DNA from: Leucoraja erinacea
Lineage: Eukaryota
Length of the DNA stretch: 64,000 nt
Assembly: GCF_028641065.1 (NCBI RefSeq)
Contig: NW_026576090.1
Coordinates: 62,001 to 126,000 of the forward strand
Direction of reading: 5' to 3'
Notes under the pieces: generated by a model
Databases searched by the model: none
Seen by the model: the letters and a program-made list of their open reading frames with translations, nothing else
Told to the model about the DNA's origin: nothing
Translations under genes and position numbers: made by a program
Shown: piece by piece, positions 1-64,000 of the stretch
Position numbering within the stretch: position 1 is the first letter of the stretch
Layout: the number at the start of each line of letters is the position of its first letter

Positions 1-1394
1 TCATCTGCACTAAGACTGTCAACACGGAAGCAGTACCTTGGACACATCAAGAAATGGGGCATATACTGCTTGGACAACAATCTCGACCAAAAGGCCAAGA
101 ACATTCTGGCCGTATTGGAATTTTTACAAGCCTCCATTAGGATAATCGATGGAGCTACAGTGCCTTCAATAGTGCCACAAGTGCACTCTCCAATTACCTA
201 TCACAAGGAACGGAGCGGCACGCGGTGGGAACGCACCCCTGGTAAGCAAACCAGGTACTCCGAAATCTGGGACATGGGTGTCGTTTTCTCAACATGCTGA
301 GGAGCTTGTAGCTCATAACAGCGTTGTCACCTCAGTAACAGACCAGGAAGATGGTTATGCTCATGGTGTTATTTACCGCACAACAAGTCCAGCCATTAAG
401 CAAACTGAGCCTGGACTCCCTGATCATCTCACCGAGAAACTGGTGTTGTCATACAGGATTTAATAAAAGATCGGGTTCATAGGGTCTAGGGTTTGATTTT
501 ATGGTACACCCATATGGCAAACGACTGTGTATAACAAGACACATCTAACAATACATAGCATATACTCAGAACATTCGAGGTCAGAGTATGGAGTTGTTTA
601 TCTCTTACAAGAAACTGCATGATAGGGTCACGACTCAAACTATATCAAGGTGGCTCAAATAGGTCCTAAAAATGGCAGGAATAGACACTGATGTTTCAAC
701 TCTCATTCCACCAGGACTGCAGCAACATCCGCAGCAATATTGTACAGGTACCCACAGACCAAATCCTCAGAATGGCAGGAGGGTCATTTTAAAAAAGGGT
801 TTTTCCACAGGTTGTATTATAAACCAGTTAATTTGGAGCCATCATTGTATTAAGAAAACATTTTAGGTTCAACAAAATAATTTGCCCGATAGGTTACAGG
901 GTTATGATTCTCAAATTTTAAAAAATGTTATATTTTTTCATACCACACAACTCTTTGTATAATTGTGTTTTAAAACTACTAATGATGCTCTCTCCCAATA
1001 CCCAAGGCAGTTGTGAAGCATGGACTCGTTCCACGGCATGAGGTCACAGAGCTTTGAAATCTTCACGAAGTCACTCACGTGACTCCGAAGTAAAATAGTA
1101 AGATTAAACGAGAACTTACCAGTTTGAAGTTTGATCTGTATTTTATGAGGAGTTACGATGAGGGATTTCGTGCCCTCCGCTCCCACCCTCTTATGATCAT
1201 ATCAAAAACTGGTATCTCTTTGATAATCTTACTATGTTAGATCATTATAGGTTTCTGTGACCTCACACCGCTGCTTTGAAGAATGACACGCATGCGTGGA
1301 AGCGGGGTTCTTCACGAAATCCCTCATCGTAACTCCTCATAAAATACAGATCAAACTTCAAACTGGTAAGTTCTCGTTTAATCTTACTATTTTA
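1..1394 (+). mobile_element. DIRS-type (tyrosine-recombinase) retrotransposon, decayed 3' part with terminal inverted-repeat structure
   Basis: ~635-730 translates, across a stop and a frameshift, to QTISRWLK*VLKMAGIDTDV..SHSTRTAATS, matching the HSTR motif of DIRS tyrosine recombinases. Perfect 82-bp inverted repeat at 1091-1172 / 1313-1394. Confidence 0.7.
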
Positions 1395-1440
1395 GATGAT
1401 CAGCCATGATCAGAAGGGCCAAATGGCCTACTCTGCACCT

Positions 1441-1799
1441 NNNNNNNNNNNNNNNNNNNNNNNNNNNNNNNNNNNNNNNNNNNNNNNNNNNNNNNNNNNN
1501 NNNNNNNNNNNNNNNNNNNNNNNNNNNNNNNNNNNNNNNNNNNNNNNNNNNNNNNNNNNNNNNNNNNNNNNNNNNNNNNNNNNNNNNNNNNNNNNNNNNN
1601 NNNNNNNNNNNNNNNNNNNNNNNNNNNNNNNNNNNNNNNNNNNNNNNNNNNNNNNNNNNNNNNNNNNNNNNNNNNNNNNNNNNNNNNNNNNNNNNNNNNN
1701 NNNNNNNNNNNNNNNNNNNNNNNNNNNNNNNNNNNNNNNNNNNNNNNNNNNNNNNNNNNNNNNNNNNNNNNNNNNNNNNNNNNNNNNNNNNNNNNNNNN
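1441..1799. other. Assembly gap (N run)
   Basis: Continuous N bases. Confidence 1.
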
Positions 1800-2110
1800 C
1801 CTCCCCCCCTCCCCCTTTTGTAAACGGATCGGTTCCCTCATTCCCTTTCTCTTGGGAACCAGTGCCTCACTGTCAGGGATATATCTGTACACTCTTTCAT
1901 GGGATATCTACAGCCTGACACCATTATTGCAGCCAAGCTAATCACCAAACTCGAGGGACTTGGAGTCATTACTCACCCCTGCAACTGCATCATTGACCAG
2001 TTCAGTTCAGTTTAGTTTATTCTCATGTGTACCGAGACACAATGAAAAGCTTTTGTTGTGTGTTAATCTGTCAGCAGAAGGACAATGCATGATTACAATC
2101 AAGCCATTTA

Positions 2111-2935
2111 AGGGCCTGTCCCACTTAGGCGACTGCCTGCGACTGTCATAGTTGTAGCAGGTGACCGAAAAACCGCTGACTGGACCCCCCTACAACAATG
2201 TCTATGACAAGCTACAAAAACTACCACCTAGTCCATGTCAAGCTAAGGCAAGCTAACCAACAACCAGTGACCCAATCATCGTGACTTAGGACGTCCACCT
2301 ACAACAACCTACGACGACACATATACGACAACCTACGACCACACAGGCGACAACCGAAGTCAACCTACGTCCACCTGCGACAAGCCACGGCAAGTTACGA
2401 CTGTCGGAGACAACTGAAGACCATTTACGTCATTTTGGCCTCCAATACAATGGAATCACCCAGTTATAAAAGGGGATGTAGGGTTTCCAACATCTGAGGG
2501 CATTGCTCTCACAAGATTTAAGCATGCAGCAGCCCTCATGCTTAAAGATCAGCAAGCCAAAAGGACAAGAAGGATGGGGTAGAGGAAGCCCAAGAAGAGG
2601 TGTGTGTGGTTGAAGCCCTTGTCCCTGTAGAGACCCAGGTTGGGCCAGTATGACAACCTGATGACTGAGCTCCAGCAAGAAGATGAGGCTGCCTTTTGAA
2701 ACTTCACTATGCTCCCCCGTGAGCTGTTTCAGGAGCTGATGACACTGGGTGGGCCCTCTCCTAGAGAAAATAAGCCACTGTCGTAGCCTGGTGTAGCTAG
2801 CCGAATCAACTGTCGCCGATGGTCGCCAGCTGTTCTAGCTTGTCGCCAGTATGGTCATACATTGTAGTAGATTGTCGCCGATATAGGCGTAGACGGACTT
2901 CATTCATAGCATCATGACTGGCTGTTGTAGCTTGA
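2111..2935 (+). mobile_element. PIF/Harbinger deletion derivative (left TIR plus transposase remnant)
   Basis: Begins TTA|AGGGCCTGTCCCACTTA, the same TIR as the MITEs at 19294 and 27927. ~2665-2770 encodes degenerate ELQQEDEAAF*NFTMLPRELFQELMTL, resembling the N-terminus of Harbinger transposases. No right TIR recognised. Confidence 0.6.
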
Positions 2936-3138
2936 CTTCTGTGCTCTATCTACCTCATTGGAGACCCTCCCACTATCTTTGATCGAAATTTACTGGTTTT
3001 ATCTTGCACTGATCTTTATTTACGTTATTCCCTTTATCATGTTTCTGCTCACTGTGGATGGCTCGATTGTAATCATGTATTGTCTGTCTGTTGTCTGGTT
3101 AACTCGCAACTAAAGCTTTTCACTGTACCTCCGTACAT

Positions 3139-5215
3139 TTCTGGGCATAATCCGGAAGACGCAGGATCATTTCATTAAAAGGAAGAAAGATTCTAAGGGG
3201 AGTAGGAGGCAACCGTGGCTGACGAGAGAAGTTAGGGATACAATAAAACTAAAAGAAAAGATGTATAACACAGCAAAGAGTAGCCGAAAGCCAGAGGATT
3301 GGGAAACTTTCATAGGACAACAGCAGGAAACAAAACGCAATACGGGCTGAAAAGATGAAGTACGAGGGGAAGCTGGCCAGGAATATAAAGAAGGACAGTA
3401 AAAGCTCCTTTAGATATGTTAAGGGAAAAAGAGTAGCAAAGTCAAATGTGGGTCCCTTGAAGGCAGACACGGTGAAATTATTATGGGCAACAAGGAAATG
3501 GCAGAAGAATTGAATAGGTACTTCGGATCTAAGGAAGACACAAACAATCTCCCAGATGTACTGGAGGACAGAGGATCTAAGAGGGTATAGGAACTGAAAG
3601 AAATTTTCATTAGGTGAGAAATAGTATTAGGTAGGCTAATGGGACTGAAGGATGATAAATCCCCTGGGCCTGATCGTCTGCATCCCAGGGTCCTCAGGGA
3701 GGTGGCTCTAGAAATAGTGGACGCATTGGTGATCATTTTCCAATGTTCAATAGATTCAGGATCAGTTCCTGTGGATTGGAGGATAGCTAATGTTATCCCA
3801 CTTTTTAAGAAAGGAGCGAGAGAGAAAACGGGGAATTACAGACCAGTTAGCCTGACTTCGGTTGTGGGAAAGATGCTGGAGTCAATTATTAAAGAGGTAA
3901 TAATGGGGCATTTGGATAGCAGTAAAAGCATTAGTCCAAGTCAACATGGATTTATGAAAGGGAAATCATGCTTGACTAATCGTCTGGAATTTTTTGAGGA
4001 TGTGACAAGTAAAATGGATGAAGGGGTGCCAGTGGATGTAGTGTATCTAGACTTTCAGAAAGCCTTTGATAAGGTCCCGCACGGGAGACTGGTGACTAAA
4101 ATTAGAGCACATGGTATTGGGGGTAGGGTGTTGACATGGATAGAAAATTGGTTGGCAGACCGGAAGCAAAGAATAAGAGTGAACGGGTCCTTTTCGGAAT
4201 GGCAGGCAGTGGCGAGTGGAGTGCCACAAGGCTCGGTGTTGGGGCTGCAACTGCTTACCATATATATTAATGATTTGGAAGAGGGAATTATCTCAATGGG
4301 GTTAGGTTAGGTAAGGTGCAGCGAGACCTGGGCGTCCTTGTACACCAGTCACTGAAAGTTGGCATGCAGGTACAGCAGGCAGTGAAGAAAGCTAATGGAA
4401 TGTTGGCCTTCATAACAAGAGGATTTCAGTATAGGATTAAAGAGGTTCTTCTGCAGTTGTATAGGGCTCTGGTGAGACCACATCTGGAGTATTGTGTACA
4501 GTTATGGCCATTTTCTCCTTGCCTAATTTGAGGAAGGACATCCTTGTGATTGAGGTGCAGCGTAGGTTCACGGGATTGATCCCTGGGATGGCGGGACTGT
4601 CATATGAGGAAAGATTGAAAAGACTAGGCTTGTATTCACTGGAGTTTAGAAGGATGAGGGGGATCTTATAGAAACATATAAAATTATAAAAGGACTCGAC
4701 AAGCTAGATGCAGGGAATAATTTCCCAAAGTTGGTCGAGTCCAGAACCAGGGGCCACAGTGTTAGAATAAAGGGGAGGTAATTTAAGACTGAGGTGAGAA
4801 AAACGTTTTCACCCAGAGAGTTGTGAATTTATGGAATTCCCTGCCACAGAGGGCAGTGGAGGCCAAATCACTAGATAAATTCACAACTCTCTGGGTGAAA
4901 ACGTTTTTTCTCACCTCAGTCTTAAATGACCTCCCCTTTATTCTAAGACTGTGGCCCCTGGTCTGGACTCGCCCAACATTGGGAATTTTTTTCCTGCATC
5001 TAGCTTGTCCAGTCCTTTTATAATTTTATATGTTTCTATAAGATCCCCCCTCATCCACTGGTTAGATAGAGCTCTAGGGGCTAGAGGAGTCAAGGGATAT
5101 GGGGATAAAGCAGGCACGGGTTATTGATAGGGGACAATCAGTCATGATCACAATGAATGGCGGTGCTGGCTCGAAGGGCCGAATGGCCTCCTGCACCTAT
5201 TTTCTATGTTTTTAT
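3139..5215 (+). mobile_element. CR1 LINE, 5'-truncated ORF2 (RT) plus 3' end
   Basis: ORF 3639-4310 has KSPGPD..HPRVL, NYRPVSLTS, QHGFMKGKSCLTN, YLDFQKAFDKVPH and SGVPQGSVLG. 3' tail GGCTCGAAGGGCCGAATGGCCTCCTGCACCTATTTTCTATG. Confidence 0.92.
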
Positions 5216-5505
5216 GTGACAATAAACTCAAACTGACCGGTGTCTCTCAGTCCTCTCATTGATGTGGATATCTGCACTAACTGGTGTCTCTCAGTCCCCT
5301 CTCTCACACCAGGATACCTTAGCCCCTCTCTCCCAAGGGGATATCTACATTGACAGGTGTTCCTCTCTCTCAGGGGGATATCTGTACACCGACTTTTAAC
5401 TCACTTACTGGGGTATCTGAGTGTCCCCTTGCCCCACAAAGTGTTCAGCATTGTAATCAGTGGATGGAGCAGAGTGTGATCAATCTTTAATCCGGATCTC
5501 ACCAT

Positions 5506-5539
<34 letters not shown>

Positions 5540-5595
5540 CCTGTTGTGGAGACAAACATCCTTTGGGGAATTGAACTGTGTGCTGTGGGCAGGGA

Positions 5596-5688
5596 CAGGA
5601 AGTCTCTGGTTTCAGTGGGTGGGAACCTGTTCAAGCCGCGGCTAACTCTCTTCCACACACTCACTCACAGCTCACTCCCCTATTTAAA
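5596..5688 (+). promoter_or_regulatory. Putative IgW V promoter (ETS site and TATA-like box)
   Basis: CAGGAAGT at 5596-5603 and TATTTAAA at 5681-5688, ~90 bp upstream of the leader ATG. No octamer seen. Confidence 0.45.
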
Positions 5689-5776
5689 CGGCGCTGACTG
5701 CGGCTCCCGACAAAGCCGGCCTGAGCTGAAGCCGCCCATTCCTGGAGTGTCCAAGTGTGTGTCAGTGCTCAGAGTG

Positions 5777-5822
5777 ATGGGGGTCGCTGCTTATCTCTGT
5801 CTCCTTCTGTCCTGTCTGACAG
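5777..5822 (+). CDS. IgW: IgW heavy chain leader exon
   Basis: MGVAAYLCLLLSCLT-G|GTGGGT; hydrophobic signal peptide with a phase-1 donor. Confidence 0.93.
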
Positions 5823-5924
5823 GTGGGTGTCGCCCCCACTCGGGGCCGGGCTGCTTCTCGGACACCCTTTGACCCTCTGCCTCTCCAACTGTTTATTAAA
5901 CTTGTTTTTCTCTTTTATTGGCAG

Positions 5925-6219
5925 GCGTTCGATCTGCGATCGTGCTGAATCAGACCCCGACCGTGGTGGCAAAGCCCGGAGGGTCCCTCACACTGACCTG
6001 TGCAACCAGCGGGTTCAACCTCAGCATCACCCCCATGCACTGGGTGAAACAGGTCTCCGGGAAAGGGCTGGACTGGGTAGGAAGGTCGTATAAAGGTGAC
6101 AAAAAATACGGTCCTGCCTTCAGCGGCCGATTCGAAGTTTCCATGGACAGCAGCAACGTCTATCTCCAAATGAACGACCTGAGACTGAACGACACGGCCA
6201 CCTATTACTGTGCGAGACA
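5925..6219 (+). CDS. IgW: IgW VH segment
   Basis: Acceptor TTTTATTGGCAG, then (G)VRSAIVLNQTP..SLTLTCATSGFNLSITPMHWVKQVSGKGLDWVG..RFEVS..YLQMNDLRLNDTATYYCAR. Both Cys and the conserved Trp are intact; open frame. Confidence 0.97.
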
Positions 6220-6258
6220 CACAGTGAGAGGAAGCGGGGCCGGGCCGGTACAACAACC
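6220..6258 (+). other. V 3' recombination signal (23-RSS)
   Basis: CACAGTG 6220-6226, 23-nt spacer, ACAACAACC 6250-6258. Confidence 0.95.
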
Positions 6259-6455
6259 CAGGGGAGAGAGAGCCTGCCCTCAGCTCGGAGCCAAGCGCCG
6301 TGGGTGGAACTGGAGTCACGGGTCGATGAATCCCGGTGTCCGTCTCTGAGACACGGTCAATAGTCGGGCGAGAAGGAACCTCTGTACCTTGGGCTTCAAG
6401 TTGACAGTCGGACGTGCGGAGTGACTGGGCTCGGAGACAGTATGAGAGGATGGGG

Positions 6456-6534
6456 GGTTATTGTACATCGGTGAATCACAGTGACTATATGGGTGGCACA
6501 GTGTGAGAGATGTGACTTCCTCCATACAAAAACC
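6456..6534 (+). other. D1 segment (6484-6496, ACTATATGGGTGG) with 5' 12-RSS and 3' 22-RSS
   Basis: GGTTATTGT(6456-6464)-12 nt-CACAGTG(6477-6483); D; CACAGTG(6497-6503)-22 nt-ACAAAAACC(6526-6534). All three reading frames are open. Confidence 0.95.
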
Positions 6535-6860
6535 TGCCGCAACCAAACGCTTTAAATCGCGTCTCTGGACGCTGCCGCTGCCTTTCCCCCGGGACGCGTG
6601 GATATAAACCAGACCCCGAGTGCATCATCTAGCACAGGGAACAAGATCCACTGAAGATGTGGGAATGCAAGCAGCGAGGAGCCGCTGTGGGTAGAGGCAC
6701 GGCGACAGTCCCGATCGGGGTATCTCCTGTCCACTACAGGGCTGCAATGGCCGAGACTGGACGCTGCTGTGTGGGACACACGGACACAGATGGATGGGGC
6801 TTTAATTGAGCCGCTGCCCACTCTGGCCAGCGTTGGATTTCGGGCTGGATGTGGTAGCGC

Positions 6861-6888
6861 AGTTTGTGAGCGGCGGTGAATCACCGTG
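6861..6888 (+). other. 12-RSS directly upstream of the J coding sequence
   Basis: AGTTTGTGA(6861-6869)-12 nt GCGGCGGTGAAT-CACCGTG(6882-6888). The spacer shares CGGTGAAT with the D1 5' spacer. No nonamer at the 22/23 positions. Confidence 0.8.
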
Positions 6889-6931
6889 TATGACTACTGG
6901 GGTGCAGGAACCTCGCTGACAGTGACTTCAG
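6889..6931 (+). CDS. IgW: IgW JH (probably germline-joined D2-J)
   Basis: YDYWGAGTSLTVTS-G|GTAAGA; WGxG motif and strong donor. Confidence 0.95.
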
Positions 6932-7149
6932 GTAAGACCAATTCCTCAATTCCATTTTACCCAGTTGTGTTTTATTAATTTATGGGTTTTGCGAATTCTG
7001 TAATTCTGAACTCGGTGAGATATTTGGAACAATTGCACGGATTTCCCAGAGACAGCGGGTTAGAGTTAGAATCTACCCAGCAACAGTACATTTCCCACTG
7101 CGTTGAACTGCCCCACAGGCTGTTCTTTCCCTGAGTCTCGCCATCATCT

Positions 7150-8400
7150 GCCTTCAGTCCATCTTGTGCATGCCGACCAAGCTGTCTTTCTGGGCTCGTC
7201 CCATTGGCCACATATCCTTCTCATCCATATACCGGATTTGTTTGATAATCGGAATTCTATCTGCTTTTATAGTTTCCTCTGGCAACTCATTCCAGATACT
7301 GCCTACCCAATGTGAATAAAAATGCCCCTGAAGTCCCCTTTTAAATCTCTCCACATGTACCTGCTTGTGCCCTCCTGTTTTAGAAACCTCTATCCTGGGA
7401 AAAAGCCTGTGAGCGTGCACCTTATCCATGCCCCTCATGATCTTGTTCACCTCAATAAGGCTGCCGCCTCGTGTCCTTTGCTCCAAATTTAAAAAAAAAC
7501 CTCCCTCTCCCTAAAACAGAACCCCCACATGTCCAGACAATATCTTGGTGAATCTTTTCCAAGTCCTTTCCAATATAATGACATCCTGTAACTGGGTGAG
7601 CAGAACTACACACAGTACTTACTCCAAGTGTGGTCTCACCAATGACTTGTACTGCTGCATCATTATGTCCCAACCTTTATACTCGGTGCCCTTCCCATTG
7701 AAGGCAGTCTGCTAAAAGCCACCTCAGCTCCCTGTCTACCTAACTCGCCACTCTCAGCGAACCATGCCCCTGTATTTCCCCATCTGTCTGTTCTACAACA
7801 CTCTCCAGGCTCCACCATTTACTGTGTAAGTCCAGCCCTGGTTTGATCTACCAAAGTTCAACACCCCCTCACTTGTCAGAGTTAAATTCCATTTGGCATT
7901 CCTTGGCTCCCCTTCCCAACTGATCTAGATCTTCTTGTAAACTTATCCTTCTCACTGTCCACTCATGCACTGATTTTGGTGTCATCTACAAACTTACTAT
8001 CAATGTCCACTATATTGTATGGCAAACTGTTAATGTAGATAACCAACAACAGCGGTCTCAGCACTGACCCCTGCAGCAGTCCACTTCCTCCAAGCTAATT
8101 TAGCTCATGTTGAGTTCCATGTGATCTAACCTTCCACACCAGCCCACCACGCCAGACCTTGTTGAACCCTATCAGGTTCATGAGACACAATTTCCCAAAC
8201 ACAAGCCATGCTGTCCCTAATCCTTGGCCCACCCTCCCAAGTGATCTAGATCTTGTAAACTTAAGACTATCCCTAATCAGTCCGTGCCTATCCAAATACT
8301 GGTAGTTCCTGTCCCTAAGGACATTCCCACCAATGACGTTAGGCTCACTGGTGTAGATCCCTGGTTTGCCCTAATGTCCTTCTTCAATTATGCTTCAGTA
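7150..8400 (-). mobile_element. Old degenerate CR1 LINE in the J-C intron
   Basis: Minus-strand fragments LIEVNKIMRGMDKV..RLFPR, WKVRSHG and LCLMNL. Confidence 0.7.
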
Positions 8401-8479
8401 TCAGCCACCCTCCAGTCTTTTGGAGATTAATCTGCCTGTTTCCACACTGTTTCCACATCTATGACTCTAGTACCTGCTC

Positions 8480-8790
8480 CCGCAAAGCGATCCCATCAAA
8501 CACATCCAGGGCAGACAGAGCACGAGTCAAATGCAGAATAAATCTCCCCGTGTCACTGTGCTGTCAGCTACAGATTAGATACAAAGTTCCATCTGTCATG
8601 TCCCAATGCTCCCAGGGAAGGGACAGCACAGGTTAGACAAGGAGTGAAGCTCCCTCCCACACACACCCAGGGTACAGGTTAGTCACTGAGTGAAGTTCCC
8701 TCTACACTGTTACATACTCCCAGTGCAGGGACAGAGTGTGTGACAGAGTCAAGCTCCATCTACATTGCTCTATCAAACACTCCTCTAGAA
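8480..8790. repeat. Degenerate ~60-70 bp tandem repeat
   Basis: Repeated unit resembling CCAGGG..ACAGCACAGGTTAGA..AGAGTGAAGCTCCCTCTACACTGT, about 5 diverged copies. Confidence 0.55.
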
Positions 8791-8861
8791 TGTTCTCTAG
8801 ATTGATGATGATCAGGGATGATCAGCCATGATCATATTGAATGGCCTCCTGCACCTATTTT

Positions 8862-9506
8862 ATAGCAAAAGGATTTGAGTATAGGAGCAGGGAGGTCTAC
8901 TGCAGTTGTACAGGGTCTTGGTGAGACCACACCTGGAGTATTGCGAACAGTTTTGGTCTCCTAATCTGAGGAAAGACATTCTTGCCATAGAGGGAGTACA
9001 GAGAAGGTTCACCAGACTGATTCCTGGGATGTCAGGACTTTCGTATGAAGAAAGACTGGATAGACTCGGTTTGTACTCGCTAGAATTTAGAAGATTGAGG
9101 GGGGATCTTATAGAAACTTATAAAATTCTTAAGGGGTTGGACAGGCTAGATGCAGGAAGATTGTTCCCGATGTTGGGGTAGTCCAGAACAAGGGGTCACA
9201 GTTTAAGGATAAGGGGGAAATCTTTTAGGACCGAGATGAGAAAAAAATAATTTGCACAGAGAGTGGTGAATCTCTGGAATTCTCTGCCACAGAAGGTAGT
9301 TGAGGTCAGTTCATTGGCAATATTTAAGAGGGAGTTAGATGTGGCCCTTGTGGCTAAAGAGATCAGAGGATATGGAGAGAAGGCAGGTACAGGATACTGG
9401 GTTGGATGATCAGCCATGATCATATTGAATGGCGGTGCAGGCTCGAAGGGCCGAATGGCCTACTCCTGCACCTAATTTCTATGTTTCTATTTTCTATTTT
9501 TCTATG
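8862..9506 (+). mobile_element. CR1 LINE 3' fragment
   Basis: ORF 8906-9181 [26 protein letters not shown], plus the CR1 3' tail. Confidence 0.9.
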
Positions 9507-11176
9507 TAAAAGAAATTGATGCTGTTTGGTTCAAAAACAAAGGTTCACAATAATGAATGATTTGAACATAATGAGAGAATGTTGTACATGGTTTTAGTAC
9601 ACCAGGTTTTCTTTGCATCTTGTATGGAATTTCAACATTTAGAGATCCTTAATGTCAATACCTATTATTCTTCATTGTGAATTCACTGATGCTTGTAGTT
9701 TAGATTCTGAGTCAAGTTGCTTGGTGTTTTTGACGTGGGTTTTGCTGCACAATAGAACTGCTTTTTCCCAGTTCACAGATGGAGGAACGGCTCTAATTTC
9801 CTGCCCTCCTCCGACAGCCGACTGGGTTTGTGCATTGCTCCATTAACCAGGGTGCTTTGCAGTGAATCCAGTGGTCATTCACAGAACCAGGGCTGCTGGT
9901 GTCAGTGAGGCATGTTCACACTGAATCTCAGTGGTCCACTTCACAGCAGAATCGGCAAACCACTTGAGGGGGAAATGTTGTCCGAGACACCACAGATACA
10001 CTGATCCAATGGACGGGCATCAGGCTGCAATCAGACCCCAGTTTAATTCCGCAACAACTGTGCAATTTAAACTCGGTTCATAATCTGGGACAGATTGGAT
10101 CTGTGTCAGATTTCCTTTTGTTAGTTACCTGGATTTTGTGCACAAATCCACAGTAATGATGACCTCTCAGTTTCCCTGCTGTCCCTCAGCGGAGGAGATC
10201 TGTTGTCCTTACCCAGTCGAGCCTATTTCTGACCCCTGACCCAGCAACACGATTGGCACTAAATGCCCCCAGGATGGCAACCCAAACGGGCAGTTTATTG
10301 CCCCTCCTCACCCCAGCACCCTGCTCCTCACCCCAGCACCCAGCTCCACCCCAGCACCCAGCTCGGGCATCCAGCACCCTGCTGCAATTTCTGACAACCT
10401 GCTGCTATTTCCACTTATGCTCACCCCAGCATGCTTTTTTATTTTGTTCACCCCAGTTTTCCCCCACAACCCCATGACATCTCAAAGCATTTCCCAGCCC
10501 ATTAATAACTCAGAGACATAGAGTCATACAGCACGGAAACAGGCCCTTCAGCTCAGCTCGTGCAAGGCAGCCCTGATGCCCTTTTTCATCAACTCTGTAT
10601 GCTAGTCCCTTATTTGCCCTTTTTTATTTTGTTGACCTCCAATCCCCATGACATCTCAAAGCATTTCCCAGCCCATTAATAACTAGTCATACCACGGAAA
10701 CAGTGCTCTTTTAAATGCAGCCCTGTTATCTAGTACCCCACTTTACAACCTGTTTTCCTATCCATGGCTGTCCAAGTGTCTGTTAAATGCTGTTATCATA
10801 CCCACTAACTGTTTCCAGCCCACCCACCACCCTGTGTGTGAGAACGTTCCCCACACATTCCCATTAAGTCTTGTTCCTCTCATCAACACCTATCTTGATT
10901 CCCCTATCCTGTGTAAAAGACTGTGCATTCATCCTATCTATTCCCCTTGTGATTTAATACAGCTTTATAGGATCACTCTCCTGCCTTCTACAGGTATAAA
11001 GGAGTAAAGTCCGAGCCTGCCCTACTTTTCCCTCCAGCTCAGGCCCTCGAGTCCTGGCAGCATTCTTCTAGCCTAATGATATCTTTCCTCGAGTAGCTTG
11101 ATGAAACCTCAACCTTGTTTCAGCCACATCGATTTCTTGTAACACTCTAGTATAACATCCAACTTCTGAACTCTCA

Positions 11177-11920
11177 TTTTTTTTTTTTTTTTTTAATTTT
11201 ATTTTTATTAGCAGTACAGTAAATCACATTAATACATCGCATATATCTTATTACATTATGTTGTACCACTTCATTTTTTGAGCTTTAAAAAAGATAGAAA
11301 TAAAAGAAGTAAGGAAAGTGAGCAAGAATCGTGAAGGTGCAGGAAAGTGTTGGGAGAAGAGAACCCCTTAGGGAAGGAATTAGAGAAGGAAGCAAAGAAA
11401 ATAAATAAGACCCTAGAAAGAAAAGAAAAAAAAGGAAAAAAGGAAAATCAATCGCTCTATTGTAACACAAAACTCCGCAAAAAAGGATATACCAACCGTG
11501 TTTTTATTAAAAATTTATTTTATACCCCCCATTACCAGGTCTTGGTAGCCTTTATATTTTAACTTATTATTGCACCTTAGCTTGTAATAGTTCCATAAAT
11601 GCAGACCACGTCTTTTGGAAGTGATCTGCTTTACCTGCTAGGAGGAGTCTCATCTCTTCCAAGTGTAATGTTTCGAACATGTTTGAAATCCACATTTTTG
11701 TTGTTGGTATTGGAGCATTTTTCCAAAATTTAAGTATAAGCTTTTTTCCGATTATTAGCCCATAATTAAGTAAGTTCTTTTGAAACATATTTAATTCTGG
11801 GTTACCTTCCGATATTCCAAAAACGATCCATTCTACTCTGGGTAGTAGTTTTGTTTTAAATAATTTTGTAAAGATTTCAAATATTTAGTTCCAGAATTTT
11901 TGGATTTTTATACAGAAAAC
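11177..11920 (-). mobile_element. L1-clade LINE 3' fragment
   Basis: Poly-T at 11177-11194 (poly-A tail on the - strand). ORF 11567-11788 IIGKKLILKFWK..W..LHLE..F.KTW resembles an L1/Tx1 ORF2 C-terminus. Confidence 0.7.
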
Positions 11921-11926
11921 TATAGT

Positions 11927-12825
11927 TATAGAACTCTCATTTTAACGGACCATGGTGTTGGGGGGGGATAGTATTGCCGAATAGTTATTGCCGAATGTCC
12001 ACTTTAAACAAGTAAGGTTTTATCCATGTATGTAGTTGAAACAAAGAATGCAGATGCTGGTTAATATATAAAAAGACACAAAGTGCTGGAGTAACAACTG
12101 ATCAGGGAGCATCTCTGGAGAACATCGATAGGTGAGGTGGGGACTCTTTTTCAGATGGATACAGTCAGCTGGGTTACTCAAGCACTTTGTGTCGTTTCAC
12201 CTTAAAACCAGGCGCCAATGCCTCTGCTCTGCACCAGCGAGTCCTCCTTCATCCACCGCACGGTCCGATGACACAGCTGTGGTTGTCGCTCACATTGTAG
12301 CCTCTGGCTGGCAGTGCTTTCTTCAGGCCGCTGCCACTGACAGGGTGCACGGTCACCATGGGGCACCCTCTCCTCTCACCAGCTGCTGCTTCCAAGGTGC
12401 AGTATGTTGGTGACTCCAGGGATGAAATGGTGGTGGAGGGGGGAGGGGGAAGAGGCCAAGTGGACAGAGCGAGGGGAGGACGAGGGGGAGATGGCGGTCG
12501 AGCAGGGAGTGGACAAAGTGAAGAGCCGACAGGTTGAAGCAGCAGCAGCTGTGAGGGGAGGGAGCCTCATGGTGACCATGCATATCCTGTCGCGGACAGC
12601 AGCTTGAAGAAAGCGCTCATCTTGGGGGCTCCATGAGCCGCAACAACAGCAGCATCACGGACCATACGGTGGGTGAAGAAGGGCTCACTTGTGAGTTGGG
12701 GGTGGAGTTGGAAGCCAGGGCTCTAAGCGGTCAGGAGCCATGAGTGGCAGGGTGGTATCGGCAGGTCTGTCCGCTATATCCTAAATCTGTTATAAAAGGG
12801 TCCGTTAAAACGAGGGTTTACTGTA
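11927..12825. mobile_element. Putative pogo/Tigger-like non-autonomous DNA transposon
   Basis: Imperfect TIRs TA|TAGAACTCTCATTTTAACGGAC and GTCCGTTAAAACGAGGGTTTACTG|TA, each flanked by TA. Confidence 0.5.
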
Positions 12826-12869
12826 TCAATTCCCTGACTCATGAAGAGCTTTTTTTAGAGTAGAATATA

Positions 12870-13300
12870 GAATAGTTTCTTTATTGTCATTGTAACATGA
12901 ACCATGTACAACAAAATTTTAAAATGTCAGCCAGTCAGTGCACCATTCAAACATTTCTAAAAGCTAACGATACATACAAGGTAAAATATTAAAAAAAGAT
13001 AAACAACTAAAATAAATATCATGAAAATAGCACGCATAAACACCCAACCCTACATCCTTCTGTCGATTTCACAGTGTACCACAGTCCCTTAGTATGTCCT
13101 TTATAATACTCTGGGATTTTTTGATGCAGCAGGAACTGTGTAAGTCGTCCAAGGTAAGGAGAGGGCAGCCGACAATCCTCTGGGCGTTGTCAATGGCCCT
13201 CTGGAGCGCTTTCCTCAGAGCCGCTGTGCAGCTGGTGTACCATACACATATACAGTATGTTAGGATGCTCTCAATGGAGCACCGATAAAAGGACAGCAAC
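12870..13300 (-). mobile_element. Rex1/Babar LINE 3' fragment
   Basis: FYRCSIESILTYCICVWY..RKALQR motif. Confidence 0.75.
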
Positions 13301-13746
13301 CTATTTACCTGTGACAACACTTCCTGGGATCTGTGTACCTGTACTCCAAGATCCCTTAGTTGTACAACACTCCCCAGGCCCCAGCATTGAGGAAGGTCCA
13401 CAACAGGCCAGATCCAGCACCATTTAGCCCGGTGGTTGTGGATATGGTCCATCTGGCACCGTACCGTGTGTTTCCTGACCTGGGACACATCACCCACAGT
13501 ACAGGCCGGTTTGTCCCTCTGGTTGGCAGAGGTTGCCTCCACAGTGGCCGGTGTGAGATCAGCATTTCACTGCTTGGTCATGCACGGTGTGAAAGGGATT
13601 TGGAAATAAACCATTTCTCTGCTCTGCCTGGCCTTCTCTCAGCCTGAATCACCTGCATTTACTCAGCAATCTGCATGAACCTGTTACAAGGCGCTGGTAA
13701 TAATCCATTTACTACAGAACCAACTGTTAATTTATTTACATTTCAG

Positions 13747-14055
13747 AGGATGAGGCCTTGCCTTCAGTCCATATGACCTCTTCCTGCAACACAGAATCTG
13801 AGCAAGAGATCAGCATCCTCTGTCTGGTCAAAGACTACCAGCCTGAGATCATCAGTCAGACATGGTCCACCAGCAGTGGGGACATCACCACTGGAATCAC
13901 AAAGTACCCACCAGTGTTGGGACAAAACAACAAGTACACAATGAGCAGCTTGCTGCGAGTCCCTGTGGCAGCTTGGAACAGGAAAACCGTCTACTACTGC
14001 AAGGCAGGATACAAGCCGGCCAACATGGTGAAAACGGAGATCCAGAAGCCTCAAG
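13747..14055 (+). CDS. IgW: IgW CH1 exon
   Basis: TTTCAG| EDEALPSVHMTSSCNTE..ILCLVKDYQPE..TW..MSSLLRVP..YYCKAG..QKPQ-G|GTTAG. C1-set domain with an extra N-terminal Cys suited to light-chain linkage. Confidence 0.96.
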
Positions 14056-14382
14056 GTTAGTATGAGATTTTGTTGTCTATTTAAAGCAGACGATAGAACT
14101 GAAGTGGAAGACTTTGTCGAACAATGTAGGAGGAAGTGAATTAATTATGTTGCTCATTCATTCTCCTCCTGTCAGCCAGAGTGCTGCTGCTCAAGGAAAA
14201 AGACAGTGAGAATTTATGTGGAAGGAGATAATGGTGGGGGGGGGATTCACGGAGGAACCATCTCGTCTTGATCTGCCTCCATTCTATCCACTGCTTTGTC
14301 TAATTTCTGCAGCTCTCTACCACCCCAAACACCTCCCTCCAGATCAGCTACTGTGCACACAATGCACAAAGAACCTGGCGCC

Positions 14383-15232
14383 TAAAACCAAGCCCAGTGT
14401 GTTCCACCTCCATAATGCAGAAGCCACAAGAGAACCAAACATCTATCTGAGCAGGACCAAACTGAAGTATGCCCCCACTCCAACCTACCTCGGAGTGACC
14501 CTTGACAGGACCCTATCCTTCAAGGAACATCTCAAAAGAACAGCAGCTAAGGTGAAGTCCAGAAACAATCTCCTCAGTAAGCTTGCTGGCTCAAAGTGGG
14601 GGGCAGCAGCCCCCACACTGCACATTTCAGCACTAGCCCTTGCATTTTCTTCAGCCGAATAGTGTGCCCCTGTTTGGTCCAGGTCATCCCACACACACCA
14701 TGTGGACACTCAACTGAACTCAACAATGAGGATCATCACAGGAACAATCTGCTCAACACCACTCCCCTGGCTCCCTGTCCTATCCAACATAGCCCCTCCA
14801 CACATCCGGCGAGTAGTCCTCACTCAAAGGATGCTCCAAAAGACCAAAAACTCCCCTCACCTGCCAATTCACATGGACATCTTCAACCCACCCACCACCA
14901 GCTGATTTCACCATCCAATCAGCTTGGAAAAAGGATGTACCAAATAAACATCTGGTGTCAGACCCCACCCTACCGGTCCCTGGCACCAATCTCCCAAGGA
15001 AGCAGTGGACAACGCTGAATAGATTCAGGACTGGACATGGCCCCTGCTTGGCCAGCCTTCACAAATGGGGCAGCAGTCCAACCCCACGGTGTGCTTGTGG
15101 AGAGCAGCAAACAATGCAACACATCATTGAAGCATGCCCTCAACAAAGACTCAAAGGAGGACTTGTCACCCTTCATACAGCAGATCAAGAGGCAACTGCT
15201 TGGCTAAAGGACTTTGCATTCGCTAAATAACT
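14383..15232 (+). mobile_element. Vingi/Ingi-like (I-group) LINE 3' fragment
   Basis: YLGVTLDRTLSFKEHL..SRNNLLSKLAGSKWGA..AE*CAPVWSRSSH..TPLPWLPVLSNIAPP; RKQWTTLNRFRTGHG..CACGEQQTMQHIIEACP (zinc knuckle). Confidence 0.7.
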
Positions 15233-16169
15233 GTGCAGAGAGCCACACCTATTGTGCCCGTGCACAGTGTGGAGATTTAAACCTTCCTCACTCTTCCTGC
15301 ACTTTCCTCTCAACCCTGCAGCTGACCCCTCACCAAGTGAAATCCAGTCTCCTTGTGGAAATGACATGAATCTGCTTCCACTCACACTTTTAACCACTGC
15401 GTTCCAGTTCTGATCAAATCATTGCTGCCACATAACAAAATAAGTTTCTCTTGTCCATCTGACCTCCTTTCCCATTGAACTTAAAGTTGTGTACGAAGGA
15501 ACTGCAGATGCTGGTTTAAAGCGAAGATAGACGGCTGGAGTAACTCAGCGGGTCAGACAGCATCTCTGGAGAAAAGGAGTAGGTGACGTTTCGGGATGAG
15601 ACCTTTCTTCAGACTGAGAGTCGGTGAAAGGGAATAGAGAGATATAGATGGTGATATAGAGAGATATAGAACTAATGAACTAAAGATATGCAAAAAAGTA
15701 ATGCTGATAAAGGAAACTGGCCATTGTTAGCTGTGGGCTAGATTAAAACGAGTTACAGACAACGTAGAGGTGATGGCAACTTAAAGTTGTGATTCCCAAA
15801 CCTCCTGCCAGTGGAAACAGTTGTCACATCTGTTCCTGCTCACTGGAACTGGTGATGGCCATGCTGTTCCTGTGTCTGCTCCAGCACACACTGAGATCAC
15901 GGATGGTCTGTACGCCACTTACCCACCTGCACCCTTACCACTGCAGAGTGGACCACACTGCTGGGGAGGCCTGGGTTCTAACCCAGCCTCCCAATCCCAG
16001 CTCTGACCAGCATCTGACTGTGGGACCCACCATATCAACACATCACCGGCATTTCACCAGCATTGTGGGGAGGGCAGATACTGGGGCTCTTGTCCCAGAT
16101 GTTAGGAGAGTGGAATCCTACACTGTGGCTGAAGGAATCATGTAATAACAGGTATTAAATATGTTACAG

Positions 16170-16469
16170 CTCCACAGCTCATCCCCCTTGTTCCATCCGC
16201 GGAGGTTCTCCACAATCAAACAACTGCTGCCCTGGGCTGCATGATATCCGGATTCTTTCCTAACAATGTTAAAGTTTCCTGGAAAAAATCTGGACTTAAT
16301 CAAGCGGGCGTCGTTCTCCCGTCCACTCCGGGAACTAACGGTAGATTTGAAACAGTTGCTTACCTGCGGTTGCGTGTGGAGGAATGGACCAACAAACAGG
16401 AATATACTTGTGAAGTGACTCATGCACCTTCCGGCTTCAGCGACAGGATCAACATGAGATATCAAGAGG
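16170..16469 (+). CDS. IgW: IgW CH2 exon
   Basis: TTACAG| APQLIPLVPS..LGCMISGFFPNNVKVSWKK..EEWTNKQEYTCEVTHAPSG..YQE-G|GTGAGT. Confidence 0.96.
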
Positions 16470-17076
16470 GTGAGTGGTGTCTGTTAATTTACTTACAGTA
16501 TTAAACAAACTTACTGACATTTCCACTAAATTCCTGTCCCTGAGATCAGTCCTGTTGAGCAATGTATTATCTTCAGATTTGGCTTTTTTGCAATTTAAAC
16601 CAATGCTTTCCATCAGTAATTCTAACTCGTTCTACAGGACATGTAGAGAGGAAGGTCACCAGTGTGTTTACTCTCACTCCTCTAGTCTAGTTGCCTGTGT
16701 GTGCAGTGGTAAGAAAAATGGGACAGTGAAAAAACCACGGGTCCCATCCTATCTGGAGAAAATCTCACTTCCCTTCTCACTGTCTTCTTTGTGTTAGTTT
16801 CTCCAAATCCATCTTTTTCCACTGTTTCCTGAGAGTCTGTTCTGTAGATTTTCCTTTCATTGACATGTCGGTGCCCTGGATTATTTTTGAACTCATCTCC
16901 ACCATCTTTAAAGTGTTGTCTGATCCTGGACAAAGTGAAGCAGTTTATCATGGTCGGCATAATCTCATGCTGATGAATACTGAGGACACAGACTGGGAAT
17001 ATGTGGATCTCCAGTTTCCTCAACACAGGTGGTGAAAATCTCTTCACATTTAAACCAATGAATCTTCCATTTCCAG

Positions 17077-17204
17077 GTGGAGAATGTCCCGGCTGTTCGA
17101 AGTGTCTGCCAAAGTTCATCTACCAGAATAATGTCAATGTGACATTCTCAGATGGTTCTACCCAGCAGTATCATTGTTGGGCAGGAAAGTGTGAAATAAA
17201 GTAA
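17077..17204 (+). CDS. IgW: IgW short-form (IgX-type) cysteine-rich secretory tail exon
   Basis: TTCCAG| GGECPGCSKCLPKFIYQNNVNVTFSDGSTQQYHCWAGKCEIK*; phase 1, five Cys. AATAAA at 17195-17200 and 17498-17503. Confidence 0.9.
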
Positions 17205-19293
17205 TTGACTGCGTATGGAATTTGTCATTCTATTATTACAACCCATTTATAAGATTCAAATCCAACCTCTGGTATCCATTGGGATCAAAGTGTACCAGAG
17301 TGGGGGGAAGATACCCAATTCAAGCTGCCTCCCTCTCCCCTCCACTCGTTGCCTGTATACTCATTCATTTGCAGACATTTCTGCTTCACATCCCAGTGCC
17401 ACTGGCCAGATTTCTTCATGCTCGGACTCTAGTCAGCAAAAACCACCCAGAGATGTTTAAGGTGAAAGTGGCTCAGAAAAAAATTGGGTGACCCTTTAAT
17501 AAAGGCAAACTGGTGAGGCAAGATCCAGGGCTCTAACTGGTCTCCTGTCCAATACTGGCTTTGGGTGAAAACTGTGGTTAGCACAAATTGCCACAGATTT
17601 ATTAACCCACCTCCCGGACACAGACCTCAGTCCAAAGGAGAAACTCAGGGAATGCAAGGAATGTTGCAAGGAATGGACATTTTTGATTATAATCATCCAA
17701 GGATAAGCAATACAAAACGTCTCTTGTGGAAGATACCAATATTTGACAGCATGGAGAGTATCCATACTCTGCCAGGTTTCATATGAAGCCATTTCCCCCC
17801 CCCAACTGGTGGAACTACACGATTGTCACTGATATGGGACGGGATTGGGCATCTTGCAAACACATATGTATAACAATATCACATTGCTGATTAAAACAAG
17901 ATTCACAAAGCAAGAACAATGTACCCTGTTACACTAGGCTTACAAATTTCCGATGACACTGCAACAACTGTCATCCACACTAATATCACGCCCATAACTA
18001 TTTTTGAAAGGAATTTGCTCGCCATTTTGCTTAATGAAGGAGGGGTTGTGAAATAGACAACATCGTACATTGACAAATGTTATGTCTCCTGTCAGACAGA
18101 CACAGTGTATGATCTCTGCGTTCTACGCAGCTGAAGGCTTTGACCTCCAGGCTCACTGAAAGTTTCAATTCTGACACAAATGTAATCGCCCTCCACAATA
18201 ACTGTTTGAGAGCAAAAACAGCTCATGTGGCCCAAGTGACTGAGTGTGTAAACAGTGCACACACAAGAGTGAGCTGAGTGGAACTAGACTCATGATGCTG
18301 CTTCAGAAGACAAGTGGCAGTGCAGGTCAGTCAGGGGCAATGAATGAATAAATCATTCTCTTCCTCGCCCAATGATTCTGAAATGGGAAAATACATCTAA
18401 TGCAGAATTTCATCCCAATCTGCAGCAGGAGGGGGACCTTGAAACTTCTAACCATTTATGATTGGCTCTGCTGTCGCTGGAGAGTCAGTCACTAATTTAT
18501 TTCAGATTGTTTCTATCAATTACTGAGACGCCTCAAAGTCTTCACTGGAGCACAAGTCACACTAAACTGACACTAGTCTGTAGCCATTTTGCTACAGGTG
18601 TGGAGTTGCGACTGGCCAGATGTGCAGAAGTGAACTATCGACATGCGTCACCACCAACGGAAGCGTTTTACGTCAGAATGCATTTATTAATAGAATTCAA
18701 ATTCCCAGATCATGGGTTGGAATTTTGAGCTCATGTCACCAGACATCTGGATTGACATTTACCGTCACTCTGCAACGTGACACAGCAAGTGGTACAAAGG
18801 GGAAAGGTGTGCGGGCTTACGAGTGCCCAGAGTTGGGAGAATGCCACCTTTACTGAAGGTTGTGTTTGTGGTGAAGGTTTCAGTGATGGTGAGACACATG
18901 GTCAGAGTAAGACTGCCATATCAGCATGTGACATTTTTAAACTGAGGGAATCCCAGGCTTGGCCCCACAGGGAGAAAAGTTGCTCAGTACTACTAATCGA
19001 TGCTGCAGGGGTTCCAAGCAAAGCACATATCAAATTGTGCCCCTTTAATGTACCAGCTGATCATGGTGATGGGAAAGAGAGTCAAATCCCAGTTGACGGT
19101 TCCTTTGTTCTGTTTCTTCAGTCAAAACACCCAACCCTGCTATTTAACATAAGTTTTTCTGCTATTCTGTTTGCAATAAATCTAGCCAGTGTATCTTTGA
19201 TCTGCCATTGATCAGTCTTTTATGTGATGACATAAACATGTTAAGGTTCTTTTATAAGACACCTGTTTGGATTTCTGCCCTGGCTTTCCATTA

Positions 19294-19571
19294 AGAGGCT
19301 GAGCCACTTACACGACTATTTTGGCGACTGCCAGCACCCGCCATAGTCGCAGCAGGTCGCCGAAAATGTTCAACATGTTGAAAATTCAGCGGCGACCAGA
19401 AAGACTCTATGGGCGACTGAGGAGACGACTCACGACCATACAGGTGACACACTGACGACATGTCATGGGGTGAAGCCTGTATGGTCATGAGTAGTCGTCC
19501 AATGCGACCTGCAACAACCTACGACAGGTGCCGGCAGTCGCCGAAAAAGTTGCGTAAGTGGGACAGGCCCT
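19294..19571. mobile_element. Harbinger-family MITE
   Basis: TTA target duplication; degenerate left TIR AGAGGCTGAGCCACTTAC and right TIR CGTAAGTGGGACAGGCCCT. Confidence 0.8.
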
Positions 19572-19627
19572 TTAGTAACAGATGAGTCTCAACTAAAATT
19601 CTGAACTTCTCCATTTCTGATCCACAG

Positions 19628-19930
19628 AATTGTCCGTCTTCATTCAAAATCCTGGCATGAAAGAGATTTGGATCAACAAGACTGCTACGCTGGTGTGTTC
19701 AGTGATCTGTAGTGATCTGAGCCAGGTCCATCTCACCTGGAAGGTGGGAGGAAAGGAGAGAAGTGAAGGAGTTGTGACCCGTACACCGAGCCATGAAGGC
19801 ACCCGAAACGCAATGATCAGTGAACTCCGGACCAGCGTGGAGGAGTGGACCAGCGGGGTGGAGTTTGTGTGCTTCGCCCAACGATCTCCATCATCCTCAC
19901 CAGTGTCAGCGCGGACCAACCATAACAAAG
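19628..19930 (+). CDS. IgW: IgW CH3 exon
   Basis: CCACAG| ELSVFIQNPGMKEIWINKTATLVC..LTWKVGG..EEWTSGVEFVCFAQ..NHNK-G|GTGGGC. Confidence 0.95.
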
Positions 19931-20473
19931 GTGGGCAACAGATCAGTGATTAAATGGCCGTGACAGAGAGAGAGAGAGGGTACAGAGAGGATTTACAAGC
20001 ATGTTGCCAGGGCTAGAGAGCTATAAGGAGAGGTTGAGTGGGCTGGCACTCTATTCCTTGGAGCGTAGGAGGATGAGGGAATATCTTATTGAGGTGTATA
20101 AAATCATGAGAGAAATAGATTGGATAGATGCACAGAGTAGGTGAATTGAGGACCAGAGGACATAGGTTTAAGGTGAAGGGGAAAAGATTGAATAGGAATC
20201 TGAGGGGTAACTTTTCCACGCAAAGGGCGGTGGATGTATGAAACGAGCTGCCAGAGGGGGTAGTTGAGGCAGGGACTATCCTAACATTAAAAAAACAGAC
20301 AGGTACATGGATAAGACAGGTTTGGAGGGATATGGACCAAACACGGCAGGTGAGACTAGTGTAACTGGGACATGTTGGCCGGGGTGGGCAAGTTGGGCTG
20401 GAGGGTCTGTTTCCACACTGTATCACTCTATGACTCTATGATAGAGTTTAACATTTATTTTCCTCTGTTCCAG

Positions 20474-20791
20474 TTGAGCCAAAAAAACCTGAAGTCAGAC
20501 TGCTGCTTCCAGCACACGCAGAGACCAAGCCTAGCCACAAGGTCACCCTCGAGTGTGTGGTCTCTGGATTCTACCCAGACCTCATCAACGTCACTTGGAG
20601 TAAAGACGGTGCCCTGATCTCCAACAACACCAGCGTTGCACCAACTGCTCTGGAGCAGGGGGGCACTTTCAGTGCCAGCCACTTCCTGACCATGAACACA
20701 GAGGATTGGAAGTCAGGCTCACACTTCAATTGTACAGTGCATCATGGCGCCTCCAACACCATCATCACGAAGGATGTGAAGAACATCCAAG
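20474..20791 (+). CDS. IgW: IgW CH4 exon
   Basis: TTCCAG| VEPKKPEVRLLLP..LECVVSGFYPDLINVTW..EDWKSGSHFNCTVHH..KNIQ-G|GTAGG. Confidence 0.95.
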
Positions 20792-20919
20792 GTAGGCTCC
20801 TGGGATTCACTCCATTCTCCACATTGTAAACTGTGCCACCCATGGGCAGCACTGTAACACTGTGTAGTCCTGTTGTGGGCTTGTCAGTGAGTCTGGCCAC
20901 AGAAATAATTGTATCTTTT

Positions 20920-22340
20920 AGATTAGATTAGATTCAACTTTATTGTCATTGCACAAATACGAGTACAGGTACAACAAAATGCAGTTTAGCATCGAATCAG
21001 AGTGCAAAGTAGTAAAAATACTGGTTAAAACAATTTGTACAATGTGGGTAAATTAATCTAGGACATAGGCAAATAAATATATACAGATAAAAGATAGCTA
21101 GCGTCGGGCCCGTGAGTTCAGCAGGGTAATGGTATTTTGGAAGAAACTGTTCCTCAGCCTGCTGGTGCGAGACCCGAGGCTCCTGTACCGCCTCCCTGAT
21201 GGGAGGAGGGCAAACAGTCCATGGTTGGGGTGTGAGGGGTCCTTAATGATTTTCCCAGCCCGTCTCAGACACCGTGTGCGGACGAGGGCAGCCATGGCAG
21301 GGAGCGGGGCACCGATGATGCCACCCGTTGCAGTGCCTTCCTGTCAGCTGTGGTGCAGCTGCTGTACCATACCGTGAAGCAGGTGGTCAGGATGCTTTCG
21401 ATGGTTCAGCGGTAGAAGTTGGACAGGATCTGGGGGGACAGGTGAACTTTCTTAAGCCTCCTCAGATAGTAGAGGCGCTGCTGCGCCTTTTTAATCAGTT
21501 TAGTGGTGTTGAGGGACCAGGACAGATCCTCTGAGATGTGTACCCCGAGGAATTTGTAGTTGGAGACGCGCTCCACCTCAGTCCCGTTTATGTGGATGGG
21601 GGTATGTCTGCCCCCTCTGGTCTTCCGGAAGTCTACGATGATTTTCTTCGTCTTCTTTGAGTTGAGGGCGAGGTTGTTATTGGTACACCAAGCTGCCAGG
21701 TGCTGGACCTCCTCCCTGTAGGCTGATTTGTTATTGTCCTTGATCAGTTGTCGGCAAATTTAATGATGGCGTTGGAGCCATACATAGGGACACAGTCATG
21801 GGTGAAGAGGGAGTAGAGGAGAGGGCTGAGCACACAGCCCTGAGGCACGCCGGTGTTCAGTGTCAGAGTGGAGGAGGTGAGGTTGTTGATCCTAACAGAC
21901 TGGGGTCTGTTGGTGAGGAAATCAAGTGTCCAGTTGCAGAGGGAGGTGGTGATGCCAAGTCCGCTGAGTTTGGTGATCAAGCTGGCAGGGATGACCGTGT
22001 TAAATGCAGAGCTGAAGTCAATGAACAACAACCTGATGTTGGAGTTGTTGTAGTCCAGGTGGGTCAGGGCAGAGTGAAGAGCCGCAGATATAGCATCTCC
22101 TGTTGACCGATTATGCCGAAAGGCAAACTGATGGGGGTCCAGTATGGGAGGGAGGCTGGATTTGAGGTGAGCCAGTATCAGTCTCTCAAAGCACTTCGCG
22201 ATGACGGGGGTGAGTGCCACTGGGCGAAAGTCATGTAGACTCCCTGAAGCTGACTGTTTGGGCACTGGCACAATGGTTGAGGTTTTGGGGCAAGTAGGGA
22301 CGACACCCTGGGCCAGTGACAGATTGAAAATGTCAGCGAA
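20920..22340 (-). mobile_element. Rex1/Babar LINE (RT domain to 3' end)
   Basis: ORF 21744-22271 [54 protein letters not shown]; 3' part HPNHGLFALLPSGRRYRS. Confidence 0.88.
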
Positions 22341-23296
22341 GACCAGGGATAGTTGTCCATCTTTGACATTGTTTTAGTAACTTGAGGGCAATCCAAGCCA
22401 GTCGACAGGCCAGACACGGTGGAGATCCACAATACTCTTCTTCAAAATGGTATTTTCCTCTGCCTTTGTACTTAATGGCAGTGGGTGCCTCAGCTGTCAC
22501 AGTGTCCAGCAGAGCAGCTCTCTCCCCGCCCCAGCGTGGCAACAGTCAGTCTGGGCAATGTGTAGCAGCCTCTGGAACAGGCCGGCTGCAACACACAACA
22601 TTCTGACAAAGCAGCAGGACAGTTTAGTTACACCTCATGGATACAAACTGCATTCAAACAGTTGTGACTAAATGAAAGGACACAAAGTGCTGGAGGAACT
22701 CAGCAAGTCAGGCAGCATCCCTGGAGGACATGGGGAGGTGAGGTTTGGGGACGAGACCCTTCTTCACCCCACTCCGGACCACTCACGACTAAATAAAATA
22801 TTGCCGCTGCTCCTATTTTATAATATAAAGTGAAGAACTTTCCGCTGACTGGTTAGCACGCAACAAAAGCTTTTCACTGTACCTCAGTACACGTGACAAT
22901 AAACTAAACTAAACTGAACATTTTGACCTCGAACATTAGCTCGATTTGCCTCTCCAGAGGGACTTTTATACATTTGATTCAGTAAATAGCTGATAACAGG
23001 TTCAGTGATTACAGAACTGTCAAATAATGTAAAAGTCAACTTGTTAATTCGCATTAAGGTAGTTTTCTGGGTAAGGATGTGAATTGTTAATTCACATTGT
23101 TTAGGATGTTAATTCACATTGTTTAGCAGGGTTTCCTTGTGTGATCAATAGGAAGCTTCATTCCTACACCAATGTAGATAAATCTCACTGATGTTGATGG
23201 GACCGGCATATCATTCGGTGGAGATGAGCACAAAATGTTTGAGTGACAAGCTGCTCCATCAGGGAACGATGACATAATAATTGTGATTTCTCCCAG

Positions 23297-23617
23297 ATGA
23301 ATGTTCAGATACCCGCCCCTCGGTCACTTTAAGCAAACCTTCCTTCGAAGAGATCTGGATCAACAAGACAGCCACCATTCAGTGTAAGGTGGTTCACGGT
23401 GATTTAGAGGGATTCAGGGTAACCTGGCAAGTGAATGGAATGAAGAGAGAAGACGGGGTGACAACTCGTGGTGTAGAGAGGACCGGAGGTACAGACACCA
23501 TCACCAGCGGACTGACGGTCCCCGCTGCAGAGTGGGAGAGTGGGGCTCTGTACACCTGTGTGGTGGAGGACAAGAGTTTGCCAACACCGGAGAGGAGATC
23601 CTTGGAGAAGCCGACAG
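23297..23617 (+). CDS. IgW: IgW CH5 exon
   Basis: TCCCAG| DECSDTRPSVTLSKPSFEEIWINKTATIQC..VTWQVNG..EWESGALYTCVVEDKSLP..EKPT-G|GTACG. Confidence 0.95.
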
Positions 23618-24239
23618 GTACGTGTGGACAGAGGTTGGTGCGAGTCTGATCTGAGCAAATGTACAGACTTATCACATCCAGCATAGAAAATAATTGCAGG
23701 AGCAGGCCATTCAGCCCTTCAATCCTGCACGGACATTCAATATGAGCACGGCTGATCATCCATATTCAGTACTCACTTCCTGCATTCTCTCCATATCCCT
23801 TGATCCCTTTACCCTAAGAACTGGATCCAACTCATTCTTGCATATATTTAATAATTGGGCTTCAGTGCTGTCTGGGGCAGAGAATGCCCAGGTTCACCAT
23901 TGTCTGTGTGAAGACATTTCTACCTCTCTCACACCTACACACCTTCACCTCAGACTGTCATCTCCTGGTCTGGATTCCCCAATATCTGAAACATTCTTCC
24001 TCTGCCTCACCTGTCCAATCCGGTTAAGAATTTAATAGTTTCTCTCAGACTGAGTCAGGACTGGAAGGGCAGGGAGCTTGAGGCAAAGACCAGCAGATCA
24101 TTTGAGCAGAAGGGGAGATGGAACAGACAGCGCAGGACAAGGCAGGTCCAAGGACTGAATTCCACTCTCTGTAGAGTCTCAGCATTCAGCAGTTCCTGTT
24201 GATTAACTAACCAATTTAAACTCACTAGAAGCTATAGTT

Positions 24240-24522
24240 CAGTTTAGTTTAGAGATACAGCGCAGTAACAGGCCCTTCAGCCCACCAAGTCTGGGCCGAC
24301 CAGCGATCCCAGCACACTAACACTACCTAGCACACACCAAGGACAACAACAATTAAACCAAGCCAATTAGCCTACAAACGTACGTTTTTGGAGGAAACCG
24401 GAGCACCCGGAGAAAACCCACACGGTCACGTACAAACTCCATACAGACAGCCCCATAGTCGGGATCAAACTCGTGTCTCTCGCATTGTAAGGCAGCAATT
24501 CTACCGCTGCGCCACCATGCCG
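24240..24522 (-). mobile_element. tRNA-derived SINE (elasmobranch HE1/V-SINE-like)
   Basis: Reverse complement of GGCGGCATGGTGGCGCAGCGGTAGA..GTTTGATCCC.., ending in an (AAACT)n tail. Homologous to 35828-36143. Confidence 0.75.
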
Positions 24523-24719
24523 CCCTGTAAAATGCACCAGAGCATTATTTCTATTCCACACATCCCTACAATGAGCAGAAAGCGAAAGCCTTCAGTTTCA
24601 GGTGAACTGAGGTCCCTCAGGATGTAAACGTTGTCCATGTCAGTATAAGATTGGAATGTATTGGGTAAGTACAGAATTACCGACAGATTCAGTCTAACTC
24701 AGGTTCTCTCTGTTCCCAG

Positions 24720-25105
24720 ATGGAGTTGAGAGACATCCTCAAGTCTACCTCCTCCCCCCTTCATTGGATGAGGTGGAGACGGATAAGACAGCCACCTTGA
24801 CGTGCCTGGTCACCAGATTCTCTCCTGCAGACATCTATGTGGCCTGGATGGCCAACGACACCCTTCTGAAGACAGGGATTGTGAACCAGCCCGTGACCGA
24901 GGACACCAGGAATGGGTGGAACACCATGACCAGTCAGTTGAAGGTTTCTCCAGAGGAGTGGAACAGTGGCACCACCTTCTCCTGTGTTGTGGGACACAGC
25001 TCCATCACAACCAGTCTATTCAGAAGCATCAATAAATCTCACAGCAAACCCACCCTGGTCAATGTCTCACTTGTTCTGACTGATAGCTTTAAATCTTGTG
25101 TGTAA
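24720..25105 (+). CDS. IgW: IgW CH6 plus long-form secretory tailpiece
   Basis: TCCCAG| DGVERHPQVYLLPPS..TLTCLVTRFSPADIYVAW..EEWNSGTTFSCVVGH..SINKSH-SKPTLVNVSLVLTDSFKSCV*. Mu-type tail with NVS sequon and penultimate Cys. AATAAA at 25373-25378. Confidence 0.96.
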
Positions 25106-26729
25106 CATGATTAATTTCTCAAACATTTGTTTTGTTCATTTCTGGATTTATTAACTGACCCAGAGGATGATGGGTTAGCTCCTTTGTAAATCATTAAAAA
25201 CAAAATTCCACACGAGATACAAATTAAGCCACAACCATGATTCACCACAAATGTCTGAGCTTCTGGATACATTTACAGAACATTTACTGCCATGTTTGAT
25301 CAGATTTCAACCCTGTATGAGATCACACGAGGTATTAAATCTATGTATGTGTCAATGTACCAATACAAGTTCAATAAATATGATGTGAAACAGGTTTTGT
25401 GTGCGTGTCCTTGACTGGTGTGTTTTGACAATAGACAATAGGTGCAGGAGTAGGCCATTCGACCCTTCGAGCCAGCACTGCCATTCAATGGCTGATCATC
25501 CCCAATCAGTACCCCGTTCCTGCCTTCTCCCCATATCCCCTGACTCCGCTATCGTTACGAGCCCTATCTAGCTCTCTCTTGAAAGTATCCAGAGAACTGG
25601 CCTCCACCGCCCTCTGAGGCAGAGAATTCCACAGACACACAACTCTCTGTGAGAAAAAGTGTTTCCTCGTCTCCGTTCTAAACGCTTACCCCTTATTCTT
25701 AAACTGTGTGCTGGACTCCCCCACCATCGGGAACATGTTTCCTGCCTCTAGCGTGTCCAAATCCTTAATGATCTTATATGTTTCAATAAGATGATGTTTT
25801 GTTCAACAAGATGATGTTTCAATAATGTTTTGGGCGGCAGTACATGAGTAGGTTGGGATGTGAGGTGTGCACATTCTAGCAGAAGCACATTCTGGGAGAA
25901 ATAGATGTTGCTGGATCAATGTGTCCAAAACCTTCCACCATTGGGTGTTCTCACACCCACGCCTGGACCAGTTGAAGACAGAGATTGGTTGTGGTCATTG
26001 GTCGTTAACTCCATTATCACTGTGCCATGCGACTGTCAGTGTGACACAAGGTGAACTGATTGGACCATGGTCTTTCCCAACCCAGCTGTGACAATGTACC
26101 TGATGCAAGCTCCCACATGGCAAACCAAATCTGGCCAGATCTCCTGCGTCAGGTAGTCCTTGCTTTCTCCCTCTTTCCCCGCCCCTCCCCAGCTCTCCCA
26201 CAGCCCACCTGTGTTTAGCTGTTTGGTTTCAGGATAAATATTAGCTCAGGACTCTGAGCAGAACTCTTGTGGTCATGTCGTGGCATTGCTGACATCTACC
26301 TGAGAAGCACCTCCTTAAAGCCTCATCCCAAAGACAGCAGCTTTCATGAGGTGACATTGCTCACCACTGAGCCACACATGACATCTGTGTCTAACAAGGG
26401 GGATGGATGTTTGAGGAGTCACTGTCCTCAGTGTGTGTGCACGGATGATGTTGAATAAAAGAGACAACTCATCATTGGTAACTCTTGTATTCCAATGTTA
26501 CAATTAAACATCTGCCTGTCGGTGCTTAAAGTAAATCTGTTCTTGAATCAGCTGCTACGTGCTTTCAAGCTTCTTGTATCTTCTGGAGAGGGGAGAAGAG
26601 ACAATGGCTGGGATGTGAGGGTTCCTCGATGATGTTGGCTGCTTTCCTGAGGCAGCGTGAAGTGTCGATGGTGAAAGGAGTAATGGTCTAGGGTGGGGGA
26701 TGCAATGCCCATTGTGTGGGCCGAGGGTT

Positions 26730-27255
26730 GTTTAGTTTATTGTCACGTAGACTGAGGCACAGAGAAAATGCTTTTTTGTTGCGTGCTAACGTCAGCGGAG
26801 AGACTATATAATTACAGTCAAGCCATCCACAGTATACAGGCACATGATAAAGGGAATAACGTTTTGTGCAAGGTAATGTCCGCTTAAACATAGTCTGAGG
26901 GTCTCCAGTGAGGTAGATAATAGTTCAGGAATGCGCTCTAGTTGGTGAGGGGATGGTCCAGTTGCTTGATAACAGCTGGGAAGAAACTGTCCCTGAATCT
27001 GGAGGTGTGCATTGTCACACTTCTATATCTTTTGCCTGATGGGAGAGGGGAGAAGAGGGAGTGGCCGGGGTGTGACTGGTCCTTGATGATGCTGCTGGCC
27101 TTGCCGAGGCAGCGTGAGGTGTAGATGGAGTCAGTGGAAGGGAAGTTAGTTTGTGTGATGATCTGGGCTGCGTCCACAATTCACTGCCATTTCTTGGATG
27201 GAGCTGTTCCCAAACCATGTGATGCATCCTGATAAAATGCTTTCTATGTTGCACT
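26730..27255 (-). mobile_element. Rex1/Babar LINE 3' fragment
   Basis: ORF 26938-27177 HPGHSLFSPLPSGKRYRS..RFRDSFFP. Confidence 0.75.
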
Positions 27256-27576
27256 AAAATTGAATACCAATAAAGAATTGAACAGCATGTAGTTTATTGT
27301 GTTAGTGTTATTGTATCTGTATAAGTGTTGTGGAGAATGTATTGTGTTTGATTAAAGAAGTTAGAGTGTGCGCATAATTCAAACTCTGTATAAATGCTGA
27401 GTGGAATTTCAGAGCAGCAGGTAAGTGGGACGGTGCTGCGCTCCTTGTGCACAAGTCAAGAGAGGTTGTTCCTCGTGCACACGTCAATAAAGTGAGTCTG
27501 GAAAATGAATGCAAGTCGTCAGAGTCCAGTTGATCGGTGATGACAACACCAGATCTTGTCCGGTTTGAAAGCTTCC

Positions 27577-27879
27577 TATTTCTCATCTTTCTCCAAAACC
27601 CCTCCACTGAAGAGATTTGGATCAACAAGACCGCTACTGTGGTGTGCGTGGTAATGGGTGCTGACCTGAGCCAGGTCCAAATCTACTGGCAAGTGAGCGG
27701 AAGGGAGAGGACAACAGGGGCTGTGACCCGCCAACCGAGAGGGGAAAGGACCCAAGACAGAGTGAGCAGTAAACTCCGGAGCAGTGTGGAGGAGTAGACC
27801 AGTGGGGTGGAGGTTGTGTGCTCTGCCCAGCGATCTCCATCATCCTCACCAGTGTCAGCACGGCCAGAAAGTACCAAAG
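27577..27879 (+). pseudogene. Duplicated CH3-like pseudo-exon (CH3')
   Basis: Collinear with CH3 (same 303-nt span, EEIWINKTATVVC..YWQVSG..). Conserved Trp changed TGG->TAG at 27795-27797; no AG acceptor at the homologous position; donor G|GTGGGC retained. Confidence 0.88.
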
Positions 27880-27926
27880 GTGGGCGAGAGATACGGCAAT
27901 GATACGGCCAACATTAGTTACCATGA

Positions 27927-28249
27927 AGGGCCTGTCCCACTTACGCAACTGTTTCAGCGACTGCCGGCGCCCGTCATAGGTCATTCTAGGTCGGCAAATA
28001 CTCCAGCGGTGACCAGAAAGACGCTACGACTCTTTGGGCGACTGAGGAGACGACTCATGACCATACAGGCGACACCCTGGCGACATGTCACGGGGTGAAC
28101 CCTGTATGGTCGTGAGTAGTCGCCCAAAGAGTCGTGCCTTGTTCTGGTCGCTGCTGGATTTTCAACATGTTGAAAATTTCGGCGACCTGTAACGACCGAT
28201 GATGGGTGCCGGCAATCGCCGATAAAGTCACGTAAGTGGGACAGGCCCT
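27927..28249. mobile_element. Harbinger-family MITE
   Basis: Perfect 19-bp TIR AGGGCCTGTCCCACTTACG, extending imperfectly to ~55 bp; TGA target-site duplication on both sides. Confidence 0.9.
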
Positions 28250-28291
28250 TGAGGAAGCGGGTCTCACATCTACTTTGCTCCTCTGTTCCAG

Positions 28292-28609
28292 TTGAAACAA
28301 AAAGACCCAAGGTCAGACTGCTGCCTCCAGCTCATCAAGAGACCAAGTGTAGCCACACAGCCATCCTCGAGTGTGTGCTCTCTGGTTTCTACCCGAACCT
28401 CATAAACGTCACTTGGGAGAGAGACGGAGCCCCGATCTCCTCCACCACCAGCGCTACACCGACTGCTCTGGAGCAAGGGGGGACTTTCAGTGCCAGCCAC
28501 TTCCTGACTGTGAGTTCAGAGGATTGGAAGAAAGGCTCAGTCTTCGGCTGTACAGTGTCTCATCCCCCCTCGAACACCAGTATCAGCCGGGAAGTGAAAA
28601 GCTTTCAAG
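28292..28609 (+). CDS. IgW: Duplicated CH4-like exon (CH4'), intact
   Basis: TTCCAG| VETKRPKVRLLPP..LECVLSGFYPNLINVTW..EDWKKGSVFGCTVSH..KSFQ-G|GTACGG. Same 318-nt length as CH4, ~69% amino-acid identity by manual alignment. Confidence 0.88.
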
Positions 28610-30626
28610 GTACGGTGCTGGGATTCACTCTAATGATCACATCTTTTGCCCCTCACAAAATAGGGCCAGGCAGGTATAACACTGAAGGACAGGTGTTGCA
28701 GTGTATGTGTGTGTGAGTGATAACCAAGAGGCCTAGACTAGGACACAATGCTATATATTTCTGTGCTTTCACAACTTCAGTTTCTTTCAAAACACCTCAG
28801 TGGCCAGGACACTGAGAAGACCAAGCCTGCTGTTCTTCAAAATTAGTGTCTCAGGGTCAGCCCACTCATTGTTGTCAGCCCTCTGTGTGTGGCATCTCAG
28901 ACTAGTTGTCTTGCTGCTAATTTGAAGAGTGGGGTCGAGTATTTGTATTTATACAATTGTTTGTCGACACAGGAAAAGAGGTCCATCAGAAAGTCCATTG
29001 TGTGGATAGAGCTGGGTACAAGCGTGTTGCCATTGGAGTGATCATGGAGTCATAGATTTATACAGTACGGCAACAGGCCCTTCAGCTCAGCTTGCCTTTG
29101 CCAACGAAGGTGCCCGATCTACACTAGTCCCATCTCCCCGTGTTTGGCCCAAATCACTAATCATCTCATGTTCATAAGTGAGAGATGCAGATTTAAGCCA
29201 TTCGGCCCATCAAGTCTACTCCGCCATTGAATCATGGCTGATTTATCTCTCCTTCCTAACCCCATTCTCCCCTTGACACCAATTCTCCGTCAGGGTTTGG
29301 CGTCGGTGTTCCATCAGCCCGGCGTGAGAGCCTGAGCATCGGGCCTCCCGTGGCGGCGACTGCGGGTGCTCGGGTGGCCCCGGCCATGGGTGAACATCTG
29401 GGAAGATCGGAGGGGCGGCTGGCTGGACTATGGTACCTTCCTCAACTTTGGTGCCACTGTGTTGTGTTGTGGTTATGTTGTGCGTGGACTTCTGTGTTTG
29501 TGCTTTTTAAAAATTTAATATGTTTTATTTATTTATTAACTGTTTTATGATACTTGATTGTAAGGAAAATTCATTTTGTTGTCTCTAATATGAGATAATG
29601 ACAATAAATTGAATACAGTACAATACTAATCAAGAATCTATTTATCACTGCTATAAAAATACCGAATGAGTGGGCCTTCTGTGGCAATGAATTCCTCAGA
29701 TTCACTACCCTGTGACTAAAGAAATTCCTCCTCATCTTCCTAAAGGGACATCTTTTACTTATGAGGCTATGGCCCTAGAATCTCCCATGAGTGGAATCAT
29801 CCTCTCTACATCTGCTCTATCCAGGCCTTTCACTATTGGTCCTATCCATGTACCTGTCCAAATAATAATCGTTTCCTCCCGCAGCACATTCCATGTACCC
29901 AGTGCCCTCTGTGTGAAAACGTTGCCCCTCAGATTCCCATTAAATCTGTCCCCCCTCACCTTAAACCAATGTCCTCTGGTTCTTGATTGCCCTACTCTGG
30001 GTGAAGGAGCCTGGTAGTACATCTGTGTGTCTAACCATCTCCTGCACTCTGTCAAATGTGGTTATCTCCTCTTGTGATATTGTGCCGATAGTAACAAGAC
30101 CATGTTGTAGTTAGTTGAGCAGTTGCTACTCTTGAGGAAAGGGAATGTCTCTCCAGAAAGTCACTGCTATTCAGTGTCTTGTGTAGACTGGTGTTCCACG
30201 GTTCACATCGGCACACATTACTCAGCCAGGGAGAGAATGTCAACTAAGAATGAAAATGGATTCCAGACCAAATCCATATCAAACATAACTTTTTGGTTAA
30301 ACATAACTGGTTGCATCGTGGCTTAGTTCGGCAACTTGAACGTCTGGGAGCAGAAAATAATGCAGAAAGTTGTGACCACATCGGCTCTGACCTCCTCATC
30401 ATCAAAGGGATCTAACGCAGTCGCTGCCTCAAAAAGGCTGCCAACTTCATGAAAGACCCACACCATCCTGGCCACACACTCATCTCTCCGTTGCCATCGG
30501 GAAGAAGATACAGGAGCTTGAAATCTGGAACATCCAGGCTCAGGAACAGCTACTTCCCCACAGCCATCAGGCCATCAAACAAACTCTGAACAATAAATTG
30601 CACTTTATCTGTTTATTTATTGTGTA

Positions 30627-31600
30627 TCTATATTACTAAAAGTCTGATCTTGACCACTTCTTGTTGTTCTGTATATTGATTTTAGAAATAAAACACTGCC
30701 ACTTAACAGCTGTGATGTTTGGCCATCTTACTCAGAATCCCCTTCCCCTGCGCAGGACAAGAGGTTTTTTCCCCATTGATAAAAAATAAAAGAGTTATTA
30801 GTGTTTAGAAAAATGTTGAGATTCTCCCTCCTGAAGGCCACACCCCTTCGGAGGGACTATAAAACCCGGAAGTGTTGAGTGCCTCAGTCAGTCTCTGCAA
30901 GATGGGGGAGCGAGGGGGTCACGTCTCTCAGTCTGAGCTGTGAATAACACTGAACACATGTCTACTAAACTGTGGTTTTACTGACCTGTCAGGGCCCTTA
31001 ATGTGGTTTGAAAATATAGTTTGGAAATGCTAAAGCTGTGTTGCCTTTGGTTTGGAAATGCAAAAGCTGTGTTGCCTTCGGTTTGGAAATAATTAATTAA
31101 AGTTGCCTTGCCTAAGTTGCCTTGCCTAATTAAAGTTGCCTTGCCTAATTAAAGTTGCCTTGCCTAATTAAAGTTGCCTTGCCTTCTACATAATTAAAAG
31201 TCTAATCTTGACCACTTCCTGTTTGCGCTTTATATTGATTTTAGAAAAAACGCTACCGCGTACGGCTGCGTACGGCTGCGATTTTTGGTCATCTTACTCA
31301 GCGTCTCCCTCCGCTCATCAGGTGCCGAGGATTTTTCCCATCGATGAAAAAAGAAGAGTTATTAGTGTTTAAAAAATGTTGAGATTCTCTCTCTTGTCAA
31401 TCACGCCATGAAGGCAATGACCCTTCTGGTGGGTAGGGAGCGGGACTATAAAACCCAGAAGTGTGGGCGTGGCTCAGTCTCTGCAAGATGGAGGAGGGAG
31501 AGGTCACGACTCGCTGTCTTTAGTGGCCTTGCACCTTGCTTGAAATGGTATGAAACTGCACTTGAATTTGGTGGCATTGCACCCTGGTTGAAGTGGTAAG
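30627..31600 (+). mobile_element. Putative non-autonomous Helitron-like element with internal duplication and minisatellite
   Basis: Starts TCTATATTACTAAAAG. A ~290-bp unit is repeated at ~30638 and ~31196. (CTAATTAAAGTTGCCTTGC)n at ~31090-31185. Confidence 0.45.
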
Positions 31601-31601
31601 A

Positions 31602-32090
31602 ATTTGGTCCCCTAATTTGAGGAAGGACATTCTTGCTATTTGAGGGATTGCTGCCTAGGTTTACAAGGTTAATTCCCGGGATGGCGGGACTGTCATATGC
31701 TGAGAGAATGGAGCAGCTGGTCTTGTACACTCTGGAGTTTAGAAGGATGAGAGGGCATCTCATTGAAACATATGATTGTTAAGGGCTTGGACACGCTAGA
31801 GGCAGGAAACATGTTCTCGATGTTGGGGGAGTTCAGAACCAGGGGCCACAGTTTAAGAATAAGGCGTTTAGAACGGAGATGAGGAAACACGTTTTCTCGC
31901 AGAAAGTGGTGAGTCTGTGGAATTCTCTGCCTCAGAGGGCGGTGGAGGCAGGTTCTTTGGATGCTTTCAAGAGAGAGCTAGATAGGTCTCTTAAAAATAG
32001 CGGAGTCAAGGGATATGGGGAGAAGGCAGGAACGGGGTACTGATTGGGGATGATCAGCCATGATCACATTGAATGGCGGTGCTGACTCAA
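31602..32090 (+). mobile_element. CR1 LINE 3' fragment
   Basis: LIPGMAGLSY..RGHLIET and the CR1 3' UTR GATGATCAGCCATGATCACATTGAATGGCGG. Confidence 0.85.
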
Positions 32091-33184
32091 GAATGTCCTT
32101 CCTCAAATTAGGGGACTAAACGTGCACACAATACTCCAGGTGTGGTCTCACGAGGGCCCTATACAACTGCAGAAGGACCTCTTTGCTCCTATACTCAACT
32201 CCTCTTGTTAAGAAGGCCAACATGCCATTCACTTTCTTCACTGCCTGCTGTACCTTCATGCTTACTTTCATGATGCTGAATAGGTTGTAATTTAGAAGGC
32301 TAAAGGAAGATTTGTTTGATGTTTTCACAAAGTTAATGGGAGCTAACAGAATAGATTATCCTGGGATGATCTATTTATACATCTCTGCATTCAGGCACAG
32401 TGTCTTCCCAGCTGTTATCAGGCAACTGAATCATCCTACCACAACCAGAGAGTGGTCCTGAACTACTATCTACCTCACTGGAGACCCTCGGACTATCTTT
32501 GATCGGACTTTATTGGTTTTACCTTGCACTAAACGTTATTCCCGTATCATGTATGTATACACTGTAAATGACTTATTTGTAATCATGTTTTGTCTTTCCA
32601 CTGACTGGTTAGCACGCAACAAAAGCTTTTCACGTGTCAATAAACTAAACTAACTAGATAGGAGGAATTATTTTTTACTTGTGTACAGTGTTCCCTGGGT
32701 TACAAATGATCTCCCTGATTTATGGAAATCCAACTTTATACCGAGTTCAGGGTCTAAAAGTTAAAGGCAGCCATGCAGCACGGAAGAGGGTCATGGCTTC
32801 TGAGGAAGGGTCTTGACCCAAAACCTCACCCATTCCTTCTCTCCAGAGATGCTGCCTGCCCTGCTGAGTTACTGCAGCTTTTTGTGTTTATCAGAGGCTG
32901 ATGGAAGTTTGGAATTACCTTCCACAGTTGGCATTTGGTTCCAGGTCTGAAGATGATTTTAAATCTGAGATTGCAGAGTTTGACTATACGAGATGTTAAT
33001 GGATGTGGGGAAAAGTCAGCTCAGTGGAGCTGGTGATAGATCTCCACATATCATTGAACGGTGGAACTGACCCGAACCTCCTGTCTTCCTGTCCTCCTGT
33101 TGTCTTCATTTTATTCACACGTTGTTGATCTTCACAAAACATCGGCGGCAAACTAACTGTCTCACCTTCTCATTTGTCCTGAAG

Positions 33185-33324
33185 CTGGCACAGACTTGAC
33201 AGGAGAAGAAGGGAAGGAGGAACTGGGGGACTTGGATGAAGATGAAAATGTGTTCGCAGTTGCTGTCTTCGCCACTCTGTTCATTATCAGTTTCCTCTAC
33301 AGTACCTTCGTCACCGTTGTCAAG
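33185..33324 (+). CDS. IgW: IgW TM1 exon
   Basis: CCTGAAG| AGTDLTGEEGKEELGDLDEDENVFAVAVFATLFIISFLYSTFVTVVK|GTAACG. Acidic spacer followed by the antigen-receptor TM motif (LF..S..YST..T..K). Confidence 0.95.
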
Positions 33325-33382
33325 GTAACGATGACCAACGATAGAGATACTTTGTGACCCCCCACCCCCACACTGTGAGTTA

Positions 33383-35665
33383 GTTAGAGGTTGGTAGATA
33401 TGACATGGTCGGGATGACTGAGACGTGGCTGCAGGAGGATCGGGCCTGGGAACAATATTCAGGGTTATACATCCCATAGAAAGGACAGGCAGGTGGGCAG
33501 AGGAGGGGGGGGGGGGGGGCTCTGCGGGGTGAGGGATGGAATTCAGTCCCTTGCAAGGGAAGACATAGGGACTGAAGAGGCAGAGTCACTGTGGATTGAG
33601 TTGAGGAATTGTAAAGGCAAGAAGACACTAATTGGTGTTATCTACAGACCCAAATAGTAGCCCGGATGTAGGGTGTAAGTTACAGCAGGAGTTAAAACTG
33701 GCATGTAACAAAGGTAATGCCACTGTGGTGATGGGGGATTTCAATATGCAGGTAGACTGGGAAAATCAGGTTGGTTCAGGACCCCAAGGAAGAGAGTTTG
33801 TAGAATGCCTCCGAGATGGATCCTTAGAGCAGCTTGTAATGGAGCCGACCAGAGAAAAGGCAATTCTGGATTTAGTGTTGTCCAATGAACCAGAGATGAT
33901 AAGAGAACTAAAGGTAAAGGAACCGCTTGGAGGTAGTGATCATAATATGATTAGATCTGCAATTTGATAAGGAGAAGGTTAAATCGGAAGTGTCAGTGAT
34001 GCAGTTGAACAAAGGGGACTGTGAAGGCATGAGAGAGGAGCTGGCCAAGGTAGACTGGAAAGGGATCCTAGCAGGAATGACGGTGGAACAGCAATGGCAG
34101 GAATTTCTGGGCATAATCCGGAAGACGCAGGATCATTTCATTCCAAAAAGGAAGAAAGATTCTAAGGGGAGTAGGAGGCAACCGTGGCTGACAAGAGAAG
34201 TTAGGGATAGAATAAAACTAAAAGAAAAGATGTATAACACAGCAAAGAGTAGCCGGAAGCCAGAGGATTCGGAAACTTTCATAGGACAACAGAAGGAAAC
34301 GAACACAATCTCCCAGATGTACTGGAGGACTGAGGATCTAAGGGGGTAGAGGAACTGAAATAAATTTTCATTAGGTGAGAAATAGTATTGGGTAGGCTAA
34401 TGGGACTGAAGGATGATAAATCCCCTGGGCCTGATGGACTGCATCCCAGGGTCCTCAGGGAGGTGGCTCTAGAAATATTGGATGCATTGGTGATCATTTT
34501 CCAATGTTCAATAGATTCAGGATCAGTTCCTGTGGATTTGGAGGATAGCTAATGTTATCCCACTTTTCAAGAAAGGAGTGTGAGAGAAAACGGGGAATTA
34601 CAGACCAGTTAGCTTGACTTGGGTGGTGAGAAAGATGCTGGAGTCAATTATTAAAGAGGTAATAATGGGGCATTCCAATAGCAGTAAAAGCATTACCATA
34701 TATATTAATGATTTGGAAGAGGGAATTAAGAACAACACTAGCAAGTTTGCGGATGACACAAAGCTGGGTGGCAGTGTGAACTGTGAAGAGGATGTTAGGA
34801 GGTTACAGTGTAACCTAGACAGGTTGAGTGAGTGGGCAGATGTGTGGCAGATGCAGTATAATATAGATAAATGTGAGGTTATCTGCTTTGGTGGCAAAAA
34901 CAAGGGGGCAGATTATTATCTCAATGGGGTTAGGTTAGGTAACGGGGAAGTACAGCGAGACCTGGGTGTCCTTGTACACCGGTCACTGAAAGTTGGCGTG
35001 CAGGTACAGCAGGCAGTGAAGAAAGCTAATGGAATGTTGGTCTTCATAACAAGAGGATATCAGTATATGAGTAAAGAGGTTCTTCTGCAGTTGTATAGGG
35101 CTCTGGTGAGACCATATCTGTACAGTTTTGGTCTCCTAATTTGAGGAAGGACATCCTTGTGATTGAGGCAGTGCTGCATAGGTTCACGAGATTGATCCCT
35201 GGGATGGCGGGACTATCATATGAGGAAAGATTGAAAAGACTAGGCTTGTATTCACTGGAGTTTAGAAGGATGAGGGGGATCTTATAGAAACAAATAAAAT
35301 TATAACAGGACTGGACAAGCTAGATGCAGGAAAAATGTTCCTTATGTTGGGCGAGTCCAGAACCAGGGGCTACAGTCTTAGAATAAAGGGGAGGCCATTT
35401 AAGACTGAGGTGATAAAATACTTTTTCACCCAGAGAGTTGTGAATTTGTGGAATGCCCTGCCACAGAGGGCAGTGGAGGCCAAGTCACTGGATGGATTTA
35501 AGAGAGAGTTAGATAGAGCTCTAGGGGCTAGTGGAATCAAGGGATATGGGGAGAAGGCAGGCACGGGTTATTGATTGGGGATGATCAGCCATGATTACAA
35601 TGAATAGCGGTGCCGGCTCGAAGGGCCGAACGGCCTCCTCCTGCACCTACTTTCTATGTTTCTAT
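33383..35665 (+). mobile_element. Internally deleted CR1 LINE in the TM1-TM2 intron
   Basis: APE motifs (ETWL, VMGDFN, LDLV, SDHN), RT motifs (KFADDTKL, QRDLGV) and the 3' tail. Confidence 0.9.
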
Positions 35666-35827
35666 GGGACCCTTCAGATCCCCCTGGTCTTTGAACCTTT
35701 CCTCTTTACTCCTGTCCTCTGGGCCTTGATACAGCAAACATTCATAGAACGTTGGGTATTTGGGGCAATGACCCTGGGCTCAAACAAGGAAATCAAACAA
35801 ACGTTGTATTCATGTCAAATGTTGTGC

Positions 35828-36143
35828 GGCACGGTGGCGCAGCGATAGAGCTGCTGCCTTACAGCACCAGAGACCCGGGTTCCATCCAAGTCAAGTCACA
35901 GACGGGTGCTGTCTGTACGGAGTTTGTACGTTCTCCCCGTGACCTGCGTGGGTTTTCTCCGACATCTTCGGTTTCCTCCCAAACTCCAAAGATGTACAGG
36001 TTTGTAGGTTAATTGGCTTGATGTAAATGTAAAAAATTGTCCCTAGTGTGTGTAGGGTAGTGTTAATGTGCGGGGATTGCTGGTTGGCACAGTCTCGATG
36101 GGCTGAAGGGCCTGTTTCCATGCTCTATCACTAAACTACAACT
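35828..36143 (+). mobile_element. tRNA-derived SINE
   Basis: GGCACGGTGGCGCAGCG (A box)..GACCCGGGTTCC (B box)..GAAGGGCCTGTTTCC..CTAAACTA tail. Confidence 0.8.
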
Positions 36144-36457
36144 AACAGGGTACTCTGTATCTGAAACCTGAGCCCAAGTATAGAACCTCTCTTCAGCCCA
36201 CAACTGGTATTCAGACTGTTGAGTTGACCTGGGCCACTAATGAAAGACCACCTGTCCATGAGGGTCCATCTCCCACACTCATGCACAGACTACCAACCCT
36301 CGAGGGTCCTAGAAAAGGTGCAGACCCCTTGTCCATGAGGGTCCATCTCCGAGGTTCAGGACAGACTGTCTGTGATTTAGTTTGCCTGTCCCTGCAGATC
36401 ACCATCTGTGCTGCACCTTGCCACACACAATATCTAACTTTCTTGTGTATATTACAG

Positions 36458-36469
36458 GTGCAGCAATGA
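36458..36469 (+). CDS. IgW: IgW TM2 exon (cytoplasmic tail VQQ*)
   Basis: TTTCTTGTGTATATTACAG|GTG CAG CAA TGA gives a KVQQ tail. AATAAA at 37046-37051. Confidence 0.75.
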   Translation: MQQ

Positions 36470-37499
36470 CCAGTCGACACACACGCCACATTAACTCAAG
36501 AGATCGCCATGCAGCTGTTGACGTTGACAAATGGAGTCTCCCTGTCTTTCACTCACTCACTCGGCAAGATGAGGCTACTGCACTGCAAACGCTAATTACA
36601 GGAGATAAACTTGGAAATGCACTGGGGATGCTGGGGAAGAAACTGGTTGGGACTGAGGGGGGTGAGGCTAGTGGGGGGGGGGGGGGGAGGATAGGACATG
36701 ACAGGGGGAAATTGTCTGGGTATGAGACACTTGATGGGGTGGCATGCAGCAGGGGGAGAGGAAGGCAGGATTAATGTTTGGGAAAGGGGAGCAGGGGATG
36801 GGAATGTGATGAGTGAAGGAGAAGAGGGCAGTGTGGGAGGGGGAGGGATGCGCTGATATTGTGGAGCAAGAAGGGGGCATGGAGAGGGGAAAAGAAACAG
36901 GAAGCAATGTGGTGGAGGAGGGGCCGATACTTGGGGACTTGCTCAATCAGATTTTGTAAAGCAGATGTTGTTTAACTCATTGTCTGCAGCTTATTTTTTA
37001 ATTTTTCTGCTGAACTGCATGTTTTCATATGAAATTAGATACATAAATAAAAGAAAATAACAAGAACATGAAATGTTTGTAGTTGACCATCACTTTACTC
37101 ATCACTTTAGGAACTTCAGCTGAGGATGTTGCCAGGACTTTACGAGGATGTTGCCAGGACTCGAGGGTGTGAGCTACAGGGAGAGGTTGAGTAGACTGGG
37201 TCTCTATTCTTTGCAGCTTAGGAGGATGAGGGGCGACCTTATAGAGGTGTACAAAATCATGAGAGGAATAGATCGGCTAGATGCACAGAGTCTTTTACCC
37301 AGAGTAGGGGAATCGGGGACCAGTGGACATGGGTTCAAGGTGAAATGGAAAAGATTTAAAAGGAATCCGAGGGGTAGCTTTTTCACACAGAGGGTTGTGG
37401 GTGTATGGAACAAACTGCCAGAGGAGGTAGTCCATTGTTTAAGAAACGGTTGGACAGGTACATGGATAGGACAGGTTTGGAGTGATATCGACCAAGAGC

Positions 37500-40400
37500 T
37501 GGCAAATTTTGCAAGGGAGATTTGCGAAGGCTACGGGGGAGACTTTAAACTAGAACGGTTGGGGGGGAGGGACTCAAATAGAGAAAGCTAGTAGACAGTG
37601 TGTGAGGTAGGAGGCAGAGAAGGGAAGCACTCAGACCCAACATGTACGGGAGAAAGAAGACAAAGATAATAAACAGAATAAGAGAGGGTGGGTTTCTTAA
37701 ATGTGTATATTTTAATGCTAGGAGCATTGTAAGAAAAGTGGATGAGCTTAGAGCCTGGATTGACACCTGGAAGTATGATGTTGTGGCGATCAGTGAAACA
37801 TGGTTGCAGGAGGGCTGTGATTGGAAACTAAATATTCCAGGATTTCGTTGCTTCAGGTGTGATAGAATTGGAGGGGCAAGAGGTGGAGGTGTTGCATTGC
37901 TAGTCAGGGAAAATATTACAGCAGTGCTTTGGCAGGATAGGTTAGAGGGCTCATCTAGGGAGGCTATTTGGGTGGGACTGAGAAATGGGAAAGGTGTAGC
38001 AACACTTATAGGGGTGTATTATAGACCGCCAAATGAGGAGCGAGAATTGGAAGAGCAAATATGTAAGGAGATAGCAGATATTAGTAGTAAGCACAAGGTA
38101 GTGATTGTGGGAGATTTCAATTTTCCACACATAGACTGGGAAACACATTCTGTAAAAGGGCTGGATGGTTTGGAGTTTGTAAAATGTGTGCAGGATAGTT
38201 TTTTGCAGCAATACATAGAGGTACCTACTAGAGAAGGGGCAGTGCTGGACCTCCTGTTAGGAAATGAGACAGGTCAGGTGGCGGAGGTATGTGTTGGGGA
38301 GCACTCCGGGTCCAGTGATCACAATACCATTAGTTTCAATATAATTATGGAGAGGGTCAGAACTGGACCAAGGGTTGAGATTTTTGATTGGAAAAAGGCT
38401 AACTTTGAGGAGATGCGAAAGGATTTAAAAGGAGTGAATTGGGACATTTTGTTTTATGGGAAGTAGAGAAATGGAGGACATTTAAAGGTGAAATTTTAAG
38501 AGTACAGAATCTTTATGTCCCTGTTCGGTTGAAAGGAAATAGTAGTAATTGGAAAGAGCCCTGGTTTTCAAGGGAAATTGGACACTTGGTTCGGAAAAAG
38601 AGAGAGATCTACAATAATGATAGGCAGCATGGAGTAAATGAGGTGCTTGAGGAGTATAAAGAATGTAAAAAGAATCTTAAGAAAGAAATTAGAAAAGCTA
38701 AAAGAAGATATGAGGTTGCTTTGGCAAGTAAGGTAAAAGTAAATCCAAAAGGTTGAACAATTTCTTTTCTTCGGTATTCACCAAAAAGAAGGATATTGAA
38801 TTATGTGAGGTAAGGGAAACAAGTAGAGTAGCTATGGAAACTATGAGGATCAAAGTAGAGGAAGTACTGACACTTGAAAAATATAAAAGTGGATAAGTCT
38901 CCATGTCCTGACAGGATATTCCCTAGGACATTGAGGGAAGTTAGTGTAGAAATAGCAGGGGCTATGACAGAAATATTTCAAATGTCATTAGAAACGGGAA
39001 TGGTGCCGGAGGATTGGCGTACTGTGCATGTTTTTCCATTGTTTAAAAAGGGGTCTAAGAGTAAACCTAGCAATTATAGACCTGTTAGTTTAGGGTGGGC
39101 AAATTAATGGAAAGGATACTTAGAGATAATATATATAATCATCTGGATAAACAGGGTCTGATTAGGAACAGTCAACATGGATTTGTGCCTGGAAGGTCAT
39201 GTTTGACTAATCTTCTTGAATTTTTTGAAGAGGTTACTAGGGAAATTGATGAAGGTAAAGCAGTGGATGTTGTCTATATGAACTTCAGTAAGGCCTTTGA
39301 CAAGGTTCCTCATGGAAGGTTGGTTAAGAAGATGCAATTGTTGATTATTAATGGTGGAGTAGCAAGATGGATTCAACAGTGGCTCAATGGGAGATGCCAG
39401 AGAGTAATGGTGGATAACTGTTTATCAGGTTGGAGGCCGGTGACTAGTGGGATGCCTCAGGGATCTGTGTTGAGTCCACTGTTGTTTGTCATGTACATCA
39501 ATGATCTGGATGATGGTGTGGTAAATTGGATTAGTAAGTATGCAGATGATACTAAGATATGTGGTGTTGTGGATAATGAAGTAGATTTTCAAAGTATACA
39601 GAGAGATTTAGGCCATTTGGAAGAGTGGGCTGAAAGATGGCAAATGGAGTTTAATGCTGATAAGTGTGAGGTGCTACATCTTGGCAGGACAAATCAAAAT
39701 AGGACGTACATGGTAAATGGTAGCGAATTGAGGAATGCAGTTGAACAGAGGGATCTAGGAATAACTGTGTATAGTTCCCTGAAGGTGGAATCTCATGTAG
39801 ATAGGGTGGTAAAGAACGCTTTTGGTATGCTGGCCTTTATAAATCAGAGCATTGAGTATAGAAGTTTGGATAGAAACATGAAACATAGAAAATAGGTGTA
39901 GGAGGAGGCCATTCGGCCCTTCGAGCCTGCACCGCCATTCAATATGATCATGGCTGATCATCCAACTCAGTATCCTGTACCTGCCTTATCTCCATACCCC
40001 CTGATCCCTTTAGCCACATCTAACTCCCTCTTAAATATAGCCAATGAACTGGCCTCAACTACCTTCTGTGGCAGAGAATTCCACAGATTCACCACTCTCT
40101 GTGTGAAAAATGTTTTTTTCATCTCGGTCCTAAAAGATTTCCCCCTTATCCTTAAACTGTGACCCCCTTGTTCTGGACTTCCCCAACATCGGGAACAATC
40201 TTCCTGCATCTAGCCTGTCCAACCTCTTAAGAATTGTGTAAGTTTCTATAAGGTCCCCCCTCAATCTTCTAAATTCTAGCGAGTACAAGCCAAGTCTATC
40301 CAGTCTTTCTTCATATGAAAGTCCTGACATCCCAGGAATCAGTCTGGTGAACCTTCTCTGTACTCCCTCTATGGCAAGAATGTCCTTCCTCAGATTAGGA

Positions 40401-41270
40401 AACCAAAACTGTACGCAATACTCCAGGTGTGGTCTCACCAATACCCTGTACAACTGCAGTAGAACCTCCCTGCTCCTATACTCAAATCCTTTTGCTATGA
40501 ATGCTAACATACCATTCACTTTCTTCACTGCCTGCTGCACCTGCATGCCTACTGGTGTCCATGACTGGTGTACCATGACACCCAGGTCTTGTTGCATCTC
40601 CCCCCTTTTCCTAATCGGCCACCATTCAGATAATAGTCTACTTTCCTGTTTTTGCCACCAAAGTGGATAATCTCACATTTATCCACATTGTAATGGATGT
40701 AATGTTAAAATTGTACAAGGCATTGGTGAGGCCAATTCTGAAGTATGGTGTACAATTTTGGTCGCCTAATTATAGGAAAGTTGTCAACAAAATAGAGAGA
40801 GTAGAGAGGAGATTTACTAGAATGTTGCCTGGTTTTCAGCAACTAAGTTGCAGAGAAAGGTTGAACAAGATTTATTCTTTATTCTTTGGAGCGCAGAAGG
40901 TTAAGGGGCGACTTGATCGAGGTCTTTAAAATTATGAGAGGGATAGACAGAGTTGACGTGGACCAGCTTTTTCCATTGAGAGTGGGAAGATTCAAACAAG
41001 AGGACATGATTTGAGAATTAAGGGACAAAAGTTTCGGGGTAGTGGTAGCTGTGTGGAATGAGCTTCCAGTGGAAGTGGTGGAGGCAGGTTCGATTTTATA
41101 ATTTAAAAATAAATTGGATAGGTATATGGACAGGAAAGGAATGGAGGGTTATGGTCTGAGTGCAGGTAGATGGGACACGGTGAGAGTAAGTTTTTGGCAC
41201 GGACTCGAAGGGCTGAGATGGCCTGTTTCTGTGCTGTAACTGTTATATTGATTATACGGTTATATAAGTG
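37500..41270 (+). mobile_element. Near-full-length CR1 ORF2 (decayed) with a nested antisense CR1 at ~39870-40690
   Basis: ORF 37642-38466 is the APE domain (YFNARS, ISETWL, GVYYRPP, GDFN, SDH). ORF 39095-39895 is RT (QHGF, KAFDKVPH, PQGS, YADD). ORF 40130-40597 on - is a different CR1 copy. Confidence 0.92.
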
Positions 41271-42469
41271 GGACTAGGGTAGCTGGGATATTGTTGGCCG
41301 GTGTGGGCGTGTTGGGCCAAAGGGCCTGTTTCCACACTGTATTAATCTATGACTGTATGAGTGCACCAAATACACCAGATACTGGGCTAAAACCCATCAG
41401 GAGAGGACATGGACAGGTTCAGAATAGGATACAACAGATACCGAGGAGTCAACACCAGCACCTGATCCAAATGGCGTAGGTGTGAGGGCCAGACATGGCA
41501 GGAAAGCCCAAGGGGGCCGGGTATTGGAGGAACACACCCTGGGGAAAAGACATTGGAGACATGACCAGACAATGGTAGACCCCCGGGGGAGTGTTGTAGA
41601 CCAGAGGGGTCTAGGAGTACAGGTGCAGTGTTGTAGAGCAGAGGGGGTCCTTGAAGGTGGAGTTGCAGGTAGATAGGGTGGTCAACAAGGCTTTTGACAC
41701 ATTGGCTTTCATCAGTCAGAGTATTGAGTATAGAAGTTGGGAGGTCATGTTTGAATTCTCTGCCTCGGAGGGTGGTGGAGGCCAGTTCTCTGGATACTTT
41801 CAAGAGAGAGCTATATAGGGCTCTTAAAGATAACGGAGTCAGGGGATATGGGGAGGAGGCAGGAACGGGCTACAGATTATGGATGATCAGCCATGATCAC
41901 ATTGAATGGCGGTGCTGGCTCGAAGGGCCGAATGGCCTACTCCTGCACCTATTATCTAATATATGTCATTGATGGGACCACATTTACAGTATTGTGTTCA
42001 GTTCTGGGCACAATGTTATTGTGAAGATGCCAACAAGCTGGAAGGGTACAGAGAAGGTTTATGAGGATGTTGCCGGGATATGAGGGTCGGCTACAGGGAG
42101 AGGTTGCGTAGGCTGGGACTCTATTCCATGGAGCGCAGGAGGATGAGGGGAGATCTTATAGAGGTGTACAAAATCATGAGTGGAATAGATCGGGTAGATG
42201 CACAGAGTCTCTTGCCCAGAGTAGGGGAATCGAGGACCAGAGGACACGGGTTCAAAGTGAAGGGGAAAAGATTAAATGGGAATCTGAGGGGTAACTTTTC
42301 CACAGAGAGGGTGGTGGGTGTACGGAATGAGCTGCCGGAGGAGGTAGTTGAGGCTGGGATTATCCCAATATTTAAGAAACAGTTGGACAGGTACATGGAT
42401 AGGACAGGTTTGGAAGGATGTGAGCCAAACACAGGCAGGTGGGACTAGTGGGGGACATGGAAACAATTG

Positions 42470-42985
42470 ATGAAATCAATATTCATACTGCTGGGTTGTA
42501 AGCTGTCCAAGTGAAATATGAGATGCTGTTCCCCCAATTCGTGTTTCGTCTCTGACAATGGAGGAGGTCCAGGACAGAAAGGTCAGTGTGGGAATGGGAA
42601 GGGGAATTAAAGTGTTTTGCAACCGGGAGATCAGGTTGGTCCAGGCAGACTGAGCGACGGTGATCAGTGAAATGATCGCCCAATCTACGTTTGGTCTCGA
42701 GAAAGGGAGAAAGCAAGGACTACCTGAAATAGCAGTATGAACATTGCCTTCTCCAATTTCAGGTAGTCCCTGCTTTCTCCCTCTTTCCTCGCCCCTTCCC
42801 AGCTCTCCCACAGCCTACTGCCTCCGCCTCTTCCTTTCTTCTACCCACCCCCAGTCTGAAGAAGGGTCTCGACCCGAAAGGTCACCTATTCCTTTTCTCC
42901 ATCGATGCTGCCTCACCCGCTGAGTTTCTCCAGCATTTTTGTCTACCTTCGATTTTTACAGCATCTGCAGTTCCTTCTTAAACAA
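42470..42985. mobile_element. Penelope-like element: GIY-YIG 3' end on - strand joined to an inverted (+) 3' end/pseudo-LTR
   Basis: Minus strand ETKRRLGDHFTDHRRSV..PVAKHFNSPSHS..; plus strand SMNIAFSNFR* at ~42733-42766, followed by the pLTR-type repeat. Confidence 0.8.
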
Positions 42986-44445
42986 TCTCTTTCCCAATGT
43001 CACAGCTACAGACACAGGCCTTTAATTGCACAGATTTAATGGACTGACTTTAAACTCCTCACCGCTGTGGTGTGGTGGGGACACGGTCTCCAGATCACAC
43101 ACAACTTCTGAATGACATCATTCACTGGAACATTCTGACAGTGTATCCCTACTGAAGCACAATACAGAGAGGCCAACAACAATACAGACCCAGCCCACTC
43201 ACACTGCCTTTGCACACCTTCATTCCATCTACCTCCTTGTCCTCTCTCCTTCTCTCTCCTGCTCCATACACTGGTGTTCACAATGATCCCTCTGCCTTCC
43301 ACTTTATAACACACTGCAACAGTCTGCCTTTTTCGCTCGATTATACATCGTACCCCACGTTCCTCCTCCTTCGCCATGCGCCTCTCTCTCTCTCTCTGTG
43401 CCTGTCTCTCTCTGTCTATGTGTCTCTCACTGTCTCTGTCTGTCTGTCTCTCTCACTCTGTCTGTTTCTGTCTCTCTCTGTCCCTCACTGTTTCTCTCTG
43501 TCTTTGTCTCTCGGTTTTGGTCTCTCTTTCTGTCTCTCAACAAGACAATATCTTCCATGTTCCACAACAGCATGATGACAGCAGCAAACAGAGACAGCAT
43601 CTGTTGCTCAGCAGCCAGACTCCCTCCCACCCTCACATTCCGACCGTCTATAAAGACAGGACGATGGAACAAACAAGGACCCTACAATGCCACTGGCCTC
43701 TGCTCGCTCCAGGAATGTCTGCTCTGACCCTGGTCTCCCATCTCCTCCGATTTTCCCTCCAGAAGTGCTGCCACTCCTCCAGTATATTTCCCACACTTCG
43801 CTGCTGGCAAATAACGGCCTTGACTTCTGCTTTCTGTCTCTGCTTCTCTCCTCTCAGCCAATGGCTAGAAAAATGTGTGGGAAGGAAGTGCAGACTGCAG
43901 AACTGCAGTCTATCTGGTTTACTCTGAAGATGGACACGAAATGCTGGAGTAACTCAGCGGGACAGGCAGCATCTCTGGAGAGAAAGAATGGGTGACGTTT
44001 TGGGTCGAGTCCCTTTCTTCTCAAGAGAGAGTTAGATTTAGCTCTTAGGGCTAAGGGAATCAAGGGATATGGGGGAAAAGCAGGAACGGGGTACTGATTT
44101 TAGATGATCAGCCATGATCATACTCAATGGCGGTGCTGGCTCGAAGGGCCGAATGGCGGTGGAAGGATGTTTTTCAAATTTTAAAACAACTACTGGGCAT
44201 ATTTTGTGCTGATTCAGTTTATAACTGGCAATTTGGGAAGGCAACTGTGGCAACTTTAACAACTTGTAAACAAAGATCACAGGTTCAAATCCCGCCAGTG
44301 GCCATATTTGCTTCCCTTTTACAGGGTGGCACAATGGTGCAGCAGATAGAGCTGCTGCCTCATAGACTCAGGCATGATCCTGACCTCAGGTGCTGTCTGT
44401 GAAGTTTGCACGTTCTCCCTGTGACCGGGTGAGTTTTTGTCCAGG

Positions 44446-44767
44446 AACAGTCTGAAGAAATTCCACATCACATCAAGCAACTGGGAGCACATTGCACTGG
44501 ACAGGCACTCCTGGAGGAAATCCGTGCAGGAAGGAGCTGCTCGTCACAAAATGAACCTACGCCATGTCGCAGCGACAAAGCGACAGCACCGTAAGGAGAG
44601 AGAGAAGGGGGCTGGATGACTACCAACCACCGCCAGTCTCCACTGCCCACATTGCTCCAAGGTGTCGGCCTCTACAGACATCTGTCTGCAGACCCACAAG
44701 TGGACGACCCTATGGAGAGGAGAGGGCAGTCATACTTGTTTCGAGTGACCACCGATGATGATGATGA
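44446..44767 (+). mobile_element. RTE-clade LINE 3' fragment inserted into a SINE
   Basis: SLKKFHITSSNWEHIALDRHSWR; (GAT)n tail; 10-bp TSD TTTGTCCAGG at 44436-44445 and 44768-44777. Confidence 0.75.
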
Positions 44768-45094
44768 TTTGTCCAGGTGCTCTGGTTTCCTCCCACATCT
44801 CAAAGACATACGTGTTTGTACGTTAACTCAAGCTAACTAGGTTATCCCACTTATCTATTCCCTGCACAACAGTGTAATTTACAAAAACTGTGGTCAGCGT
44901 GCACTTGGAGGGCAGAAGGGCCTGTTTCCCTACAATGGGGAATTAGGGGAGGGCACCATCAATTATGTTTGTTTGCTCTGGGCACTGTGAGCTGCAGGTG
45001 CTGGTTTACACCGAAGATAGACACAAAATGTTGGGAGTAACTCAGCGGGACCAGGCAGCATCTCTGAAGAGAAGGAATGGGTGACATTAAACGA

Positions 45095-45590
45095 CCTTGG
45101 TGAACTTCTACCGCTGCACCATCGAGAGCATCCTTACCAACTGCATCACAGTATGGTATGGCAACTGCTCTGTCTCTGACCGGAAGGCATTGCAGAGGGT
45201 GGTGAAAATTGCCCAACGCATCACCGGTTCCTCGCTCCCCTCCATTGAGTCTGTCCAAAGCAAGCGTTGTCTGCGGAGGGCGCTCAGCATCGCCAAGGAC
45301 TGCTCTCACCCCAACCATGGACTGTTTAACCTCCTACCATCCGGGAGGCGCTACAGGTCTCTCCGTTGCCGAACCAGCAGGTCGAGGAACAGCTTCGTCC
45401 CGGCGGCTATCACTCTACTCAACAACGTACCTCGGTGACTGCCAATCACCACCCCCCCCAGACACTTATTATTATTTATTCAAATCATTTGCTATGTCGC
45501 TCTTCCAGGGAGATGCTAAATGCATTTTGTTGTCTCTGTACTGTACACTGACAATGACAATTAAAATTGAATCTGAATCTGAATCTGAAT
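45095..45590 (+). mobile_element. Rex1/Babar LINE 3' fragment
   Basis: ORF 45097-45438 FYRCTIESILTNCITVWYG..LPSGRRYRS; (GAATCT)n tail. Confidence 0.85.
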
Positions 45591-46697
45591 CTGGGGTTGA
45601 GACCCTCCCCGCCTGTCTGAAGAAGGGTCTCGACCCGGAACATCACCCATTCCTTCTCAAGTCGTCAAGTCAAGTTTATTTGTCACATACACACACGAGA
45701 TGTGCAGTGAAATGAAAGTGGCAATGCTCGCGGACCTTTGTGCAAAAGACAAACAACAAAACAACCAAACAAACTATAAACACAATCATAACACACATAT
45801 TCTTTTTCATAATAAATAATGGAAGGAAAAACGTTCAGTAAAGTTAGTCCCTGGTGAGATAGGAGTTTACAGTCCGAATGGCCTCTGGGAAGAAACTCCT
45901 TCTCAACCTCTCCGTTCTCACCGCATGGCAACGGAGGCGTTTGCCTGACCGTAGCAGCTGGAACAGTCCGTTGCAGGGGTGGAAGGGGTCTCTAATGATT
46001 TTTGTTGACTCTGGAGTTGCACCTCCTGATGTATAGTTCCTGCAGGGGGGTGAGTGAAGTTCCCATAGTGCGTTCGGCCAAAACGCACTACTCTCTGCAG
46101 AGCCTTCTTGTCCTTGGCAGAGCAATTCCCAAACCAGATGCTAATGTTCCCGGACAAGATCTCTCCAGAGATACTGCATGTCCCACTGAGTTACTCCAGA
46201 TTTTTGTGTCTAACTTTGTTTGGCCAGTCTACAATAAATGGACATTACTTTGTGAAATGCCACTTTCACAATGTTTCCACTAGTGGGAGATAGGGAAAGG
46301 ACGTTCCTTTAGGAAGGTGATGAGGAGGAATTTATTTAGTCAGAGGGTGGTGAATCTGTGGGACTCATTGCCACAGACGGCCATGGAGGCCAAGTCAACG
46401 GCCTTTTTAAGGCAGAGATAAATAAATTATTGATTAGAACGGATGTCAGGGGTTATGGGGAGTAGGCAGGAGAATGGTGTTGAAAGGGATAGATCAGCCT
46501 TGATTGAATGACGGAGTAGACTTGATGGGCCGAATGGCCTAATTCAGCTCCTATCACTTACGACCTTTCCTTGGAATCTGAATGGACTTTGCGGTTGGTG
46601 TTTCTTGTTAGGAAATGGTTGCTCAGCTTTGAAGAGTAAGGTCGGCTTGGCGGAGTGAGTGTGAAGGAGACAGGAGACGGCTGATGGGTGAATGGCC

Positions 46698-46703
46698 TTT
46701 ATT
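46698..46703 (-). terminator. Probable SDR39U1 polyadenylation signal
   Basis: TTTATT on + (AATAAA on -), ~500 nt past the stop codon. Confidence 0.5.
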
Positions 46704-47203
46704 CCGCAGTGGAACCGGTTACAACTGCCCCTCCCCACACTGACCCCACCTCCCCAAACTCACTGCAACACCTGCTAACCCCTGACCTTCCACATTCAGT
46801 CTGACCCCTGACCTCAACCCTCGTCCAAGGCAAGTCGGGGAAGCCCAGCCCTTTAACCCTGACCCCGACCCCTTCACCTCTGACCCTGGCCCAGGTCAGG
46901 ATACCAAAGCGGTCGTGATCTCGGGAAAGCCATTCACTCTGACCACCTGCCGTCTGACCCCCCCTCTCATAACCCCTGACCCTGAGGTCAGCGCAGGACA
47001 GGCCTGAGCTCGGGAAAGTTCTGGTGTGACCTTTTGACCATTGACTCCCACCCTCTGACCCCGACCCCACACTGTGACCGCCTGACCCCATGCCAGAGGT
47101 CACTCCAGCAGGTGGTGGAGGCTGGGTCTGACCCCGGGCTGGGGGTCAGTGGGGTAGGTGGATGGCCAGCCAGAGGTTGACCCCTGACCCGTGACCCTGG
47201 GGG

Positions 47204-47669
47204 TCAGTGGAGGAGGTTGTCGATGGCCGCCTGTGGCCGGGGAAATCGGTACCGGTAGCCACTGTCTAGTGTACGGCGAGGTTCCACCCACTGGCCCTGC
47301 AGCAGCAGCAATGCCCGCTCTGGCCACAGTGCAGCCTGCACCAATGCAGCCGGCACCCGCAGCCGGGCTCCACGCCCCAGGCTCCCCGCCAGTGCCTCCG
47401 CAAACTCCCCCTGGGTGCAGCGAGATGGGGCAACGCCGTTCAGCACCCCTTCCACTCCTCCCAATTTCCCCCCCTTCCCCTTGCACTCTCCCCCCTCCTC
47501 TCACTCCCCCTCCCTCCGCACCCCCTCCAGTGCATGCAGCAAGATCCCAGCCAGGTCTTCCACGTGGATCCAGGGGAAGGGCTGGAGTCCGGAGCCCCCC
47601 CACAAAATCCCATCCAAAACGGCAGCAGCATCGGAGGCAGCACTCCCCCATCTCTCCCCAGGACCACTC
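47204..47669 (-). CDS. SDR39U1: SDR39U1 exon 6 (last; apparent frameshift near 47600 and in-frame TGA at 47501-47503)
   Basis: GVVLGRDGG..MLLPF..GSGLQPFPWIHVEDLAGILLHALE..GVLNGVAP..EFAEALAGSLGR..LLQGQWVEPRRTLDSGYRYRFP..*. Confidence 0.88.
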
Positions 47670-48704
47670 CTGCAGCGGGCGGTGGGGGGAGGGGATAGAG
47701 AGGGGAGACGGGGGGGGAGAGGGGGGCGGGTGAGAGAGAGTGGGGTAAAAGAAAGAGTGGTGAGAGATGAAGCAGACACCCCAGGAACAGACGTAGTGGA
47801 GGGATGGACCCACCATGTGGGATGGATTCAGAGGACGGACGGATGCTGGGGGACAGAGACAGGGGACGGACAGAACGCAGGAAGAGGGAGACAGGCGACT
47901 GTAGTGTGTGTAATGGTGACTGTACCTTGAAGAATTGATGGTGTGGTATTAGTTTAGTTTAGAGATACAGCATGGAAACAGGCCCTTCGGCCCAACTTGC
48001 CCATACAGGCCAACAATGTCCCAGCTACACTAGCTCCCCTGCCTGCATTTGGCCCATATCCCTCCAAACCCGTCCTATCCATGTACCTGTCTAACTGTTT
48101 CTTAAACGATGGGACAGTCCCAGCCTCAACTACCTCCTCCGGCAGCTCGTTCCATACACCCACCTTCCTTTGTGTGAAAAAGTCACCCCTCAGATTCCTA
48201 TTAAATCTTTTCCACTTCTATGTCCTCTGGTCTGCGATTCCCCTACTCTGGGCAAGAGACTAAGAAACATGGAACATAGGAGGAGGCCATTCGAGCCAGC
48301 ACCGCCATTCAAGATAATATTGGTGATCATCCAGGCCCTGCTTTCTCCCCATATCCCTCGATTCCGTTAGGCCTAAGGGCTAAATCTAACCGGACGGGGC
48401 GTGGAAGGACGAGAAGCCGAAGCGAAGAAGTGGAAGCCAAGATACCGAGCGGAAATGATGGCGTTAAACTGAACGGAACCACACCGATAAACCAAATAAG
48501 GGACATGATGTCTCTGGGGACAGGATTTGTCCGAGACCTTGTCAGCGATTGGTCCAGACCCCCACGTCCATCAAACTACTGGCCGGGGGAGACGGGAGGG
48601 TGGGGGGGATTTTTAATTTTCCTAATTTTCGCTTTTGGACTGCTAAAGAGCGGATTATTTTTGTAAGCATGGATCTACCACGGTGCTTGGGGTTAAGAGG
48701 CTGG

Positions 48705-48742
<38 letters not shown>

Positions 48743-49575
48743 CACCCCCCCCCCCCCCCCCCCCCCTCTCTCTATCTATCTATCTCCCCCCCCCCCTCAC
48801 TTGCTCTATCGGCTCGCTCTCTCTCGGCATTCCCGGAATGCTTTGGCGTTTTACAAAGACAACTGCATCTGCAGTTCCTCCCTATTGAAGAAGAACCCTG
48901 GCCCGAAACAACTCCTAATCCATTCCTTCCACAGATGCCGCCTAGCCTGCTAAGTTCCTCCAGCACTCTGTGTTTTTTATTTAACTCTGAAATTGAAGAT
49001 AGACACAAAAAGCTAGACTAACTCAGCGGGACAGGCAGCATCTCTGGATAGAAGGAAAGGGTGACGTTTCGGGTCGAGACCCTGCTTCAGACAATCACAC
49101 AAATACTATCACCGACGAGAGTTCAGTTCAGTCTGGAGAAGGGTCTCGACCCGAAATGTCACCCATTGCTTCTCTCCAGAGTCACTGCCTGTCTGCCGTG
49201 CTTCCGCGCTGTACAATGCAGTGTCCAATATCCCAGCCTTAATGAAACCAATGTTTTAATGAAGTTCAACACAATCTCCTTGCCTTTGTACCCTGCACCT
49301 TCAGTTACAAACCCGTGCACATGGTTGGCATTGTTGGGACCGCATATTTTTTACAATTTCCCCTATCACCCAGAGTGTATTTCCCATTGGAAAGCAGAAT
49401 ATAGTTGATGCGGTCGGTTAGATCAGATGAAAGCTGGTTCCGAAGGTCGGGACGAACCGACCGTGGGGGACAGAGACAGGGGACGGACCAACTGTGGGGG
49501 ACAGAGACAGGGGATGGACTGACCGTGGGGGAGGGAGACAGGGACGGACAGACCCGGGGGGAAGGGGGGGTTTAC

Positions 49576-49728
49576 CTGCACGGACCACCACCTGCCTCAC
49601 GAGCCGACCTATTCCCTCGGGCAGTCGGGCCGCTGACTCCCAGTCACCCACCAACCGCGAGAAGAAGTCAAAGTCACCGCCAACACTCCCCTCGTGGTAC
49701 TCCTCCCGCAGGCTGGGCCGGTAGTAGC
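49576..49728 (-). CDS. SDR39U1: SDR39U1 exon 5
   Basis: YYRPSLREEYHEGSVGGDFDFFSRLVGDWESAARLP..RQVVVRAG; canonical AG/GT boundaries. Confidence 0.93.
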
Positions 49729-49730
49729 CT

Positions 49731-51010
49731 GGGGATGGGGGAGAGAGGGGGGGGGGAGTGAAATAAGGGGGGAGGAGAGAAAGGAAGAGGTAGAGAAAGG
49801 GGGGGTAGGAGGAGGGGGAGGGGGGAGAGAGGGGGAGGGGAGAGATGGGGAGGGGGATGGGAGAGGAGGGAGGGGGAGAGGGGGGGGAGGGGAGAGAACA
49901 GGGGGGAGGAGGGAGAGAGATGTGGAGGGGAGAGAGAGGGGGAAGGAGAGATGGGGTGGAGGGGAGAGCAGGGGAGGAGAGAGATGGGAGGGAGAGGGCA
50001 GGGGAGGAGGAGAGGGGGGAGGGGATAGATGGGGAGCGGAGAGCAGGAGAGGGGGGAGGGGAGAGCAGGGGAGGAGAGGAGAGAGGGGGGAGGGGGATAG
50101 ATGGGGAGGGGAGAGAAGGAGAGGAGGAGAGAGGGGGGGAGAGGAGAGCAGGGGAGGAGAGAGATGAGGGGGGGGAGAGGGGGAGGGGAGGGAGGGGAGA
50201 GATGGGGAGGGGAGAACGGGGAGAGAGAGGGAGGGGAGAGAGAGGGGAGGAGAGGGAGGGGGAGAGGGGGGAGAGGGAGGGGAGGGGAGAGAGACAGGGG
50301 AGGAGAGGGGGGAGGGAGAGGGGGAGGGGGGGAGGGAGAGCAGGGGAGGAGGAGGAAGGTGGAGGGGAGAGAGGGGAGGGAGGAGAGGGAAGAGGGGAGA
50401 GAGGGGGAGGAGGAGGGGAGGGAGGAGAGAGGAGAGAGGGGAGGGAGGGAGAGGACAGGGAGAGGAGAGGGGGGGGAGGGGAGGCAGGGGAGGAGAGAGA
50501 GGGGAGGGAAGAGGGGGAGGAGAGGGGGAGGGGAGAGATGGGGAGGGGAGAACAGGGGGAGAGAGAGATGGGGGAGAGGGGGGGATAGGGGAGAGGAGGA
50601 GGAGGAGGAGGAGGGGGGAGGGGAGAGAGGGGGGGGGAGAGAGAACGGGAGGAGAGAGAGGAGGGGAGGGGAGAGAGGGGAGGGGAGAGAGAGCAGGAGA
50701 GGAGAGGGGGGAGGGGAGAGATGGGGAGGGGGGAGAGCAGGGGAGGAGGGAGGGGGGAGGGGAGAGATGGGGAGGGGAGAGCAGGGGAGGAGAGAGGGGG
50801 AGGGGAGAGAGAGGAGGGGAGGAGAGGCAGGGGAGGAGAGGAGGAGAGGGGAGAGATTGAGGGAGCGAGGGGGGGAGGGGAGAGATGGGGAGGGGAGAGA
50901 TGGGGAGGGGGAGAGAGGGGAGGAGAGAGAGGGGAGGAGAGAGGGGGGAGGGAGAGATGGGGAGGGGAGAGAGGGGGAGGAGAGAGGGAGGAGGGGAGAG
51001 AGGGAAAAGA
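49731..51010. repeat. ~1.3 kb polypurine (G/A) low-complexity tract
   Basis: Almost exclusively G and A on the + strand. Confidence 0.95.
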
Positions 51011-51199
51011 ACACAGTGAATCACCCACTATTTCTAGCAGCACCCAGTCATGTGGGGAGTGGTGGGGATGAGGGTGGGGGGGATGGGGTGGAGTTAACGC
51101 CCATGCCAGTGAGCCCCACCCAGGCGCAGGGGTGGGTGAGGGGAATGTGGGGGGGGGGGGGGGAGGGGAGTAGGGTGGTGGTGGGGGTCAGTATCTCAC

Positions 51200-51321
51200 C
51201 CACGCCGGTTAGCAGCACCCAGCTGCGGGGGGGGTGGGGGCAGAGAGCGATGGCCTTGCTCAGGGTCCTCGTCGTCTCCACTCGGCTCGACACCACCTCC
51301 TGCTGGAAGGAGCGGCTCCAC
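51200..51321 (-). CDS. SDR39U1: SDR39U1 exon 4
   Basis: WSRSFQQEVVSSRVETTRTLSKAIALCPHPPRSWVLLTGV-G. Confidence 0.93.
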
Positions 51322-51605
51322 CTGTGGGGAGAGGAGGCACTGAATCCCCCTCCCACCACCAGCGTCTGCCTCCCCCTCCTCACCCTCCCTTCCCTCTCCC
51401 CGCACCACCCTCTCCTCTCTCACTGTCTCCAACCCGTCCCTTCCTCCGTCCCCTCCCACCCTGATATCCTCCCCATCCCTTCCCCCTCCTCTCTCCCTCC
51501 TCTCCCCCCTCTCTCCCATCTCTCTCCCCCCTTTCCCAACTAACTCTATCTCCCCCATCCCTCTCCCCCCTCCCCTCTCTCTCCCCCTTCCCCTCTCTCA
51601 CTGAC

Positions 51606-51688
51606 CTCCGCAGTGGGTTGAGGACATTGGCTCCAGCCACATTCACCACGGCATCACAGGGGGGCAGGCCACGGGAGGCCACGTGTGT
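51606..51688 (-). CDS. SDR39U1: SDR39U1 exon 3
   Basis: THVASRGLPPCDAVVNVAGANVLNPLR-R. Confidence 0.93.
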
Positions 51689-51984
51689 CTGTAATACAGG
51701 GAATACAGGTCAGGAACACGGGTCAGATTGAACACTGGTCGGGGACACGGGTCAAGAACACGGACGGAGACACGGGTCGAGGACGGGTCAGGAACACGAG
51801 GTCGGGGGGGTCGGGGACACGGGTCAGGAACACGGACGGAGGGGGTCAGGGGTCGGGAACAGGGGTAGGGGACACGATTCAGGAACACGGGTCGCAGTCA
51901 GAGGGACGGGGGGGGAGAGGGGTAGGGGACAGATTGAACACGGGTCAGGGTCAGAGGGACAGGGGTGAGAGGGCATGGACTCAC

Positions 51985-52088
51985 CCAGGTGACCCCGGCC
52001 CCCGGTCTCCGGGAGACGAACTCCACCTCGTGACCTTTGCTCCTCAGGAGGCGGCTAAGGGCGGAGCCAACGAAGCCGGAGCCTCCGC
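51985..52088 (-). CDS. SDR39U1: SDR39U1 exon 2
   Basis: GGSGFVGSALSRLLRSKGHEVEFVSRRPGAGVTW; Rossmann GxxGxxG motif. Confidence 0.93.
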
Positions 52089-53498
52089 CTGCCCCAGAGA
52101 AACACAGCAGTCAGTGGCCCGACCCCGTGACCCCTGACCCCTCACCCCCATGACCCCTCACCCAGGACCCCTCAACCCGGGAAGCAGCCCTACCGTGACC
52201 ACTCACCCCCATGACTTGACACAACGACCTATGACCTCTGACCTGGGAAGCAGCCCGACCCTGTGATCTCTCACCCGACGAGCAGCCCAACCCCGCAACC
52301 TGTTGCCCCCAACCCCATGACGGATCGACCTGTGACCCCCGACCCGGGTAGCAAAAAGACACGTTGACATGTGAACCCTCAACCAAGCGAACAGCCTGAC
52401 ACGTTCACCCCTGACCCAAAGGAGAAAAAGGACATTTATTATCACATACACCAGTTGGTGTAGTGAAATTTGATTTGCCAAAGCAGCACACGAATAATGA
52501 TAAGACACAACATTAAAGAATTTAACAACATAAAAACATCCCCCCACAATGGTTCCCACTGTGGGGGAAGGCAGCAAAGTCCAGTCCCATCCCCTGATGG
52601 CATCCCTGCGCTGCGCCGCCGCCGAAGCTGTAGTCCCGGCCGGTCCAGACAGGAAAGGCCGCTCCAGTCTCGATGGTAGGCCGCGAGGAGGGAGGCCAAG
52701 AAGCAGCTCAGAGGGAAGCAGCCTCTACGATCAGGTAGTGACTAGGAAATAAAGTTTCCCCTTTCCCCTTCCCCCTCCCCCCACATAAAAGACTAGAAAA
52801 CCACCCAAAATAAACACTTTAACTCACTAAAAATAAAAAAAATGGGTGAAAGGACTAACAGCTGCAGGCGGGGCAGCCATACTCGACGGCGCCCCTGGGG
52901 AGGAACCTGACACTTCCTTCTGCAGTTGTACAGGGCCCTAGTGAGACCACACCTGGAGTATTGTGTGCAGTTTTGGTCCCCTAATTTGAGGAAGGACATT
53001 CTTGCTATTGAGGGAGCTCAGCATAGGTTCACCAGGTTAATTCCCGGGATGGCGGGACTGTCATATGCTGAGTGAATGGAGCGGCTGGGCTTGTACACTC
53101 TGGAGTTTAGAAGGATGAGAGGGTATCTCATTGAAACATATACGATTGTTAAGGGATTGGACACGCTAGAGGCAGGAAACATGTTCCCGATGTTGGGGGA
53201 GTCCAGAACCAGGGGCCACAGTTTAAGAATAAGGGGTCGGCCATTTGGAACGGAGACGAGGAAACACTTTTTCTCACGGAGAGTTGTGAGTCTGTGAAAT
53301 TCTCTGCCTCAGAGGGCGATGGAGGCCGGTTCTCTGGATGCTTTCAAGAGAGAGCTAGATAGGGCTCTTAAAAATAGCGGAGTCAGGGGATATGGGGAGA
53401 AGGCAGGAACGGGGTACTGATTGGGGATGATCAGCCATGATCACATTGAATGGCGGTGCTGGCTCGAGGGGCCGAGTGGTCTCTACTCCTGCACCTAC

Positions 53499-53514
53499 CG
53501 ATCAGAACCTTCAT
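53499..53514 (-). CDS. SDR39U1: SDR39U1 exon 1 coding part
   Basis: ATG AAG GTT CTG ATC G|GTAGGT = MKVLI-G; compare the human start MRVLVG. Confidence 0.85.
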
Positions 53515-54065
53515 CCCGCCGCTGTCTCCGTGACAACCCCGCGCCCTCTGGTCCCCCCTGGCCGGTGCTCTTGTCCCGGAGGAACCTCCTCGTTGGCGCT
53601 GGAGGACCCGCGGGGCTGGAGGACCGGCGCGGGGGGCGGGGCTAGAGGAACCGCGAGGGCGGGGCTTGAGTACCAGCGCGGGGGGCGGGGCTGACCTGCC
53701 GGGGGGGCGGAGTTGGAGGACCCGTGGGGCTGGAGGACCAGGGCGGGGGGCGGGGCTGGAGGAACGGGGACGGGGCTTGAGGGACCTGCGCGGGGGGCGG
53801 GGGAGTGGAGGACCCGTGGGGGGGCGGAGCTGGAGGACCAGCGCGGGGCGGGGGGGGGACGGGGCCTGGAGGGACCAGGGGCAACGGGGAGGGCGGAGCT
53901 GGAGGACCCGCGCGGGGCTGGAGGAAGCAAGGGGGCGGGGCTTGATGAGACGCGGAAGGGGGGCGGGGCTGGAGGACCAGGGATCGCGGGGGGGCGGGGC
54001 TGGAGGACCAGGCGCGGGGGGGCTGATGGGCGGGGGGCGGGGCTGAGGACCGCGCGGGGCGGAAG
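53515..54065. promoter_or_regulatory. Bidirectional CpG-island promoter for SDR39U1 and TTC5
   Basis: More than ten GGGGCGG(G/A)G GC boxes in a tandem GGGGCGGGGCTGGAGGACC unit, between divergent ATGs 551 bp apart. Confidence 0.75.
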
Positions 54066-54140
54066 ATGGCGGAGAGGGGGAGAGCCGCGGAGAGGAGAGG
54101 AGGAGGAGAAGGAGAGCGGAGCGCGGAGGAGAGGCGGGGA
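54066..54140 (+). CDS. TTC5: TTC5 exon 1 (probable)
   Basis: GAAGATGGCG start context; MAERGRAAERR..EERRG|GTGAGG; phase 0 matches exon 2. Low sequence conservation. Confidence 0.6.
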
Positions 54141-57100
54141 GTGAGGGGAGAGGAGAGAGAGATTAAAGTAATGAAAGAAAGAAAGAGAGAGAGAGGGAGG
54201 GAGAGAGAGAGGGAAGGAGATGATACGAGAGGGGAGAAGGACATGCTGGAGAGGGAGAGGAGGGGGAGGTTGGAGAGATGAGGGGGATGTACGTAAGTAA
54301 GTTTTATTTGTATAGCACGTTTAAATCAACTCGCGTTGAAACCAAAGTGCTTTACATAGAATAAATAATTAAGTTTCCGTTCATCCATAGAAAAAAGGAT
54401 GGAGAGAAGGAGATGATGGGGAGGGGGAGGGCAGGTTGGGGGGAGTGGGCAGGAAGGGGAGAGGGTAGGGGACTGGAGAGAGGAGGAGGAGGGGGATGGA
54501 GATGAAGGAGGAGAGGGCGGGGAAGGGGGAGGGGGAGGAAAGTTTCATTGTCATCTGTCCCGAAACAGAACAATGGAAACTCTCACTTGCGGCAGCAACG
54601 ACAGATGGAGAAACACACGGGGAGGAAACAGGCCCTTCGGCCCAACTTGCCCACACCGGCCAACATGTCCCCATCTACACTAGCCCCACCTGCCCGCACT
54701 TGGCCCATAATCCCTCCAAACCTGTCCCATCCATGTACCATTTTAAATGTTGTTACAGCACTTGCTTGTCCTCCGGCAGCTTGTTCCATACACCCACCAC
54801 CATCTGTGTGGAAATGTTACACCTCAGGTTCCTATTAAATCTCCTCCCCCCCCCATCTTAAACCTATGTCCTCTGATACCTCAAGAGATTCCGTGCTTTA
54901 CCAGATCAATATCAATACCCAATGAATGGCAGAGTAGACATGTTGGCTGAATTGCGGTGCAGGCTCGAAGGGCCGAATGGCCTACTCCTGCACCTAATTT
55001 CTATGTTTCTATGAATGGCCTAATTCTGCTCCTATCACCTATGACCAATCCCTCTCATGATTACTATACACATCTATAAGATCAACCCTCATCCTCCTGC
55101 CCTCCAAGACATGGAGACCCAGCCTACTGAACCTCTCCCTATAGATCAGGCCCTTGAGTCCTGGCAACATTTTTCTTTATACCCTCAGCATCTTCTCTGT
55201 ACCCTTTCCAGCTTGACAACATCTTACCTATAATATGGTAACTCAAACCAAACACAATACTCTAAATGCGGCCTCACCAACGTCTTATACAACTGCAGCA
55301 TGGCCCCCCAACTTCTATACTCAATACTCTGACTGATGAAGGCCAATGTGCTAAAAGCCTTGTTGACCACCTTATCTACCTGCGACTCAACCTTCAAGGA
55401 ACCATGCGCCTGTACTCCTAGATCCCTCTGCTCCACAACACTACCCGGAGGCCGACCATTCGCTGTGTAGGTCCTGCCCTTGTCCCAAAATGCAATACAT
55501 TTCTCTGTATTAAATTCCATCAAGCATTCACCTGCCCACATGGCCAATCGATCAAGATCCTGCTGCAATCGTTCACAACCACCTCCATTATCACCCAATT
55601 TTTTTTTTTATCATTTGCAAACTTGCGAATCTTACAGTGTATGTTCTCATCCAAATCCCCAGAGGCACACCACTAGTCACAGGTCTCCAGTCCAAGACGC
55701 AACCTTCCACCGTCACCCTCCGCTTCTTCCCATGAAGCCAATAAGCGAGTTCGGTATTCCGACTGCGCATGCCCAGGTCATAGGTCACTTGCGATAATCA
55801 TTCTTGGCAGCTGTGCAGGTCTGCGTTTCGTCCGGGGTCAGGGTCCGGATCTCCGGCGCTGTTGAGTTGCTGCTGGGCCACCCCTGTCCCCTCCCGGGTG
55901 TCCTGTCCCTGTCCGGGGAGGCTGGAGGCCCTGGGCTTGCAGCCAGCGCAGGAGGGAGGCGCTGGCACCGGCTCGGCTTTGGCTCCCGTTCCCCGGCGGG
56001 CTGGGGGGAGTCGGCTGCGACTCTCTCCTTCAGTTGTCGGTTGGCTGCCTTGGTGTGCCCAGGGGAGGGCCATTGGTGCTTGCACACACGGGCATTGGAG
56101 GGAGGCGGTCAGGCATCCGAGAAGGGTCTTGACCGAAACGTCACTCCCGTTCCCGGCGGGCCAGGGGATGCGTCTGTCCCGACTCTTGCTGCAGCGTTCT
56201 GTGGCTTGTCGGTTGGCCCCTGGTTGCTTGCAGGCTGGGTGGGGGCAGGGGCCATTGGTTGGGTTGGCGCACGCTGGCTGTGCACCTGCGGCCGGCGAAA
56301 CTCTGGGTCAGGCATCCCTTGGGGGGGGGGGGGGGGACCCGGGGGGTGGTAAAACCTCGCTTATTCCCATTTCTCCGGGGATGCTGCCTGGGATTATCCC
56401 TAATGAGTTGCTGCAGCGCAATCTCCTGTCCCCTTTGGCCCTCCGTTTGTTAAGGCTCCTGGTATGATCGCATCTGAATGGAATGGGGCGAATTTCCTTT
56501 ATTGTCATTGGCAGACCTTACGGTTCTGAACGAAAATTGTGGGCCTGCAGTCATACATACAATGATCTGGGTAATAACAACAATAAACACAAATTAACTT
56601 CCACCACAGTGAGTCCTCCAAACACCTCCTCACTGTGGTGGAGGCAAAAATCTTAGGGTTGCAGTCTCTCCCTCTGCGCTGAGGCGATTCCCCACCGGGC
56701 GATGGTATAAACAGTCCCGCAGCTCACCGAACCCCGAGAACGGGCCGGTTCAAACACTGCGGCCCGGGGTGGTCGAAGCCGCCGCACCTCCAGTCCAGCA
56801 CACGCAGCCGCCAGCCCGCGGCTGAACCCAGGACTCTGGACACCGCCGCCAGAACGTCGTCCCAGCCTCTTCATATACATCAATGGGATTGGACAGTGAA
56901 ACAGGTTCCCGATGTTGGGGGAATCCAGAACCAGGGGTCACTGTTTAAGAATAAGGGGTCAGCCATTTAGGACTGAGATGAGGAAAAACATTTTCACCCA
57001 GAGAATTGTGAATCAGTGGAATTCTCTGCCACAGAAGGCAGTGGAGGACAATTCACTAGATGTTTTTAAGAGAGATTTAGCTCTTAGGGCTAACTGAATC

Positions 57101-57621
57101 AATGGATACGGGGAGAAAACTGGAACGGGGTACTGAACGTGGATGATTAGCCGTGATCATATCGAATGGCGGTGCTGGCTTGAAGGGCCAAATGGCCTCC
57201 TCCTGCACCTGTTTACTATGTCCTCCCCCCCACCCCTCACCAACTTCTACAGATGTGCCGTAGAAAGCATTTAATCGGGATACATCATTGCCTGTGTTCG
57301 GAACAGCTCCATCCAAGACCACACGAAGTTGCAGTGAATTGGCCTCCACTGCCTTCTGTAGCAGAGAATTCCACAGATTCACAACTCTCTGGCTGAAGAT
57401 GCTTCTCCTCATCTCCATCCTAAATGGCCGACCCCTTATTCTTAAACTGTGACCCCCCTGGTTCTGGACTTCCCAAACATCGTGGGAAGGGACAGTTTGG
57501 GGGGGGAGGGGACAGTGGGGGTGGGAGAGTGGATCGTGGGAGGGTGGGGACATGGTGTGGGGGTGACAACAGTGTTGTGCGGGGAGCAGTCAAGTTGTGA
57601 TCCCCTCCCCCCCCCCCACAG

Positions 57622-57760
57622 GAGCAGGTGGAGCAGCTCTACACGTTCCGTGACACCTTCTTCCAGACGGAGGGGCCGGGGCCGGGAGGGGCCGAGGAGA
57701 GGCAGCGGCAGCTGCAGGAGAGGCTGCACCAGGTGCTGGAGGCCATCAGCAGCCTGGAGG
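57622..57760 (+). CDS. TTC5: TTC5 exon 2
   Basis: EQVEQLYTFRDTFFQT..LEAISSLE-G; compare human LVDQLYSFRDCYFET. Confidence 0.9.
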
Positions 57761-58913
57761 GTAGGCAGCACCTCACCCCTCCCTCCCTCACTCACTCCCT
57801 TCCCAACGGCAGCATGGATGGTCCTGAGCACCTCACCCCTCCTTCACTGCCTTCGCCCCCTCACTCATTCGCCCCCTCCCCTCACTCCCTCCACTCCCTC
57901 CTTCCCAAACTCCCAACGGCAGATTGGAGGGTAGGCAGCACCTCGCCCCCCATTCCCCTCCTCCCCCCGCCTCCTCTCCCCCCTTCCCTCTCTCCCCTGC
58001 CTGACTCACCCCGTGTGTGTGTGTGCATTAGACAATAGGTGCAGGAGTAGGCCATTCGGCCCTTCGAGCCAGCACCGCCATTCAATGTGATCATGGCTGA
58101 TCATCCACAATCCGTACCCCGATCCTGCCTTCTCCCCATATCCCCTGACTTCACTATCTTTAAGAGCCCTATCTAGCTCTCTCTTGAAAGCATCCAGAGA
58201 ACCAGCCTCCACCGCCCTCTGAGGCAGAGAATTCCACAGACTCACCACTCTGTGAGAAAAAGTGTTTCTTCGTCTCCGTTCTAAATGGCTTACCCCTTAT
58301 TCTTAAACTGTGTGGCCCCTGGTTCTGGACTCCCCCAACATCGGGAACATGTTTCCCGCCTCTAGCATGTGCAAACCCTTAATAATCTTATGTTTCAATA
58401 AGATCCCCTCTCATCCTTCTAAATTACAGCGTATACAAGCCCAGCTGCTCCATTCTATCAACATACGACAATCCCGCCATCCCTGGAATTAATCTGGTGA
58501 ACTTGCGCTGCATTCCCTCAATAGCAAGAATGTCCTTCCTCAAATATGGAGACCAAAACTGCACACAATACTCCAGGTATGGTCTCACTAGGGCCCTGTA
58601 CAACTGCAGAAGGACATATTTGCTCCTATACTCAACATGCCATTAGCTTTCTTCACTACCTGCTGTACCTGCATGCTTACTTTCAGTGACTGGTGAACAA
58701 GGACCCCCCAGATCCCGTTGAACTTCCCCTTTTCCCAACCTGACGCTGTTCAGATAATAATCTGCCTTCCGGTTTTTGCCACCAAAGTGGGTAACGTGAT
58801 TGGGGATGATCAGCCATGGTCACATTGAATGGGGGTGCTGGCTCGAGGTGTCTACTCCTGCATGATCTATGGTCGAATGTCTATAATCTGCCATCTGTTT
58901 GGTGCCACCCCAG

Positions 58914-59125
58914 GGCGGAGCGGGCACAAAGCCAGCGTGCTGCTGTTGAGGGGCAAGGCGTTGAACGTGCTGCCGGAGGGGAGCAGTGAGGCGGAGTCCG
59001 CCCTGTCCCGGGCGGTCAAGCTGCGGCCGGAGCTGCTGGAGGCCTGGAACCAGCTGGGCGAGGTCTACTGGAAACGTGGCGAGCTGGAGGCTGCACGCAC
59101 CTGCTTCACCGGGGCCCTGACCCAC
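58914..59125 (+). CDS. TTC5: TTC5 exon 3
   Basis: [49 protein letters not shown] (TPR repeats). Confidence 0.95.
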
Positions 59126-60041
59126 GTAAGGAGGGGCCGGGTGGGGGGGGGGGGGGGGTGAAACACGGTGGGGGGGGGGGGGAGGGAGGTGCACTGGAAG
59201 AACAGGGACAATAGACAATAGCAGGAGTAGGCCATTCGGCCCTTCGAGCCAGCACCGCCATTCATAGAAACATAGAAATTAGGTGCAGGAGTAGGCCATT
59301 CGGCCCTTCGAGCCTGCACCACCATTCAATATGATCATGGCTGATCATCCAACTCAGTATCCCGCACCTGCCTTCTCTCCACACCCCCTGATCCCCTTAG
59401 CCACAAGGGCCACATCTAACTCCCTCTTAAATATAGCAATGTGATCATGGCTGATCATCCCCAATCAGTACCCCGTTCCTGCCTTCTCCCCATATCCCCT
59501 GACTATCTTCAAATGCCCTATCTAGCTCTCTAGCTCTCTCTTGAAAGTATCCAGAGAACCGGCCTCCACCGCCCTCTGAGGCAGAGAATTCCACAGTCTC
59601 ACAACTCTCTGTGAGAAAAAGTGTTTCCTCGTCTCCGTTCTAAATGGCCGACCCCTTATTCTTAGACTGTGGCCCCTGGTTCTGGACTCCCCCAACATCG
59701 GGAACATGTTTCCGCCTCACTGCTCCCCTCCAGCAGCAGGTTCAACACCTTGCCCCTCAACAGCAGCACTCTGGCCTCAGTGGAGGCCGGTTCTCTGGAT
59801 ACTTTCAAGAGAGAGCTAGATAGGGCTTTTGAAGATAGTCAGGGGATATGGGGAGAAGGCAGGAACGGGGTACTGATTGGGGATGATCAGCCATGATCAC
59901 ATTGAATGGCGGTGCTGGCTCGAAGGGCCGAGTGGCCTCTACTCCTGCACCTATTGTCTATTGAACCCGTCCATGGTGTACGTGAGGGTGTGAGGTGTGA
60001 GGGTGTGTGTGTCAGTGTGTGGCCTGCTCCCCCCCCCCCAG

Positions 60042-60189
60042 TGCAAGAACAAGCAGTCTCTGCGGAACCTGTCCATGGTGCTGCGGCAGGTGCAGGGAAC
60101 GGCGCAGGAACGAGCCGCCAACATCATGCGCAGCGTGGAGCAGGCCCGCACCGCCGTGGAGATGGACGTCACCGACGGCAACTCCTGGT
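60042..60189 (+). CDS. TTC5: TTC5 exon 4
   Basis: [28 protein letters not shown]. Confidence 0.95.
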
Positions 60190-60515
60190 GTGAGTGGGGG
60201 GGGGGGGGGGGAATGGGGGAGGGGGGAAGTGTGGGGGGAGGGGGGATGCAGGGGGTGGGGGGAGGGGGGCTGCATGGAGTGTGTGGGGGGGGATGTGGGG
60301 GAGGGGGGGGGGTGTGTGGGGCATGGGGGAGGGGGAGTGTGTGGGGAGGGGGGTGCATGAAGATAGGGGGAGATGTTCCAGTCTGAGTGGGGGGGAAATA
60401 TAGGTGAAGGGGGTGTGAGGGCGGTTTGTGTGAGTGGGGGGGGGGGAACTTTGGGGGGTGGGGGGGATTCCCGGGAGGGGTGAGGGGGTCTCACTGACGG
60501 TTCCTCTCCCTACAG

Positions 60516-60607
60516 ACGTGCTGGGCAATGCCTACCTGTCGCTGTTCTTCGTGTCGGGGCAAAGTGATCGCGTCAGTCAGCAGGCGCTGGGAGCGTATAC
60601 ACAGGCC
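60516..60607 (+). CDS. TTC5: TTC5 exon 5
   Basis: YVLGNAYLSLFFVSGQSDRVSQQALGAYTQA. Confidence 0.95.
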
Positions 60608-60905
60608 GTGAGTCCCCCACCCCCACACCTCCGTCTCTCTGCCTCCCCCCCCCCCCCCACACTCTCCCCTCACTCACTCTCCCCCCCCACACTCTCCCCT
60701 CACCTCTCTCCCCCCCTCTCACACACTCTCCCCCTCACACTCTCTCCTCCCCACACTCTCCCCCCCCACACTCTCTCCCCCACACCTCTCCCCCACTCAC
60801 CCCCCCACTCTCTCCCCCCTCACTCTCCTCCCCCCCACTCCCTCAACTCTTACTCTGCCCTCTCTCCGCCCCCCACTCACTCTCTCTCTCCCACTCTTCC
60901 CCCAG

Positions 60906-60965
60906 GAGAAGGTTGATGCATCATCCGTCAACAAACCCCGACCTGCACCTCAAAACCGATCGACC
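60906..60965 (+). CDS. TTC5: TTC5 exon 6 (compensating +1/+2 A insertions)
   Basis: EKVDASSVN..; the expected NPDLHLNR reads in a shifted frame. Confidence 0.85.
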
Positions 60966-61310
60966 GTGAGTGTCTGTGGGAGGGGGGAGACAGAGACAGT
61001 GTGGGGGGGGGGGGGGGGCATGGAAGGGGAGTGGACCTCAAGAGTTGGAGTGAAAGGGGACGGGGGCTCAGGGAGGGGGGGGGGGAGTTGGAGTGAAGGG
61101 GGAGGGGGGGGCTTTCAGGGAGGGGGAGGAGTTGGAGTGGGGGGGTCAGGGAAGGTGAGGGGTGGGATAGTTGGAGTTAAGGGGAGGGGGGTTTCAGGGA
61201 GGGGGAGGGGTGGGAGTGGGGGGTCAGGGAAGGTGAGGGGTGGGAGAGGTGGAGTGAAGGGGTAGGGGGTGGGGGGGGTAGGGGCCGTCTGACCCGTTGC
61301 CCACCCACAG

Positions 61311-61457
61311 CTACACCGGTACGAGGAGCGCTACCAGGCGGCACTGGCCGGGCTGGCGAGGGCAGCGGCGCTGGACCCCGCCTCCACCGAGCCGGCACTC
61401 CGCGAACAACAACTCCTCACCTACCTGAGCCGAGTGTCCACCCTCGTACAGCAACGG
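61311..61457 (+). CDS. TTC5: TTC5 exon 7
   Basis: LHRYEERYQAALAGLARAAALDPASTEPALREQQLLTYLSRVSTLVQQR. Confidence 0.95.
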
Positions 61458-61674
61458 GTGAGGGGGGCACTGGGGGCGGGGGGAGAGTGGGAGAGGGAGG
61501 GAGAGACTGAGGGGGAGGAGGGAAAGAGAGGGGAGAGAGACTGAGGGGGAGGGGGAGGGATGTTGGGTGTGGGGAGAGTAGGGGGTGGGGGAGAGAGTGA
61601 GGGGGAAAGAGAGTGTGAGGGAGGGAGAGAGAGAATTGGGGGGGAGAGAGAGGGATAGGGGGGTAGAAACAGGA

Positions 61675-62296
61675 GAAAATAGGTGCAGGAGTAGGCCATT
61701 CGGCCCTGCACCGCCATTCAATATGATCATGGCTGATCATCCAACTCAGTATCCTGTTCCTGCCTTCTCTCCATACCCCCTGATCCCCTTAGTCACAAGG
61801 GCCACATCTAACTCCCTCTTAAATATAGCCAATCAACTGGCCTCAACTACCTTCTGTGGCAGAGAATTCCAGAGATTCACCACTCTCTGTGTGAAAAATG
61901 TTTTTCTCATCTCGGTCCTAAAAGATTTCCCCCTTATCCTTAAACTGTGGCCCCTTGTTCTGGACTTCCCCAACATCGGGAACAATCTTCCTGCATCTAG
62001 CCTGTCCAACCCTCTTAAGAATTTTGTAAGTTTCTATAAGATCCCCCCTCAATCTTCTAAATTCTAGCGAGTACAAGCCGAGTCTATCCAGTCTTTCTTC
62101 ATATGAAAGTCCTGCCATCCCAGGAATCAGTCTGGTGAACCTTCTCTGTACTCCCTCTATGGCAAGAATGTCTTTCCTCAGATTAGGAGACCAAAAACTG
62201 TACGCAATACTCCAGGGTGTGGTCTCACCAAGACCCTGTACAACTGCAGTAGAACCTCCCTGCTCCTATACTCAAATCATTTTGCTATGAATGCTA
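61675..62296 (-). mobile_element. CR1 LINE 3' fragment
   Basis: ORF 61918-62118 [32 protein letters not shown]. Confidence 0.88.
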
Positions 62297-62663
62297 ATGT
62301 CGGATGGGGAGAGGAGAGGGTGGGAGCTGGAGGGAGTGACGGAGCAGAGAGGCTAATGGAGGGAGGGGGTGGAGGGGCAGAGAGAGGGAGCTGGAGGGAC
62401 AGGGTGGGAGGAACACAGGCTGAGAGAGATGGGGTCTAGGGCAGGGATGATGGGGGGTTAGTGGGACCACTGGGATGGGGCTGAACAAGGAGTGGGGAGG
62501 AGAGAGTGCGCGGGGGAGGGACAAGAAGCGAGGGAGGGGGCAGTGGAGGAGGGATGGTGGGCTTGGAGAAGGACCAGGGATGGGGGGGAGAGGGCTGAAA
62601 CTGTTCCCCATCCCCCATTTTTGTGACCACACTGACCCCCCCCGTGTGTGTGTCCTCTGGCAG

Positions 62664-62878
62664 GGGCAGCTGAAGAAGAAGCGGCTGACCGCACTGATGT
62701 CCAGCCTCCGTGGCCGCGAGCTCCACAACCATCAGGACCGACTGTACAACGCCCCCAGCGGGCCCCCCACCCGCCTCGCCCTGCACCCCCTCTCCTCCCT
62801 CACCCCCGGCAACAACCCCGGCACTGCCGTCCTTGGCAAAGTCGTCTTCAGCCTCACCACCGAGGAGAAGGTGCCCTT
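62664..62878 (+). CDS. TTC5: TTC5 exon 8
   Basis: GQLKKKRL..PLSSLTPGNNPGTAVLGKVVFSLTTEEKVP (OB-fold domain). Confidence 0.95.
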
Positions 62879-63670
62879 GTACGTACCGGGTAGGGTACCG
62901 GTGGGGGGGAGGGGAGGGTAGGGAGGGGGGAGAGGGTTAGGGACTGGGGGAGGGGGTTAGAGAGTGGGAGGTGGGGGTGGGGGGGGGGGAGTTGGAATAA
63001 CTGGGGGGGGGGGGGGGGCAGTGTGAGGTAGGACTGCCTGGGTTTGGGGGGGGAGTTGAGGAGGATTTCTTCACCAGAGGGTGGTGAATCTGTGGGATTC
63101 GTTGCCACAGACGGCAGTGGAGGCCACAAGTCGGTGGATATATTTAAGGCAGAGATCAATTCTTGATTAGTGCGGGGGAGTCAGCGGGTTATAGGGTAGA
63201 AGGTGCAGCAGGAGAATGGGGTTGGGGGGGGGGGGGGGCAGGGAGGTTCTACTAGATCAGCCATGGATTGAAGTGGCGCAGATTTTGCCATAGGGGAGTA
63301 CCGAATGGTGTCTGATTAACGGAGATGTGTGGGGGGAGGTTTTTTTCCAAACAGAGGGTGGTGGGGCCAGAGGACGAGGGTGGTGGGGGGGGAATGATTT
63401 AAAACGATGGTGGAGTGTTTGGGAGAGGGTGACAGATAGGCGCGTGGATATGCCTGGAATGGAGGGATATGGATCTACTTCGTTGGCAGAGGGGAGTCAG
63501 GGATAGCACGGACATAGTGGGCCGAAGGGTCTGTTCCTGGGCTGTATTATGCTCTGGAGGTGAGGGAGTGGATGTGCAGACTGAGAATGTGGAGCTGGAC
63601 AGGGTGTATGGGGGGGGTCTGGCATCAGTGTACTGGGCCAGTGGGTCTGATCCATTCCGTTGTATGATAG

Positions 63671-63815
63671 CACCGTGGGCCTGCTGGACGGGGAGGGCAC
63701 GTGTGTGGCCGTGACAGTGTACAACATGGCGGAGAGCTGGGGGGTGCTGATCGGAGACACCATCGCCATCCCGAGGCCAATCTACACCCACCACAGCGTG
63801 GAGCACAAGGACAAG
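63671..63815 (+). CDS. TTC5: TTC5 exon 9 (gene continues beyond the window)
   Basis: TVGLLDGEGTCVAVTVYNMAESWGVLIGDTIAIPRP..HKDK|GTGAG. Confidence 0.95.
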
Positions 63816-64000
63816 GTGAGTGACCCCCAACCTCTACCCCGACCCCTCCTCGTTCAAGTGAGTTTATTGTCATGTGTCCCTGTATAGGACAATGAAATTC
63901 TTGCTTTGCTTCAGCACACAGAACATAGTAGGCATTGACTACAAAACAGATCAGTGTGTCCATATACCGTAATATAAATATATACACACACATGAATAAA

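Follow-up and report, generated by a model that had tools for sequence, protein, structure and literature searches.

The locus described here raises the question of whether an IgW cluster of the skate Leucoraja erinacea lies in the neighbourhood of the TCR alpha/delta genes, and whether its J segment, which is preceded by a 12-RSS, could receive TCR segments. The cluster was found in a stretch of 64,000 nucleotides (the window) of an unplaced contig of 219 kb, C909, where it is followed in order by SDR39U1, TTC5, CCNB1IP1, IPO4, a ZFHX2-like gene and THTPA. We take human TTC5 (14q11.2) and SDR39U1 (14q12) to lie on either side of TRA/TRD; CCNB1IP1, IPO4, ZFHX2 and THTPA presumably have human locations of the 14q11/12 type, and the ZFHX2-like gene is named tentatively, from its Pfam homeodomain/zinc fingers. 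An IgH cluster among human-14q11/12-type genes, as in an antigen-receptor complex (AgRC), is thus found on C909. We consider it probable, with good confidence, that C909 carries an IgW minicluster with a germline-joined D2-J, adjoining the SDR39U1-TTC5-CCNB1IP1-IPO4-ZFHX2-like-THTPA block and likely sharing a chromosome arm with TCR alpha/delta, within the published elasmobranch complex.

Table 1. Position and description of the features annotated in the window
Feature	Position	Strand	Description
IgW leader exon	5777..5822	+	ATG 5777; matches skate IgW leaders; GT donor
IgW V exon	5925..6219	+	open frame; 23-RSS after it
D1	6484..6496	+	5' 12-RSS, 3' 22-RSS (RSS scan)
D2-J, germline-joined	6889..6931	+	3 bases of D2 + trimmed J, YDYWGAGTSLTVTS; behind D2 5' 12-RSS
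CH1 + CH2	13746..16470, ends approximate	+	tblastn vs skate IgW proteins, 71-87%
Cys-rich secretory tail, short IgW form	17078..17204	+	86-88% to Amblyraja and Raja short tails
CH3, CH4, CH5, CH6 with long-form secretory tail	19626..25105, ends approximate	+	
Two extra CH exons (CH3/CH4-like)	27585..28610	+	
TM1	33184..33324	+	86% to Rhinoraja P0160
Duplicon	35921..47640		IgW TM2, 3' flank, and exons 7 and 6 of SDR39U1 plus the intron between them; further copies in the genome
TM2 (VQQ stop)	36458..36469	+	AG acceptor and stop in sequence
SDR39U1	47204..53514	-	7 exons; stop 47206-47204, ATG 53514
TTC5	54066..63815	+	exons 1-9; last exon past window end; predicted ATG 54066

The V exon is followed by an RSS with its heptamer at 6220-6226 (CACAGTG-23-ACAACAACC), and the elements V-23, 12-D1-22 and 12-D2J all lie inside 5925-6931, which is the minicluster layout of one V, D segments and one J within about 2 kb with complementary RSSs. 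The V is 71% identical to Raja eglanteria IgX/W and 78-79% to Rhinoraja IgW models, and it groups with the V of another contig, C944, and the Raja IgX V (support 97/93) rather than with IgM or TCR V. The constant region is of the IgW type, with six or more CH exons, a long secretory tail, a Cys-rich short tail after CH2 and downstream TM exons. The known skate IgX/IgW cluster (Raja eglanteria AAA75596; Rhinoraja and Amblyraja IgW models) is alike in leader, V, CH1-CH6, both tails, the extra CH pair and the TM exons, but in C909 D2 comes already joined to J, V and D1 being free, and an in-frame TAG interrupts the first of the extra CH exons at 27795-27797 in the present assembly. In B cells, V (23-RSS) would join D1 (12) and D1 (22) would then join the pre-joined D2-J (12), or alternatively V would join D2-J directly; splicing after rearrangement may give short-secreted, long-secreted and membrane IgW.

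The initial annotation had placed the IgW TM2 about 10.7 kb from the SDR39U1 stop codon with TTC5 next, and this was borne out, the gap being 10,734 bp; the sole N run of the window is at 1441-1799, so that the IgW-SDR39U1 interval has none. SDR39U1 exon 4 matches human SDR39U1 4b4o (E 1.7e-11) and has only this one match in the genome, while exon 6 has an apparent frameshift within a G run at about 47600, which is likely a consensus error; one paralogous copy of the exon stays in frame across the run. TTC5 is oriented head-to-head with SDR39U1; its exon 3 matches TTC5 structures (E 1e-26), TTC5_OB has a single match in the genome (window 63672-63818), and an exon at about 60905-60965 has an apparent frameshift in an A run. 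A search of the genome for SPT16 gave no match; MT-A70 matches were seen on C20 and C1.

Both sides of the IgW-SDR39U1 junction are present in 8 of the 15 paralogous places examined, and five of the 15 (C12, C368, C1386, C1462 and C768) repeat the order from IgW tail to SDR39U1. Across the blocks compared (IgW side, spacer and exons) substitution identity is 88-99%, and it does not change abruptly at the junction. Because of this repeated order, the lack of a step and the single-copy SDR39U1 exon 4, the join is very likely genuine as judged from sequence comparison, and an earlier worry about misassembly at 37-47 kb has largely been removed by the paralogous copies. Of the 21 DNA runs listed, 20 hold a piece of this stretch, always in short contigs (shares 0.29-0.52), and they are given no weight here.

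These copies belong to a duplicon, and several of them have in common a new 47640-to-35921 joint. A DNA-level duplication would have taken the IgW tail plus the end of SDR39U1, and one derivative with the new joint may later have spread to other contigs and chromosomes. No branch is well supported in a tree of the TM2 copies, and the tree gives no direction for the duplication. As to a mobile-element cause, no shared termini were found in the flanks viewed; DIRS-like matches occur at 11/42 copy-side loci versus 6/97 others (p 0.003), with queries taken from two of those loci and the loci not independent, so that this enrichment is only a hint.

The central idea, linkage of IgW to TCR alpha/delta, is already in print, and the C909 cluster is a skate instance of a known complex. 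IgW-TCR alpha/delta-PSMB5 linkage has been published for four elasmobranchs, namely two sharks, a catshark and a stingray (PMC12227049 Fig. 1, Table S1; Flajnik et al. 2025), with PSMB5 as marker and IgW miniclusters among human-chr14-type genes as on C909; the IgW-PSMB5 distance is 0.06-1.4 Mb in 4/4 species, and the distance from IgW to the TCR alpha constant gene is 0.3-1.6 Mb in the three species having both on one scaffold. The same paper proposes proximity as the explanation of trans-rearrangement of IgM/W V to TCR delta; TTC5, SDR39U1 and DAD1 are absent from its text, and TTC5 and SDR39U1 from its two supplements. Unlike in that AgRC, TCR genes do not share the scaffold of C909. When the placement of TRAC/TRDC and DAD1 was checked, TRAC/TRDC were found on C875 and DAD1 on C4, a large chromosome; PSMB5 is on C344. 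Since C909, C875 and C344 are separate unplaced contigs, linkage to the TCR genes cannot be shown in the present assembly.

The placement of IgW in a 14q11-like antigen-receptor neighbourhood, as initially annotated, is likely right in view of its 14q11-type neighbours and of the other elasmobranchs (PMC12227049), but TRA/TRD is on another contig. The argument from flanking human orthologues is of no use at fine scale: on C909, genes that in humans lie on opposite sides of TRA/TRD are grouped within about 170 kb, with no TCR exon among them or elsewhere on the contig, and the position of DAD1 indicates that human 14q11 markers are not all kept with TRA/TRD. Chromosome-level linkage of the C909 IgW to TCR alpha/delta is nonetheless likely. 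IgW and CCNB1IP1 records lie on contigs of equal size in Rhinoraja (49,537,575 bp) and Hemitrygon (62,778,992 bp), that is, in two of the three species listing both, Amblyraja being uninformative with CCNB1IP1 unplaced; such matching is indirect. The RefSeq accessions of IgW and CCNB1IP1 are 23 numbers apart in Hemitrygon and 287 in Rhinoraja, a weak observation. The epaulette shark CCNB1IP1 scaffold, of 5,136,515 bp, is compatible with the IgW-PSMB5-TCR scaffold of PMC12227049, whose last listed gene ends at 5,118,634.

Two other arrangements were weighed. C909 could be a chimera: if a transposed piece of SDR39U1 sat beside an IgW tail, the assembler might have fused that tail to the true SDR39U1 across exons 6-7, which both have; the junction is repeat-rich, similar copies are numerous in the genome, and the homopolymer frameshifts suggest low consensus quality. 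This is very improbable, because the substitution difference between C909 and the copies is 2-13% on either side and shows no jump at the junction, two of the copies (C768 and C8) continue into SDR39U1 intron 5, no N gap is present, and the two other batoids have IgW and CCNB1IP1 on contigs of equal size. Somewhat less remote, though still unlikely, is that the cluster and the 14q11-like block are true neighbours parted from TCR alpha/delta in skates, on another chromosome or by tens of Mb, with no cis donation. Besides the position of DAD1, this would accord with the other IgW cluster on C10, whose neighbours are RA-domain, FAM110-like and TADA1-like genes and not 14q11 genes, with the statement of a review (PMC5192425), citing Raja, that clusters may be spread over many chromosomes, and with the axolotl TRA-TRD, which has lost the usual flanks (PMC12529555). 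Against it, IgW is near both PSMB5 and TCR alpha/delta in the species that PMC12227049 Table S1 covers, the stingray included, and the epaulette CCNB1IP1 scaffold has a fitting size. The Ig clusters of Leucoraja erinacea do move, as the C10 cluster and the IgNAR, IgM, TCR beta and TCR gamma constants on other chromosomes indicate. A crude ORF scan of the C944 flanks (about 145 kb) found only repeats, and a supposed link of SMG7/RGL1 with teleost TRA/TRD was not found in the literature.

The 12-RSS before J is not J's own. A 12-bp-spacer RSS does precede J, with its heptamer at 6882-6888 and a nonamer 3 mismatches off consensus, but it belongs to D2: alignment with the C944 and C10 clusters shows that both paralogues keep a separate D2 (12/12) and a 23-RSS J, that the C909 signal is the D2 5' RSS, identical in both, and that C909 lacks about 400 bp comprising the D2 3' 12-RSS, spacer DNA and the J 23-RSS. 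The coding segments are joined and the inner RSS pair is gone relative to the unjoined paralogues, as in germline-joined IgH; by this comparison the signal is what a germline D2-J join left behind. A TCR-type J was rejected, J's own RSS having a 23 spacer in C944 and C10. RAG acting in the germ line probably produced the join. Among the public contigs listed for the V-J region, those of two other organisms break at the join, and none of those listed for the two runs of organism A reaches across it. In the germline-joined IgH clusters of cartilaginous fish (VD-J, VD-DJ, VDJ), trimmed coding ends are likewise joined, with loss of both inner RSSs and the intervening DNA. The accessible parts of PMC5192425 and PMC4279169 do not name a V-D-DJ form whose V is free; it may be in older skate papers.

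The TCR delta D segments on C875 bear 12/23 RSSs, with which the 23-RSS of the C909 V is compatible, and in thymocytes this V could occasionally join a TCR delta D. C875 also has its own Ig-like V segments and a second TCR delta-like unit. In the nurse shark, IgH V segments reportedly trans-rearrange to TCR delta, and Ig-like V segments are reported to be associated with TCR delta (Criscitiello 2010, Deiss 2019); the skate resembles that system in a 23-RSS V fitting a 12-RSS TCR delta D and in the Ig-like V segments of C875. A protein search with the C909 V matched 9 longer proteins, none named TCR, and a TCR V search for longer proteins gave no match at E 1e-15. That the 12-RSS J acts as a TCR-type acceptor, yielding TCR-V/IgW-constant chains at a meaningful rate, is highly doubtful. 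In formal terms D2-J could pair in a single step with TCR V (23-RSS on C1211, C924 and C875) and with the TCR delta D 3' 23-RSS, but its signal is an ordinary D2 5' RSS with a weak nonamer, V and D1 of the cluster itself are no more than 700 bp away, rearrangement is reported to be almost exclusively intra-cluster (PMC4279169), and the literature, as far as accessible, describes IgH V to TCR delta only and not the reverse. Because ordinary clusters also offer 12-RSS D segments, all that D2-J does is to save one of the two steps of a hypothetical TCR-V-to-IgW join. We would hardly expect that it makes the C909 IgW a one-step acceptor near TRA/TRD from which skate lymphocytes build antibodies that combine a TCR alpha/delta variable domain with an IgW constant region.

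With the C909 cluster, the IgH-TCR alpha/delta complex already in print gains a skate example, and the six single-copy genes beside the cluster can serve as anchors when the fragmented antigen-receptor region of skate assemblies is scaffolded. Details so far undescribed are the donor of the dispersed IgW-tail/SDR39U1 duplicon and the second TCR delta-like unit. The SDR39U1 tag points to the place of the C909 cluster as the probable origin of a family of orphan IgW tails found on several chromosomes; speculatively, such tails could inflate hybridisation-based counts and add to the older picture of dispersed skate IgX clusters. The pre-joined D2-J is a unique sequence that allows a cheap test of reciprocal TCR-Ig chimeras, and TCR-V/IgW antibodies, if true, would be the known IgH-V/TCR delta chimeras in reverse.

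The initial annotation placed the IgW cluster directly beside SDR39U1 and then TTC5, and this arrangement was confirmed by our analysis of the whole of C909, a 218,795-bp unplaced contig of the 2.19-Gb skate genome on which the window spans 62001-126000. The end of the second IgW transmembrane exon (TM2, window 36458-36469) and the SDR39U1 stop codon (47206-47204) lie tail to tail at a distance of 10,734 bp, and no Ig or TCR exons besides the IgW cluster were found on the whole contig. The starts of SDR39U1 and TTC5 are head to head, about 550 bp apart, with a GC-rich gap separating them (window 53,514-54,066); this spacing and the GC-rich stretch suggest a shared promoter. Exon 4 of SDR39U1 is matched once in the genome, as is the OB domain of TTC5, and the CCNB1IP1 exon shows 99% identity to the Amblyraja protein and 98% to that of Rhinoraja. 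One SDR39U1 exon and one TTC5 exon carry homopolymer frameshifts in this assembly, which are likely consensus errors. The IgW cluster itself comprises a leader, a V with an open frame, CH1-CH6, two secretory tails (one short, one long) and two TM exons; it also has an additional CH pair, whose first exon contains a TAG in this assembly.

The IgW cassette is colinear with the IgW clusters of C944 and C10 up to window ~42.7 kb, and past this point the same junction of IgW tail to SDR39U1 is found elsewhere in the genome in diverged DNA copies that retain the intron (the duplicon). Of 15 places chosen among the best matches, 10-40 kb of each being examined, eight contained sequence from the SDR39U1 gene as well as from the TM2 side, and five repeated the C909 order. 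Substitution identity to C909 was 92-97% in TM blocks, 87-99% in spacer blocks and 91-98% in exons 6-7, and these blocks show no step where the junction is crossed. A new joint, leading from SDR39U1 exon 6 back to window 35,921 over a 2-base overlap, is common to six of the 15 places, and the C21 copy is circularly permuted; tandem duplication or a circular intermediate would give both features. Since C909 alone carries a whole SDR39U1 gene, the copies probably stem from this locus, and the adjacency probably predates them; no branch was well supported in a tree of 14 TM2 copies, and the direction of duplication is taken from structure alone. On such sequence comparisons, we consider the IgW-SDR39U1 join very likely to be real.

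Features located in the skate assembly
Contig or chromosome	Coordinates	Strand	Feature
C909			Order: three C2H2 zinc-finger genes, IgW cluster, SDR39U1 (-), TTC5 (+), CCNB1IP1 (-), importin-4 (+), ZFHX2-like homeobox/zinc-finger (-), THTPA (+)
C909	window 35,921-47,640		Likely duplicon source: IgW TM2 and SDR39U1 3' exons
C12 (chromosome)	30.557-30.570 Mb		Duplicon copy, C909 order
C21	5.814-5.816 Mb		Duplicon copy
C8	53.909-53.911 Mb		Duplicon copy
C7	75.187 Mb		Duplicon copy
C6			Duplicon copy, two exon-7 pieces
C368, C1386, C1462, C768			Duplicon copies, C909 order
C1682, C1431, C1540, C1186, C1162			Duplicon copies
C368	26-33 kb		Retrovirus-like integrase and adjacent ORFs, beside a duplicon copy
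C875	222,875-231,060	+	Second TCR delta-like unit, inverted, upstream of TRD locus
C977	89,100-97,100		Twin of second unit
C4	31,874,736-31,877,544		DAD1
C1460	241-245 kb		Three C1 exons, last with short tail; presumably UrIg-like
C1438	255.1 kb		Single C1 exon
C20	15,698,782-15,699,309		Intronless MT-A70 gene
C1482	299.9-300.4 kb		Intronless proteasome beta gene, in two frames

Linkage of IgM, IgW and IgNAR to TCR alpha/delta and PSMB5 has been described in great white, catshark, epaulette shark and stingray, and trans-rearrangement of IgM/W V to TCR delta has been explained by that proximity (PMC12227049); chimeras of IgW V with TCR delta are mentioned again in PMC5192425, and those of IgH V in PMC6795676. 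METTL3, SALL2, DAD1 and ABHD4 are listed as usual TRA-TRD flanks (PMC12529555). TRAC and TRDC, which together with DAD1 had been proposed as markers to be sought on the C909 scaffold, were found elsewhere: a search with the zebra-shark TCR alpha constant region (P0067) located TRAC on the unplaced contig C875 and a near-copy of it on C121. In the ~106 kb covered of its 237 kb, C875 also carries an Ig-like V, two D segments with 12/23 RSS, J segments with 12-RSS, J alpha and a TRDC-like exon with TM. Unplaced C1211 and C924 hold V arrays of TCR alpha/delta type, and PSMB5 is on unplaced C344. Because these and IgW lie on separate unplaced contigs, the skate assembly neither demonstrates nor contradicts IgW-TCR alpha/delta linkage. 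The human counterparts of the six C909 genes from SDR39U1 to THTPA lie on both sides of TRA/TRD, and since the skate genes adjoin without TCR between them, gene order is shuffled relative to the human flanks; these flanks should not be read literally, as DAD1 lies on C4, a 110-Mb chromosome that also has a TCR gamma-like constant exon. By similarity, the C34 and C4 constants are TCR beta-like and gamma-like, and the C15 gene is IgNAR-like.

Records of IgW and CCNB1IP1 are both on 49,537,575-bp contigs in Rhinoraja and both on 62,778,992-bp contigs in Hemitrygon; CCNB1IP1 is unplaced in Amblyraja and in zebra shark (TCR alpha on a 16.4-Mb contig), and Pristis has only IgW among the records listed. 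The epaulette shark CCNB1IP1 is on a 5,136,515-bp scaffold, which by size alone fits the IgW-PSMB5-TCR scaffold whose last listed gene ends at 5,118,634 (PMC12227049); the 48.9-Mb contig of stingray CCNB1IP1 is compatible, again by size, with chr26 of that paper, where genes are listed up to 32.1 Mb.

The J with a 12-RSS in the window had been proposed as a possible acceptor for TCR V or D segments. A V search, which scores best candidates only and possibly missed others, brought up two further IgW clusters with a V (C944 and C10), and both have 12-D2-12 plus a J with 23-RSS. Alignment with these shows that ~400 bp from D2 to J are missing from the window, whose element consists of D2's 5' 12-RSS, three D2 bases and a trimmed J, joined without base addition; on this alignment, the element is read as a germline D2-J join. 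Germline-joined clusters are known in VD-J, VD-DJ and VDJ forms, and germ-cell RAG activity is held responsible for them (PMC5192425, PMC4279169). Joining within the window cluster continues to obey the 12/23 rule (V23 to D1 or D2-J; D1 22 to D2-J). Because ordinary clusters also present a 12-RSS D to TCR V, a TCR-IgW chimera would not depend on the join, which saves one step only; a special role for the 12-RSS J is not supported. The C909 cluster is likely the most intact of the three, since the C944 V (135,353-135,646) is joined into D1's 3' heptamer, with the signal damaged, and the C10 cluster (60.97-61.10 Mb) has a frameshifted V. At 99-110 kb, C944 carries the extra CH pair four times, the window once. 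A contig of run X15 has a V-D1 joint differing from that of C944, and the C10 cluster, near the chromosome end, neighbours RA-domain (RGL-like), FAM110-like, TADA1-like and RmlD-domain genes.

The second TCR delta-like unit on C875 consists of an Ig-like V (23-RSS), one J (12-RSS), a C1 domain and TM; no D signal was found in the 2 kb separating V and J. Its C1 domain matches a basking-shark TCR delta-like model at 38%; the figure for canonical TRDC is 31%. The literature covered by our search, in which Anderson 1994 and the original nurse-shark studies figured only as citations, gave no earlier description of this unit, no paper connecting TCR or Ig loci with TTC5 or SDR39U1, and nothing on skate IgW/TCR genome organisation. 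The chromosome-level idea that IgW lies in a TCR alpha/delta neighbourhood is likely right and already in print (PMC12227049). The skate adjacency is probably a further instance of a known complex, and both the duplicon of orphan IgW tails and the additional TCR delta-like unit merit separate attention.

Follow-up and report, generated by a model that had tools for sequence, protein, structure and literature searches.

The window (the whole stretch of DNA analysed, 64 kb, G000:C909:62001-126000) carries a skate IgW heavy-chain cluster in the order V-23 / 12-D1-22 / 12-J, followed by constant-region exons. The features, in window coordinates, are:

5777..5822, + strand, IgW leader exon with ATG, GT donor and open frame
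5925..6219, + strand, VH exon, open, 67-80% identical to other skate IgW V
6220..6258, + strand, V 23-RSS, heptamer 6220-6226 and nonamer 6250-6258 (1 mismatch), identical in the C10 paralog
6456..6483, - strand, D1 5' 12-RSS, from the signal scan
6484..6496, + strand, D1, 13 nt
6497..6534, + strand, D1 3' 22-RSS, perfect (consensus heptamer and nonamer)
6861..6888, - strand, D2 5' 12-RSS, now immediately 5' of J, identical to the D2 5' RSS in both paralogs
6889..6891, + strand, D2 remnant, 2 nt plus one base common to J, from alignment with the paralogs
6891..6931, + strand, JH, 5'-trimmed, GT donor at 6932, from alignment with the paralogs
13747..14055, + strand, CH1
16170..16469, + strand, CH2
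17076..17204, + strand, cysteine-rich secretory tail of short IgW, 90% identical to the tail of P0016
19628..19930, + strand, CH3, best PDB matches to IgNAR constant domains
20474..20791, + strand, CH4
23297..23617, + strand, CH5
24720..25105, + strand, CH6 with secretory tail
27585..27878, + strand, CH3-like extra exon, broken (acceptor lost, in-frame stop)
28292..28609, + strand, CH4-like extra exon, open
33185..33324, + strand, transmembrane exon, ends approximate

The V exon, the six CH exons, both secretory tails and the transmembrane exon all have open frames. CH1 shows 58-59% identity to named dogfish IgW and 84-86% to two skate two-CH cDNA proteins, which we take to be IgX, and the best PDB matches of CH3 are to IgNAR (E 3e-22, against 2e-11 for IgM). 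By its sequence the cluster is classed as skate IgW, the constant domains being nearest to IgW/IgNAR and not to IgM. IgW (IgX) has been described with a two-CH short form carrying a cysteine-rich tail and a six-CH long form (PMC5192425), and both are encoded in the window, as expected of this isotype. P0005, from a 2,252-nt contig, is a spliced CH1-CH6 with 95-98% identity to the window exons, and clusters of this type are therefore transcribed in some skate. A near-length protein search with the window CH1 gave no match, and a longer-length search with the window V gave nine (the best at 80%), none of which joins the window V to the window J. The CH3-like extra exon has lost its acceptor through a short deletion and is intact in the C10 paralog. 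The idea that this broken exon abolishes a four-domain membrane form was unsupported, with identities of 62% versus 65%.

Scanning all 64 kb with up to 3 mismatches to the consensus gave five matches, three of which are the V 23-RSS and the two signals of D1. The original prediction had described the layout V-23 / 12-D1-22 / 12-J with the heptamer CACCGTG abutting J, a nonamer at 12 bp and a spacer match with the D1 5' spacer, and every one of these features was found in the sequence where it had been placed. The heptamer (6882-6888, 1 mismatch) directly precedes J, which reads YDYWGAGTSLTVTS; the nonamer 12 bp away (6861-6869) is weak with 3 mismatches, and CGGTGAAT is common to the spacers of the J-side 12-RSS and the D1 5' RSS. 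There is no nonamer with 4 or fewer mismatches 22-24 bp from the J heptamer, and between 6535 and 6860 no other RSS with a second D was detected. Weak as it is (1+3 mismatches), the J-side signal is yet the same as in the unjoined paralogs, and it is not a chance match: heptamer, spacer and nonamer are letter for letter those of the D2 5' RSS in both (2/2) paralogous IgW clusters.

These two paralogs, C10 and C944, were found by DNA search. In each, the identical 12-RSS leads into a 10-nt D2 with a 12-RSS on its 3' side, and J carries a 23-RSS and starts 403 nt after the start of D2; it is this 403-nt D2-J interval that is missing from the window. At the window junction, two bases of D2 and one base common to D2 and J are followed by J from its DYW codons. 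D2 has been trimmed by 7-8 nt, leaving 2-3 nt, and J by 7-8 nt compared with the J of C10, or by 3-4 nt if the window J once resembled that of C944. The window has thus suffered a deletion with both ends inside the D2 and J coding segments, with no non-templated bases, one shared base and no P nucleotides. Seen from the 12/23 RSS pair, both ends fall on the coding side, and both signals are gone together with the interval. The alignment to paralogs, which had been proposed along with the original prediction, hence located the deleted interval and supports the proposal that the 12-RSS belongs to D2, and that D2 was joined to J with heavy trimming to 2-3 nt. A 12-RSS J shared by all paralogs would instead have pointed to an ancestral arrangement; in 2/2, however, D2 is free and the J carries a 23-RSS.

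Over about 50 kb the window locus shares about 90% identity with C10 and with C944, against 97-98% between C10 and C944, and it is therefore a locus of its own and not a mutated copy of either. The same figure of about 90% rules out that the window is an allelic haplotype of C10. Insertion of an RSS into a joined ancestor was also rejected, as coding bases of D2 and J lie outside the RSS and there is no duplication flanking the interval. A gene model from another skate, P0008, whose V type is the nearest to that of the window (79%), continues across an intact J 23-RSS; judging from the paralogs and P0008, the unjoined state looks ancestral and the joined form derived.

We consider it probable that the fusion of D2 to J and the loss of the 403-nt interval go back to a RAG cut in a germ cell, followed by joining of the trimmed ends and inheritance. 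The targets of RAG would have been the D2 3' 12-RSS and the J 23-RSS, and the coding ends would have been trimmed and ligated without TdT before the product was inherited, with nurse shark light chains as the parallel. Germline joins without added bases have been described in those light chains (PMC2193156), and somatic joins are reported to carry N stretches (PMC2435157). The deletion itself can be read from the alignment, and RAG as its agent and the germ line as its place of origin are the most likely explanation.

The consensus could alternatively have taken up a somatic D2-J join of a lymphocyte, or contain an assembly error, and we give this a slim chance. In the nurse shark, spleen and thymus contain V-D-DJ as a documented intermediate of somatic rearrangement (PMC2435157), the contig that holds the window is short and unplaced (218,795 nt), and one sequencing run, X3, has window-type flanks and no joined contig. 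Against this, a consensus should follow the majority of reads, and window-type sequence is present at normal single-copy depth in run X1; there are no N bases, an assembly slip would not hit two coding ends, and five other clusters bear different joins of known germline kinds.

Four of the 24 sequencing runs listed were compared (X1, X3, X7 and X8). In X1, contigs identical to the window have a depth of 13-28 and paralog-type contigs of 17-52; the contig ends match simulated unitigs of the window sequence, and X1 may be the assembly's own source. No junction-spanning contig was seen among the 32 of 663 pieces listed, and the bin arithmetic, which is very noisy, slightly favours a branch (86 seen, against 80-87 expected with a branch and 78 without). 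X3 has the same species label and comes from a different animal and study. Here window-type sequence runs to 6860, beyond which the only contig is that of an unjoined D2, and J is uncovered; the depth of this contig (27.9) is nearer to that of one type running on (32) than to that of both (55). The pattern could come from an unjoined allele or equally from a clipped branch, and from its adaptor letters the run is presumably a transposase library. In X8, with another species label, orthologous window-type and paralog-type contigs merge into one that continues into the unjoined D2, and a second contig would not fit the bin depths. It seems as if the join is absent in the X8 species, unless graph cleaning removed it. 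The X7 run has an unjoined contig and is compatible also with a joined one. The window locus is the only copy of its type found in the assembly, therefore the assembly consensus carries the join. A germline origin is likely, given this consensus argument, the absence of N bases and the many joins of known types in the other clusters.

Besides coding-end joining by RAG in the germ line, we weighed a germline RAG hybrid joint, in which the D2 5' signal end was ligated to the J coding end after trimming, two bases were added and nothing of D2 was kept. The two RSS are 12/23 compatible, the resulting layout would be identical, and there is a germline precedent in the horn shark (PMC2193153). However, the two bases past the heptamer are the first two of D2, which would happen by chance once in 16 cases, added bases are rare in the germline joins described (PMC2193156), and the parallel IgM join on C3 retains 6 nt of D2; hence we regard this reading as improbable. 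Further, a RAG-independent deletion closed by end-joining repair would account for the long trimming (7-8 nt of D2), the 1-nt overlap and the lack of P nucleotides, and ordinary deletion has removed the CH2 exon of the C10 paralog. Such an event is very improbable, as neither end is more than 8 nt away from its heptamer in a 12/23 pair, for which a random deletion has a probability of about 4e-4 (a rough value based on the 1,148-nt V-J span), and as the pattern recurs in IgM-type clusters, with two P-like bases by eye in C1531. An ancestral, TCR-like 12-RSS J in this IgW lineage would fit the formal likeness to the signal order of TCR beta/delta. It is refuted by the alignment, in which the RSS together with 390 nt upstream matches the D1-D2 spacer of the paralogs, by the unjoined relatives and by the lack of a target-site duplication flanking the interval, and we give it practically no chance.

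In B cells, the cluster would still rearrange in two steps (V-D1 and D1-DJ) or in one (V-DJ). Without trimming, joining of the three parts keeps the frame of CH1 and yields a CDR3 of 10 residues, compared with 15 from the four parts of C10; the untrimmed V-DJ join is out of frame. There would hence be one junction fewer and, going by the translated segments, at most 10 templated CDR3 residues against 15 in the unjoined paralog. Two skate cDNAs have a CDR3 of 13 residues. The original prediction also put forward V-to-DJ joining that skips D1, and 12/23 compatibility with TCR segments. Both were overstated, as every unjoined cluster offers V-to-D2 joining and TCR compatibility by way of the same RSS. 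In any unjoined cluster a V-23 (or TCR 23-RSS) can already pair with the D2 12-RSS, hence the join spares one step without creating new compatibility. Neither did the expected fixed YDY end survive: the first codon of DJ is the coding end that will be cut by RAG and trimmed, which leaves DYW alone as near-constant. DY belongs to the ordinary J sequence, with the J of one paralog and a skate cDNA also ending in DYW.

In the TCR beta and delta loci the signals follow the order V-23, 12-D-23, 12-J. The window has the same formal spacer order but reached it by the loss of the D2-J interval; compared with a locus of this type it has no TCR-derived segments and no new signal, its RSS being an ordinary D2 5' RSS. 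The shark trans-rearrangements described in PMC12227049 lead from IgM/IgW V to TCR delta D and not onto IgH J, and in the nurse shark between-locus rearrangement is reported for 1 of 97 partial products (PMC2435157).

Two V searches revealed at least nine IgM/IgW-type VH loci in the assembly, leaving out four weaker V matches on C875/C977, and among the 51 V-search matches there was no further one on C909. Joins were found in six of the nine clusters, with C590, C50 and C10 unjoined. The cluster on C3 (L025, G000:C3:194,774) is V-D1-D2J like the window and keeps 6 nt of D2 without added bases, having lost 6 nt from D2 and 11 from J; it has four CH exons, unlike IgW, and IgM is the label given to it here. 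C1531 (L026) is VD1-D2J, C532 (L022) is VDD-J and C31 (L024) is a fully joined in-frame VDJ with a divergent V, about 51% identical to both IgW and IgM-type V. It should be noted that C31, C50, C532 and C1531 were classed by V similarity alone.

The unjoined IgW cluster on C10 (G000:C10:60,993,195-60,999,555) has a frameshift in V close to CDR2, has lost about 2 kb including CH2, and is either a pseudogene or an assembly error. In the skate cDNA P0016 the V end and J resemble those of C10 and CH2 is intact, and the assembly may have collapsed IgW copies. In C944 (L014, around 135353) the end of V runs directly into the final bases of the D1 3' heptamer region, with D1 and the heptamer CAC missing. 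As no usable signal is left between V and D2, this V cannot be joined under the 12/23 rule, and its V-D1 looks like an over-trimmed germline join. Among the three IgW clusters the window alone looks, from its open frames, intact and able to make a chain. The gene model P0006 from another skate, available as protein, has a V that runs directly into D1-like residues and the translation of a heptamer, which suggests a germline V-D1 join in the IgW of that species. The J of C944 is 4 nt shorter than that of C10 beside an intact 23-RSS heptamer, as would be seen after an open-and-shut RAG joint. Further, in G000:C944:99,000-123,300 the CH3-CH4 pair has undergone one duplication upstream of CH5, and four copies of the extra pair lie downstream.

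Germline-joined antibody genes have been known in sharks and skates since 1988 and are the main evidence for RAG activity in the germ cells of these animals. Germline V D1-D2J clusters are described in horn shark and little skate (PMC2193153), VD-J and VD-DJ clusters in PMC5192425, and VD-J clusters in PMC4279169. Partially germline-joined clusters are thus of an already known kind, which the window extends to IgW in the V-D-DJ state; no germline V-D-DJ IgW was found in the literature searched, with subscription journals mostly outside reach. Like the IgM clusters of horn shark and little skate (VD-J, VD-DJ and VDD-J; PMC2193153, PMC5192425), the window has a genomic D2-J coding joint, intact remaining RSS and unjoined paralogs, but it differs from those described in its isotype and in that V and D1 are still free, with two steps left. 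The NS4 light chains of the nurse shark (Lee et al. 2000, PMC2193156) share with it the trimmed ends, the little sign of TdT, the change from split to joined and the lack of a target-site duplication. They are complete VJ joins with some P bases, found in that report in erythrocyte DNA from several animals and without polymorphism, whereas the window join is partial. The somatic V-D-DJ of nurse shark IgM (Malecek et al. 2008, PMC2435157) has the same configuration, yet is described as lymphocyte-only and clonally unique with N/P bases, of which the window has none.

According to Lee et al., heavy-chain joins are hard to dissect because the junctions are too varied (PMC2193156); close unjoined paralogs let the window joint be read to the base. 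The join is apparently absent in the run of a related species and hence may be young. If young or polymorphic it would date ongoing germline recombination, and otherwise it is one more example of a known phenomenon. Further, we speculate, giving it a fairly small chance, that the join is a very young germline RAG event, still segregating within the species, on the animal's only intact IgW cluster, the locus being unjoined in other animals. The whole IgW repertoire of this animal would then be built from a pre-joined locus with short CDR3s, and the join would be a polymorphic germline V(D)J join, of a kind that the nurse shark survey did not encounter, and would help to estimate how often RAG acts in germ cells.

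Outside the cluster segments, open frames at 3618-4307, 21747-22373 and 37606-39892 of the window resemble, by eye, fragments of LINE endonuclease/reverse transcriptase, and low-complexity purine/pyrimidine tracts extend from about 47,000 to 61,000.
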